Source: Octopus sinensis
Taxonomy: Eukaryota
Assembly: GCF_006345805.1 (NCBI RefSeq)
Contig: NC_043008.1
Coordinates: 33,790,001-33,854,000, forward strand
Length of the DNA: 64,000 nt
Reading direction: 5' to 3'
Below the pieces are notes generated by a model. The model ran no database searches. It had not been told where the DNA came from and saw nothing but the letters and a program-made list of their open reading frames with translations. The stretch's first letter is position 1. Each line of letters begins with the position of its first letter. The position numbers and the translations under genes are program-made. Shown here piece after piece: positions 1 through 64,000 of the stretch.

Positions 1-672
1 TATTGGTCAACACAAAACTATTGGAAAAGTAATTTATTCACCAACCCAAGATTTTGCAGAGGGAAATTGAACCTGGAACCACATGGATTTGAAGCAATCT
101 TTTTAACAAACAGTAATGTCTTGTGAAATAACAGCTGTCCTTATTGTAACTGTTTTAGATTGATTAGATGGTAGTTGCTTTTTTTGGTTAACTCCATGCT
201 TTTCAAGTGTTTCTTACCTTCTTAAGATGATACAGTGTGATTTGAGGAACATTTGGTTGCAATTATATGCTGATTCCTTGATTTGTCTCTTTTGCTCTCT
301 GATAATTAGTTGCTAGGATCCTACAGTGTGGATTGGTGGTAAATTCAGTTACTTTCATACTGGATGGAGGTGTGGATTCAGTGTCTACTGTTCAGAAAGA
401 CAGAATACCTCAGCCTCCCGAATCAGTCCAGATGATGTGTGAGGAGTGAGAAAGCAGCAAATTGGGTTGAGAAAGAATATTTGAGATGGCTCTCCTCCTA
501 AATACAGTATGAAAGGTGATTAAAATGATTCATGGTGTTTGAATGAATTCAAATAATATTAAAGGTAATAAAAAAGCTACAAATTGTTGAAATGTTTGAC
601 CATTAAAGAAGCAAAAATCAAACAAGCAAATTCTCTTTTTTAATGCTTTCCATTTTTCTCTTAACATTTCAG

Positions 673-739
673 TAATTCTTTGCAGTGTTCTTATACCAAC
701 AATAGTCCTGCTTTGTATGTTATGCATCATAGTTATCAG
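673..739 (+). CDS. Transmembrane exon of upstream paralog (copy 1) of the PLAT-domain receptor
   Basis: Acceptor ttaacatttcag| and donor |gtatgt; 67 nt, phase 1 to phase 2. Translates (V)ILCSVLIPTIVLLCMLCIIVI(R), a hydrophobic helix. Two substitutions relative to 61565-61631. Confidence 0.9.
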
Positions 740-1499
740 GTATGTAATATAAAACTACATCTTACTACTGAGACTCTTTTAGAGTATCATTATTATTTTA
801 ACTTTTTTTCTTTATTTTTACTGTACTAAGTCAGAGGATGAAGAGCAGTGCTCATCTCCCATTTTCAAGACATATAAGACTGGAAGGACGAAGGGAAATT
901 GTATTAAAAGCACCCAAAGGTCAAGTAGTCTTAGAAAACCAGTTGGCTGATTGAGTCTACCATTCAAAACAAAAACAGGAAGGATTCTTCCAACAAGTTT
1001 CTATACAGTTCTCATTTACAAAACTTCATTCACAAGGCTTATGTCTCTCCATGAGTATAGCAGAAGATACTTGACTATAGTGCTATTGAATGGGATAAAA
1101 CTAAAGACCTCACAGTTGCAAAGTGAATTTATAAACCACTTAGCTATGCCTTCCTCCGTAAGATAATCTGAACTTTGAGTTAATATTAATCTGTTTTCCA
1201 TGATATTAATTGTGCATGTATAGTGATATATACCTCCAAGCCATCATTTAAGAGAGATTTTTTAATGTTTTCTGTTGTTCTGTTTAATCCAAAGAGGGGA
1301 CAGATGACATGCAGCAGGTTATCTCTTAAGAACATCTTAAAGTCTTATGTTTTATAGCTCCTTATATAAATGTGTATTTAGATAGGCAGCTACTAGATAC
1401 CGATACTAATTTGATAGTTTTAACTGATAGATATATATTCTATATCTTTTCTGAGTTTACATTGTTGTTTCCTAATCTTCCTAATCTTTAATCCAAAGC

Positions 1500-2950
1500 T
1501 ATTCACATTTAATCTATTTGGAGGAATACATTCCACACAGAAATAGCTTCAGTATGCACAACTATCTGTCTGTGTCATATTCTGGCAAGAACAAAGTTAA
1601 CTTGTCTCTTGCTCATCTGAGCGATTGGTGACTAATTGACCAATTAGATTTCTGAAGTGTGTGTTATAAATGGGATGAGTACTGACATCATGAAACTTCA
1701 AGAGACTTGGTCTCACTTTATTACTTTGTATCCTGATGCTGGAATCTATTAATTTATCACTCTTATTACAAATATTTGAAAGGTGATAGAAACAGTTGTT
1801 GATAATCAACTCCTCCAATAACTTGACCCTCTTTCCATTCTCATTGTGTACTAAATACAGCTTCAGTTAAACTGGCCTAGTGGGTATCCGATTTTCTCTG
1901 TTAATCGCCTTTAATTCCTTGCTCTTGAGAAAATTAGTGAAAGCAATTGCATTTGACATCAGGAAAGATTTTGTCTTGTACAAGAATCTCCTGATTAAGA
2001 CATTTACTTATATGTTCAATCTGTAGTGTTGTCATGAAGGAAAGCTTGTCGTCAGTATATATACATAATTTACTTGCTACATTAATACAGGTGTTCATAC
2101 AATATAAGAAGAGTAGATTTTACATGAAACGATGTATACTACAGGTGCAGGAGATCTCCAACAGAAATTCATATTAGGCTGCTTTTTACATATCAATGCA
2201 CGTTCTTCTTGTTGTGTAGCCATGGTATGTTTCTTCACCTATCATGCCAGGTTGAATATGCAGCTCTGAGAACAGTTATGAGTGAGAGTAAACTCTACCA
2301 AAGACTGAATTCACTTTCAGTCCAAATTCACTCTGGCTTTTTCACACTAAATCCACCACTATTTGTAGGCTCTTTCCACACAGAAAGTCCTAGTCATGCT
2401 GCCAGACTATCACATGATCAAAAAGCAAGAGGTGCTGACAGGACCGAAAATGTGTTTGCACACATGATCAACTCATGGTTTTCATGTGGCTAAACATAGA
2501 TTCCAATTCAGCTGTTATAATTCTGTCTCTTGTCTCCCAGGCAGGAAGCTTTCATAACTGCATGTGCTGATGATTCTGTTATTTCCTCTCCTTAACATCA
2601 ACAACCTACTTGTGACTTCTATCACAGCTCACACTCCCTGTGCAGACAACACTAATCTCTATTCTTTCCTTATGTTACACACAAAGGTGTTGTTCACTTG
2701 CAGCTTAGCTACTTCATGTCAAATCGGCACTGCCTCTTTGAGGAGAAATCATAGAAGTATTGACATGTATGTCATGTCCCCTTCTACACTGCAAAAACAA
2801 TATAATCATTCTTGCCTTGGAGAGCATGATATAAACACTCCTAATATTACTACAAGTGTGATATCTGCCCCAACAATGTCACTGATCCCCAGTCCAAGTG
2901 GTTCCACATTCATTGCAAAAACTGTGTCCAGAAATATACTTCTGTTCTGC
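1500..2950 (-). mobile_element. Highly degenerate LINE fragments
   Basis: Minus-strand NENGKRVKLLEELIINN resembles an AP-endonuclease segment and FAMNVEPLG resembles an RT segment. Many stops. Confidence 0.3.
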
Positions 2951-3179
2951 CACAAAGTTCAAGTAAATCTCATGGCAGAAAACTGCTGCAGCATTTTGGG
3001 CTGCTACTGCTACTGCTGCTGTTGTTGTTGTTGTTAAGCAACAAGATGGGTAAGGGTGATTAGGTGATGGTCTAGGGCTTAGGGGCAGGAGACCCCAGAC
3101 CTTCGAAAAAAAAAACCTTTGGTTGTCTTCTAAATGTGTTTCTATAAAGACAAAGTAACTAGAGACGGCTAATCAGGCA

Positions 3180-5130
3180 GATGTGGAAGGTGTACTAAAA
3201 GAGATTATGCCTGATATTTGGCATCTCTCAAGAGCCAAGCAGTTTATGGGCATTTCAGTGTTCTTCAAGACTGAAGTTCTGGTTGCCAAACACTCTGTGG
3301 TTCGCTATCAGAACAAAAAATATGTGCTCCAGACGATGTATTTACGAAGGTGGATGGTGGGGATAAAGATGTCAGAAATTCCATCAGTGGGAGTTACAAC
3401 CTCCTAAAGATGAAGTGGACCTGTTGTGAGAATTGGTCTGGAACCAGTGTGGAGGTACTACTCCACATTAAACCAGACGCAATCATTTGGCATTGCGCGT
3501 TTGGTCTGACAAGGATGCCCACACTTGCCCCTTTTGTACAAGATGGCTCTTGAGCCATTGCTACAGGAGTTGGTTCTTTCATGGGGCATACCATATGAAC
3601 TAGAATGCAGGTTTGTGGCAGCTTATGTGGATGATGTCACAGTAATAGTGTCAAATGTCTCAGAAATTGAGGTAATCACCACTGCAGTATGGGAGTACAA
3701 AGCAGCAAAAGGAGCAAAAAATAACCAGAAGTTACTGGGCCTGCAGCTCAGCAACTGGAGAGGCAGATCCATACCATCTGATAGCATGGTAGAACACTAG
3801 ACAGAAGGACTGGTTAAATTGCTTGGGGTCTTGTTTGGTCTGGACCTCCTGTTAGACAAGAACTTGGAGTGGGTGACAAACTGGGTAGCCAGTCTCCCCC
3901 AGAAATAAGCAGAGAGAAAGCTGTTATCACTACTGTCATCTACTACTATCTGACTGTTGTCCCTTGCCCTCTTTTCTGGTTGATCAGCTGGAGCAATTGC
4001 TCTTCCCACTTCCTGTGGAAGGGACATGTCTCACTCCTCAGTCGGTCCATCTGCTGTCAACAGGTGCTGAGTGGAGGACTGGGAATGCCATGGCTAATGA
4101 TATGCAGACATGTACTGAGTCTCATTGACAGAGCAACAGTCCTGGATTAAGCATAGATCAAGTAAGGGCACTTTGCATCTGGAGTGTAAGCAGGCTCTCA
4201 CAGCCCTCTGCTAGTCAGGCAATGTAGTCAGTGGAAATTCTACATTGGAAATCTATAGAAGATTAGTGGTGGGCAAAAGCAACGATGACCTCAGAGGAAT
4301 TCTAGGAAGGATCAATTATCTGGTCTTTTCTTGAGCAATTTCAGGCTGGAGTCTATCTATAATTTCCAGAAATCCTTGGCCTAATAGTGTTACCAGGGAG
4401 CTCTGCCAGTTCAAGACAAGCTTTACAAGCTTGGAAGTGCCATCAGACAGACATGTCCTAGATGTGGATAGGGCAATGAAACTTCTCTGCATGCACTCAT
4501 TTCGAATTTGTGGAGCATTGTCAAACAGCTGTTGATGCATGTAGGACAAATCTGGTTATCAGACGACTCCATCATGAGGATCACCCAGCCACCTTCTTTT
4601 GGCCATGGAGGGAAGGCAGTTTTCCTCTGTCTGATGGCTATGGCGAAAGAGGAAGTGTGGTGGGCATGGTTGAAAGGATTGAAGACAGGTACTTTCTCTT
4701 CAGCTGAGCCCCCATTGAATTTCTCAAGTTCCACTTGAAAAGGAAAATGAGGGTGGTGAGGAAAGTGCTGCCTCCTAGTATTGATGTTGAAAGGTGGGTG
4801 AATGTAGTGAGGATGATCCATGTGAATGGGCCTACTCTGAACATACACTTGTAAGCCAGGGGGTTTGAGAAGATGAGAGGTGCTTGCTTGAGGTGCCTTT
4901 GGAAGTCAGGGTGAGGAAAATGTGTGGAGTTCCTTGGTTGTCCTTAGGATAAACTCCCATTATGTGGAGAATTTTATTGTTTATTTTTTGTTGTTAATTG
5001 TTATTGTTTAATTGTATGTACAAATTGTTGTGCTAAACTCCCCTTGCATTGCATCATCCCTGTATGTTTTTTGTTCAGATCTTGTGGTCAATAAAAACAA
5101 GATCATTAATATTATTATTATTATTATTAT
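3180..5130 (+). mobile_element. Tx1/L1-clade LINE relic
   Basis: QGCPHLPLLYKMALEPLL, AYVDDVTV (YADD box), CPRC..ET..H C-terminal zinc knuckle, AATAAA and an (ATT)n tail near 5090-5130. Confidence 0.8.
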
Positions 5131-5514
5131 TTGATGAAAACACACAGATTATTTTGCTGGGTATCATGGAAAGTGTCAGCTGTCCACAGCCAGCAGACTA
5201 AGGTGACACTGACAGTTGTTGTCATGTTAAATACAATATTTAGCAGCATTTCTTCTGGATATTTACATGCTAAGTTCAAATACCACTGAAGTTAAATTAG
5301 TGCTTCATTCTTCTGGGGTTAATATAATATATACCAATTGACTCCCCACCAGCCCCAAATTACTGGCCTTGTTCCTAATTTTGAAACCATCATTATCATT
5401 ATAAAACAAGATTAGTAAGAAGTATTATTATTTCTTTTTTTTGTGATTATTAACAAAATTTAATTCTAAAATCTACTTAATGTTGTCTGATTAAATATGC
5501 TAACATTTTCTTAG

Positions 5515-5950
5515 ACACAGGTACAAGAAATCCAAATCAAATGTGATATCTGAAGAAAAGACCAAGAAGAGTACCACAACGACCTGTTTACCAGAGGAGA
5601 TAGAATCACAACTAAATAATACTTTGAAACAGCAAGCAGCAGAGATATTGCCCCCAAATAATGCACATTCAATTAGAAATGATCCTTGCATGATGGAAAG
5701 GGAATTGCATTCCACTGATGCATATTATTCTGTCATAAAAGATTTATGTATGGTTGATGATAATGTTGAAGAATATATGTATATAGCTAAAAAGGATATA
5801 TGTTCAAATGTAAATGATAAATATGAAAATGGCTCAGATACAGTTCACAGTGATTTACGTTTCACTGAGAATGAAGGATATTATGTAAATTCAGCTGAAA
5901 ATGACTTATGCTCTGGTAAAAATGGCATATATATTGATATCTTGCCATAA
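5515..5950 (+). CDS. Terminal cytoplasmic-tail exon of upstream paralog (copy 1)
   Basis: Acceptor aacattttcttag| in the phase that joins exon 673-739 in frame: R-HRYKKSKSNVISEEK...YIDILP*. It contains track ORF 5543..5950 and is paralogous to 63511-63946. Confidence 0.9.
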
Positions 5951-6000
5951 GTGATTAAGATAACTTACTTGAAAGTGTTTTTCTTCTAAAAATTCAATCT

Positions 6001-6168
6001 AATTATATCTAAAGAAAACAGATACATAAAACAACCCTCAATGTCAACACTTCAAAAACCTAATAGAATATTTGAAATATGTTTTCACTGAAATAATTAA
6101 ACAAAATACCAGCCCCTGCCACACAATTATATATACACTCCTATAAATAAACAAGTATTTATTATCAT
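6001..6168 (-). pseudogene. nad4L: NUMT: 5' part of mitochondrial nad4L
   Basis: Minus strand, invertebrate mitochondrial code: ATG at 6168 ... LFQWKHISNILLGF[fs]EVLTL. Strong G depletion on the + strand, as in mtDNA. Confidence 0.75.
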
Positions 6169-6172
6169 AACT

Positions 6173-6236
6173 GTTATAATAGTTTATATAAAACATTGGT
6201 TTGGCAAACCAAAATTAAATACTACATTTTTATAAT
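6173..6236 (+). pseudogene. trnT: NUMT: degenerate mitochondrial tRNA-Thr
   Basis: gttataa-ta-gttt atat aaaa-c-attgg tttggca aaccaa... cloverleaf arms with a mutated anticodon loop. It sits between nad4L and trnS2, as in octopod mtDNA. Confidence 0.65.
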
Positions 6237-6237
6237 T

Positions 6238-6300
6238 GGTTACAAGTAAATCAAACACTTACAAAAGGTTTTCAAAACCCTTATTTATCCAATATAATCT
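6238..6300 (-). pseudogene. trnS2: NUMT: mitochondrial tRNA-Ser(UGA)
   Basis: Minus-strand anticodon arm agggt-tt TGA aa-acctt, followed by a T-arm-like gtaagtgtttgatttac. Confidence 0.75.
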
Positions 6301-6384
6301 AATAATCTAATATATATATATATATCCATACCATATCTAAAATACACTGAACTAAAAAAAAAAATATATATATATATATATCAC

Positions 6385-6720
6385 CTTAAAAATCTGCTTA
6401 ATCATTTCATATCTGCTTAATCATTTCAACAGGACAACTTCCAGTCCGTGTAAAAAAATACAACAAAAAGCACCAACCAGAAATCAATAACAAAACTACT
6501 CTAAAAAATTATAACTTAATCCTATACACCCTCTAATATGTAAAAGAAGACAAACAAATATAACAATAATATTACCAAACTAACAACTCCACCCCTAATT
6601 TGTTTGGAATCAACCATAAAATAGAGCAAATAAAAAATACCAGTCAGGTTTAATATGGATAGGAGTAACTAAAGGATTTGTAGGAATAGAATTTTCCACA
6701 TCCCCCAATTAGGAAACAAT
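6385..6720 (-). pseudogene. cob: NUMT: 3' part of mitochondrial cytochrome b
   Basis: [36 protein letters not shown] and GSCPVE..YEMI, i.e. the PEWY region, with frameshifts. Confidence 0.9.
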
Positions 6721-7122
6721 TCCAATACCTTAGCCTTGCCATTGTCCCGTGGTAATGTAGCGAGCATGCTGGCTGGCTTCAGTAGTTTCATTTGAAATTT
6801 GTGGTGTGAGACCAAATGTAGCACTTTGTATTGCATTGATGTTTCTTTTGTCTCTCTTCCTTCTCTTTTCCTTTCTTTCTCTCATCCTTTTTTTTTATCC
6901 TGATTTTATTCTTTTATTTGTCTTTCTTTTGTAATACATTATATTAAGGAAAAATAAGAATAAGAGATATTTTTTCATACAATAAATTTGGAAATAATAT
7001 TTTTAAGGCTCAATTCCATTAAATTATTAAATTTTAATATCTTCGATTAATTTTCCTTAATATAAATCACAGTTCAATATTTGATGCTGAACAGTTGTAT
7101 TTATTATTTTAATTATTAATTA

Positions 7123-7312
7123 AGGTGATGAACTGGCAGAATCATTAGTATGCTGGGCAAAATGCATAGTGATATTTCACCTGCCACTACGTTCTGAGTT
7201 CAAATTCTGCCTTTCTGACTTTGCCTTTCATCCTTTCGGGGTCGATAAATTATGTATCAGTTGCGCACTGGGGTCGATGTAATTGTCTACCCCTTCCCCT
7301 CCAATTTCAGGC
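7123..7312 (+). mobile_element. tRNA-derived SINE (octopus-type family A)
   Basis: A-box-like tggcagaatc and B-box-like gagttcaaattc; related copies at 19543, 21350, 25373, 31215, 43640 and 56860. Confidence 0.7.
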
Positions 7313-7332
7313 CAAGATTATATTAATTATCT

Positions 7333-7543
7333 CTCCTTTTACTCTTTACTTTTACTTGTTTCAGTCATTTGACTGTGGCCGTACTGGAGCACCACCTTTA
7401 GTCAAGCAAATCATCACCAGGACTTATTCTTTGTAAGCCTAGTACTTATTCTATTGGGGCTCTTTTGCCGAACTTTGTCAAGCAATGTTGGAGGCGGGGG
7501 AGACAGACACAGACACACAAACATATACACACACATGTATATA

Positions 7544-7639
<96 letters not shown>

Positions 7640-7800
7640 CATACATACATATATATATACATATATACGACGGGCTTCTTTCAGTTTCCGTCTACCAAAT
7701 CCACTCACAAAGCTATAGTGAAAGACACTTGCCCAAGATGCCATGCAGTGAGAATGAACCTGGAACCATGTGGTTGGTAAGCAAGCTAATTACCACTCCT
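7333..7800 (-). mobile_element. Composite tRNA-derived SINE (family B) with internal (TA)n
   Basis: Minus-strand head gtggtaa...ggttccaggttca; body shared with 13885, 24833, 35712 and 48200; about 65 TA units inside. Confidence 0.75.
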
Positions 7801-7889
7801 GCACCAAGTCATTATTTTTATTATTTGGTGTGAAAATAAACATAACAAGCAACTTTTGGCATAACATTTAAAAAATGGATCCTATTTTA

Positions 7890-8335
7890 TAAACTTAATT
7901 CAACTAATGCAAATAATATGAAAAGAAAACCTAAAACATCTTTTTATCTATGATAATGATGAAAAGGAATCTTATCTAAATCACTGTTTAAACCTAAACG
8001 AATACCTGAACTCCCCTTATGTATAAGCAAAAAAATATAAAATAACCAAACCCACAATAATAAGGGCAACAAAGAATGAAAAAAAAAATCAACTTAAAGT
8101 AGCATCATCAACAAAAAATCCTCCCCAAATTCAATAAACTAATGCTTCCCTAATATAAGGAACTTCTGAAACTAAATTAGTAGAAACTGTAGCTCCCCAA
8201 AAAGACATTTGACTTCATGGTAATACACACACAACAAAACCAGTCAATATAACTAAACTATACAACAAAAACCCCACATTTCAAGAATAAATATTTATAT
8301 ATAAACCATAATACAAACCATGACCAATATGTATA
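7890..8335 (-). pseudogene. cob: NUMT: middle part of cytochrome b (continuation of 6385-6720)
   Basis: HIGHGLYYG..VLPWSQMSFWGATVSTNLVS.VPYI...YWIWGGF.VDDATL...LNSDLDKIPFH..KDVLGF..ALVELSL. Collinear with the 3' piece across a ~1.2 kb insertion. Confidence 0.9.
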
Positions 8336-9103
8336 TCTTCATCATCATCATTCGAATTAGGTTATGGGCATGAGACAATCGTAGTGGTTTTACTTTTTAT
8401 ATTATATTAAACATTTTAATACTTTTTGAAAGTTATATATATTTAATATAAATAAATAAATAAATAAAAAATAAAAAAATATATATATATATAAATTTAT
8501 AAATATAAATTAATAATTTAAAATTTTTAACTTTAAATTTAAATGATTTAAATTTTGAATTTTATATTTTATATATTTTGTATATTATATTAATTAATTT
8601 TATTTCTATGTTTTGGTTTATGTTTTTCACTGTTTGATTTGCCTAATAGTGGTTTTATCTCTAATTCAATTTATATATATATACATACATATATTATAAC
8701 ACAAAATAAGCTAGGGGTTAAGAGTGCAACCCACTAAGGGATAGTGGAATTATTCGTTGGATAAAAATACAAATTTAAGTATAATTTTAACTTCAACTTT
8801 TATGAAAAGAAAAAAATCCTCATATTGATATTGGTGTATATTCGTGCGTATATAAATACATGTACATGTTGCTTCTATTTGTTACCCACACGCATGAACC
8901 TGTATGTATTAAGAAGAACTATATACTAAAAGCCATGGTCTAACTGTATGTTTTTTACATATTATATACATATATATATTTGTTTGTATGTATTGTGAAT
9001 TGATTATCTTGTATTGTAATATTTGATATATATTAGAATCTATTATAATATGTATTGTCAAGTGAATATTACTATAAATCTAATAATATTGTAATTATTG
9101 ATA

Positions 9104-9139
<36 letters not shown>

Positions 9140-12100
9140 CATCATCATCATCATCATCATCATCGTTTAACGTCCGTTTTCCGCGCTAGCACGGGTTGGA
9201 CGGTTCGACTGGGGTCTGGGGAGCCAGGGGCTGCCCCAGGCTCCAGTCTGGTCTGGCAGTGTTTCTACAGCTGGATGCCCTTCCTAAAGCCAACCACTCC
9301 GCGAGTGTAGTGGGTGCTTTTTACGTGGCACCTGCACAGGTGCCAGAGGGGTCTGGCATCGGCCACGATCGGTTGGTGCTTTTTTTTTTATGTACTACCG
9401 GCACAGAAGCCAGTCAAGGCGGTGCTGGCATCGGCCACGTTCGGATGGTGCTTTTTATGTGCCACCGGCACAGAAGCCATTCGAGGCAGGGTTGGCATCG
9501 GTCACGTTCGGATGGTGCTTTTTATGTGCCACCGGCACAGAAGCCAGTGGAGGCTGCACTGGCAACGGCCACGTTCGGATGGTGCTTGGCCACGTTCGGA
9601 TGGTGCTTGGCCACGTTCGGATGGTGCTTGGCCACGTTCGGATGGTGCTTGGCCACGTTTGGATGGTGTTTTTTATGTGTCACCGGCACAGGTATCACAA
9701 CTACTGTTCCCATTGATATTTGGTTCGATGTTCATGTACATGCACTTGACTCAACAGGTCTCCTCAAACACAGCAAGATATTCCAGGATCCCACGATCAG
9801 TTGGTGCTTTTTATGTGCCACCTGCACAGAAGCCAGTCGAAGCTGTGCTGGCGTCGGCCACACTCGGATGGTGCTTTTTATGTGCCACCGGCACAAGAAG
9901 CCAGTCGGGGTGGTGCTGGCATCGGCCACGTTCGGATGGAGCTTTTTATGTGTCACCGGCACAGAAGCCAGTGGAGGCTGCACTGGCAACGGCCACGTTC
10001 GGATGGTGCTGGCGGGGTTGGCATCGGTCACGTTCAGATGGTGCTGGCGGGTTGGCATCGGTCACGTTCGGATGGAGCTTTTTATGTGCCACCGGCACAG
10101 AAGCCAGTGGAGTCTGCACTGGCAACGGCCACGTTCGGATGGTGCTTTTTATGTGTCACCGGCACAGGTATCACAACTACTACTGTTTCCATTGATATTT
10201 TGTTCGATTCTCATGTACATGCACTTGACTCCACAGGTCTCCTCAAGCACAGCGAGATGTTCCGGGATCCCACGATCGGTTGGTGTGTGCCACCGGCACA
10301 GAAGCCATTCGAGGTGGGGTTGGCATTGGTCACGTTCGGATGGAGCTTTTTATGTGCCACCGGCACAGAAGCCAGTGGAGGCTGCACTGGCAGCGGCCAC
10401 GTTCGGATGGTGCTGGCGGGGTTGGCATCGGCCACGTTCGGATGGAGCTTTTTATGTGCCACCGGCCCAGAAGCCAGTGGAGGCTGCACTGGCAACGGCC
10501 ACGTTCGGATGGTGCTTTTTATGTGTCACCGGCACAGGTATCACAACTACTGTTTCCATTGATATTTGGTTCGATGTTCATGTACATGCACTTGACTCCA
10601 CAGGTCTCCTCAAGCACAGCGAGATGTTCCGGGATCCAAGGTACTTTGGATGGGCAGGGGGTATGCGGAACTGGTGCCGGAAGCATCTCGGGTCTTAGTA
10701 GTCACAGCACATCTCCAGAGATCTCGGTCCTTCGCCATTGCCTCAGTGAGGCCCAACGCTCTGAGGTCATGCTTGACTACCTCATCCCATGTCTTCCTAG
10801 GTCTACCTCTCCCCCTGATTCCTTCAACTGTTCGGGAGTGGCACTTCTTCACACATCTCTCCTCATCCATCCGCAGTACATGACCATACCATCGCAAGCG
10901 TCGCTCTTGCACACCGCATCTGATGCTTCTTATGCCTAGCATTTCTCTCAGGGTGCTTACACTCTGTCGTGCATTCACACTGACATTACACATCCAGCGG
11001 ATCATGCTAGCTTCATTTCTTTCAAGTCTACGCATGTCCTCTGCAGTCACGGCCCATGTTTCACTGCCGTGAAGCATGGCGGTTCGCACACATGCATCAT
11101 ACAATCTACCTTTCACTCTGAGTGAGAGACCCTTTGTCGCCAGTAGGGGTAGGAGCTTTCTAAACTTTGCCCAGGCTATTCATATTCTAGTGGTGACACT
11201 CTCTGTGCATCCACACCCACTACTAACTTGGTCACCCAGGTAGCGGAAACTATCAACTACTTCTAGTTTCTCCCCCTGGAGTGTGATGGAATCTGTTTTT
11301 TGAGTGTCTGTGGTGTCTATTGTCCCTGTGCATCTGCCGCACATGAAATCTATCTTATCAGTTAATTTCCCTTTGATGTTGCTGCACCTCTTATGCGTCC
11401 ATAGCTTACACTGGGTGCATCTTATGGAGTTTCTACCTACACCTTTCCTACAGCTCGAGCAGGGCCACCTGCCCGATGGGGTGTGTGCTGAGTTCGCCTT
11501 TCTGCATACTATAACTTTGGTCTTCGCTACATTTACTCTAAGGCCCTTAGATTCTAACCCTTGTTTCCACACCCGAAATTTCTTTTTTAGTTCCGGTAGT
11601 GATTCTGCTATGAGGGCCAGGTCATCAGCATAAAGGAGCTCCCAGGGGCAACCTGTTTTGAATTCCTCTGTTATTGCCTGGAGGACTATGATGAATAAAA
11701 GGGGACTGAGGGCCGAGCCCTGGTGTACACCTACTTCAACCCGGAATTCTTCACTATATTCGTTGCCAATCCTAACCTTGCTGACAGCCTCTCTGTATAG
11801 AGCCTGTACAGCCCTTATTAGCCATTCGTCAATCAACAGTTTCCGCATCGACCACCAGATAAGGGATCGGGAAACCCTGTCAAAGGTTTTCTCCAAGTCC
11901 ACAAAAGCTATGTAGAGGGGTTTATCTTTAGCTAGGTACTTCTTCTGCAGTTGTCGGACCAGGAATATAGCATCAGTGGTGCTTGTACCTGGCACAAAAC
12001 CGAACTGCATCTCATCTAAGCAAATTCTCTCCCTAATGAGATGGGTTATGACCCTCTCTGTGGTCTTCATCACCTGATCCAACAGTTTAATACCCCTGTA

Positions 12101-13196
12101 GTTATTTCTATCTAGAGCATCACCCTTACCCTTGTAGCAGTTGACTATGGTGCTGCTACGCCAGTCATTGGGTATGACTCCATTGTGAACTACCTGGTTA
12201 ACAATACGGGTGACTAGGCCATAGCCCGCATAGCCAGCTGTTTTAAGCATCTCAGCAGTGATTCCTGATGGGCCGGGGGTTTTACCCGGTTTCATATCCT
12301 TAATTGCTTTATCTACTAGGGAGTCGTCTATTCGGATAGCTGGTCCCTCTACTGGGTCAACATTTGGCAGGCTCTCCTCCTCCCATTCATTCTCCACATT
12401 CAGCAGTCTTTCATAATGGCTTCTCCAAGCCTCTTTCTTTTCACCAACATTAAAGGCAAGTGCCCCATCATCCATGCGGACACATTTCTCTCCTGTAACA
12501 TCACTATTTTCTCTCACACACTGTCTAGCAATCCGAAATACCTCAGTTCTTTGGTCCTCACGTCGCTGGACATTGGCAAACTTCTTCTTTTCTGCTATAT
12601 CTTTGGCTATGTATACCTGCCGCCCGGCCTCCCTTTTGGCTACTTGGTACGGTTCCCTGCTACCCCCATCCCTCCAGGCTCTCCAGGCCTGTTTCTTAGA
12701 ACTAATGGCTTTGTCTACTGCACTATTCCACCACCACATAACTCTAGGTCTGGAAGGAACTTTGCCCCATCCACAGACTTGGTCTGTGGCACTCAGCAAG
12801 CTGTCCCGTAGGAATTTACAGCTACCTTCTATGTCCGACGTCTGAAGCTCCTCCTCCCTCTCATCAAATTTCTTTATGAGGATGTCCCTAAATCTCTGAC
12901 CATGTGAAGGGTTCTTTAGCTTCCAAATCCTTCTTTTCTGGATTGGTCTGTTTCTTGGAGTCTTTCTGGCCTCAAGCCTAAAGTCACTAATTATTAGCCT
13001 ATGCTGAGGGATACACTCTTCACCCGGGAGGGTCTTTGTATTTAAGAGCGACCCTGCATCCCGCTGTCTGGTGAGGATGAAGTCTATTTGGCTAGCGGAG
13101 TCCCCTGACTGATAAGTTATAAGGTGGCAGTCAGGCTTCCTGAAGTTAGTGTTGCAGATTAAAAGGTTACATGCATCACAGAATTCCAGTAGTCTA
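9140..13196 (-). mobile_element. RTE-clade LINE, 5'-truncated, young
   Basis: One frame runs from 13196 to 10610 with the endonuclease C-terminus (SQIDFIL), the RT domain (QFGFVPG, FVDLEKTFD, HQGSALSP, LLYADD) and GRPRKTW, broken only by a TGA at 11180-11182. Repetitive 3'UTR and (GAT)n tail. Confidence 0.95.
9330..10635. repeat. Higher-order tandem array in the RTE 3'UTR
   Basis: 21-bp unit ggccacgttcggatggtgctt x5 at about 9567-9670, longer ~60-bp units, and three copies of a ~100-bp block (about 9690, 10165, 10535). Confidence 0.85.
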
Positions 13197-13199
13197 ATA

Positions 13200-13797
13200 A
13201 CAATAATTGATTATTGTTTATGTAGTCATGAGCATAGACGTGTTTATATGTTCCAGTATATATGTATATATATGTATATGACGAATGATCTATTTACTTG
13301 GACCTATAGTTTAATTGTGTTTATTTATGTATTTTTACACATGTAAAAGTATATATACTCTGCTTATGTATGTATATATGTTTATGTATAAGTCTATATG
13401 GATATTTGTTCATATTTTTTATATATATTAATTAAATGTCTATCCTGTTTCATATATTAAAATTTTTGGAGTTCTTTATAATCTCTGACGAGGCCTATGG
13501 TTATATATATAAGTAACCTATTCTTAAATGCCTACAACTTCAATATAATTGACAACTATAGGCAATAAAAAAATACTTTTAACCATATGCTGAAACAGCT
13601 GTAAGGAATGATTTTAATGATTTCAATAATTTATATTATGATTTTTATAATTTGCATTTTTATCTTATATGTATTGAATTATAAGGTATATATGTATGCT
13701 CTTAAAGTTCTAATTTTTTTAAATGAATAAATAATTCAACATTCTAATATCTGAAAGTTGATGAACAAACTAAATTGTTTCTCCTTTTCCTTATTTG

Positions 13798-13800
<3 letters not shown>
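13200..13800 (+). mobile_element. Penelope-like non-coding tail (pLTR-type) fragment
   Basis: Contains ctgacga...gctgaaacagctgtaa and a 3' end similar to the arms at 60160-60725; ends at (TA)n. Confidence 0.5.
13481..13608 (+). ncRNA. Degenerate type I hammerhead-ribozyme-like motif
   Basis: CTGACGA-G-gcctatggtta...taaccatatgc-T-GAAA-cagctg-TA, with palindromic stem III ACAGCTGT. Stem I pairs poorly (3 bp). Confidence 0.45.
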
Positions 13801-13854
<54 letters not shown>

Positions 13855-13884
13855 CATATATATATAAATATACACACACACTCA

Positions 13885-14295
13885 TACTCTTTTACTCTTT
13901 TATTTGTTTCAGTCATCTAACTGCAGCCTTATTGCAGCACCGAATTTTAGTTGAATAAATTGACCCAAGGACTTATTCTTTGTAAGCTCTATGGGTCCCT
14001 TTTGCTGAAACATTAAGTTATGGGGATGTAAACTCACCAACACACCAACATTGGTTGTCAAGCAATGGTAGTGGGGACAAACACAGACACAAATACATAC
14101 ATACATACATATACATATACATACATATATATATATATATACGATGAGCTTCTTTCAGTTTCTGTAAACCAAATCCACTCACAAAGCTTTGGTCGGCTTG
14201 AGGCTATAGTAGACGACACATGTCCAAGTTTCCATGCAATGGGACTGAAGCCAGAACCATGTGGTTGGGAAGCAAGCTTCTTACCACACACCCAC
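13885..14295 (-). mobile_element. Composite SINE (family B)
   Basis: Homologous to 7333-7800. Confidence 0.7.
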
Positions 14296-14454
14296 ATCAT
14301 CATCATCATCATCATCATTTAATGTCCATTGTCCATGCTGTCATGAATTGGACAGTTTGACCAAGGCTTTTAATCTGAGGGACTGCGCCAATCTTCTGTC
14401 TGATTTGGCATAGCTTCAATGGCTGGATGCCTTTCCTAATACCAACCCACTCCA

Positions 14455-14485
<31 letters not shown>

Positions 14486-16537
14486 GGAGAGGCTAGTGAG
14501 AACAACAGATACTGTTTGATCTTGGGATGACTTTTTCTCTCCCACCGATATACAGTGTTTTTAAACAGTACGTCCATAAGAGATTTTTTCTTGAATAAAA
14601 CCTGCAACAACTAGCCTATCAACGGTGTATATATATTAAGTATGATAAATTGATGGTTGTGTGTGTGAAGTTTGAAACTAAACAACACCGTTAGTTTTAA
14701 ATTTCAAGAAAGTGAAGTAGCTAATTCTTTCAAAGCCAAATAAATATGATTATTTACTTCTTATGTTAAACAAAATATATTTCTCTACAAAAGATAAAGA
14801 ACTGAAATTTCCCAACACTAATAAGTTGTTTTTTTCTTTTTCTTAATTTTTTAAAAAATAATTAATGAAATTACTTTAATGCCCGAATTACTGAAGGCTA
14901 CTTAAAATAAAAAGAGATGAGTAAAAAAAAAGTGAGAGGAGGAACAGGAAAATCTATATTTAAACTGACAAGTCTAATATTAGACAGTTTTCAGTTGTTG
15001 CATTCTTATTGGTGTTGTCTTAATTCAGACAACTGAAATTTATTTGAATAATCGAGTATGTTTGTTAATAACTTTGTCACCTTTTAAATAAATTAAGGAG
15101 TGTCATATGAAATGCACAAGTGGCTTTAACATATGATTATTTCATTTGTTTTATATTTTAGTTTTTTAATAATAACTTTGTCCAACTGTCCAATCCCAGA
15201 TTCCCTCACATCCTGATGGTGAGAACAACCAAGGAAGTGTGTAACATGGCACGAAACAAATATAAACGCAAAGCCTTGTTGACAAGCACCAGCTTTTTTA
15301 GCTGATAAACTTCAGTGAAAGATACACACACACACAAACACTCACACAAACACACATGCATGTACATGCCCCCCCACCCGCCAAACGGAAGTGGAAAAGT
15401 TATTCCGGCAGTAGCTAGTGAGAACACTGGATGCTGTTTGAACTTCTTGGAATGATTTTTCATCTCCCTCCAACATAATGTTTTTAAACAGCATCTCCAT
15501 AAGAGATGTCTTTCTTGAATAAAAACTGCAGCAGTTGGCCTATCAGCCATGTATATACATTAAATATGATAAATTGATGGTTGTATGTGTGAAGTACTTT
15601 CCAGTGCAAATAAATATGATTATTCACTTCAAATGTCAAAAGAAACATATTTCTATACAAAAGACAAAGAACTGAAACAGCAAATACCCCAACACTAATG
15701 AGTTCTTGTTATTTTCTTAATCTTTTTTTTTTATTATTAGAGAAATGGATCTTTTCAATCTGACCAACAGATTTTTTAATGAATTTTTTTGTAACTAAAC
15801 ACTTTGAAACTTCAGATACTGGTAGAATGTGTCACACTGAACAGAGTTTACTCTTAATGTTTTTGACAAAATTTTGTATTTTAGAAGTTATTTTGTGTTA
15901 AAGTTGTTGTATTTGGGTGATTTTAACCAATCAATGGCATGTATTCAGCTGAAGAAAATTACTGCTGCTGTTTGCGAACAATAACTTCCGTGTCCACTCC
16001 CCTAACAAAACCCTTCTTTAATAACCAGAGATGTTTTTATAGCAACATAGGTTTGCTGTATCAGGGTTGATTTGAGGCTAAATAACAATAAAATTATTAC
16101 TGAGACAGACCAACCATGGAGCCTGTATGTGGTTGCATGACCTGCTAGAAAAAATAGCCAAGCTTTTATATATACAGAATAAAATAAACCTCTATCCTGT
16201 GATAAACACATAGAGTCCACTATGTCTGGGTAGAAAGATGGAATGGTCACAGTTGAGACATCTTTGATCCGATCTGATGGAACAGATATGATCAAAGACG
16301 TCCCAACTCTGACCATTACAACATATATAGGACAGCCATTTCAATAAAATTCCCTTTCTCCATCAGATGACAACATATGAGTTTTGGTCTTCTCATAGGT
16401 CGTCACAATAGCAAGAACAATTCTTTTGAAATGCCATATGCCATTAATTCTACAGCTGAAAAAGAAATGATTTGAGGTGTTGAGAGATGTAATTTTATAA
16501 TTAAAACTAAATTCAAAATTTAAATTTTTAAACATAT

Positions 16538-17545
16538 TATCAGGTTCAGTAAAAAGTAAGCAACATTACGAACCATGAAGAATTTGTACTGGATTTTTGC
16601 AGAGTTTTGAAGTTTTTTAAAACATTCTTTGCAATTGTCTGATAACACAGACATAGACTTGCCTGGACACCCATCAGTCATCGATGACGATCAACTAAAG
16701 ACCGTCATTGAGAAAGATCCACATGAAACCACTAGAGAACTGGCAAATGAACTTCAAGTTAGCCAGAAAGCTGCCTGCAACCATTTGCATGTGATTGGAA
16801 AATCAAAAAGGCTTGACAAATGGGTACCACATGATTTGAATGGAAATCAAAAAATGCGCAGATATGAAATTTGCTTGCTGCTTCTCTGTAACCAGACCAA
16901 TCCATTTCTTGACCAAATTGTAACTTGCAATGAAAAGTGGATTCTGTACAATAATAAAAAAACGTTCTTTGCAGTAGTTGGACCAACATGAAGCACCGAA
17001 AACCTTCTCAAACCCAAGCTCTTCAAAAAGAAGGTGTGCTGCTAGACTCATCCACTATATCTTCTTTAAACCTAGAAAAACCATTACTGCAGAGACATAT
17101 TGCCATGAAATTGCCAAAATGAACGAAAAACTGCCACTCCTCCATCCCAGAAGAAGGCCAATCATTTTTCATTACAATGCTTAACTGCACATTTCACTAA
17201 TGACACTCCAGAAGTTGTGAGAACTTGGCTACGAAGTTCTTCCCCATCCCAGCTTATTCTCCACACCTTCCTCCTACTGATTACCACTTTTTCAAGCACC
17301 TTGATTGTGTCCTGTGAGAGAAGGAGTTCAAAATTAAACCAATGCTGAAAGTGAATCCAAAGAGTTTATCAGCTCCAGAATTCCAGATTTTTATGTTAGA
17401 GGAACAAACAAACTTGTAACTTGTCGGCAAAATTATGCTAACTGTAATGGTACTTACTTTGATGAATAAAATTCCTGCATTGCTGAAATAAATTGTGATT
17501 AATTTCATGTTTCAAAACGTTGCTTACTTTTTACTCAGCCTGATA
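16538..17545 (+). mobile_element. Mariner DNA transposon, degenerate
   Basis: ~29-bp TIRs (tatcaggttcagtaaaaagtaagcaac / gttgcttactttttactcagcctgata). Transposase pieces KWVPHDL, IVTCNEKWILYNN and YSPHLPPTDYHFF; frameshifted. Confidence 0.9.
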
Positions 17546-18169
17546 CATACTTGTTCTTTCATAAGATAAGGCCAGTTTTCAATGCCTCACTAAAATAAGG
17601 AAGTTTGCAATGGCAATATGTGTGTGTGTGTTTAATGGCCAGTGGTCAATCATGCACTGAAAGAAAGAATTTGAATTAGAGACAACAAGTAACTTCTTTC
17701 TATCAATCGCTTTATCTGCCTTTATATACATCCGTACTCTCTCTCTCTCTCTTTCACACTCACACACATACACACACACATGCATACATCTTTTGGAGTG
17801 TTTTGTTGTTTTCTGTCAATGTCCCAAAAGGAACTGCTATCTATTTCCCATGGAAATCATGGCTGCTTTGGGAATAGGTAGTAAAGTGTTTTTAATTGAA
17901 TGAATGGATGTCACTAATGTAGTTAAAGCTATGGTTATTTGTAAAAAAAAAAAAAGGTCCATTACATTTTTAAAGTTATGTTTGTTTATTGAAAGAGATC
18001 CTCTGTGTGTAAGGTTGCTGAGAGGTGGGTGATCCCTGTATTGAATGCTACATACCCTCCATAGCAGGAGAGCCCTGTATCTAGTGGATGCTCAGGGCAG
18101 TTGCCCTCTACAACCCCCTATAAATCCAGCCCTGCCATTAATTCTGATATGTACTTTCGTCAGCTAGCT

Positions 18170-18605
18170 AATTTGAACCAAAAAATCAAAGAATTGAGGC
18201 TGCAAATTGTCAACAGGAAAGGAGTAATGTTCCAACAAGACAATGCTTGACCACATGTGTCTTTAGTTAGCCAAACAAAGTTACATAAACTTGGCTGAGA
18301 TCTCTTACCCAATCCACCATATTCTCCTGACATTGTGTCATTCACCTACCATTTTTTTGTCTCTACAGAACTCATTGCAAGAAAAAGCATTTGAAGATTT
18401 AGATGAAGTCAGAATGCATCTAGATAACTTTGTATCCCAAACCGGTCAAATTTTATGCTGATGAAATATTTAAATTACCTGATAGATGGGCAAAGGTCAT
18501 TAATAATAATGGAAATTATTTCATTTAATAGAATTTATTGAAAGGTCAATTCTATATCCACTTTCACATATTAAAGAATGCTCAGAACTTACGGGACAAC
18601 CTAAT
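18170..18605 (+). mobile_element. Mariner 3' fragment
   Basis: FQQDNA*PH..., PPYSPDI, LPDRWAKVINNNGNYF; ends in acttacgggacaacctaata. Confidence 0.8.
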
Positions 18606-18949
18606 AGAAAATAACTTTTCTTTGTTTTCTTTGTAAATAACTGGTTAAACTTGTGACTACCACATTCTCTCTGCTCATTAATTTTGATTCGTTACTAGCA
18701 TAGATGAGGATATCGTCTCAGTCCCCTTCAGTAAAGTTTCTATACAGTTATGAAATATACCACTTTAATGCTTAAGACTCAGGTGAAGTCTGTTGACTAA
18801 GTACAAACCATTGGTTGTATTGATAGTACAAACACATCTTGCATCCTCAGCTAAAGCTATTTACCAAACGCATGCTTTAAATAGAGAGATGAGAAAACTT
18901 TTGCATCTGTCATGCTGGAGAATATAGTATCAATCGATGATATGGGAAA

Positions 18950-21200
18950 AGAATAGGTGTCAATATGTGCAGTTAAATGTGCCTTGTAATCAACACACAT
19001 ACGAAGAAACACATTCTTTTTTAATTATCCAGATCATGATTAAGGTACATCTGACTCCAGGGTAATCTGACGGAGTAATAGTACTCACCACTTCCAACCT
19101 CTGCAACACATCTTTGACTTTGTTTTCTAAATTAATCACATCCTGGCAGTTAATATGAGCAACAAAGCCTTTGCCGCAAGGTGGTGTTAACCGTTGTTTC
19201 AATAAATATAGAATGAATAATATGAAATGCTGGCGGTTGAGTTGTGTTCAGGCTGCATATAATGAATGCACAACACTCATGAACAATTAACATAATTTTA
19301 TTTCACCGCATAAATATTTCTATTGTAGGTCCTGAATTAAAAAATGCAACAACAAAATTTACACGCTGGTAGAACAATTCAATTCTGTAGTTATTACAAA
19401 TAGTTGATTAGAAGGCACTGTGATTAAGCGGCTAGGACAGGACAAAATATACAGACTGAATTTAGGTCAGTGAACTACAGCTCTGCAGTCATGAGAATGA
19501 TTGTTAAAAGCAGAAAAATGTCAGAATGGTTTGCTTAACTTAAGGCAGTGAGCTGGCAGAAAAGTTAGGACACCAGACAAAATACTTAGTGGTATTTCAC
19601 CTGCCTTTATGGTCTGAGTCCAAATTCCACTCAGGTCAACTTTGCCTTTCATCATTTTGGGGTTGATAAATTAAGTTGCATACTGGGATCAATTTAATCA
19701 ACTGGCCCCCTCCCCCAAAATTTCAGGCCTTGTGCCTAGAGTAGCAAAGAATATTGTTTGCTTAGCTTAGGGCAGCCACTAGCTGAAAGTTCGGTGCTCA
19801 AAACGTGTCTGTATATAAGCTTTGTAAAAGCGATGTTCTAGCAGCTTCTAGAAAGATACATCACATGATGTCTTGTTGCTGATTGTTCCATAACTTGGCT
19901 GATCACATGAAAAATCTGTTGCTTGGCAATTTGGTTTCAAATCTTGCTACACATTTAACCTCTGTTAAAGTTTTTGTGTTTAACTTAAAACAAAATGAGC
20001 TGTCCTTAATAATATCTTTTCCAATCAGTTTGTTCCTTCTCGAGCCATTCCTGACTCAAAAGGGCCGGTTTCCCAGTTTCCTTGGCGTATAGTTTCCCCA
20101 CCTGAATGGGACGCCGGTCCGTCGCAGGCGAGCTGCAAGACACAGGAGGAAAGCAATCCGAAAGTGTAAATGCTATCTACTACAATAAAGCAACAAAATT
20201 CCTCTGTACCAATGAGTTCAAATTTTACAAGGATTGATCCAACCCTCTTTAGATCTGAACCATCAAAAGTGGTTAAGTGTTTATAACATGATTTGACTGA
20301 AAGGTTAAATTGTGAAGTGAATAAAAATGGAACTATCGAACAAACTACTCCAGTATCCACCCTCATATTGTCACCGTTCATGGCTGGATGACTTGATGAG
20401 TTGGTGAATAATGATACCAATCATGTGAAACTATGGTGGTTGACTCGTGATATCTAATCACGTATCTGGTGATTCAGTTTTGAATGATTACCAACATACC
20501 AATGTCTCTGTTATTTTACAAAAATCAAGGTTACCTACCTGCTCACATTTAGCATTTGATTAAAACCAACTTTAAAACCAGCCTTACTTGGAAACCCATT
20601 TACGTTATATACGTTACACGTAAATTTAGATTGGCAAAATCTTGCAAAACGCCCTACTTTCCGACATTTGTGACATCCTTTCCCATATGCTGGATATTCA
20701 TGCATTTTATGTGTCCCCCATACAATTCTGATATTTCACTATACTAATGATATTACGACTGCTGCTGCTAGCAGTCTTTTTGTTAACATTAAAGTTTGTT
20801 GTTGTTACTGATGTAAGCTGTCAATTGCTTGCAAATAGTGTTTCTGATTCTATTGTGGATGTAAGAGCAGCTATTTTAGTATATTTAATTTTAGAATGAT
20901 GTCGTAATTGATCTAAATATTTCAGCTTTACCTCTGCTCATGATAAGCCAACAATAAAAATGAGTTTCATGAATTCCTCTTCTGGGTTTTCTCTCATCCT
21001 ATTCAGATGGTAGAAGGAGACTTGAGAATTAATCCTAAGTAGAAAGACATTGATTTACTTACTCTTGCAGTTTGAGTCTGCCCACAATTAACAATCTCTC
21101 CTTTAGAGAGAGTGAGAATAATGCAAATGTGCGTATTTTCTTTCTCTCTCTGACATCAACACTAATTCAGCCAGTTTTGAGTCCTGCACATGCCTTTATG
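18950..21200 (-). mobile_element. Gypsy/Ty3 LTR-retrotransposon relic (gag-protease-RT start)
   Basis: Order on the minus strand: gag knuckle YPAYGKGCHKCRKVGRFARFCQSK (~20640-20730), retropepsin VDTGVVCSIVP...LTTFDGSDLKRVGSILVKF (20150-20370), RT N-terminus KVKDVLQRLEVVSTI (19050-19150). Confidence 0.7.
19543..19750 (+). mobile_element. tRNA-derived SINE (family A)
   Basis: Homologous to 7123-7312; inserted in the Gypsy relic. Confidence 0.7.
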
Positions 21201-21526
21201 GAGGTAATCACAAATGTATAGCAGTTACTCATACATGTATAAAGTAGATTATCACTCAAGAGACATTTAGAATTCATAACTGTTTTGGAATGTTGTAAAG
21301 AAGATGGTAAATAAAATTGTTACTAGTACTTGGCTTATTTCAGTTAGCAGCATTTCATCCATATCTATGTTTTGAATTCAAATTCCACCAAGGTGAACTT
21401 CGCTTGCCTTCCTTTTTGTGTTGATGAAATAGGTACCAGTTGGGCACTGGAGTTGATGAAATTGACGTATTTTATTGACTTGTTTTATGACTAACATCCT
21501 CCACATCATAGTTCTATTGTTTTCAG

Positions 21527-21567
21527 TGGCAACAGACAGTCACTGAATAAATGAAAATATTAAACAA
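21527..21567 (+). other. Probable 5'UTR exon of copy 2, containing a uORF start
   Basis: Acceptor ttctattgttttcag| and a perfect donor |gtaagt in unique sequence upstream of the signal-peptide exon. ATG at 21551. Confidence 0.5.
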
Positions 21568-23589
21568 GTAAGTACTGTACAGGAATATCTGTGGGAAGAT
21601 TTGTGAATTGTAGACAAAAAAAAAAGAAAAAAGAAATGAAAAAGGAAAAGAAAACAAAGGAATACTAAGGATTGTTTTTGAAGTGAATTTTCAAATTCTG
21701 TTTGTTACTTTCAAGAACTTCCTGCTCTCAGCTACTATTCAAGTGAATTACACATATGCACATATGTATGTGTATACAAATATGCACGTATACATGTAAA
21801 CATGTGCCTATATTTATATATAATTGCCTATATAACACACACACACACATTTAATTAAAGTCACACCAATATACTAAAATTACACGCACATGTACTCATA
21901 CAATCTCATTGACCAAATATATTTCACTTTAGACTCAAGCCTCAAATTTGTTAGGAGTGGATTAGATGCTGCTGTGTAGCACATACATATTGATTCACCA
22001 TACTCTTCATTAGAATTAGTTTACCAAACCAACGAAAGAACTAACAAGCAAACAGATCCCAACAAGATTTGAAATCAGACTATAAAGGATCAAAATTATA
22101 AAAAAAAAAAAAAATTTACCTTGACATCGTACTGATTCAGAGCAGTCACTGATTTGTGGAAATTATATTTTTAATTAACCAGTAAGTTGTGGTTCCTTAT
22201 TTCATTTACTTGTTTGTTTTTATCTTTTATCTTTCACTTGCTTTATTCATTGAACTGTAGAACATGCTGGGACACAACCTTTTCAACCATTTCTCAACCA
22301 TTTCTCACCTATAGACCCCGTTCATTACTATTTTATTCTGGTGGACCCCCATCTCATTACTATTCAATGTTCAAAAACTAGTTTTATAGAAACTTCTTTT
22401 AAAATTGCTATTTTGTTTTTCACACGTTAACTTGAGTTGGTCGAACTATATAAAATGTTAGAGAAAAAGCATCCAGCTGTTTCTTGCAATACATAACAAT
22501 ACATACATGTAAAGCAAAATTTTTTCAGGGGCCTTTAAAATAGTTTTGTGGATCCCCAATCTATTATTTTGTTGCTTGGACCCACAAAAACCTTATATAG
22601 TGCATGAGGGTCCATGTTGACCCCAGTTGAGAACCTCTGGTTCAGATGAACACATTAATCCCAGAGCTTATTTATAAGGCTCTATCATCAGACCACTAAG
22701 TTATGGGGATATAAACAACAATGACGCCCACAAAAGAATCTAAACATACCACCTGCTGTATTAATTATTATTTCTTCTCTGAGCAAACTTGGAAATATCC
22801 AAAATTTATTGGAAAATAGTCAAATTCACCTTTCATCCTTTCAGGGTTGATGAAAAAAAAAGTATTAATCCAGGGAGACGGATGAACAGAACTGCAAAAA
22901 TATTGGATCAAGTATCTTGTGGTATTTGTTCCAACTCAATGTGTTTTTGAGTTCAAATCTTGTCATAGTTTTGTTTGGGTCATGAGCAGAGTGGGCTACT
23001 CAACCTGAAGAAGACTCTAACTGGGCCCCACCTGCAAGGTTGTAGGCTGTTTATAGTGTCTTTACAACCATTAAGGTCTATAGTGAAAAACTTGTCCGTG
23101 TGTGAAAGGAAATGGAAAGGACCTGCATACAGTGCTGTTAACGGAGGTTTTATAAAATTGTTGGGCACAAAAATGCGAGCTAAAGGAGTAAAGCTTCCGT
23201 CAAGGGAGAGCTAGAAATGAAGTTGCGAAATGGTTAAGAGGTTTTAAGCAGGAGTGATGTATTCAAAATTGGTAAAACTAAAAATTTTCAAGGATAGATT
23301 AAATCTATTATTGCTACTGAATATGTTAATGCTATTTAATTTCTGAACGTTTTTTGCTGCTGTTTGTTTATGTAGTTTGATTTCTTTATTCATCAGTCTC
23401 TACAAAGATAGGGACGTAAATAATAATAATAATGACAGAGAAACAGAAATAAAACTTTGGAAACAGCAATGCCACCATAACCTATGTGGAAACCATGAGT
23501 GTGCTTTTTATGGGAGATAATCAGAGAAAGACTTGAAAGCCAACATAAGATCGTAATACTTCATGTAAAGTAAAATAAATATAACGAAT

Positions 23590-23780
23590 AATCCAGAACC
23601 TTGTCTGGTACTGGACCAATCCGCAAATCTAATCAGTTTGTGCCAGTCATGAGGCCAAACATCCCTGAAAGTTTCATCTAAAACCATCCGGCAGTTCTTG
23701 AGATATTTTGTTCACAGACAAACAAACAAACAAACACAACTGAAAGCAATACCTCTGCCTTCGCTAAGGTGGAGGTAATA
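23590..23780 (-). mobile_element. Helentron-associated (HINE/DINE-like) non-autonomous element fragment
   Basis: Minus strand begins attacctccaccttagcgaaggcagaggtat (subterminal hairpin), then a (GTTT)n microsatellite and a gatggttttagatgaaacttt core. Confidence 0.45.
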
Positions 23781-24832
23781 AATGCCCTGATACAGTACTA
23801 GCTCTCATAGCTTTTGATCTTAAATGATTGGAAGTGTTATCATGTACATGTTTTGTCGTGGTATAAAAGATGGGCAACAGCAAACATTCTGCTCAATACC
23901 ACAGATTCGCTTGTCAGTTGCTTGACCATAACCAGTTGAGCATGTTCTTTAATGGCTGACAGTATGTACATCTTTGATCACAAGCAGAAGCAGTTGGTGA
24001 GCATCATAGCTATGTGTTGAGAGGAATTCTTTGGGGTTTGAATAATTCATCCCTGGAAACATGGGTGTCTTGTTCATCATCCTTAAACAAACCCTATTCA
24101 AGGACTTTTGAGCAGGATGGGGCTGCTCAACCTGAAGAAAATTCTAACTGGACACCACCTGGTCATGCACTGTTTATCTTGATATGAAATCACATGTCAT
24201 GCATATAATGTTGTGATGCATGTGTCTGATGCACCCTTATCAGACAGGTAGTCATGATATGTGTATTGAGCTTCGTATATTTGTACCCCAGTGTCATTTT
24301 GATGGCATGCACTACTCTCTCACTCAATAATAATAATAATAATAATGATAATAATAATAATAGCAACAAGAAGCAAGTTTGATTAATTTATATTTTATTG
24401 GCTAAAGACAAAGATAGCACCCACGACTAAACAGATCCTCCAAGACTGAAGAGCATCTTGTTGCTAATGTTCCTTTGAAACAGTTGCACCACAAGGAAAA
24501 TATAAGCCGAAGAAGATTCCTGAAAGGCCAATGGTCAAGAGAAAGAAGGACTGAGCATAGTTCTTAAGGCAGGGTCAGGTGAGTGTGGGGCGATAAGATA
24601 TAACAAAGGTGATAAGAGCTGAAGAAACATGTGAGTAGGACGACAGGAGTGCCATAGGGATGAATGTATGTGTGCGTACACAAGCATGTGTGTGTGTGTG
24701 TGTGTGGATGTGGGTGTGTGTGCTTGTTTGTGTGTGTGTGTGTCTACTGTTGATACACATGTCGTTGCTATTTACTTCAGTTAGGTAATGACTGTGCAAA
24801 CCCGTCATCAAAGGTATCCCATTAATGACTAC

Positions 24833-25220
24833 AGGCACGGGCATGGTTGCATGGTAAGAAACCTGCTTCCTAACCACATGGTTCCAGGTTCAGTCCCACT
24901 GTATTCCACCTTGGACAAGTGTCTTCTACTATAACCTCAGGCTAATAAAGCCTTTGGTAGATGGAAACTGAAAGAAGCTTGTTGTATATGTGTGTGTGTG
25001 TCTGTGTTTGTCCCCCCCCCCCGCATTTCTTTGCTTGACAAATGGTGTTGGTGTGTTTAGATCCTCATAACTTAGTAGTTCAGCAAAAGGACCCAATAGA
25101 ATAAATAAATACTAGGCTTAAAAAAATAAGGCCATGGGTTGATTTGTTCGACTAAAACCCTTCAAGGCAGTGGTCTGGTATGCCTGGAGTCAAATAACTG
25201 AAACAAGTAAAAGAATAAAA
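24833..25220 (+). mobile_element. Composite SINE (family B)
   Basis: Head ggttgcatggtaagaaacctgcttcctaaccacatggttccaggttcagtccc; body homologous to 7333-7800. Confidence 0.7.
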
Positions 25221-25372
25221 TTTTAAAATTCCATAGTGTACCTAAAACAACATTATTCAATGTGCTCTTCCTGTTTTAAGATGGTATAGTTAGAGTTAAG
25301 AGAGACTTGACTGCTATTTCTACCAGGTCAAACAATCACTTTCATTAGCACACAGGTACACATATTTGTAAG

Positions 25373-25555
25373 ACGGTGAACTGGCAGAAGCGTTATCATG
25401 CTGGGCAAAATGCTTGAGTTCAAATTCTGCTGAGTTCGACTTTGCCTTACACCCTTTCGGGGTAGATGAATTAAGTACCAGTTGTGTACTGGGGTCGATC
25501 TATTCGACTTGCCCCCTCCCTAAAAATTTTGGGCCTTGTGTCTAGAGTAGCAAAG
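25373..25555 (+). mobile_element. tRNA-derived SINE (family A)
   Basis: Homologous to 7123-7312. Confidence 0.7.
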
Positions 25556-25682
25556 AAAAGGTACACATATTTGTAATGGGAAATTTTGAGTACTGAGTGT
25601 AACTGTTCTGACTTTCAATAAAGTGTGATATATTTTCTCTATTTCCAAAAAGTCATTCAAATATTTTGTTTACTTTCAGATT

Positions 25683-25728
25683 ATGAATCGCATTTTCATT
25701 TTACTTTCTCTCCTGCAAATAGTTTATA
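25683..25728 (+). CDS. Coding exon 1 (signal peptide) of PLAT-domain type I receptor, copy 2
   Basis: Acceptor tttgtttactttcag| at 25679/25680, ATG at 25683, donor |gtaagt in phase 1. Translates MNRIFILLSLLQIVY(S): basic N-region plus hydrophobic core. Confidence 0.85.
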
Positions 25729-26174
25729 GTAAGTATTCTAACTTATAACTTCTTTCATGAATTCTTGAAATATTAATTTTCATCTCATCAAAAACATAGA
25801 CATCGATTCATTTCTGTTTTACATAATGTTACATTCTTATATTTCAGTTGCATTATCATAATTGTGTGTGTATGTGTGTTTGTGTGCATGTGTGTGTGTG
25901 TGTATGCATACACACATGCATATATGCATGTGTATGCTTGAAAAATGAAACAAAATATAAACGAGTGTTTTTACCTTTTACTCTTTTAAGTCATTGGACT
26001 GTGGCCATGCTGGGGCACTGTCAAACAAATCAACCAGAGCACATACTTTTTTTTTAACCTGGTATTCATTCTATCAGCCTCTTTTGCTGAATCGCTAAGT
26101 CATGGTTATGTAAACAAACCAACACTAGTTGTAAGGGACAAATACAAACAGAAAAACAGATTCACAAATCAATA

Positions 26175-26350
26175 TACCATATTTTATAAGGAACCCTCGT
26201 GTATAAGGAACTCCCTAATTTTTGGGGCTTAAAATTTGGAAAAATGGTTTTGTAAGAGATTGTAATACTATCCATATATAAGAAACTCCCATATTTTTTA
26301 ACCTAATTTTTGAAAACAAAAGGGTTCCTTATACATGTTAAAATAGGGTA
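26175..26350. mobile_element. MITE
   Basis: Imperfect TIRs taccatatttt..ataaggaaccc / gggttccttatacatgttaaaatagggta. Confidence 0.5.
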
Positions 26351-26354
26351 TATA

Positions 26355-26556
26355 TGAGGTGGAGTGCTGAAAAGTCCTGGCTTTAAGGCTATCCTGAAAC
26401 GCCTGGCTGGAGGCCCAAACTTAAAGGTCTTTTGCAGGGTTTAGAAAAACTGAAGGACCATTCTATGAAAGGGGAATATTTTGAATAAAATTTTGGTTAA
26501 CTAATCCTCCTGTATTTTCTCTTACCCAAAGCCAGGAACTTTTCAGCACTCCCTCA
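26355..26556. mobile_element. Mariner-type MITE
   Basis: TIRs gaggtggagtgctgaaaagtcctggcttta / aaagccaggaacttttcagcactccctca. Confidence 0.65.
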
Positions 26557-26577
26557 TGTGTGTGTATGTGTGTATCA

Positions 26578-27960
26578 TCACATCATCATCATCATTTAGA
26601 GTCTGCTTTCCATGCTAGCATGGGTTAGACAGTTTGACTGAAACTGGTAAGCTGGAGAGCTGCACTAATTTAGTCATGGCATGGTTTCTAAGGCTGGATG
26701 CCCTTCATAACACCAACCACTCCATAAAGTATACTGGGTACCTTTTGCATGTCACTGGTATGGGTCCCAGTTACGTGATACTTGCATCAGTCAAAACTCT
26801 GATTTCATTTGGTTTGATGAGTTTTCTCATGCACAGCAAATTGCCAAAGGTCTCAGTCACCTGTCATTGCTGCCATGAGGCCCAACATTCAGATATGCAT
26901 TCCACGTGCATTTTATGTGCCAGTTATGTGACACTGGCATTGGCCACAACTACTATTTCACTTGGCTTGATGAATCTTCTCAAGCACAGCATATCACTTT
27001 GATTCTAGATTTGCTTCCACACCTGAAATTTCTTCTCTAGTTCTGGTAGTGATTTGGCAATAAGAATAAGGTCATCAGTACAGAGGAGCTCCCAGGGACA
27101 GCCCGACTTAAATTTCTCTGTTATTGCCTGGAGGACTATGAAGAACAAGAGGGAGCTGTGGATTGATCATTGGTGAACCCTTACTCATACCCTGAATTCA
27201 TCGTAGTAATTGTTGCCAACTCTCACCTTACTGAGAGCCTCTCTGTACATGGCTTGTACAGCTCTAATTACTCCACATTGACCACCAGATAAGAGAGTGG
27301 GAGACCCTGTCAAAGGCTTTCTCCATATCAACAAAAACCAAATACAGAGGTTTATTTTTGGCTCAGTATTCCTCCTTCAGCTTCTTTACCAGAAATATAG
27401 CACAGGTGGTGCTTCTCCCTGGCACAAAACCAAACTGTGTCTCATTTAGACTAACTCTCTTCCTAATTAGTTGGGCTACAACCCTCTCTATAACTTTCAT
27501 TACCTGATGTAACAATTTGATACCTCTGTAATTATTTCTGTCTAAGCTGTTGCATTTACCTTTGAGCAGCTGACAATAGTGTTGCTATACCAGTCATTTG
27601 GTATAGCACCCTCAGGTATAACCTTAGTAACTAGACCATAGCCAACACTGTCAGCTATTTCAAACATCTCAGCAGTGATTCCTGATAGGTTGGGGGCTTT
27701 CCTAGTCTTCATATTCTTCATAGCTTTATCTACCATGCTACTGTCTGTTCTGATTGGTAGGCAGACTTTCCTTCTCCCATGAGTTCATTACATTTAGTAG
27801 CCTTTCATAATGGCACTTCCAAGCCTCTTGTTTTGCAGTGTCACTAATTACCATTGAATCATCATCCATGTGAACACACTTTTTCCCAACAACATCACAA
27901 TTTTCCCTATGTATACCTGCTTCTTAATTCCCCTTTTAGCTGCCTCAGAGCTGGCTTTGC
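26578..27960 (-). mobile_element. Older degenerate RTE LINE copy
   Basis: Homologous to 9140-13196 (KTRKAPNLSGITAEM; shared 3' end); internally deleted. Confidence 0.85.
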
Positions 27961-27989
27961 CATTTCCACTTTCAGTTCGGAGAATTTGG

Positions 27990-29095
27990 CAATTTTTCAA
28001 CCTCTTTACTCACAACATTCATGTCAATGGGCCTGGATAAATCAATGATCTGACAGTATTTGTCTCTCTTATTCAATATGACAACATCCAGCCGACGGTG
28101 TTCAATTACATGATCCATCTGAAAATCATAGTCCCAGAGTATCGTTACTTTTCCATCCTCCTGCATAACTTTACTTGGTACACGCTGAGACCAGTTCTCC
28201 ATTATTTCATATTGATATTTATGGCATGAGAGCCAATAAAGATACACACACATTTTATCATGGTGACGCTTGTATTCTTTTTGTGTAAGGCTCTCACATC
28301 CACTTACCAAGTGGGTCCCATTTCCCACACTCTTTCCACAGAATCTGCATTTCTGTGTGTCAGAAGTTTTATAGATGTTGTACTTCACTGAATTGGTAGC
28401 GAGAGCCTGGTCTTGTGCAGCAATGATCAGGTTTTCAGTGAAATGCTTCAAATCACCTCACTCAAGCCATGCCCATGATGCTCTATTATCCTTAACATCC
28501 TGTGTATTCCATTCAAACTGTCTATGCATTCTCATTACAAGAATGTCATCCAGTTCCAAAATCCCTAAATATCTATCCCCGCTACCGTTGGGTTCAAGGA
28601 GTACTTTACTTGAGTACAATTTGGTTTTCCAGTCTTTCATGCTATGCATCAGAAAATTTGTGATGTTGCTGACAACATCAAACACCAGCAGACATTCAAC
28701 GATCCCAGAATGAGGAGGCATCATATCATATGCCTTCTTAAAGTCAAATCCAAGCCATAGACATCTTTGTATGATGTTTTTTACAATGCGTCAAAACTGT
28801 TTTATTGATGACCAGGTGATCCTTGGTACCCTGAGAACTCTTCCTACATCCTTTTTGTTTCCTTGGTAGTATTTCTTCCTATGCCAGGAAAGCATATGTC
28901 TCTGCTGCACATATTCCAGTGAGTATCTTGCAGATGATGTTTAGGAATGCTATGGGATGGTAGAGGCCCACAATATTCCCCTTTCTTCTATCTTTCATTA
29001 TAAGTCTTGTCCTCCCATTCACCGTCCATGTAGGGCCTGCACCTTTCTGGACACACTCATTCAATTGGGCTGCTAGTCTTTCATGCACATTAGTA
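27990..29095 (-). mobile_element. R4/Dong-like (restriction-like endonuclease) non-LTR relic
   Basis: GRTRLIMKD...YHPIAFLNIICKILT (RT start), CRFCGK...HLVSGC zinc knuckle, HDK, ILWD..DHVIEHRRLDV. Confidence 0.85.
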
Positions 29096-29218
29096 GTTAA
29101 TAACAGCCATTGATATGAAAGGTAAGATTAATATTCAGAAAATATTTGGACTAATATTAATTTTTCATCGAATGAATTGAAGTTTTTTCTCCAATTTCTG
29201 ACACTTATTTTCTTTTAG

Positions 29219-29284
29219 GTTCTGTGGGTCAGAGTAAGACCATCATATTGAATTCACAATTACAGCCTGAACCAATATCAAAAA
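29219..29284 (+). CDS. Coding exon 2 (signal cleavage region and N-terminal linker)
   Basis: Acceptor cttattttcttttag|, donor |gtacgt; 66 nt, phase 1-1. Translates (S)SVGQSKTIILNSQLQPEPISK(N); S-V-G fits a -3/-1 signal peptidase site. Confidence 0.8.
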
Positions 29285-29641
29285 GTACGTATCAGAATAA
29301 TATATGCTTTAAGAATATTTGTAGTGTGCTACTGAATCAAATGTTATTCATTTCTTTAATCTTGTATCACCATCTACTTCAGTCTTAGCAAAATATTAAT
29401 AAACATATGGTAACAACAAATTCAGGAAATTGCATTTCCGTTGTTTTTCCCAAAATTGCAGTTACTATCTATTGGTCACAGATCCTGACCAAAGTATCAC
29501 CATTTTTCTGTGATGAGGTACAAATTGAGTGTAGAATGCACAGTACTGCAACAGATACATCAAGGCAGAACATCCAATTCTGAAAAAATTATGCCATCTC
29601 CTAAACTAGACTAGTAATTTTCTCTTATCAGCCCCAAACAA

Positions 29642-29987
29642 ATAACTTTACTTGGTACACGCTGATACCAGTTCTCCATTAGTTCATATTGATATTTATG
29701 GCATAAGAGCCAATGAAGATACACACATACTTTATCATGGTGACGCTTGTATTCTTTTTGTGTAAGGCTCTCACATCCACTTACCAAGTGGGTCCCATTT
29801 CCCACACTCTTTCCACAGAATCTGCATTTCTGTGTGTCAGAAGTTTTATAGATGTTATACTTCACTGAATTGGTAGCGAGAGCCTGGTCTTGTGCAGCAA
29901 TGATCAGGTTTTCAGTGATATGTTTCAAATCACCTCACTCAAGCCATGTCCATGATGCTCTATTATCCTTAACGTCTTGTGTATTCA
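29642..29987 (-). mobile_element. Near-identical duplicate of 28165-28510 (R4/Dong-like)
   Basis: About 345 bp, with only about a dozen substitutions. Confidence 0.85.
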
Positions 29988-31214
29988 ATGAATAGAACAT
30001 CAAAAAAAGCAAATGTTATGTAGCAGTATCACATGTATTCTAGAAACGTTTCTGCTATCTAATTCAGTCTTAGAAAAGAATTAAAGGCATCCCAACTCTC
30101 TCTGTCTGTTTCTCCCCCTACCTCCCTCTCACAGTTGCTATCTACCCACTCTTCTTGATCTTCTCACTTCAGAGCCCAACCTGACACCTTGTTACCGCTG
30201 TTTTATCTCCTTTTCTAGATCCACCTTAATTACTTTCACCCACTCTTCTATGGTCCTTTCAAACAAAAGGCACAAAGCCTGAAATTTTAGGGGTTGGAAC
30301 AAATCTATTACATCAGCCCTCAATGCTTAACTAGTACTTATTTCATTGACCCTTGAAAAATAAAGTCTGCTTCTGCTAAATTGAACTCAGATCATAAAAA
30401 CAACCAAAATACCACTAAGCATTTTGTCCTGCATGCAAACAATTCTGTTTTGCTTACCACCTTCTAACTCTTGTATAATGTGAACAGATTTGTATCTCCT
30501 TAACAGCAAGAAACCTGTTCCAATTCCCTCTGTTGTACTCAAATGTTTCCTTACTTAGTATAGAACTGCCTCATTTTCTACTGTAGTTCCATTCAGCCTA
30601 TGAAGATCATAGTCTTGTAGTCCACATGGCAAATGCAAGGGTTCTGGTGCAATGAAAAAGCATCCAGTGCACTTTGGAAAGTGGTTGAGAGAAGTAAGGG
30701 CCTTCAGACATGCCAAAGCAGACCTTGAAGCAGAAACCGGTCCTCTGACACATCAGATTCTCTCAAACCATCCAACCCTTGCCAGCATGGAAGATGGATG
30801 TTAAAAGATGATGATGATGACAATGATGAAATCTGTGTGTGTGTGTGTGTGTGCGTGCACGTGTGTGTGCGTGCATGTGTGTGTGAGTGTGTGTGTTCAT
30901 GCATGTATGTGCATGTATGCATGTGTTTATGTGTTCACGTGCATGTGTGCATATTTTCTGCTCGCATATTAAATCCTTTTAATATCAATTAGATAATATT
31001 GTACAACTAGGGTACTACAGATGGTTCACCTCACTTAGCAACCAGGAGGAATTATATGTAAATAAACTAACATCATGGCTGTGAATCAAATTGTGCCTAT
31101 GACAACTTTGAAGAAAAATACTTGATTTGTCAAGATTTTACGAGAGTAGAACTCCAAAGAATATTAATTAGTCAATATTTAATACCTTATTTATCTTAGA
31201 TTCTTTTCTCGTGA

Positions 31215-31415
31215 AGGCACATGACCTGAAGTTTTGGGGAGGGAGCCAGTTAATTAAATCGACCCCAGTACATAATTGGTACTTAATTTATTGACCCCGA
31301 AAGGATAAAAGCAATGTCGACCTTGGTGGAATTTGAACTCTAAATGTAAAGAAAGACGAAATACTGCTAGGCATTTTGCCCGGCGTGCTAACGTTTCTGC
31401 CAGCTCGCCACCTTC
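31215..31415 (-). mobile_element. tRNA-derived SINE (family A)
   Basis: Reverse complement of the family A consensus seen at 7123. Confidence 0.7.
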
Positions 31416-31530
31416 TTATTTATCTTAGATTGAAGTATGAATTTTATTTCCAGTCATAACTCTATTTGAATATCTAATCCAGCAGAATAATACTATCATT
31501 TGCTTGAGGCTTAGAAAACAATAAATAAGC

Positions 31531-31531
<1 letters not shown>

Positions 31532-31561
<30 letters not shown>

Positions 31562-31600
31562 TGTATGTATGTATGTATGTATGTATGTATGTATGTATGT

Positions 31601-31678
<78 letters not shown>

Positions 31679-31679
31679 A

Positions 31680-31710
<31 letters not shown>

Positions 31711-31768
31711 ATGTATGTATGTATGTGTGTGTGTGTATGTGTGTGTGTGTGTATGTATGTATGTATGA
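31532..31768. repeat. Compound (ATGT)n/(GT)n microsatellite
   Basis: Direct reading of the sequence. Confidence 0.95.
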
Positions 31769-31769
31769 G

Positions 31770-33567
31770 AATGATGCTGAAATTCAACGACTATTAGTGG
31801 TGAAGGGCCATGCCCACAGTGTGTTGCTGCACAGTGAACTGTCTACTGTGCAGCGAACTCTAGCACTTGCCCACTATAACAGTGTAAAATCACTACTGCA
31901 GCGATCTCTCAGGAAGATGCAGAACACTTAGTGGGAGGATCTTGCTCGTGATGTTCAGGCTGCTGCTGATGCAAATGACAGCAAGAAGCTTTACCATCTT
32001 ATGAAGCGAGCTTATGGACCTAAGAGCTCCACATCAGCTCCTTTGCTTTCCAAAGAGTCTTCCACTATGTTTACTAAATCAACAGAAATCACAGGTCGCT
32101 GGATCGAACACTTCTCTGAACTCCTAAACCATGAGTCAGTTGTGGATGAAACAGTGATTGATACTATGAAACAAAGACCTATCATTGACTCCTTAGACTC
32201 CTTGCCATCAATACATAAAGTAATGACATCAATAAGTAACTTGAATCTTGGTAGGGCACCTGGAAAGGATGGAATTTGTGCTGAGGTTTTGCGATTTGGT
32301 GGTAATTGCATCACACAGTCCCTTCATGAACTTATTAGTGCAGTCTGGAGGGATGGTGCAATCCCTAAGGACTGGAAGGATGCAATTATTCTTCCTCTTT
32401 ATAAAGGAAAAGGAGCCAGAACAATGTGTGGTAACTACAGAGGTATTGCTCTACTATCAGCTGCTGGCAAGGTTCTGGCAAATATTCTTCTTACCCGACT
32501 GAATGGGTGTCTCATAAATGATGTCCTATCTGAATCTCAATGTGGCTTCCGATCTGGTAGAGGGACAATGGATATGATTTTCACAGCAAGACAGATGCAG
32601 GAGAAGTGCTATGAGCAGAATATGGATCTTGTCCAGGTATTCATTGATTTAACTAAGGCCTTTGATACTGTAAATAGGGCCTTTCTATGGAAAATACTTG
32701 GCAAACTTGGATGTCCGGATCACTTTGTATCAATAATTAAATCATTTCATGATGGGATGGAGGCTTGGGTCAATGTTGGTGGTGCCATGGCAGGACCCAT
32801 TCCTGTAGAGAATGGTGTTAAGCAGGGTTACATCCTTGCCCCAACTCTCTTTTCTTTGTACTTTGCTGCTACTTTTACTCATGCTTTTGCTAAGGTTAGC
32901 TCTCTGGGAATATATGTCAGATATCGATCTTCTGGCTGCCTCTTTAATCTTCGCCGATTTGCTGCCAATTCAAAGGTTTCCCAGTCTATTATTCGTCACC
33001 TCCTTTATGCAGATGACTGTGACTTAGTCACTCATACAGTGGATGACATGCAAATACTCATGAATTGCATTTCTGCTTCTTGCAGGGCATTTGGACTCAG
33101 CATTAGCCTGGAACAAGACTGTTGTAATGTTCCAGCCTGCACCAGGAAATCCATATATAGAACCAGCTATACTTGTGAATGGAAGGAGACTCCGGCAGAA
33201 ACCAGGGCTGCGATTTAAGGACTGTGTCAAGTCCTCGTTAAAGGCCTTTGATATGCAGGACATTGACTGGGAGAACAATGCCTGTCATCGCCACAGATGG
33301 AGGAAGCAGGTTAAGGAGGGGACCGACACCTTTGAGAGAGCACGTATCCAGCATGAAGAACTTAAGCGAGCTGCGCAAAAGCGCACGGCTCGTATAGTGA
33401 ATGGGGAAAGCTTGGTCTGCAATGTTTGCAGTCGTGTATGCTTGTCAAGAGCAGGGCTCATTAGCCACCAACGGAGCCGCAAATGCAAAATATAAGTTAG
33501 TCCTAGAGCGCACAATGTTCCTGAAGGTCGGCAATGGTCTTCCTCGGTCACGAGTGGACGGCCATCA
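31770..33567 (+). mobile_element. RTE/BovB-like LINE, 5'-truncated, internally deleted
   Basis: ORF 32001..33218: APGKDG, NYRGIALLS, QCGFRSGR, FIDLTKAFD, VKQG, LLYADD; C-terminal CNVCSRVCLSRAGLISHQRS. Confidence 0.92.
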
Positions 33568-33697
33568 TGTATGTATGTATGCATATATGTGTGTGTGTGT
33601 ATGTATGTATGTATGTATGTATGAGTGTGTGTGTATGTATGTATGTGTGTGTGTTTGTGTATGTATGTATGTATATATATATGTATGTATGTATGTA

Positions 33698-33728
<31 letters not shown>

Positions 33729-33800
33729 ATGTGTGTGTGTGTGTGTGTGTATGTATATATGTATGTATGCTTGTAAGGATGGATGGATGCATGCATGTAT
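33568..33800. repeat. Compound (ATGT)n/(GT)n microsatellite
   Basis: Direct reading of the sequence. Confidence 0.95.
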
Positions 33801-34559
33801 GTATATACAAAGTGCTGGAAAGTCTTCAATGTTGCATTGGAGGCTATTACATCAAAGGCTTTACCAGTGATTCTGAAGTGAATGTAGTCAGCTGTTCCCA
33901 CTGCTCCATCTCCTCAGTTATTCTTGGCAGGGTCATGAATTGTAACCTGCCCAGTTCTTGAAGCTGTCAGGTCAGAATTTTCTATCTTTACTTCTTTTTC
34001 ATCCTTCCTCAATTGTGCTCTGAAAATTGGTTTTGGACAGGGAGTTGTGGCAGGATGCATGGCTGAACCAGACAAGCTTTCACTTTTTTACCTGCACAAA
34101 GAGAGGATCCTATCTGCCAGCATATCCATTGACTTGCTGCCTGACAAAGTTGTTTGTCTTGTGTTCTCTGTACAGGATGCACAGCAGCCACCTGAAGCAC
34201 TCAAGTAGGAAGAATACCTTGGTTTTTGGTAGCAGCATCATTAGGTATGAACAGGTACATTGGTTCTCATCTGACTCTCACTATTGTTGCTGAGACCATA
34301 GTTGGCCACAACTTGAAAAGTGTGTCTGCTAGTAGGCTAAACTTAGTGTGGGACTCAATGCATGGAGAGGTGATGGGTGCTGACAAACATTTCTAGACCC
34401 ACCAAAATATTATCATAATACAAAACAATCAAGACCCAACATGCATGTGAACATATATATACATGCATATATAAATATATATATATATATATTCATCCAT
34501 CCATCCATCCACCCCCCACATATATATACGAATATATATATGGCTCTCAAGGACTCTGG

Positions 34560-35640
34560 GCTAATGAGCCTTCTTCACACTATTCAATGGCACTGCAAGC
34601 AAAACATGGACATGATGACCTATGACTTTAAGAGACGGTATACACAGTATATGCATTCCGTCAGATGCAGAGATAGAAAAAAGAACCCTCCTTACCTGGC
34701 TTCAACTGGAGACTTTCCACCTACCTGAATGCACTATCATGAAAGAGCCCCAGCTCTGTCTCTATGAAATCTACGTATTCTCCATGAACCTTCAGTATCC
34801 ACAACAGGAAAAACAAATTATCTCATTGCAGCCATTACAGGTGTGCCCTCATAGGGAACATTAAGCTGACGACCTGAGTATACCAACTTAGTACTGGCTG
34901 CCCCATAATTTAGCACTGGGTACTTAAACTCTGCTACCTGCTCAGACTATAGACTAACTTTCCAACCCTATGTATTTTCTGTAATCTCCCACGATTGTTT
35001 TTGCATGTGTGTGCAAGTACATGCCTACACACACACACACGCTTTCCTTTCTTTCCTTACCATTTTCCTTTCCCCAACTATCATCGAATCTTTATCCCAG
35101 GTCAGATCTAGTCACGTATAGCTGCTGTTACCATTACATGTCACCTAACAAAATGCGCCTTTACATCCGTACACACACATGCTCACACGCTGATCTCATG
35201 TATGCTCGTACTAGAACATACACAAAAAATGCTCAAACGCACACATGCATGCACTCACACACACATACGCATGAAATGTGTACACTCACACTAATGCAGC
35301 AGACATACTCGCCACACACACATTTATATATGCACCAAATGCATAAACTCACGCACTCATAAAGCAGGCATACTCCAACACACATGCACAAGTGCAAGTG
35401 TACCACCACTTCGTTTCACTTAAGATTCTTCCATCTCTCCATTCGGTCGTCTAAACCTGAAGAGCTATGTTCGCGTGAAGCGCCTTCGAAACTTTAAGTT
35501 GTGTTGAGCTGAATCAGAGTGTTATTAAATAGCAATATATGTACTCCTAGGAAATGTGTTGAATAACTCTTTCCTACTTTTGTCCATTCAGTCGTATAAA
35601 TATAGCTCCAGAGAACTGGAGCTATTCATTTGTAAGCTAA
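34560..35640 (+). mobile_element. Penelope-like relic (GIY-YIG fragment plus tail)
   Basis: MTYDFKRRYTQYMHSVR and QQEKQIISL resemble PLE endonuclease segments. A weak hammerhead-like CTGAAGAG..CGAAAC lies at 35455-35500 and a 10-bp hairpin at about 35600-35625. Confidence 0.4.
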
Positions 35641-35711
35641 AGGTATTTAACACTTTATTTGACACCAATAGACTGTCAATGGAGATTCATACAAATATAC
35701 AATGAGCTATT

Positions 35712-36165
35712 TTCAGGTTCTATCTACCAAATCCACTCACAATGCTTTCGTCAATTTGGGGTTATAACAGAAGACACTTGTCCAATGTGATCCTCGTTCA
35801 ATCCTACAGTTTGACACTTAGGGCAAATACCTTTTGCCATAGCCCCAGAGCAACCAAAGCTTTGTGAGTAGATTTAACAGACAAAATCTCAAAGAAGCTT
35901 ATCCTATATGTGTGTGTGCGTGCATGCGTGTATGTGTGTGTGTGTGTGCATGTGTGTGTGTGTCTTTGTGTTTGTGTTTGCCCTACCACCACTACTCGTC
36001 CACCAGTATTGGTTTGTTCACGTTCCTGTCATGTAGCAGTTTGGCAAAAGAGATTGATTTAATAAGTACCAGGTTTTAAGCAATAAGTACTGGAGTTGAT
36101 TCGTTCGACTAAAATCCTTCGAGGTGGTGCCCCAGCATGGCCGTAGTTCAATGACTGAAAGAAGT
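35712..36165 (+). mobile_element. Composite SINE (family B) pieces
   Basis: Homologous to 7333-7800 segments in both orientations. Confidence 0.6.
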
Positions 36166-36247
36166 GAAATATAAAATGTATACAAACAGTATTATTACAA
36201 ACAGTCAATCTATGTAATAAACATTATCTCATGGTGTTTCGTTTCAG

Positions 36248-36504
36248 ATTACTGCTGGAGAATCAAATTTTATATTTCAAGCAAATTTTTCTCTGGAACC
36301 TCAAATTATTTCACTGTTCAATTAATCAATGATGAAACACGTGTTTTCTCAAATAAAATGTCTTGTGCAAATAAATGTGAAAGGGGATCTCAACCAAGCT
36401 TTGATTTTTGCACTCCTCAAATTGATCCAGTAAAAGAATTAAAATTAAATGAAAGGGTGAAAAATTTCTTTAAAGCATTTACAGCTGGTTGGAGATTGGA
36501 AACT
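36248..36504 (+). CDS. Coding exon 3: PLAT/LH2-like domain, main part
   Basis: Acceptor gtttcgtttcag|, donor |gtaagt; 257 nt, phase 1-0, no stops. YCWRIKFYISSKFFSGTSNYFTVQL...KCERGSQPSFDFCTPQIDPVKELKL...GWRLET matches the PLAT pattern T..aGT...v.v.L / feRG...F / lg.l..i.l / W.le.v. Confidence 0.85.
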
Positions 36505-37357
36505 GTAAGTATTTGGATAGAATTCTGATTTTTAATCTATGTGTTTGTGTGTATGTGGCTGTGTGTACATATAAGTGTGGCTGTGTGTGTGCATGTGTGT
36601 GCGTAATGCGCGCGTGTGTGAATGTGCGTGATTTTGCTGCATTATCATGTTACTTAAAAGTTCCTGTTTTCAATTCAGGTAATAACATATTAGTATCGAG
36701 CTCTTTGACTACTTTCTTACATTACTTTCAATCGAGGTAATGAAACAGGTACATTAATATAAGGATACAAAGATATCTCCTTTTACACAGTCATCTCTCT
36801 CTCCCTCCCATTCCCTCTTTCTTCCTCTCTTACTCTCTCTCACACACAAACACACACTAATACACATACATATACATACAAACACATGCATACACACACA
36901 CACACAAACACACACTCATACATAGATAGACAGATATACATACATACACACATGCATAGATACATACATACATACATTAAGCAGGTGTTATTCAAATCTT
37001 TATACTTCCAACATATGTTTCGAAGAAAACATTGGTATTATTCCAGAAGGATTAAAATGATGGAAAACAATGCAATCTTCTCATCAGGGAAAGAAAGAGA
37101 AGCAAAACACATCAATAAGACATTTTAACCGAATGTGATTACTGCATATATGATGAAGGGAATGCTAGTACGCTACTTTAAAAAAACAAACATTAGTATA
37201 TATTATGTCAAAGGCAATTTATAGAAAGAGAAGGCGGAGAAGAAAGAAATTAGCAGAAAATTGAAAGTGGAGAAATATAGTGTGATAGGTGAATAGGAAT
37301 AAAGGTTAAAGGCATGGAAATAGATATATTTAGTGGGAGTGAAATGTAAGAAGACAG

Positions 37358-37750
37358 TTAAAGGTCGAATTTCACAGATTGATAGAAATCACTTATATGA
37401 ACTATAGGTATATTTTGCTTATGTTTGCAATTATAAATGCATTCTTTAAACATGTTAACAAGTGGATTTTCTGAGAACAGGATGAAATAAAGTTCATCGT
37501 TACAGAGCGTGCAAAAAGATTTAGTTTTATCATATGGAAATGATTTAGATAGAATATTCCAATCTAAATCAAATTGTTTATTATGTTCTTTTAGAGACCA
37601 AATTAATTTACTAAGCACAGTATTGTTACATTTGTTGATATGTCTAAATGTAGAGTAATGATTAGATATTCTTTTGGACAACTGAGAGGAAGAACTACCT
37701 ATTAAAAAAAAGACGTCTGAACTGGAAGTAATTTTACATTGATAAATAGA
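37358..37750 (-). mobile_element. Penelope-like element GIY-YIG endonuclease fragment
   Basis: YQC...IGSSSSQLSKRISNHYSTF...LSKLIWSLK...WNIL...CTLCNDE...LVN...CKH matches the PLE endonuclease pattern. Confidence 0.85.
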
Positions 37751-37759
37751 GTCTGCCAT

Positions 37760-38790
37760 GGCATTGTGGATCAGTGACTGCAGGGGAAAAATAACATCCC
37801 TTGAGTGGTAACATCATCCGTGAGAAAGTATGGAATTTACACAAGTGGTTTGACAGAGGAAACGAAGCAGAAGGCACCAAAGAACCAGAACCAAGATCAT
37901 TGACAGCACCGGAGCCTAAGAAGTACCTCGAGACCTTCAGGCATATCATCGAAGACAAGGGATACAAGCTGGAACAGGTTTTCATTATGGACGAAACTAG
38001 CTTGTTCTGGAAGATGATACCTTCCAGAAAGTACATCATGAGGGACGAAGCCAGAGTCCGAGTATTTAAGGCACAGAAGGACAGAGTGAGGCTAGTTAAG
38101 TGTGGCAATGCTGCTGGATTCATGATGAAACTAGGACTTACCTACAAGTTTGGGAACCCGAGGGCTTTCAAAAATTAGAATAAAAATCTGCTGCCTGTTC
38201 ACTGGATGCACAACCCAAGGCCTAGATTACCAAAAGTCTAACTTTGAATTGGTTCCACCAATGCTTCATCACTCAAGCCAAGTGATGCATGGAATTCAAG
38301 GTGTTGCTTGTTATAGATAATGCTGGTGGTCACTCATCGCATGCTGGGAGGTGTGACCAGAGTGGTCCAAGACTATGAGGGCTTCTCACCTGAAGATATT
38401 CAGCATGGGGCTGTCAACAATGCGATTAATCTTGCGAAGGTTTTGATATCACGCAAGATGAGGTCAACAACCTCATCGATGCCCACTCTGAAGCCCTGAC
38501 AGACGAAGATTTATTGGAGTTAACGAAGTCTGCCAGCAAAGAGGGGAAGGAAGTGCTAGATCCAAAGGAAGAGGAGGATGAGAAAGGTCTGGCAATCGAA
38601 TGTCAGTCCGACCTTTTAAGGACAGCAAAGGAATTGCAAGGAGAGGCGGAAACATGGGATCCCTATATGGTTTGCTCTCTCCAGTTTAAAAATACCGTCG
38701 ATGGTGCCATACAGACATATAAAACTCTACTAAGAAGAAACAACAACAGCAAATTCTCATCACAATGTTCAAGCCCACAAAGAAAACCTT
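37760..38790 (+). mobile_element. Tigger/pogo DDE transposon relic
   Basis: QVFIMDETSLFWKMIPSR..KDRVRLVKCGNAAG..NPRAFK and DNAGGH. Confidence 0.85.
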
Positions 38791-38856
38791 GCACGGAAAT
38801 ACGACTATATTATTTTATTAAATTATTAATATATATATATATATATAATATATATA

Positions 38857-38912
<56 letters not shown>

Positions 38913-38918
38913 ATATAT

Positions 38919-41900
38919 CACCATCATCATCGTTTAACATCCGCTTTCCATGCTAGCATGGGTTGGACGATTTGACGATTTGACTGAGGACTGGCGAACC
39001 AGATGGCTGCACCAGGCTCCAATCTTGATCTTGCAGAGTTTCTACAGCTGGATGCTCTTCTTAATGTCAGCCACTCCGAGAGTATAGTGGGTGCTTTTAC
39101 GTGCTACTGGCACGAGGGCCAGTCAGGCGGTACAGGCAACAGCCACGCTCAAATGGTGTTTTTACGTGCCACATGCACAGGAGCCAGTCCAGCGGCACTG
39201 GCAACGACCACGCTCAAATATTTTTTCACATGCCACCGGCACAAGTGCCAGTGTGGCAACACTGGTAATGATCACGCTCGAACGGTGCATTTTACGTGCC
39301 ACCGGCACGGAAGCCAGTTAGCTGCTCTGGTAACGATCCCACTCGGATGGTGATCTTAGCGCTCCACTAGCACAGATGCCAGTCATCGAATTTGATTTCG
39401 AGGTTATGGTCTCACTTGGCTTGCAGGGTCTTCCCAAGCTCAGCATAATTCCAAAGGTCTCGGTCTCTAGGCATTTCCAACTGTTCGAAGGTCGTGCTTC
39501 ACCACTTCATCCCAGGTCTTCCTAGATCTACCTCTTCCACAGGTTCCCTCAACCGCTATGGTCTGGCACTTTTTCACACAGCTATCCTCATCCATTCTCG
39601 TCACATGACCTTACCAGTGCAGTCGTCTCTCTTGCACAACACATCTGATGCTTCTTAGGTCCAACTTTTCTCTCAAGGTACTTACACTCTGTTGAGTATG
39701 CACACTGACATTGCACATCCATCGGAGCATACTCGCTTCATTCCTTGCAAGCTTACTCATGTCCTCAGCAGTCACAGCCCATGTTTCACCTTGGTAACGG
39801 AAGCTATCAACTACTTCTAGTTTTTCTCCCTGGAATATGGCAGAAGTTGCTCACTGCACATTTTCAGTGTTTATTGCTCCTGAGCATCTGCCACATACAA
39901 AAACTATCTTCCTAGTTAGCCTTCCTTTGATATTGCTACACCTCTTATGTGTCCATAGATTACACTGGGTACATCTTATAGAGTTTCTACCTACGCCTTT
40001 TCTACAGATCGAGCAGGGCGATCAACCTGAAGGGATTTTTGGTTTGCCTGCCTTCCTACTTTTTAGGACTTTGGTTTTAGCTAGGTTGACTCTAAGGCCC
40101 TTTGATTCTAATCTTTGTTTCCACACCTGAAACTTCTCCTCTAGTTCTGATAGTGACTCAGCAATTAGAGCAAGGTCATCAGTATATCAGCTCCCAGGGA
40201 ATCCTGTCTTGAATTCCTCTGTTATTACCTGGAGGACTGTGATAAATAGGAGGAAGCTGAGGACTGACCTTTGGTGGACCCCTACTTCTACCCAGAATTC
40301 TTCACACTACTCGTTACCAACCCTCACATTACTGACAGCGTCCCTGTACCTGGCTTGCACAGCTCTCACTAACCATCCATCTATCCCTAGTTTCCTCATT
40401 GACCACTAGATAAGGGAATGGGGGACCCTGTCAAAGGCTTTCTCCATGTCAACAAAAGCCAGGTATAGAGGTTTATCTTTGGCTAGGTATTCTTCTGCAG
40501 CTGTCTTACCAAAAATATAGCATCAGTGGTGCTTTTCCCTGGAACGAACCCAAACTGCATCTCATCTAAACTGACTCTCTCCCTAATTAGTTGGGCTATG
40601 ACCCTCTCCGTGGCCTTCATTACCTGATCCAACAACTCGATACCTCTGTAATTATTTGTATCTATAGTTGACTATAGTGCTGCTACACCAGTCATTGTGT
40701 TTGATTCCTTTGTGTATCACCTGGTTAACTATACGGGTAACTAGGCTATAGCCGACACTGCCAGATATTTTGAGGATCTTTGCAGTGATTCCTGGTGGTC
40801 CGGGGGCTTTTCCTGTCTTCATACTCTTAATTACTTTATCTAGCAAGGTACTGTCGACTCGGATAGCTGGTCCGTCTGTTGGGTCGACATTCGGCAGACT
40901 TTCTTTCTCCCATTCATTTTCTTTATTGAGCAACCTTTCATAGTGGCGTCTCCAAACCTCTCTGTTTGCAGCCTCGTTTGGTGCAAGTGAACCATCATCA
41001 ACACGGACACAATTCTCTCCTACAACATCACGATTCCCTCTCACACACTGTCTTGCAACACGAAATACCTCAAGTCTTTGGTCCTCACGGTGCAGAACAT
41101 TGGCAAATTTTTTCTTATCTGCTTCCCCTCTGGCTAAATAAACTTGCCTCCTAGCTTCCCCTCTGACAGTCTGATACAATTCCCTGCTACCACCGTTCTT
41201 CCAGTCCCTCCAAGCCTGTTTCTTTTCTCTAAAGCCCTGTCAACAACTTTGTTCCACCACAACGTTATTTTGGGTCGAGAGGGGACTTTGCACCATCCAC
41301 AGATCTAGTCAGTGGCTTTTAGCAGGTTGTCCCGTAGAAACCTCCAGCTGACTTCTACATCGTGTGAAGCTATATGCCCTTCTATTTCGTCAAAGGCTTC
41401 AAGTAATATGTCTCTAAATCTCTGTCCATTCGGAGGATCTTTAAGCTTCCAGACCCTTCTTCTCCATGCTGGTCGTCTTCTGGGCATCCACTTAGCCCTG
41501 ATCCTGAAGTCACTAACTACCAGTCTATGTTGTGAGGTACATTCTTCGCTTGGGAAGGTTTTGGCATTTATAAGCAGCTAGCTTTCCCTTTTTCTGGTGA
41601 GGATGTAGTCAATTTGGCTAGTGTGTCTGCCAGAACGGTAGGTGACTAGGTGACTGGCAGGTTTCCTGAAGTTAGTATTGCAAACCATAAGATCATTTGC
41701 ATCGCAGAACTCCAGCAGCCTGGTTCCCCCCTCATTGCAGGAACCAAAACCGTAGCCTCCATGTAAGCCCCCTGTATGTTATCCAACATGTCGATTGAAG
41801 TCACCAGCCACAAAGAGAAGGTCCCTGTCATTCGTCAACGAGGTAGTCTGCAAGAGGGTGTCATAGAATCGGTCTTTCTATCCATCGGGTAGCCTCGGTT

Positions 41901-42520
41901 GAGGGACATAGGCTGAGATAATGGTTGCTAACCCATGATGAAGCACTAATCTAATCTTAAGTATTCTGTCGCATACTCTGACTACCTCGATTACCTTATC
42001 CACCCACTTCTCTGCAAGAAGTATACCCACGCCCCGACCCCATCAGTGTTCCCTGCCCAGAAAATCTTGTACCTGTGTTCTTTACCTGTGAGAAACCTAG
42101 CGGAACCTCCTCTCCACTTTTCTTCTTGGATGCAGCACATATCGACACATCTCCGTTCAAGCATCTCAACAATCTCACTAGACCTACCTTTCAGTGTGTG
42201 GACGTTGAGAGTGCCAGCCTTGAGGGTGTGGGAGGTATGGGCCCTTGAGACCCTGGGGCAGGGGACAGCAGCGTCATGTTCCTGAAAAGAGAGCTCGCAT
42301 TTGGCAGAATTCATAAACAAACAATAGCCTTAAGTTCAACCTGCATACACTACACTATCATATTTTTGCACTATATGATCACTACCTTACACAAGAGATA
42401 AACCCTAAGTAGGGGTGGGGATAGCACAAAGCCTTTAGAAGTGTTCATAGGAGACAACCAAAGGAAAGGGACTTCCGGCACAGGTGGAGGGGTGGGCGTA
42501 CCGCGAACTAGCAAATTTAG
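38919..42520 (-). mobile_element. RTE LINE, near full span, degenerate
   Basis: Endonuclease N-terminus GTLNV...CCIQE (41991-42320), RT segments and 3' repeats homologous to 9140-13196; stops and deletions. Confidence 0.92.
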
Positions 42521-42550
42521 ACGAGTATATATATATATGTATGTATAATT

Positions 42551-43325
42551 ATCAATAATAACAAAGGGTAAAATTAATTAATTAAGAAGTAATCAATAAT
42601 TTCACCAAGCAGAATTCGGCATGAAAAAGGACCATTTCACGGTAAACTTAAGTAATACTTTATAATTAGGGTTCAGCAAAGATTTGCTTTACCACATACC
42701 GAAGTTTAGAAATAGGAGCCAAAAAATGTTAGCTATTTCTTCTACTTTAAAAAGGGACTCCCAGAAAAATCAAAATACTTGAAAACAATCCACGCGGGCA
42801 GAGAAGAAAAATAACGAAAATCAATCTACAGCTGGTCACCCATGTACGCGTTTTGGAATTAGATCGGTATAAAGAATATAGAATTATACTTTATCCAACC
42901 ATTTTCCTTCATCAGCATGGGACTCCAACAATATTAAATATTAAAATATTAAATTCGAAGGCACTGGAAGAATTGAACATATCTCTCAACCTAACGTATC
43001 AGACAGATCATATTCGGTGTTAATACCGCCGAATTCAATACGAATGAGGTTCATCACCTTCCCCTGCCCATCCGCGTGTGTCGTCAAGTAAAATACTATA
43101 GGAAAATCTGTAGTTTGTTATGAGGGAGAAAATTCTATTATCAATAATAACAAAGGGTAAAATTAATTAATTAGGAAGTAATCAATAATTTCACCAAGTA
43201 GAATTCGGCATGAAAAAGGACCATTTCACGGTAAACTTAAGTAATACTTTATAATTAGGGTTCAGCAAAGATTTGCTTTACCACATACCGATGTTTAGAA
43301 ATAGGAGCCAAAAAACCTTAGCTAT
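42551..43325 (-). mobile_element. Non-coding Penelope/retrozyme-like element with partial tandem repeat
   Basis: 42551-42740 is repeated at 43140-43325 (period about 589 bp) and contains a hammerhead-like motif. Confidence 0.6.
42839..42921 (-). ncRNA. Type I hammerhead-ribozyme-like motif (G12 mutated)
   Basis: CCCATG-CTGATGA-AGGAA..long stem II..TTCC-AAAA-CGCG-TA-CATGGG: perfect 6-bp stem I and palindromic stem III ACGCGT. GAAA reads AAAA, consistent with CpG decay. Confidence 0.6.
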
Positions 43326-43329
43326 TTCT

Positions 43330-44980
43330 TCCCATGAGAGCGGAATTGTCCTAACAATTTGAAATGTCTTTTATAACATGTCCATTTTTCAGAAGTATAC
43401 AACAGGGATGGTAAGACAAATGATTTATAAAGAGTCAATTTTGTATGGTCATTTATATGTCGTTGGTGCCAAACACCTGACTCCAAATCACCAAATGCTT
43501 GTGCTGCTCTTTCAATTCGCAGATTTATTTCTGTGTCCAGATTTCCATCGTTTTGAATAGAGCTTCCAAGGTAGATGAAAGAATCAACAACCTCAAGTAA
43601 CTTACCTATTTCTTTACTACCCCCAAGGGCTAACACAGAGAGGACAAAACAAGACAGACAAACGGATTAAGTCGATATATCGACCCCGGGCGTAACTAGT
43701 ACTTATTTATCGACCTCGGCAGAATTTGGATGTAACCGCAGAGTACTTATTTAATCGACCTCGGCAGAATTTGAATGTAACCGCAGATGAGTACCGCTAG
43801 CATTTCGCCCGGCGTGCTAACGTTTCTGCCAGTTCGCCGCTAAGTAACTTACCCTTAACAAAAATTTTTGTGGGGTTGTAGACAGCACCACGTGCAGGTT
43901 GATACATTATAGCTCTTTTTCTTTTCAAGTTGGTGGTCAAGCCAAAATCATCACAAACTGAGTTATATGTAGATACAAGAGATTGCAGACCTGTTTCAGA
44001 ATGACTGACTAGATCACAATCGTCAACATACAAGAGTTCCCTAACGAGTGAAGTAAAACCTTCGTTTTGAATTTCAGTCTGGTCAGATTAAAAACATTCC
44101 CAGTTCGATATTTTATGTAAATACCCTAATCTGAGTTCTGAAAAGTGTGTGACAGCCCAACAGCACAGTATATTGAAAAGAGGGTGGTGCATCAAGGTCT
44201 CCTTGCTTTACTCTCATTTTCCATGGCAAAGATTCAGAGAGCCTATCACCAAAATTAACTCTAACTTTCATACCTTGATGCAAAGCCCTGATCATGTTTA
44301 CGAATTTTCTGGACAACCTATTTTTCTTAGAATTAGACACAGGGAATTTCGATTAACAGTTTCGAATGTTTTGCTCAAATCAACAAAAGAATGGTATAGG
44401 GGAAAATTCTGTTCAATGCACTTTCTCTGCAAGTGTCTGATAGTAAAGATACAATCAACTGTGCCCCTGGAGAGCTAAACCACACCAAGATGCAAGCACC
44501 ATATTTGGAAAAATGAAAGTATTTAAACATTCTAACAGAATGTAATGAAGTACCTTTCTAACCACAGACAAAAGCGATTTATACAAGGAGACTAAAATGG
44601 CATCAATCCAGTCTTGAGGCACTTTCTCAGTTCTCCAACATCACAAATTAATATATTTAAAAGTTCAAACATTTTGTCACTCCCATATTTTGAGACTTCT
44701 GCACAGATTCCATCAGACCTTGGAGACTTATTGTTACTCAGCTTATTCACAGCTAGATAAATGTCCTTTAGAGTTGGTTCAATGCCATCTCTTCTATAAC
44801 TGGAAGGTGCTCGATTTTTTCTATCGTCCTCATGTCAACAGATGATGGTCTATTCAAAAGTGCAGAAAAATGTTCTACCCAATGCTTATGAGTAGAAGCA
44901 GTGACAGTCAGAAGCAAATTTCCATTTGCTGTTCTCACTGGAGCTATTGAAGACGATTTTGGGCCATATACCACCTCAAC
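43330..44980 (-). mobile_element. RTE/BovB-like LINE fragments with SINE insertion
   Basis: FIYLGSSIQNDG, LLYTSEKW, YVDDCDLV, VKQGDLDAP; frameshifted. Confidence 0.8.
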
Positions 44981-44990
44981 ATAAGAGTTA

Positions 44991-45021
<31 letters not shown>

Positions 45022-45042
45022 AATATATATTTAACACATACA

Positions 45043-45074
<32 letters not shown>

Positions 45075-45459
45075 CATACATACATACACATTATAATATA
45101 TATATAATCTTAGGAAAAATTACAGGGTAGGAAAATTATAGAAAAATTTCTACCAGTGACCTGCATGCAGAAAATAGTCAATAGATATATTATTCACATA
45201 AAATTAGTGTACATTTAAGAGGTTCCCTGACAGGACACCTAACATGCTAGAAGGACCAACCAAAATTAAAACCATGGATTTTATATATATATATATATAT
45301 TATATATATATGCACACCATATATATCATACATACATATATACATTCTGCATACATACATACATACATACAAACATACATACATACATACATACATGTGT
45401 GTGTGTGTGAGTGTGTGTTACATGCAACGTGCTTTACATTTTATTTCAATTCTTTGCAG

Positions 45460-45553
45460 ATTTATTTGATGAATTTGAATACTTCAGCTACTTATAGATG
45501 CACACTCGATGACCCTGATGCTGACAACAAAGGCTGTCAATTAAAGCCCGACG
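45460..45553 (+). CDS. Coding exon 4: C-terminal strands of the PLAT-like domain
   Basis: Strong acceptor ttttatttcaattctttgcag|, donor |gtaaat; 94 nt, phase 0-1, exactly bridging exons 3 and 5. IYLMNLNTSATYRCTLDDPDADNKGCQLKPD, with an NTS sequon and two Cys. Confidence 0.8.
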
Positions 45554-45622
45554 GTAAATTATATCATATGTCTAGGCAGTTAGCGAGTAATAATATATAT
45601 ATATATAATATATAAATTATCA

Positions 45623-46049
45623 TTTAGGTAGCAAAAAATTCAGTAAAAATTTATCGCTACCAGCGGCCTAGTGGAAAAGAGAAAATAGTCAAAGACTAAA
45701 TATATATAAATATAACAATTTAGGAATGGCCTAAACAGCCATTCGTCCACCAGAAAGAGCAGCCAGAACTCCACCGCCAAGTAGTGCAATTCGGAAATAA
45801 GGTGAAATTTAAAACGTTTACCCTAATTTTAAAAGATGAATTAGGGTAAACGTTTTTAAATTTTCACCTTATTTCCGATTGCACTACTTGGCGGTTGGAG
45901 TTCTGGCTGTCTTTCTGGTGGACGAATGGCCTGTTTAGGCCATTCCTAAATTGTTATATTTATATATATTTAGTCTTTGACTATTTTTTCTCTTTTCCAC
46001 TAAGCCGCTGGTAGCGATAAATTTTTACTGAATTTTTTGCTACCCTAAA
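45623..46049. repeat. Fold-back palindrome (~205-bp arms, 10-nt loop)
   Basis: Arms 45623-45828 and 45839-46049 differ by about 8 small indels and 1 substitution. Confidence 0.9.
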
Positions 46050-46211
46050 TTGATTAATTGATAATTTTCTGACTAATTCTGAGATTGAATCGGCAGTTTA
46101 TATTTTGCTGCCGATAAGTTTGGCGCAATGCGTTGGTCTTGAAAATTTTTAAGACAGATATTCCCGAGGCATTGATACAGTCGCCTCGTGTATATCCGTC
46201 TCTCCCAGGTT

Positions 46212-46307
46212 TCTTTACTGATGGTGTGACCTATGGTAGACTAGCTTAATTTATTTAATTAGGCTGGTCTATCATTAAGACACTGAAACGATGCATCGTA
46301 TAAAAGA
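46212..46307 (+). ncRNA. Type I hammerhead-ribozyme-like motif
   Basis: tcttta-CTGATG(g)-gtgt..atggtagactagcttaatt/aattaggctggtctatcat..acac-T-GAAA-CGATGCATCG-TA-taaaaga. Stem III is the 12-bp palindrome ACGATGCATCGT; A9 is missing. Confidence 0.6.
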
Positions 46308-46451
46308 TGAATTAGGGTAAACGTTTTTAATTTTTCACCTTATTTCCGAATTGCACTACTTGGCGGTTGGAGTTCTGGCTGCTCTTCTGTGGACGAATGG
46401 CCTGTTTAGGCCATTCCTAAATTGTTATTTTAATATATATATATATATATA

Positions 46452-47100
46452 TTTCAACAATTGAGGGTAAATTAATTAATTATTAATCAATTTCACCAAG
46501 TATTCAGTATGTAAAGGGACCATTATAGGCGAATTCAAATATTCATTATATATAGGGCTTAGTAAAATAAATTACTTTGCCACATACTGAACTCATTAGA
46601 AATACAGCTAAAGAAATTTCTTCAGCTATTTCTAATACTTAAAGAAGATCTCTCTCAGATAGTGTTTGCCTAAACTAACTCAACAAAAGTATGGGGGAAA
46701 AAACATTAAAAAATTAGAAGCCGAAAGGTATGCTCCCGACTTTCAGTGTTCCCAAATCCGATTCAAGGAATTCTGAGCTGAAGAAAGAATGTCGAATTGA
46801 CTAATCTAGAAACGTACGTTCTCAATAACCTTTGCACTTGATTTTTAAATGTTTTTTCCCATACTTTTGTGAGTTAGTTTAGGCAAACACTATCTGAGAG
46901 AGATCTTCTTAAGTATTAGAATAGCTGAAGAAATTTCTTTAGCTGCTATTTCTAATGAGTTCAGTATGTGGCAAAGTAATTTATTTTACTAAGCCCTTAT
47001 ATATAATGTATATTTTGAATTCGCCTATAATGGTCCCTTTACATACTGATACTTGGTGAAATTGATTAATAATTAATTAATTTTAACCTCATTGTTGAAA
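46452..47100. repeat. Long inverted repeat (~265-bp arms) of a Penelope-like tail
   Basis: 46452-46720 is the reverse complement of about 46835-47100; related to 42551-42740. Confidence 0.85.
46774..46824 (+). ncRNA. Minimal type I hammerhead-ribozyme-like motif
   Basis: TGAG-CTGAAGA-aaga..gtc gaatt gac..tcta-GAAA-CGTACG-TT-CTCA: intact CUGANGA/GAAA core, 4-bp stem I, palindromic stem III ACGTACGT, GUU site. Confidence 0.6.
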
Positions 47101-47530
47101 TATAATTCATCTTTCTCTGTAAAATGCTGCGGTTTTCAACCGTTAATACATGGTGTTTGTCAATGGTTTATCTTTACAAACATACTAACCTTGGTTCCTT
47201 GAGGTGTATGGTTTACTGTTTTTGTTGCGCCCCTATACTTTTACATACATTATTTGTAGGGGGTGCAAACACTATCTTTGAGATTTATCTTCTTAAGTAT
47301 TAGAAAGGGTAGCTGGAAGAAATTTTCTTTAGCTGCTTTCTGGAAAGGAGTTTCATGATATGGCAAAGTTTTATATTACGGCTAGAGCCCTGTAGCGGTA
47401 TATATATATATATATTATATATATTAATATATATATTTAAAATTAAATAAGTGTAGAAAGTGATATTAAACAATTAAAACCAGTGGCCCAGCATATTTTT
47501 TAAAAAATCCGAAGATTAAAAATTTTTACA

Positions 47531-47747
47531 TACAAAATTTAGAGGACTGATCTCTAAAAAAATGGACAGCCTATATGCTAGATATAGATGTCAAAATCAC
47601 CATTTTCACGAAGAATGTATTCTCAAAAAAGTTCAGCTGAATTTTTTTCTTCAGAACACATTCTTCGTGGAAAATGGGATTTTTGACGCTATATCTAGCA
47701 TATAGGCTCTCCATTTTTTAGAGAGTCAGTCCTCTAAATTTTATATA
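47531..47747. repeat. Fold-back palindrome centred on ttcagctgaa
   Basis: About 100-bp arms with small indels. Confidence 0.8.
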
Positions 47748-48199
47748 CATGTATTTTATATGAATAAATATAGTCCATTGACTAATCTTTTTACGCTAGG
47801 GCACTCGGTAGTAAAAAATTTCTAAAATTACCCTAATATCATTAATATATATATTATATATATATATATAATAATATTATATATATATTACATATATATA
47901 GATATATATAATATCTATATACATACATACACATATATGACAAATACAATATATCTATATATAATATTATACATACAGATATATAGGTATATCAATCATC
48001 TCATCATCATCATCATTTTTAACATCCGCTTTCCATGCTAGCATGGGTTATATATATTAATAATAAAAGGGGTAATATTTAATTAATTAAATTAATTAAT
48101 TAATTAATCAATCAATTAATTAATAATTTCAATAAGTAGATCAGTATGTTAAAATACCTTTATAAGTAAAATTATACAAATATTTTAAAAATATATATA

Positions 48200-48605
48200 T
48201 TCTTTTTACTCTTTTACTTGTTTCAGTCATTTGACTGCAGCCATGCTGAGCACCGACCTTTAGTCGAGCAAATCGACCCTGGGACTTATTCTTTGTAAGC
48301 CCAGTACTTATCATCGGTCTCTTTTGCCGAACTGCGAAGAGTGACGGGGATGTAAACACACCAGCATCGGTTGTCAAGCAATGCTAGGGGGACAAACACG
48401 ACAGACAAAAACACACACACACATATATATTATACATATATACGACAGGCTTCTTTCAGTTTCCGCCGTCTACCAAATCCACTCACAAGCATGGGTCGGC
48501 CCGGGGCTATAGCAGAAGACACTTGCCCAAGATGCCACGCAGTGGGACGAACCCGGAGCCATGTGGTTTGGTAAGCAAGCTACTTACCACACAGCCACTC
48601 CTGCG
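48200..48605 (-). mobile_element. Composite SINE (family B)
   Basis: Homologous to 7333-7800. Confidence 0.75.
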
Positions 48606-48689
48606 CCAATATATATATATATATATATAATTATATATATACATACATACATACATACACGCACAGACATACACACACACACACACTTA

Positions 48690-49570
48690 TACGAGGGCTG
48701 ATCAACGAGTATCTGGACTGTTGCCATGGTAATGAAACCAAAGCATGCAAAGTAAAGCCACTTGGCACAGCTTGACAGTGAGCTCTGCTTTTAATGTTCT
48801 AGCTCACTTTTGCTGTTTATAGCAGTGCTTGGAAGGAAGGTGTGTAGCGTGTGATCATCACATTGACTATGACAGAGAACGTTATTATGGTGACACCTCC
48901 TCAGAAGCCTACGTAAAGTTGCTAAAAGTGTATAGATAACAGTGCATGAGCCACACACAATTGTACAAGTAATTCAGATGTTTCCAAGATGGCAAAAGAA
49001 AAATGTTGATATTGACGACTGTTCTGAGAGACACGCAACCAGCAGAACTGAGAAAAACATTGCAAATGTTCGTGCAGCTGTGAGGGGAAATCATCAAATC
49101 ACCATCCATGTGTTATTAGAGGATTTGCAGATTAGTTATGTTTCAGTTCAGTCCATTATCACTGAAGATTTGGTATGAGACATGTGTCTGCCAAATTTGT
49201 GCCAAACTGCTCTCAGCTGACCAAAAAGACATTCGGTTTCAGTTGCACAAGATTTCTTGATGGTGTCGAGAATGATGAAAACTTTATAAAAACTTTGTGT
49301 AGGCCGCTGAGCAGGTATTGCCAAGCTTTTGGCAAAATTGGATGCAGATTCTCTGCTCAAGTTTCTCTGACATGGTCAATGCGATGATCACACACTACAC
49401 ACCTACCTTCCAAGTCCTACTTGTAAAAAGCGGAAGTGAGCTAGAACATTAAATCTTAGTGCGCATGTGCAGCAGAGTTCATGGTCAATCTGTGCCAAGC
49501 AGCTTCACTCTCCATACTCGAGCTTCGTTACTGTAGCAACAATCTGGATACATATTGATCAGACCACGTT
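48690..49570 (+). mobile_element. Internally deleted mariner element
   Basis: TIRs tacgagggctgatcaacgagtatc / gatacatattgatcagaccacgt; HTH region ...MRHVSAKFVP. Confidence 0.85.
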
Positions 49571-50029
49571 TACATATATATTCATACATATACACATACA
49601 TACATATGTATATATACATACGTGTGTGTGTGTGTGTGTTGTGTTGTGATGTGTGTGTGTGTGTGTGTATCAGTATAAAAACGTAGTACATTATACAATT
49701 CCTGTTCACAATGATGCAAGTAAAGTAAGCTAATCATCAGATCACCAGAATATCGAAGTATACCAACAATTTAATGATTTGTGAATATACAATCATATTG
49801 TTATAATACAATCATGCATATGGATATAATCATGTGAACATAATTTATTGCACACTGAAATTATTACTACATAAAGAATGTTTCAAACAGCTGTAATCCT
49901 ATAGATGTCAAGTGGTTAAATAATGTATTCGCCCCTTATACCTCTTGGCTTTTTAAGGTTTATACTGATACATACATACATGTAGTATGTATGTATGTAT
50001 GTATGTATGTATGTATGTATTTATGTATG

Positions 50030-50063
<34 letters not shown>

Positions 50064-50148
50064 ATCTATATACCATATATATATACATATATACATATAT
50101 ATACATATATATATATACATAATATATATATAATATATATATATATAC

Positions 50149-50204
<56 letters not shown>

Positions 50205-50207
<3 letters not shown>

Positions 50208-52697
50208 AGGTATTTCGTGTTGCAAGACAGTGTGTGAGAGAGAATCGTGATGTGGTAGGAGAGAAGTGTGTTCGCACGGATGATGGTTCACTTGCGCTAA
50301 ATGAGGATGCAAAGAGAGAGAGGTTTGGAGATGCCACTATGAAAGGTTGCTGAATAAACAAAATGAATGGGATAAAGAGAGTCTGCCGAATGTTGACCCT
50401 ACAGAGGGACCAGCTATCTGAGTTGATAGTTCCGTGGTAGCTAAGGCAATTAGAAGCATGAAGACAGGGAAAGCCCCAGGCCCATCAGGAATTACTGCAG
50501 AGATGCTCAAAATATCTGGCAGAGTCGGCTATAACCTAGTCACCCGTATAGTCAACCAGGTAATACACGAAGGAATCATACTCAATGACTGGTGTAGCAG
50601 CATACTAGTCAACTGCTACAAAGGTAAAGGTGATGCCCTAGATACAAATAATTACAGAGGTATCAAGCTGTTGGATCAGGTAATGAAGGTTACGGAGAGG
50701 GTCATAGCCCAACTAATTAGAGAGAGAGTTAGTTTAGATGAGATGTAGTTTGGGTTCGTGCCAGGGAAAAGCACCACTGATGCTATATTCCTGGTAAGGC
50801 AGCTGCAGGAGAAATACCTAGCCAAAGATAAGCCCCTGTACCTGGCTTTTGTTGACATGGAGAAAGCCTTTGATAGGGTCCCCCGATCCCTCATCTGGTG
50901 GTCAATGAGGAAACTAGGGATAGATGAATGGCTGGTGAGGGCTGTGCAAGCCATGTATAGAGATGCAATAAGTAAGGTTAGGGTTGGCAACATGTACACA
51001 GAAGAATTCAAAGTAGAGGTTGGGGTCCACCAGGGTTCAGTACTCAGCACCCTCCTATTTATCATAGTCCTCCAGGCAATTATGGAGGAATTCAAGACAG
51101 GTTGCCCCTGGGAGCTCCTCTATGCTGACGACCTCGCTCTAATTGCTGAGTCACTATCAGAACTGGAGGAGAAGTTCCAGGTGTGGAAGGAGGGTTTAGA
51201 ATCGAGGGGCCTTAGAGTCAACCTAGCTAAAACCAAAGTACTAATAAGTAGAAAGGTAGACAATCCACAAACTATCCTCAGGAAGATGGCCCTGCTCGAT
51301 CGGTAGAAAAGGTGTAGGTAGAAACTCTATAAAATGTACCCAGTGTAAGCTATGGACACATAAGAGGTGCAGCAATGTCAAAGGTAGGCTAACTGGGAAG
51401 ATAGTTTTTGTATGTGGCAGATGTTCGGGAGCATTGACCTCCGAAAATCTGCAGAAAACAACTTCCGTCACTTTCCAGGGGGAAAAACTAGAAGTAGTTG
51501 ATAGCTTCCGTTATCTAGGTGACCAAGTCAGTAGTGGGTGCGCTGAAAGTGTAACTGCTAGAATAAGAATAGCCTGGGCAAAGTTTAGGGAGCTCTTACC
51601 TCTGCTGGTGACTAAAGGCCTCTCGCTCAGAGTAAAAGGCAGACTGTATGATGCATGTGTACGAACAGCCATGCTACATGGCAGTGAAACATGGGCCGTG
51701 ACTGCTGAGGACATGCGTAAGCTCGTGAGGAATGAAGCCAGTATGCTCCGATGGATGTGTAATGTCAGTGTACTTACTCGACAGAGCGTTAGTACCTTGA
51801 GAGAAATGTTGTACCTAAGAAGCATCAGTCGTGGTGTGCAAGAGAGACGATTGCATTGGTATGGTCATGTAGCGAGAATGGATGAAGATAGGTGTGTGAG
51901 AAAGTGCCAATCCCTAGCAGTTGAGGGAACCCATGGAAGAGGTAGACCCAGGAAAACCTGGGACGAGGTGGTGAAGCACGACCTTCGAACGTTAGGTCTC
52001 ACCATGGAAATGACTAGAGACCGAGACCTATGGAATTATGCTGTGTGTGAGAAGACCCGGCAAGACTAGTGAAGCCATAACCCGTGGCCCCTACCTGGGA
52101 CATAGTCAGTCCACCTGTGCATACCTTCCTTCTTGTGACACTTGTGAAGACCTGTTGAGGCAAGTGAAAATCAAAATCAAAACCAAAATCAAAATCAAAT
52201 CAAGTCAAATCAAAACAAATCAAAATAGATGAACATCAATGGAATTTGTATCCTTGTGGTACCAGTGCTGGTGGCACATAAGAAAACCATCCGAACGTGA
52301 CTGTAGCCAGTACCGCATCGACTGGCCTCCGTGCTGAGGGCACGTAACAAACACCATCCGAGCGTGGCCGTTCGCCAGCCTCGTCTGGCACCTGTGTCGG
52401 TGGCACATAAAAAACACCATCCGAGCGTTGCCGTCTGCCAGCCTTGTCTGGCACCTGTGTCGGTGGCACATAAAAACACCATCCGAGTGTGGCCGTCTGC
52501 CAGCCTCGTCTGGCACCTGTGTCGGTGGCACATAAAATCACCCACTACACTCTCGGAGTGGTTGGCATTAGGAAGGGCATCCAGCTGTAGAAACACTGCC
52601 AGATCTGACTGGCCTGGTGCAGCCTTCGAGCTTGCCAGACTGCAGTTGAACCGTCCAACCCATGCTAGCATGGAAAGCGGACGTTAAACGATGATGA

Positions 52698-52700
<3 letters not shown>
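50205..52700 (+). mobile_element. RTE LINE, 5'-truncated, next to (TA)n
   Basis: RT motifs (NYRGIKLLD, FVDMEKAFD, HQGSVLS, LLYADD); stop at about 50746 and frameshifts; repetitive 3'UTR and (GAT)n tail. Confidence 0.93.
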
Positions 52701-52736
<36 letters not shown>

Positions 52737-53189
52737 TATGTTGGATTCTCTTGTATGTAAACTACAAATGAGGGTTCAGTAAAATAAAGCATTAATCATG
52801 TTCTATAGACATGAATGTGTCTCTTGAGGCCTGCTAGTGCTTTGCAAACCTATTGGTGAATGGAACAAGTTGAGGACTCAGTTTGCTTCAGTGTATATGG
52901 ATCAATCACACTGTGTTTTCTTGAGTGGATGGCTAGACCTGCTTTGCTTTGAGCTATAAAATTATTATGACAGTTAAGGTTTCCATTTAGAAGAGCAGCA
53001 TTTTGCCAGGATCCCTACATGTTTGCACAAATTTGCTCACAATCACCAGTCCATTATCACTGAAGAATTGGGTATGAGACACGTATCTGCCAAGTTTGTG
53101 CCCAAATTGTCTCAGCTGACCAATAAGACACTCAGGTTTCAGTTGCACAAGATTTCTTTCCTTCACCTATGTTGGTGAAGGAGGTGACA

Positions 53190-53900
53190 GTTTTTAATGC
53201 TTTCCCATCAACATATACAGTAGGGTAACTTCAGGAAGATGGTCACAAATGGGTTGATGGACAACCTCAGTTTTTTTGATACTGATGGTCAGTGAGAAGC
53301 TGTTTAGAATCCATAGCATGTCCTCAAGAATGTGTGCTACAAGTGCACAGTCAGCTGTGAAGAGTAAATCTTGAACTGTTTGCACAAAAGTCTTACTTTT
53401 TGCTTTGAAATGCTGTTGGTTGAACAAACCACAACCAGTTCTGTGCTCAAACTTTACTCCTTCTTTAATACCCTTGAATGTTGTTTCCAATATGGTGGAG
53501 AAATAGAAAACAAATAAGAGTGGTGCAAGAACACAGCCACGTTTTGTCCCATTTGAAAGTGTGAATGAATCAAATGGTTTCATGCTAGATCTGAGAGAAG
53601 CCATCATCCCTTGATGTAAAGAAATGATGACATTGAGCATCTTTTCTGAAACACCCAGCTTTTTAAGGACAACCCAAAGAGCATCTCTAGATACGGTGCC
53701 AAAATGAAAGCTTTAGTTAGATCTGCAAAAATTACAAAAAGGTTTCCGTTGTGCTCACAAGCCTTTTCCTGCTGCTGCCTTAGGCTAAAAATCATATCCA
53801 CTGTGCCTCTACCAGCCTGAAATCTACAGAGATTCAGGGAACACCAAGCTGGCAAGGGCATCATTTAGTCTGTTTAAGATAAACCCTTGAAAGGAGCTTC
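53190..53900 (-). mobile_element. RTE/BovB-like LINE fragment
   Basis: FQAGRGTVDMIFSLRQ, FADLTKAF, GTKRGCVLAPLLF, LLFTADCAL. Confidence 0.8.
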
Positions 53901-54155
53901 CTGGCAACACACAAACGGGAGATACCTCTATGGTTGTCACATTCACATTTGTTGCCATTGTCCTGTGGGACTGATCCTGGTGCTCAGATTGAGGAGAAGA
54001 GTTCACATAACTTGTTCAGTAGGAAACAAATTTATGGAGACGGAAACACATCAACATCAATTGTCAAGCAGTGGTGATTGTGCCATGCAGTGAGACTGAA
54101 CTCAGAACCATGTGGCTGGGAAGCAAGCTTCTCATCGCACAGCCACTCCTGCGTC

Positions 54156-54232
<77 letters not shown>

Positions 54233-54345
54233 ATATATAAGCCCCATCACGGTAGAGAGAGAGAAATAGAGTAGGTAATAAAGAGCTTATCATTAAGAAA
54301 AGCTGACAATAGTAATAGGAAGGTATATATATATATATATATATA

Positions 54346-55226
54346 TACGAGGTCTGATCAATAAGTATCCAGACTGCTGCAATAGTATCAAAGCCAGAGC
54401 ATGATGAGGGAAACCACCTGGTAAAGATCACCTCCGAATTCTGCTGGGCAAGTGCACAAAGCTCCAACGTTCTAGCTCACTTCTACTGTTTCCAGCACTG
54501 CTTGGAAGGAAGGTGTGTAGAGTGCAACCATTGCCTTGACTATGACAGAGAAAGTTGTCATGGCGATACCTGCTCTGAGGCTCATGCAAAGTTGCAGAAA
54601 GTTATGAAGAGGAGTGTATGAGCTGTGCACAAGTGTACAAGTAGTTCAGACGTTTCCAAGATGGTAAAAAAAATGTCGATATTGATTACCATTCTGGGTG
54701 GCCTGCAACCAGCAGAACTGAGAAAAACATGGCAGATGTGCGTGCAGCAGTGTGGGGAAATTGTTGAATCACCATCCATGAGTTATCAGTGGATGTGCAG
54801 ATTAGTTACGGTTCGGTTCAGTCTATTATCACTGAAGTTTTGGTCATGAGACACGTGTCTGCCAAGTTTGTGCCAAAGCTGCTTTCAGCTGACCAGAAAC
54901 ACACTTGGTTCTCAGTTGCACAAAATCCTGATTGCATCGAGAATGATGAAAACTTTTTGAAAACTTTGCATAGGTCTCTGAGCAGGTATTACTAAGCTTT
55001 TGGCAAAATTTAATGCAGATTATCTGTTTAACTTTGTGGTTATTGTGATGACCACACACCAAACCCCTTCTTTCCAAACACTACTGTAAAAAAGGAGCCA
55101 GAATGTTAAAACTTAATATGCATGCACAACAGCGTTCTAGGTTAATCTGTGCCAAGTGGCCTCATTCTGTGTACCTCAGTTTGCTACTATGGCAACAGCC
55201 TGGATACTTATTGATCAGACAAGGTA
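54346..55226 (+). mobile_element. Internally deleted mariner element (same family as 48690-49570)
   Basis: TIRs tacgaggtctgatcaataagtatcc / ggatacttattgatcagacaaggta. Confidence 0.85.
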
Positions 55227-56002
55227 TATATGATTTATTTAGTTTTAAGTTCCTTTTAAATGTACCAGCATTAATGAGGTTGCCAAGTGTCTTGCAAGAC
55301 AAAGATCGTTTGAGGGGTGTGGTATTGATGGTGGTGGCTTTGTGCCAGGCGATGAGAGGTTGGAGTATGATGGGGGGATAGAAACAGGGGTCTTGCTGCC
55401 GAGGAGACAGAGTTTCCCCAGTTAGAGGGTGATGAGATTGAACAAGAGAGAGAGAGAAAGAGAGAAATGGTGGTGAGCCAGTTACTAACAAAGCAACAAG
55501 ATTTTCTGTGTTGAAGGAGTTCCCGGTGGGCATGGGGATGAGTCGGTGTGTTGGTTGACCTGTCAATGCATACACCCAAGTGTGTGCATCTATTCACTTA
55601 AAGAATTTCACATGAATCTATCTATCTATCTATATATATATATATATATATATGTGTATGTGTGTGCGTGTGTATGTGTATGTTTGTCCCTCCAACATTG
55701 CTTGACAACTGATGCTGGTGTGTTTACATGCCCGTACCTTAGTGGGTCAGCTAAAGAGACCGATAGAATAAGTACCAGGCTAACAAAGAATTAGTCCTGG
55801 GATCGATTTGCTCAACTAAAGGTGGTGCTCCAGTATGGCTGCAGTCAAATGACTGAAACAAGTAAAAGAATAAAAGGAAATGTATATATATCAATTTAGA
55901 ATGAGGGTGAGAAATTGGATATTGATTTAATTAAACTAACATCAATTTAACACCAGTGGTCTAGCATATTAAAAATCTGAAGGTTCAGTAAACTGTATTA
56001 TA

Positions 56003-56284
56003 TACAAATGAAAGGGATGACCACTATGTGGACAACCCTTATGCTAGAAGTAGATCCGCTGTGGTCTTACCACTAAGAAATGTTCTCAACAAAAATTTAG
56101 CAAACACCAGAATGTAAGCGAGCAAGACAAATGTAAAGTAACAAAATATAGATAATTTATATTTTGTTACTTTTCATTTGTCTTGCTTACTTACATTTTT
56201 CTTGGGAACATTTCTTAGTGGTAAGATCACAGCGGATCTATTTCTAGAATAAGGGTTGTCCACATAGTGATCATCTCTCTCATT

Positions 56285-56288
<4 letters not shown>
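56003..56288. repeat. Fold-back palindrome (~140-bp arms)
   Basis: gaccactatgtggacaacccttatgctagaagtagatccgctgtg... pairs with ...cacagcggatctatttctagaataagggttgtccacatagtgatc; loop near 56150. Confidence 0.85.
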
Positions 56289-56323
<35 letters not shown>

Positions 56324-56424
56324 ATGTATATATGTATGTATATATGTGTGTTTACATATATATGTATATATACATTTAGTAAAAGGTGAAAGATTTATCC
56401 GCTTGACATTTTTTTAATGCCCAG

Positions 56425-56532
56425 ATATTGTTAAGGAACGAACTATTCCATATATTCCATATGGCAGCACCTCTAACATAATTACTACAACAGATGATCA
56501 AACAGGTTCAGAGGAAAATACATCAGTTCTTG
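56425..56532 (+). CDS. Coding exon 5: Ser/Thr-rich extracellular stalk
   Basis: Acceptor tttttttaatgcccag|, donor |gtatgt; 108 nt, phase 1-1. (D)IVKERTIPYIPYGSTSNIITTTDDQTGSEENTSVL(V). Confidence 0.8.
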
Positions 56533-57249
56533 GTATGTATTTCTTTAAAGTGTATATGGAATGCTTGTTCCCCCTTCTATAAACTTCATCCATCTATCAA
56601 CATTGTTCATATTCATCCAACTGTCCATACACAGGATAGGACTTGTTTAGCTCAATTTTCTTCTTCTATCATATTTTTCCCCATTTTTATTTTCACTGAT
56701 CCCTCTGTGAATTGTGTCATCTCTGTCAACAACCTGTAGCCTTCTCAGCCTGCAGTCCCACTTTGTCAAGAACTCAGTAACAGTACACTATTTCTCCTTG
56801 AAACCCATTATTTGTTTACAATGAAGAAGAAGAATCCTTTCTATTATAGAAACAATGCCTGAAATTTTGGGGGAGGGGCTAGTCAGTTAGATTAATCCCA
56901 CTGCACAGCTGGTACTCATTTCATTGACCAAAAAGACAGTCAACTCATGCAGCATTTAAACTCAGAACATAAGATGGACAAAATGCTGCTGAGTATTTTG
57001 TCCATCCAGCTAACAATCCTTCCAGTTTGCTGCCTTAATGAAGAGGAATAATACAAGGAAGAAGCATTACTATGGAAGTGTTATAGTACCAACATATACA
57101 ATTTGAATGACCTATGTCAGTTACTTAAAAAGTTACACCTACTTTTGCTTTATTTTAGTTGCAGTCCTCATAACAAGCTATATACACTATTCTTTAATCC
57201 TTTTGAAATGTATTTCCCAAATGAACTTTTCTTTGATTTAATTTTTACA

Positions 57250-59300
57250 TTGATGGATTGGTCTTTATAACCAAATTTATATAATAATATACTGTCTTGA
57301 ATCACACTACATTTGGTTCATCCAAACTGAATTTTTGCTAGTTTAAAAATTTACTCGCAAAACCTTTTCTGTAAATTAGTTCTACCAACTTAAAATCTGG
57401 ACATTTATGCAACACCAATTATCTCTCATATTCTACCATCATGCTTGCTATCCAGATAGATAAAGATCCACAAGATAGGACTTGTTTAGCTCAATCTTCT
57501 TCTGATATTATATTTTCCTTATTTTCTTTTTTCACTGATCCTACTATTCCCGTTTCTTTGTTTCCCTTTCTCCCCTTCTTCTCTTTTGGTACGTTTATTT
57601 CTACATTTGTCTTATAACTTCCCTTGATGACCAAAGTGTAACACACAGAAAAAAAAAGACAGGAACAAGCAGTATAATATTATAATCTTCATTGTTAGAG
57701 CTTTAACACTGCTTTTCATACTTGTGACAATGTTAAATTGAACTGTTGTTTCTAGCAAAAGTCTTGTTCACGCTTGTGCTTTAAATTCACTTCAGAAGCA
57801 AAACAATAAACATTGAGCAGTGATTTCAAACTAAACAATACTGCCTTATTTATCATATATCGCCAGGGAATTTTCTTCAGCGAGGAATTTCCAAACATTT
57901 TGTGCCACTAATACTTTTTAGCTAGGAATTCGCCTGTTGTAGACCTCAAGCTTTTTTACGCTTGTGGTATACTTACATTCTTTTCAAAATTCGGTGGCAC
58001 ACCTGAACAAGGACTAGAACTAAAATTATAAGGAAACTGTTTATATTCAGGTTACACTGCGGCACACCTAGCATCATCTTGTGGCACACCAGCATGCAGC
58101 AGCATACCACTTGCAGAGCACTGCAGTAGGTTTCATTGCTGAATATTATCTTTTCTTCCAAAATGTCTTTTAAATAATCACAATAACTGTGAGTTTCTTT
58201 TTTTCTGTGAATTTATCAGTCTTTAAACTTTTCCCTGCACTGCTTTTTGTTTCATTATTTAAAAATATTTTTTTTTCAAATTACGTTTTTGTTTCTTGTC
58301 CATCATTTTAGCAGAGAGACTCATGAATGAAGGGATTTACATTTTCATCTTACATCTCTGTACCTCTCTGTAGGGGGAAACTGGTATGGATGGGGTTATG
58401 TTTCTTTTTGTTCTTGTTATTATGAAAAAAGGTTTGTCTCTTCATGAATCTCTATTCGCAGTTTTGCAGCCATCGACTTTTCGACTCAAGTATTTTATTT
58501 GATTTGGCTTCTTGTATCTCTATGTCATTGTAGTTTTTCAAGTAATTTTCCGTTGCTTTGTTCAGAGATTTCTTTTTGCATTAAGGTGTCACATATCCCA
58601 AGTTTCACTTTAAAGCGACGCGTGCAAAGCTCTAGAATGTTAATGTATGCTTTGAATCTTTGGTGTGCAAGATTTATTCTGGCTTTTGTTTCTTCATTTG
58701 GTTCTGATGTAATTTTCTTGGGACGAAATTTTCGTGGAAAAATCACTGGTTCTTGGTTTATCTATTGTGCGTATGTGTCTGTTAAATTTTCGTTTCTAAT
58801 TGCTTTCCCGTATGCTTCTTTTCTTTGATTTAATAAATTATTCCAGCTCTTTTTCATCTGAGTTCTTTTTCTTGAATGCTTCACTCTCCAAATGAATTTC
58901 ATACTATTCCTTAAAGATATCTTGTGTATTGGAATGTTCTCTTGTTAGTAGGGTAACACAGGAGGTTATATTTGGAGTTCTGATAGTGTGTTTGTATATA
59001 ATGTTTAAGGAAGCAATGGAATGATATTTTGTTGCCAAATCAGTAGTTTCGTTCTTGGCCACAATATTCATCCATGCTAAAGCAAGCCAATTTGATATGT
59101 TAATCTGACCTTCTATAGACTTTTGAATATACATATTAATGGCTTTCTGTAAAATGTCAGCCACTTGTACCAATATCCAATTATTAGATCTCTTCCAGGT
59201 ACCTTCCCATTATACAGTTTGCCTACAGCTATAGCGAAAGTTTCCAGGTTAATTGCATACATTCTGTTGTTGATGTTGGTACAGAATTCTCTCCTAATTG
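57250..59300 (-). mobile_element. R4/Dong-like LINE N-terminal and RT fragments
   Basis: KYHSIASLNIIYK (RT start motif) and KARINLAHQRFKAY; heavily degenerate. Confidence 0.55.
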
Positions 59301-59938
59301 TAGTTAGTTAGTTAATGCTTTAGAGTAATTAGCCATTCCTCTAGAGCTTAATGTGATGAGTCACCACAGTACTGGTTTCCCTTCTATTTAACCTATCCCA
59401 TCATCCATCTTCTCTCTCTCTCGCTCTCTCTCTTTCTCTCTCCAACTCTCTCCTTCTCTCTCTCCTGCTATGACTAACCAGTGACATTAATCTTTCTCTT
59501 CCATCTCCTCATGTCATTTCCATTACACCAATCCAATATTGTTTCCTCTTGACAATTGCTGTCTCACAACAATAAAAGTGTTCTTTCCACCCTATTTTAA
59601 CTATTCCCTCAACACCTCACCTAGAGTCATCCTTTTTCCTCTTATTCTCCCTTTCAGCCAGCGCATGGCTGAGATGACACAAAAGCATGACAACCTCTCT
59701 AGTGTCGATGTCAGAAAACCTGCATCCAGTACACTTTGTAAAGTGGTTTGAATTAGGAAGATTATCCAGCTGTAAAAACCATGCTGAACCTGAGATATCT
59801 GAGCAAGACATCATCCTTTAATCTCTTGGATTCTGTCAAACCATCCAGGCCATCTCAACATGGAAAACAGACATAAGATGTTGATGATGGCATGTGTATG
59901 TGCATGTAATTTATACACCCCCCACACACATACACACA

Positions 59939-59986
<48 letters not shown>

Positions 59987-60158
59987 ACTCCAAGAAAGTT
60001 AGGGGTTGTGAATCCATCCCACTAAGGGATAATATCTATCAAATATACTGTTGGTAGAATACCCAATTATTAATACACAAGTGTTTTTTATTGCAATGCA
60101 ATAACATTACCTAGTATATTAAATGGGTGAAGATAAAGAGATATTTTACCATTAATTT

Positions 60159-60721
60159 ATATTGCAAATAAGAAAAGAGAGGAGAACAATAGTTGGTTCA
60201 TCAACTTTAGGACATTAAAAATGTTAACTTATTTATTTATTAAACTGATAATTATAATAACATATATACATATAGTATATTATTCTATGCATATAAGATA
60301 AAGATACAAGTAATGATTAAAAACCATGAATATAAATAAGTAAATAACTTACAGCTGTTTCAGCCCATAGATAAAAGTATCTCATTCTGCCTATATTAGT
60401 CAAGTGTATTCAGGTAATAGGCAGATGAAAATGAGGTAGCCTAGATATATATATATATAAGTACCTCATTTTCATCTGCCCATTACCTCAATACACTTGG
60501 CTAATATAGGCAGAATGAGATACTTTTATCTATGGGCTGAAACAGCTGTAACATATTTTACTAATTTATAGTCATATTTTTAAATAATTACTTGTATCCT
60601 TATCTTATATGCATAGAATATGTGTATGTATGTTGTTATAATTAATAAATAAATAGGTTAACATTTTTAATGTCCTAAATTTGATGAACCAACTATTGTT
60701 CTCCTCCATTTTCTTATTTGC

Positions 60722-60726
<5 letters not shown>
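60159..60726. repeat. Fold-back palindrome (~285-bp arms around a (TA)n loop) of Penelope-like tails
   Basis: The arms share gctgaaacagctgtaa with 13590; divergence is mainly substitutions. Confidence 0.85.
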
Positions 60727-60769
<43 letters not shown>

Positions 60770-61564
60770 TACCTACCTACATATGTACATATAAACATTC
60801 AGACATACAAACCAACAAATAGCATGCACAACAGAATTCATCGCAATTTTTGTCTACCATTCACAAGATATTGGTCAACACAAAACTGTTGGAAAAGTAA
60901 TTTATTCACCAACCCAAGATTTTGCAGAGGGGGATTAAACCTGGAATTACATGGATTTGAAGCAATTTTTTAACAAACAGTAATGTCTTGTGAAATAACA
61001 GCTGTCCTTATTGTAACTGTTTTAGATTGATTAGATGGTAGTTGTTTTTTTTCCTGGTTAACTCCATGCTTTTGCAGTGTTTCTTACCTCTTAAGATGAT
61101 ACAGTGTGATTCGAGGAACATTTGGTTGCAATTACATGCTGATTCCTTGATTTGTCTCTTTTGTTCCCTGATAATTAGTTGTTAGGATCCTACAGTGTGG
61201 ATTGGTGGTAAATTCAGTTACTTTCATATTGGATGGAGGTGTGGATTCAGTGTCTACTGTTCAGAAAGACAGAATACCTCAGCCTCCCGAATCAGTCCAG
61301 ATGATGTGTGAGGAGTGAGAAAGAGCAAATTGGGTTAATGTTCATCAGAACAATGACTTCAGAAAAGAATATTTAAGATGGCTCTCTTCCAAAATACAGT
61401 ATGAAAGGTGATTAAAATGATTCATGGTGTTTGAATGAATTCAAATAATATTAAAGGTAACAGAAAAGCTACAAATTGTTGTAATATTTGACCATTAAAG
61501 AAGCAAAAATCAAACAAGCAAATTCTCTTTTTTAATGCTTTCCATTTTTCTCTTAACATTTCAG

Positions 61565-61631
61565 TCATTCTTTGCAGTGTTCTTATACCAACAATAGTCC
61601 TGCTTTGTATGTTATGCATCATAGTTACCAG
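61565..61631 (+). CDS. Coding exon 6: transmembrane helix, copy 2
   Basis: Acceptor ttaacatttcag|, donor |gtatgt; 67 nt, phase 1-2. (V)ILCSVLIPTIVLLCMLCIIVT(R). Confidence 0.9.
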
Positions 61632-61659
61632 GTATGTAATATAAGACTACATCTTACTT

Positions 61660-62480
61660 GTAGAACACTAGATAGAAGGACTGGTTAAATTGCTTTGGGT
61701 CTTGTTTAGTCTGGACCTCCTGTTGGACAAGAGCTTGGAGTGGGTGACAAACTGGGTAGCCAGTCTCCCCCAGAAATAAGCAGAGAGAAAGCTGTCATCA
61801 CTACTGTCATCTACTACTATCTGACTGTTGTCCTTTGCCCTGTTTTCTGGTTGATCAGCTGGAGCACTTGCTCTTCCCACTTCCTGTAGAAGGGACATGT
61901 CCCACTCCTCAGTCGGTCCATCTGCTGTCAACAGGTGCTGAGTGGAGAACTGGGAATGCCATGACAGTTTTCCTCTGTCTGATGGCTATGGCGAAAGAGG
62001 AAGTGTGGTGGGCATGGTTGAAAGGATTGAAGACAGGTACTTTCTCTTCAGCTGAGCCCTCATTTACTTTCTCAAGTTCCACTTGAAAAGGAAAATGAGG
62101 GTGGTGAGGAAAGTGCTGTCTCCTAGTATTGTTGTTGAAAGGTGGGTGAATGTAGTGCGGATGATCCATGTGAATGGGCCTACTCTGAACATACACTTGT
62201 AAGCCAGGAGGGTTGAGAAGATGAGAGGTGCTTGCTTGAGGTGCCTTTGGAAGTCAGGGTGAGGAATATGTGTGGAGTTCCTTGGTTGTCCTTAGGATAA
62301 ACTCCCATTATGTGGAGAATTTTATTGTTTATTTGTTGTTGGTATTTGTTATTGTTTAATTGTATGTACAAATTGTTGTGCTAAACTTCCCTTGCATTGC
62401 ATCATCCCTGTATGTTTTGTGTTCAGATCTTGTGGCCAATAAAAAGAAGATCATTAATATCATTATTATTATCATAATTA
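61660..62480 (+). mobile_element. Paralogous copy of the Tx1/L1 relic with deletions
   Basis: Matches 3787-4092 joined directly to 4617-5130. Confidence 0.8.
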
Positions 62481-62561
62481 TCTGATGAAAACACCCAGAT
62501 TATTTTGCTGGGTATGATGGAAAGTGTCAGCTGTCCACAGCCAGCAGACTAAGGTGACACT

Positions 62562-63206
62562 TGGTCATGCTTCAAGGACATTGCAAAGAATTCTTGCAGT
62601 TTCAAGCAATGATGATTTTTTTAGGTTCTTCTACTTTTACATTTGTACCAATCCTTTTGATCTGAGTTGGTAGTTGAGTGCTGATACTTCCAAGTGCATC
62701 AGTTACAATTGGTACCACATCTACTCTCCTCAATGACCACAACCTTAGTATTTCCCACTTCAAATTGTCATAGTCGTTCAGTTTCTCTTCTTTCTCTTTG
62801 ATCCTGTTGTCACCGGGTCATGCTATGTTGATTATCATGCATGGTCTTCCTTCTTTATTCCACCACAACAATGTTCAGTTTCCAATGTCTGGTCAGGTGA
62901 TTGCACTGAATCATTGCATCCCACAAGATTTTGCACTTTTCATCTTGGTGATTCCTTCAAGGGTTTGCTCATACCACATCTTTTTTTGTTATAGGCTGTG
63001 ATAAGGTGTTAAGTTAGCAGAAGTGTTACCATGTATTTCTTCTGGTTTTATGTTCTGCGTTCAAATACCATCAAGGCTAACTTCACCCTTCATCCTTTCA
63101 TCCAGCTGAGTATTGGAGTCACTGCAACTGACTAACCCTCTCCTCCCAAATTTCAGACCATGAGCCTATAAAAAAGATTATTACTATTATTATTAGGATG
63201 AATCAA
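62562..63206 (-). mobile_element. R4/Dong-like 3' fragment plus SINE, present only in copy 2
   Basis: KILWDAMIQCNH...VVPIVTDALG endonuclease region. The paralog reads ggtgacact|gacagttg without it (about 5210). Confidence 0.8.
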
Positions 63207-63510
63207 ACTGACAGTTGTTGTCATGTTAAATACAATATTTAGCAGCATTTCTTCTGGATCTTTACATGCTAAGTTCAAATACCACTGAAGTGGTATTAGT
63301 GCTTCATTCTTCTGGGGTTAATATAATATGTACCAATTGACTCACCACCAACCCCAAATTACTGGCCTTGTTCCTAATTTTGAAACCATCATTATCATTA
63401 TAAAACAAGATTAGTAAGAAGTATTATTATTTTTTTTTGTGATTATTAACAAAATTTAATTCTAAAATCTACTTAATGTTGTCTGATTAAATATGCTAAC
63501 ATTTTCTTAG

Positions 63511-63946
63511 ACACAGGTACAAGAAATCCAAATCAAATGTGATATCTGAAGAAATGACCAAGAAGAGTACCACAAGGACCTGTTTACCAGTGAAAATAGA
63601 ATCACAACTAAATAACACTTTGAAACAGCAAGCCGCAAAGATATTGCCCCCAAATAATGCACATTCAATTAGAAATGATCCTTGCATGATGGAAAATGAA
63701 TTGCATTCCTTTGATGCATATTATTCTGTCACAAAAGAATCATGTATGGTTGATGATAATGTTGAAGAATATATGTATATGGCTAAAAAGGATATATATT
63801 CAAATGTAAATGATATATATGAAAATGGCTCAGATACTGTTCACAGTGATTTATGTTTCACTGAGAATGAAGGATATTATGTAAATTCAGCTGAAAATTA
63901 TTTATGCTCTGGTAAAAATGGCATGTATATTGATGTCTTGCCATAA
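63511..63946 (+). CDS. Coding exon 7: Tyr-motif-rich cytoplasmic tail, copy 2
   Basis: Acceptor aacattttcttag|, phase 2. R-HRYKKSKSNV...YIDVLP*; contains track ORF 63539..63946. Confidence 0.9.
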
Positions 63947-64000
63947 GTGATTAATATAAATTAATTGAAAGTGTTTTCTTCTAAAAATTCAATCTGAAGA

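Follow-up and report, generated by a model that had tools for sequence, protein, structure and literature searches.

A probable tandem duplication of candidate single-pass receptor genes with a PLAT/LH2-like outer module in Octopus

PLAT/LH2 domains (PF01477) are found at the N-terminus of lipoxygenases and the C-terminus of pancreatic and lipoprotein lipases, as well as in polycystin-1 and LOXHD1. Classical PLAT domains are cytosolic or form parts of secreted enzymes, and they bind lipid, membrane or a partner protein, often in a Ca2+-dependent manner. A second set of proteins relevant here comprises LAT, NTAL, SCIMP and PAG, each with a single transmembrane (TM) helix carrying a CxxC, a basic juxtamembrane segment, and a non-catalytic tail with several tyrosine motifs. 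At the level of genome organization, lineage-specific tandem arrays such as the octopus protocadherins and chemotactile receptors and the vertebrate KIR/LILR-type clusters consist of same-orientation paralogs separated by transposon-rich spacers; their members vary in the exons and the number of modules they carry, evolve fast in their exons and bear signs of gene conversion.

The locus described here shares these features of organization. In the window, by which we mean the whole 64,000-nucleotide stretch of DNA analysed, we identify what is likely an Octopus-restricted receptor cluster arranged head to tail, consisting of one complete gene (copy 2; 357 aa, type I, PLAT-like) and the 3' end of another (copy 1), the two being paralogs produced by tandem duplication. 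Unlike the arrays named above, the family is small, with about three to five loci seen per species, and is built on another domain type; the very long introns of O. sinensis and O. vulgaris (38–84 kb per gene vs 13 kb in O. bimaculoides) also set it apart.

Self-BLAST of the window recovers four collinear same-strand (+/+) blocks that pair its two ends: 1–766 with 60869–61658 (93.1% identity), 3789–4092 with 61660–61963 (96.1%), 4617–5210 with 61965–62561 (96.1%), and 5208–6000 with 63207–63995 (95.2%). Their bit scores of 496–1251 are far above chance. The blocks delimit the 3' part of copy 1 (1–6000, plus strand, cut by the window start) and the 3' part of copy 2 (60869–63995, plus strand, cut by the window end), so the predicted recurrence of the last two exons in the same orientation is confirmed; the alignment limits of both copies are set by the window ends alone. 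In both copies the TM and tail exons are open and their acceptors and donors identical, as had also been predicted. The repeat was additionally aligned with MAFFT, and the copies differ by 3.3–4.4% when substitutions only are considered and by 4–7% when indel columns are counted, which makes the "about 6% substitutions" of the original prediction too high. Its "about 60 kb unit" likewise needs rewording: the offset between copies, 60,868 bp, is a single spacing and no measured unit, and units vary in length and exon content, with genes of 38 kb (copy 2), 84 kb (an O. vulgaris paralog) and 13 kb (O. bimaculoides).

The predicted copy 2 gene comprises seven coding exons on the plus strand between 25683 and 63946, with an intact CDS of 1074 nt encoding a 357-aa type I membrane protein and AG/GT at all 12 of its 12 exon junctions. 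The first Pfam scans of ORFs had suggested that copy 2 has no upstream exons, a view overturned by longer homologs found in a full HMMER scan, which were then used with tblastn to locate those exons. Exon 1 (25683–25728; MNRIFILLSLLQIVY) supplies the start codon and putative signal peptide and was placed with P0004, P0006 and P0007 as tblastn queries and by its splice sites, while exon 2 (29219–29284; SVGQSKTIILNSQLQPEPISK), a linker, was mapped from exon 2 of the O. vulgaris paralog L004. A six-cysteine module of 115 aa is divided between exon 3 (36248–36504; first 86 residues, supported by tblastn, AF2 and Foldseek) and exon 4 (45460–45553; last 30 residues, IYLMNLNTSATYRCTLDDPDADNKGCQLKP, tblastn). 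Exon 5 (56425–56532; DIVKERTIPYIPYGSTSNIITTTDDQTGSEENTSVL), also found by tblastn, encodes a Ser/Thr-rich stalk and is 100% identical to its counterparts in O. vulgaris P0003 and the O. sinensis locus L002. The TM exon (61565–61631) follows, defined by its splice sites, and the tyrosine-rich cytoplasmic-tail exon (63511–63946), defined by ORF and splice sites, completes the protein. On this sequence evidence, the copy 2 receptor gene is real. Public models differ from it: those of O. sinensis (LOC118765596/7) are 177-aa stubs, and those of O. vulgaris begin in transposon ORFs or fuse adjacent genes. An ectodomain-less LAT-like adaptor, as the RefSeq 177-aa models would imply, was dropped as an interpretation once the seven-exon CDS had been assembled.

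The module is modelled as a PLAT/LH2-like beta-sandwich of eight strands and about 115 residues. The AF2 model, built from eight closely related sequences, is of medium confidence (pLDDT 73.8, pTM 0.69). In a Foldseek search of the PDB, its best hit is 6n2w_B (E=1.9e-5), and the best 50 of 54 hits with E <= 0.001 have TM-scores of 0.5–0.75 over the full module; we take these 50 to be PLAT/LH2 carriers, namely lipoxygenases, lipoprotein lipase, pancreatic lipase and RAB6IP1. By our own reading, the sequence also follows a PLAT-like pattern, W.I.F...GT....V.L......RG....F.F...W.L..I.L.....Y.C. Pfam PLAT gave no match at E<=1 for P0003, P0004 or P0006–P0009, and nothing was found in PDB sequence searches with profiles of the module and of the tail. 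The UniProt "Ig-like" label on O. bimaculoides members is not borne out, as no Ig family appeared in the Pfam scan and the module fold matches PLAT, not Ig. Unlike PLAT/LH2 domains, the receptor module has six conserved cysteines and conserved N-glycosylation sequons, and would be extracellular on a single-pass receptor. It is repeated three to four times in P0007 and P0010. A literature search on the locus identifiers and on cephalopod extracellular PLAT domains returned nothing relevant.

The TM and juxtamembrane region contains LLCMLCII, with a CxxC near the cytosolic end, followed by a basic RHRYKKSK, and the tail of about 145 aa has no catalytic domain and carries conserved YxN, YxxM/I and YxxV/I motifs. 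This organization is like that of LAT, NTAL, SCIMP and PAG, and the YxN motifs (YSNV, YENG, YVNS) and YxxM/I/V are shared with LAT-type adaptors, a resemblance at the level of motifs alone; unlike those adaptors, the full-length octopus receptor has a real ectodomain. YENG, YYVN, YMY and YID are found unchanged in every aligned tail, whereas the tyrosine of YSNV is present in all but copy 1, which has cysteine (DICSNV). No canonical ITAM or ITIM occurs in the tail. The SCIMP profile (PF15050) aligns over TM and tail at E=0.006–0.009 and 16.9–17.4 bits, below the Pfam cut-off of 27; no Pfam profile of LAT, PAG or another family matches, and the 174-aa form has no Pfam hit at all. The PLAT-like module would most likely bind a lipid, membrane or protein ligand; judging from the tail motifs, tyrosines would then be phosphorylated by a cytoplasmic kinase and serve to dock Grb2/Drk- and PI3K-type SH2 adaptors. 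An immune or recognition role, as the original prediction suggested, may apply.

Within the window, copy 1 consists of its last two exons and their flank, all on the plus strand; its exons 1–5 would lie beyond the window start. The TM exon (673–739; VILCSVLIPTIVLLCMLCIIVIR) has the acceptor ttcag| and the donor |gtatgt, and the tail exon (5515–5950), identified by ORF and splice sites, has 145 codons plus a stop and contains the tyrosine motifs YYSV, YMYI, YENG, YYVN and YIDI. Upstream lies an ATG mini-exon (543–564; MNSNNIK) with an in-frame TGA directly before it and a counterpart in copy 2 at 61435–61456. The O. sinensis RefSeq 177-aa models begin at the counterpart of this mini-exon, which probably represents either an artefact of annotation or an alternative start. 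The downstream flank (6001–18935), when compared with loci L001, L002 and L003, proved paralogous (~3% substitutions) to the sequence that follows copy 2, as represented in L002 and L003, and to that following L001, so the duplicated segment extends at least 17–19 kb beyond its start. The original prediction that the receptor gene is tandemly duplicated stands insofar as multi-exon paralogs in the same orientation are seen; duplication of the whole gene in this pair is something we infer rather than see.

Related loci in three Octopus species place the pair in a wider family. L002 of O. sinensis and L003 of O. vulgaris are orthologs of copy 2, and both keep its structure and specific indel pattern; the window differs from L002 by 0.13–0.21% substitutions in unique flank and from L003 by ~0.8%. 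Because the two copies differ by 3.3–4.4%, well above these values, they are, as far as sequence can tell, head-to-tail paralogs and not alleles. The counterpart of copy 1 elsewhere is a near-identical tail only, that of O. vulgaris CAI9731028, with one difference, KKDI[Y/C]SNV (Y vs C). A third O. sinensis paralog, L001, lies 303,451 bp from L002. It was rejected as the copy 1 ortholog, its divergence being 1–3.4% vs a 0.2% baseline. The spacing equals 4.99 x 60,868, and a regular array of six units was considered and set aside, as the units are clearly heterogeneous and the ratio may be coincidence. L004 is paralogous to 21.3–63.7 kb of the window over the whole gene. In O. bimaculoides (L005), a tail exon, 5.8 kb, a complete gene, 7.7 kb and the next signal exon follow one another on the plus strand. 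The suggestion that more copies exist is therefore borne out by L001, by the copy-1-type tail of O. vulgaris and by this tandem layout.

The copies had also been predicted to differ by independent TE/NUMT indels. Copy-specific segments do occur, at 767–3788 and 4093–4616 in copy 1 and at 62562–63206 in copy 2. The 3.0-kb intronic segment (767–3788, plus strand) contains a LINE reverse-transcriptase remnant (Pfam RVT_1, E=0.0033) and is common to L001 and missing from copy 2 and L004. LINE ORF2 motifs are found to either side of its junction, but in the outgroup paralog L004 the segment is missing at the identical breakpoint, and it may represent either an insertion or a deletion. The 524-bp intronic segment (4093–4616, plus strand), defined by comparison among paralogs, occurs in copy 1, L001 and L004, so that its absence from copy 2 most likely goes back to a deletion in that lineage. 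The 645-bp intronic segment (62562–63206, minus strand), likewise defined by comparison, contains a LINE 3' ORF remnant and is bordered by a 3-bp ACT repeat; its distribution is mosaic, since copy 2 with its orthologs and L001 have it whereas copy 1 and L004 do not. Further downstream, a minus-strand LINE (9140–13194; RT ORF 10610–12799) with a 67-bp satellite tail is specific to the copy-1 unit, since it is missing at the homologous position in L001, L002 and L003. A Pfam scan of plus-strand stop-to-stop ORFs of at least 50 aa returned only RVT_1 and mariner Transposase_1. The predicted indels are thus real, but not as simple independent insertions: they appear to be partly deletions and form a mosaic across paralogs. 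A NUMT contribution is unsupported, none being seen in the copy-specific segments, where Rfam gave 0 hits, ARAGORN gave 0 tRNAs, no mitochondrial-type ORFs were present under genetic code 5, and Pfam yielded only RVT_1.

The window ends truncate both copies, whose homology begins almost exactly at the window start, as might be expected if the assembly had left two haplotypes uncollapsed or had duplicated a single locus. We consider this very improbable: the copies diverge 15–20 times as much as the window and the O. sinensis assembly do, the 3.0-kb, 524-bp and 645-bp differences are seen again among further paralogs and species, two other assemblies conserve copy 2 together with its full upstream gene, and three or more distinct paralogs exist in O. 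sinensis and O. vulgaris. The prediction of a real paralog pair rather than a collapsed haplotype is upheld by the same divergence, which exceeds the between-assembly level, and by copy 2 orthologs that keep its indel pattern. Somewhat less easily set aside, although we think it doubtful, is that copy 1 is a partial 3' duplicate, comprising TM exon, tail exon and flank and lacking ectodomain exons of its own. Its last two exons are all that the window displays, the homology of copy 2 with the copy-1-like L001 falls away ~1.1 kb before the TM exon, L001 has no stalk-1 exon within 10 kb, and the RefSeq models of O. sinensis are stubs. However, the region upstream of L001 holds a stalk exon (stalk-3) and shows homology with the L004 gene body, and the break in homology reflects the lack of stalk exons 2 and 3 in copy 2, not a gene end. 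Moreover, O. vulgaris CAI9731027/28 carry a copy-1-type tail behind exon-2-like, stalk and TM exons, and complete adjacent genes follow tail exons in O. bimaculoides.

A further alternative grants that the array members are real duplicates and holds them to be largely non-functional; on this view, their lineage-specific ORFs drift neutrally or decay, gene conversion keeps them alike, and the receptor function is free of selection. Between paralogs, dN/dS of the TM-plus-tail sequences is 0.5–2.6; copy 2 and its O. vulgaris ortholog give 0.75, so the sequences give no sign of purifying selection. The paralog value for copy 1 vs copy 2, 0.76, is based on few changes (6 synonymous, 19 nonsynonymous). 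Between sister species, exons diverge by 3–5% vs ~0.8% for introns, with pS about equal to pN. A dN/dS of about 1 and exons that evolve faster than introns would fit drift, and more generally point to gene conversion or weak constraint. Some members of the family may be decaying, as exon 2 and one module cysteine are missing from the copy 2 ortholog of O. vulgaris; a frameshifting indel at the extreme C-terminus (ILP* vs MESCHK*) and a local duplication of the tail exon are in keeping with this. Against general non-function, the 1074-nt ORF of copy 2 is intact across seven exons with all splice sites canonical, indels within tails stay in frame, and the six cysteines, the sequons and most tyrosines are kept from O. 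bimaculoides to O. vulgaris, which indicates long-term constraint on the family. We regard non-function as possible but not the expected outcome, and retain the reading of a receptor cluster expanded by tandem duplication.

Segmental tandem duplication would have produced the cluster, with unequal crossing-over in a transposon-rich region as the presumed route and later divergence by substitutions, deletions and transposon insertions and probably some exchange of sequence between paralogs. The duplication itself is ordinary gene-family expansion; it is the outer domain of the receptor that is unusual. A broader proposal, which we offer as speculative and at present unlikely, is that these genes encode undescribed, Octopus-restricted single-pass recognition receptors, whose extracellular PLAT/LH2-like modules (one to four, also in secreted form) sense lipids or membranes, for instance lipoproteins or the surfaces of microbes or damaged cells, and which signal through LAT-like tails with YxN/YxxM tyrosine motifs. 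Tandem duplication, gene conversion and the gain and loss of modules would have diversified them. If this proposal is correct, the locus would be an invertebrate immunoreceptor-like cluster based on a domain that is not known to serve as a receptor ectodomain elsewhere.

The analysis corrects public annotation, namely the LOC118765596/7 stubs, the O. vulgaris models with transposon starts or fused genes, and the "Ig-like" label. It also defines a small Octopus-only receptor family whose architecture is unusual in combining a PLAT-like module outside the cell with a mucin-like stalk and a tail bearing tyrosine motifs, and provides a compact example of birth-and-death evolution and gene conversion in a cephalopod genome. 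If expressed, these receptors would be testable candidates for lineage-specific recognition or signalling in cephalopods.

Comparison of the window with itself by BLAST recovers four collinear blocks on the same strand, which pair copy 1, represented only by its 3' part, with any upstream exons expected beyond the window, with the complete copy 2: 1-766 with 60869-61658 (93.1% identity), 3789-4092 with 61660-61963 (96.1%), 4617-5210 with 61965-62561 (96.1%), and 5208-6000 with 63207-63995 (95.2%). Copy 2 is offset from copy 1 by 60,868 bp, and because the window ends cut both copies, the extent of the repeat is not readable from the window by itself. Counting substitutions only, the copies diverge by 3.3-4.4%; the ~6% of the original prediction arises only when indel columns are counted. 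The open frames and splice sites that it described are present: the transmembrane (TM) exon (673-739 and 61565-61631, + strand) and the 145-codon cytoplasmic-tail exon (5515-5950 and 63511-63946, + strand) are open in both copies, with identical acceptor and donor sites.

Among + strand ORFs of at least 50 aa in the window, only reverse transcriptase and mariner transposase are matched in Pfam. A full HMMER scan of a TM-plus-tail profile against 1.8 billion representatives recovers longer homologs from O. vulgaris, P0003 (265 aa) and P0004 (333 aa), and a follow-up search adds P0006 and P0010 from O. vulgaris and LOC106876762 and LOC106876757 from O. bimaculoides. Mapping the longer homologs onto the window places the coding exons of copy 2, all on the + strand, at 25683-25728, 29219-29284, 36248-36504, 45460-45553, 56425-56532, 61565-61631 (TM), and 63511-63946 (tail). 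The resulting seven-exon coding sequence (1074 nt) keeps its frame throughout, with AG/GT at all junctions, and encodes a 357-aa product; the predicted multi-exon, non-catalytic receptor is therefore real. From the N-terminus, it consists of a signal peptide, a short linker, and one ectodomain module of 115 aa with six cysteines and NxS/T sequons, followed by a Ser/Thr-rich stalk, a TM helix with CxxC, the sequence RHRYKKSK, and a tail containing conserved YxN motifs (YSNV, YENG, YVNS) as well as YxxM/I/V motifs. Exon 2 lies between 345-bp direct repeats (28165-28509 and 29642-29986, 96.5% identical), and the O. vulgaris ortholog of copy 2 (L003) lacks the 679 bp at window 29206-29883, exon 2 included.

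The evidence points to copies 1 and 2 being true tandem paralogs, as proposed, and not haplotypes. The O. sinensis ortholog of copy 2 (L002; CM016870.1, 33.70-33.72 Mb) matches window 51463-64000 with 0.13-0.21% substitutions in unique sequence, and L003 matches 27942-64000 with ~0.8% divergence; the indel pattern of copy 2 is present in both, and the divergence between copies 1 and 2 is 15-20 times the between-assembly value. The further copies that had been anticipated were also found, in O. sinensis (L001), O. vulgaris (L004), and O. bimaculoides (L005). L001, located 300 kb downstream, is most similar to copy 1 and was considered as its ortholog, but it is a third paralog because the two differ by 1-3.4%. 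Along the whole gene, L004 and window 21.3-63.7 kb are paralogous. The ~123-residue tail of O. vulgaris CAI9731028 differs from that of copy 1 at a single position, a Y/C difference within KKDI[Y/C]SNV. Two C-terminal forms, separated by a frameshifting indel, occur in the family: proteins end in YIDILP or YIDVLP in the window (5940-5950 and 63936-63946) and in tail A of L002, and in YIDMESCHK in L001 (about 16090-16110) and tail B of L002. In L005, a complete three-module gene begins 5.8 kb after the tail exon of one copy, and a further signal exon comes 7.7 kb past that gene, with everything on the same strand; this layout, together with the paralog evidence, argues that head-to-tail order is a conserved feature of the family.

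Beyond the window end, the sequence 3' of copy 2 in L002 and L003 is homologous to window 5548-about 17.7 kb, and thus the duplicated segment is at least 17-19 kb. On the upstream side, homology between L001 and copy 2 stops ~1.1 kb upstream of the TM exon, a break explained by stalk exons 2 and 3, which L001 and L004 retain but copy 2 does not have. A fixed unit of ~60 kb, as first suggested, does not describe the array: the gene covers 38 kb in the window, 84 kb in L004, and as little as 13 kb in O. bimaculoides, so 60.9 kb is a local spacing and not a defined repeat unit. The annotated copies of L002 and L001 are 303,451 bp apart, 4.99 times the window spacing of 60,868 bp. A foldback element composed of nested inverted repeats (60133-60752; arms of 64-111 nt, 85-95% complementary; (TA)n flanks at 59930-59986 and 60722-60790) lies immediately before the start of the copy 2 repeat and makes up the greater part of the 857 bp inserted there relative to L001.

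The indels were originally ascribed to independent insertions of transposable elements and mitochondrial DNA, but they are not simply independent insertions. The copy-specific segments are LINE-derived, and a search for mitochondrial origin found no sign of it in them. A 3-kb segment (767-3788) is common to copy 1 and L001 only; a 524-bp segment (4093-4616) is carried by copy 1 and also by L001 and L004, and was therefore most likely deleted from copy 2; and a 645-bp segment (62562-63206) is missing from both copy 1 and L004 but occurs in L001, copy 2, and the copy 2 orthologs. This mosaic among paralogs is incompatible with one tree, and in 61965-62561 the divergence of copy 2 from its O. sinensis ortholog rises locally to 2.35%, from a baseline of 0.2%. 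Together, these two sequence patterns point to exchange between paralogs, and copies 1 and 2 owe their resemblance either to recent duplication or to homogenisation within an older array. Elsewhere in the window, one LINE family has three copies (9150-13195, - strand; 38880-41715, - strand; 50205-52740, + strand) that are 75-86% identical mutually, each joined at one end to a 62-67-bp tandem-repeat array (GGTGCTTTTTATGTGCCACCGGCACAG...). A mariner-like transposase remnant (16560-17900, + strand; Pfam Transposase_1, E=5e-7) sits in the copy 1 downstream region common to other paralogs.

Some family members may be decaying. For TM plus tail, dN/dS is 0.76 between copies 1 and 2 (6 synonymous and 19 nonsynonymous changes) and 0.5-2.6 in other paralog pairs; comparing the exons of copy 2 with those of L003 gives pS 0.043 and pN 0.032, compared with about 0.008 in introns, and L003 is missing exon 2 as well as one cysteine of the module. 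Against array-wide pseudogenisation, the ORF and every splice site of copy 2 are intact, indels within tails stay in frame, and cysteines, sequons, and most tyrosines are conserved as far as O. bimaculoides. The dN/dS and exon figures are consistent with gene conversion combined with constraint that is weak or diversifying. Between the window and L003, exons 36248-36504, 45460-45553, and 63511-63946 differ by 3-5% and nearby introns by ~0.8%, with synonymous and nonsynonymous rates both elevated; in kb 36, 11 of 14 substitutions fall within the 257-nt module exon, which in O. vulgaris is 12 nt shorter by deletion and no longer encodes one of the cysteines.

The tail query matches two O. sinensis RefSeq proteins, LOC118765597 and LOC118765596, both of 177 aa. 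These models are truncated, and both start at a 22-nt ATG mini-exon (543-564 and 61435-61456) with an in-frame stop directly 5' of it. Just beyond the window end, beside 63511-64000, both copy 2 orthologs, from O. sinensis and O. vulgaris, contain a second, 5'-truncated tail exon arising from a local tandem duplication of ~448 bp (L002 12084-12519 and about 12560-12976; L003 about 34201-34866), and in the LOC118765596 model a splice leads from the first copy of the tail into the second one. A pogo/Tigger-like transposase remnant, recognized by sequence reading and lacking a Pfam match, occupies 37801-38975 (+ strand); its ORF 38341-38439 serves as coding exon 1 in the O. vulgaris model CAI9731029, and CAI9731027 and CAI9731028 also start in a transposon-like ORF. 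These starts are annotation artefacts. Several models among O. bimaculoides P0007, P0008, and P0011 and O. vulgaris P0006 stop right after a module, ending in KVIAM or TVIAM without a TM exon, which suggests secreted multi-module isoforms or intron read-through. A 591-aa O. sinensis gene model on the same strand (CM016870.1, 33.70-34.02 Mb) overruns both ends of L001 and L002, spanning at least 326 kb with receptor copies inside.

The module has no significant match in Pfam, and a profile search of the PDB returned none; the UniProt label 'Ig-like' on the O. bimaculoides members was not reproduced by the Pfam scan. An AlphaFold2 model built on an eight-module alignment (pLDDT 73.8, pTM 0.69) contains eight strands, and Foldseek finds 54 PDB matches to it at E<=0.001. 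The best 50 of the 54, with TM-scores of 0.5-0.75 across the whole module, are 5-, 8R-, 12-, and 15-lipoxygenases, lipoprotein lipase, pancreatic lipases, and RAB6IP1, all of which we take to be carriers of PLAT/LH2 domains. Although the modelled fold is like PLAT/LH2, the module does not belong to that family by sequence profile; it would act like, and probably is, a divergent extracellular PLAT-type sandwich. The literature searched makes no mention of these loci, and the receptor family is unannotated and, as far as our searches reach, restricted to Octopus. Duplication as such is an ordinary phenomenon; an extracellular PLAT-like module, as predicted by the model, would be unusual in a receptor family.
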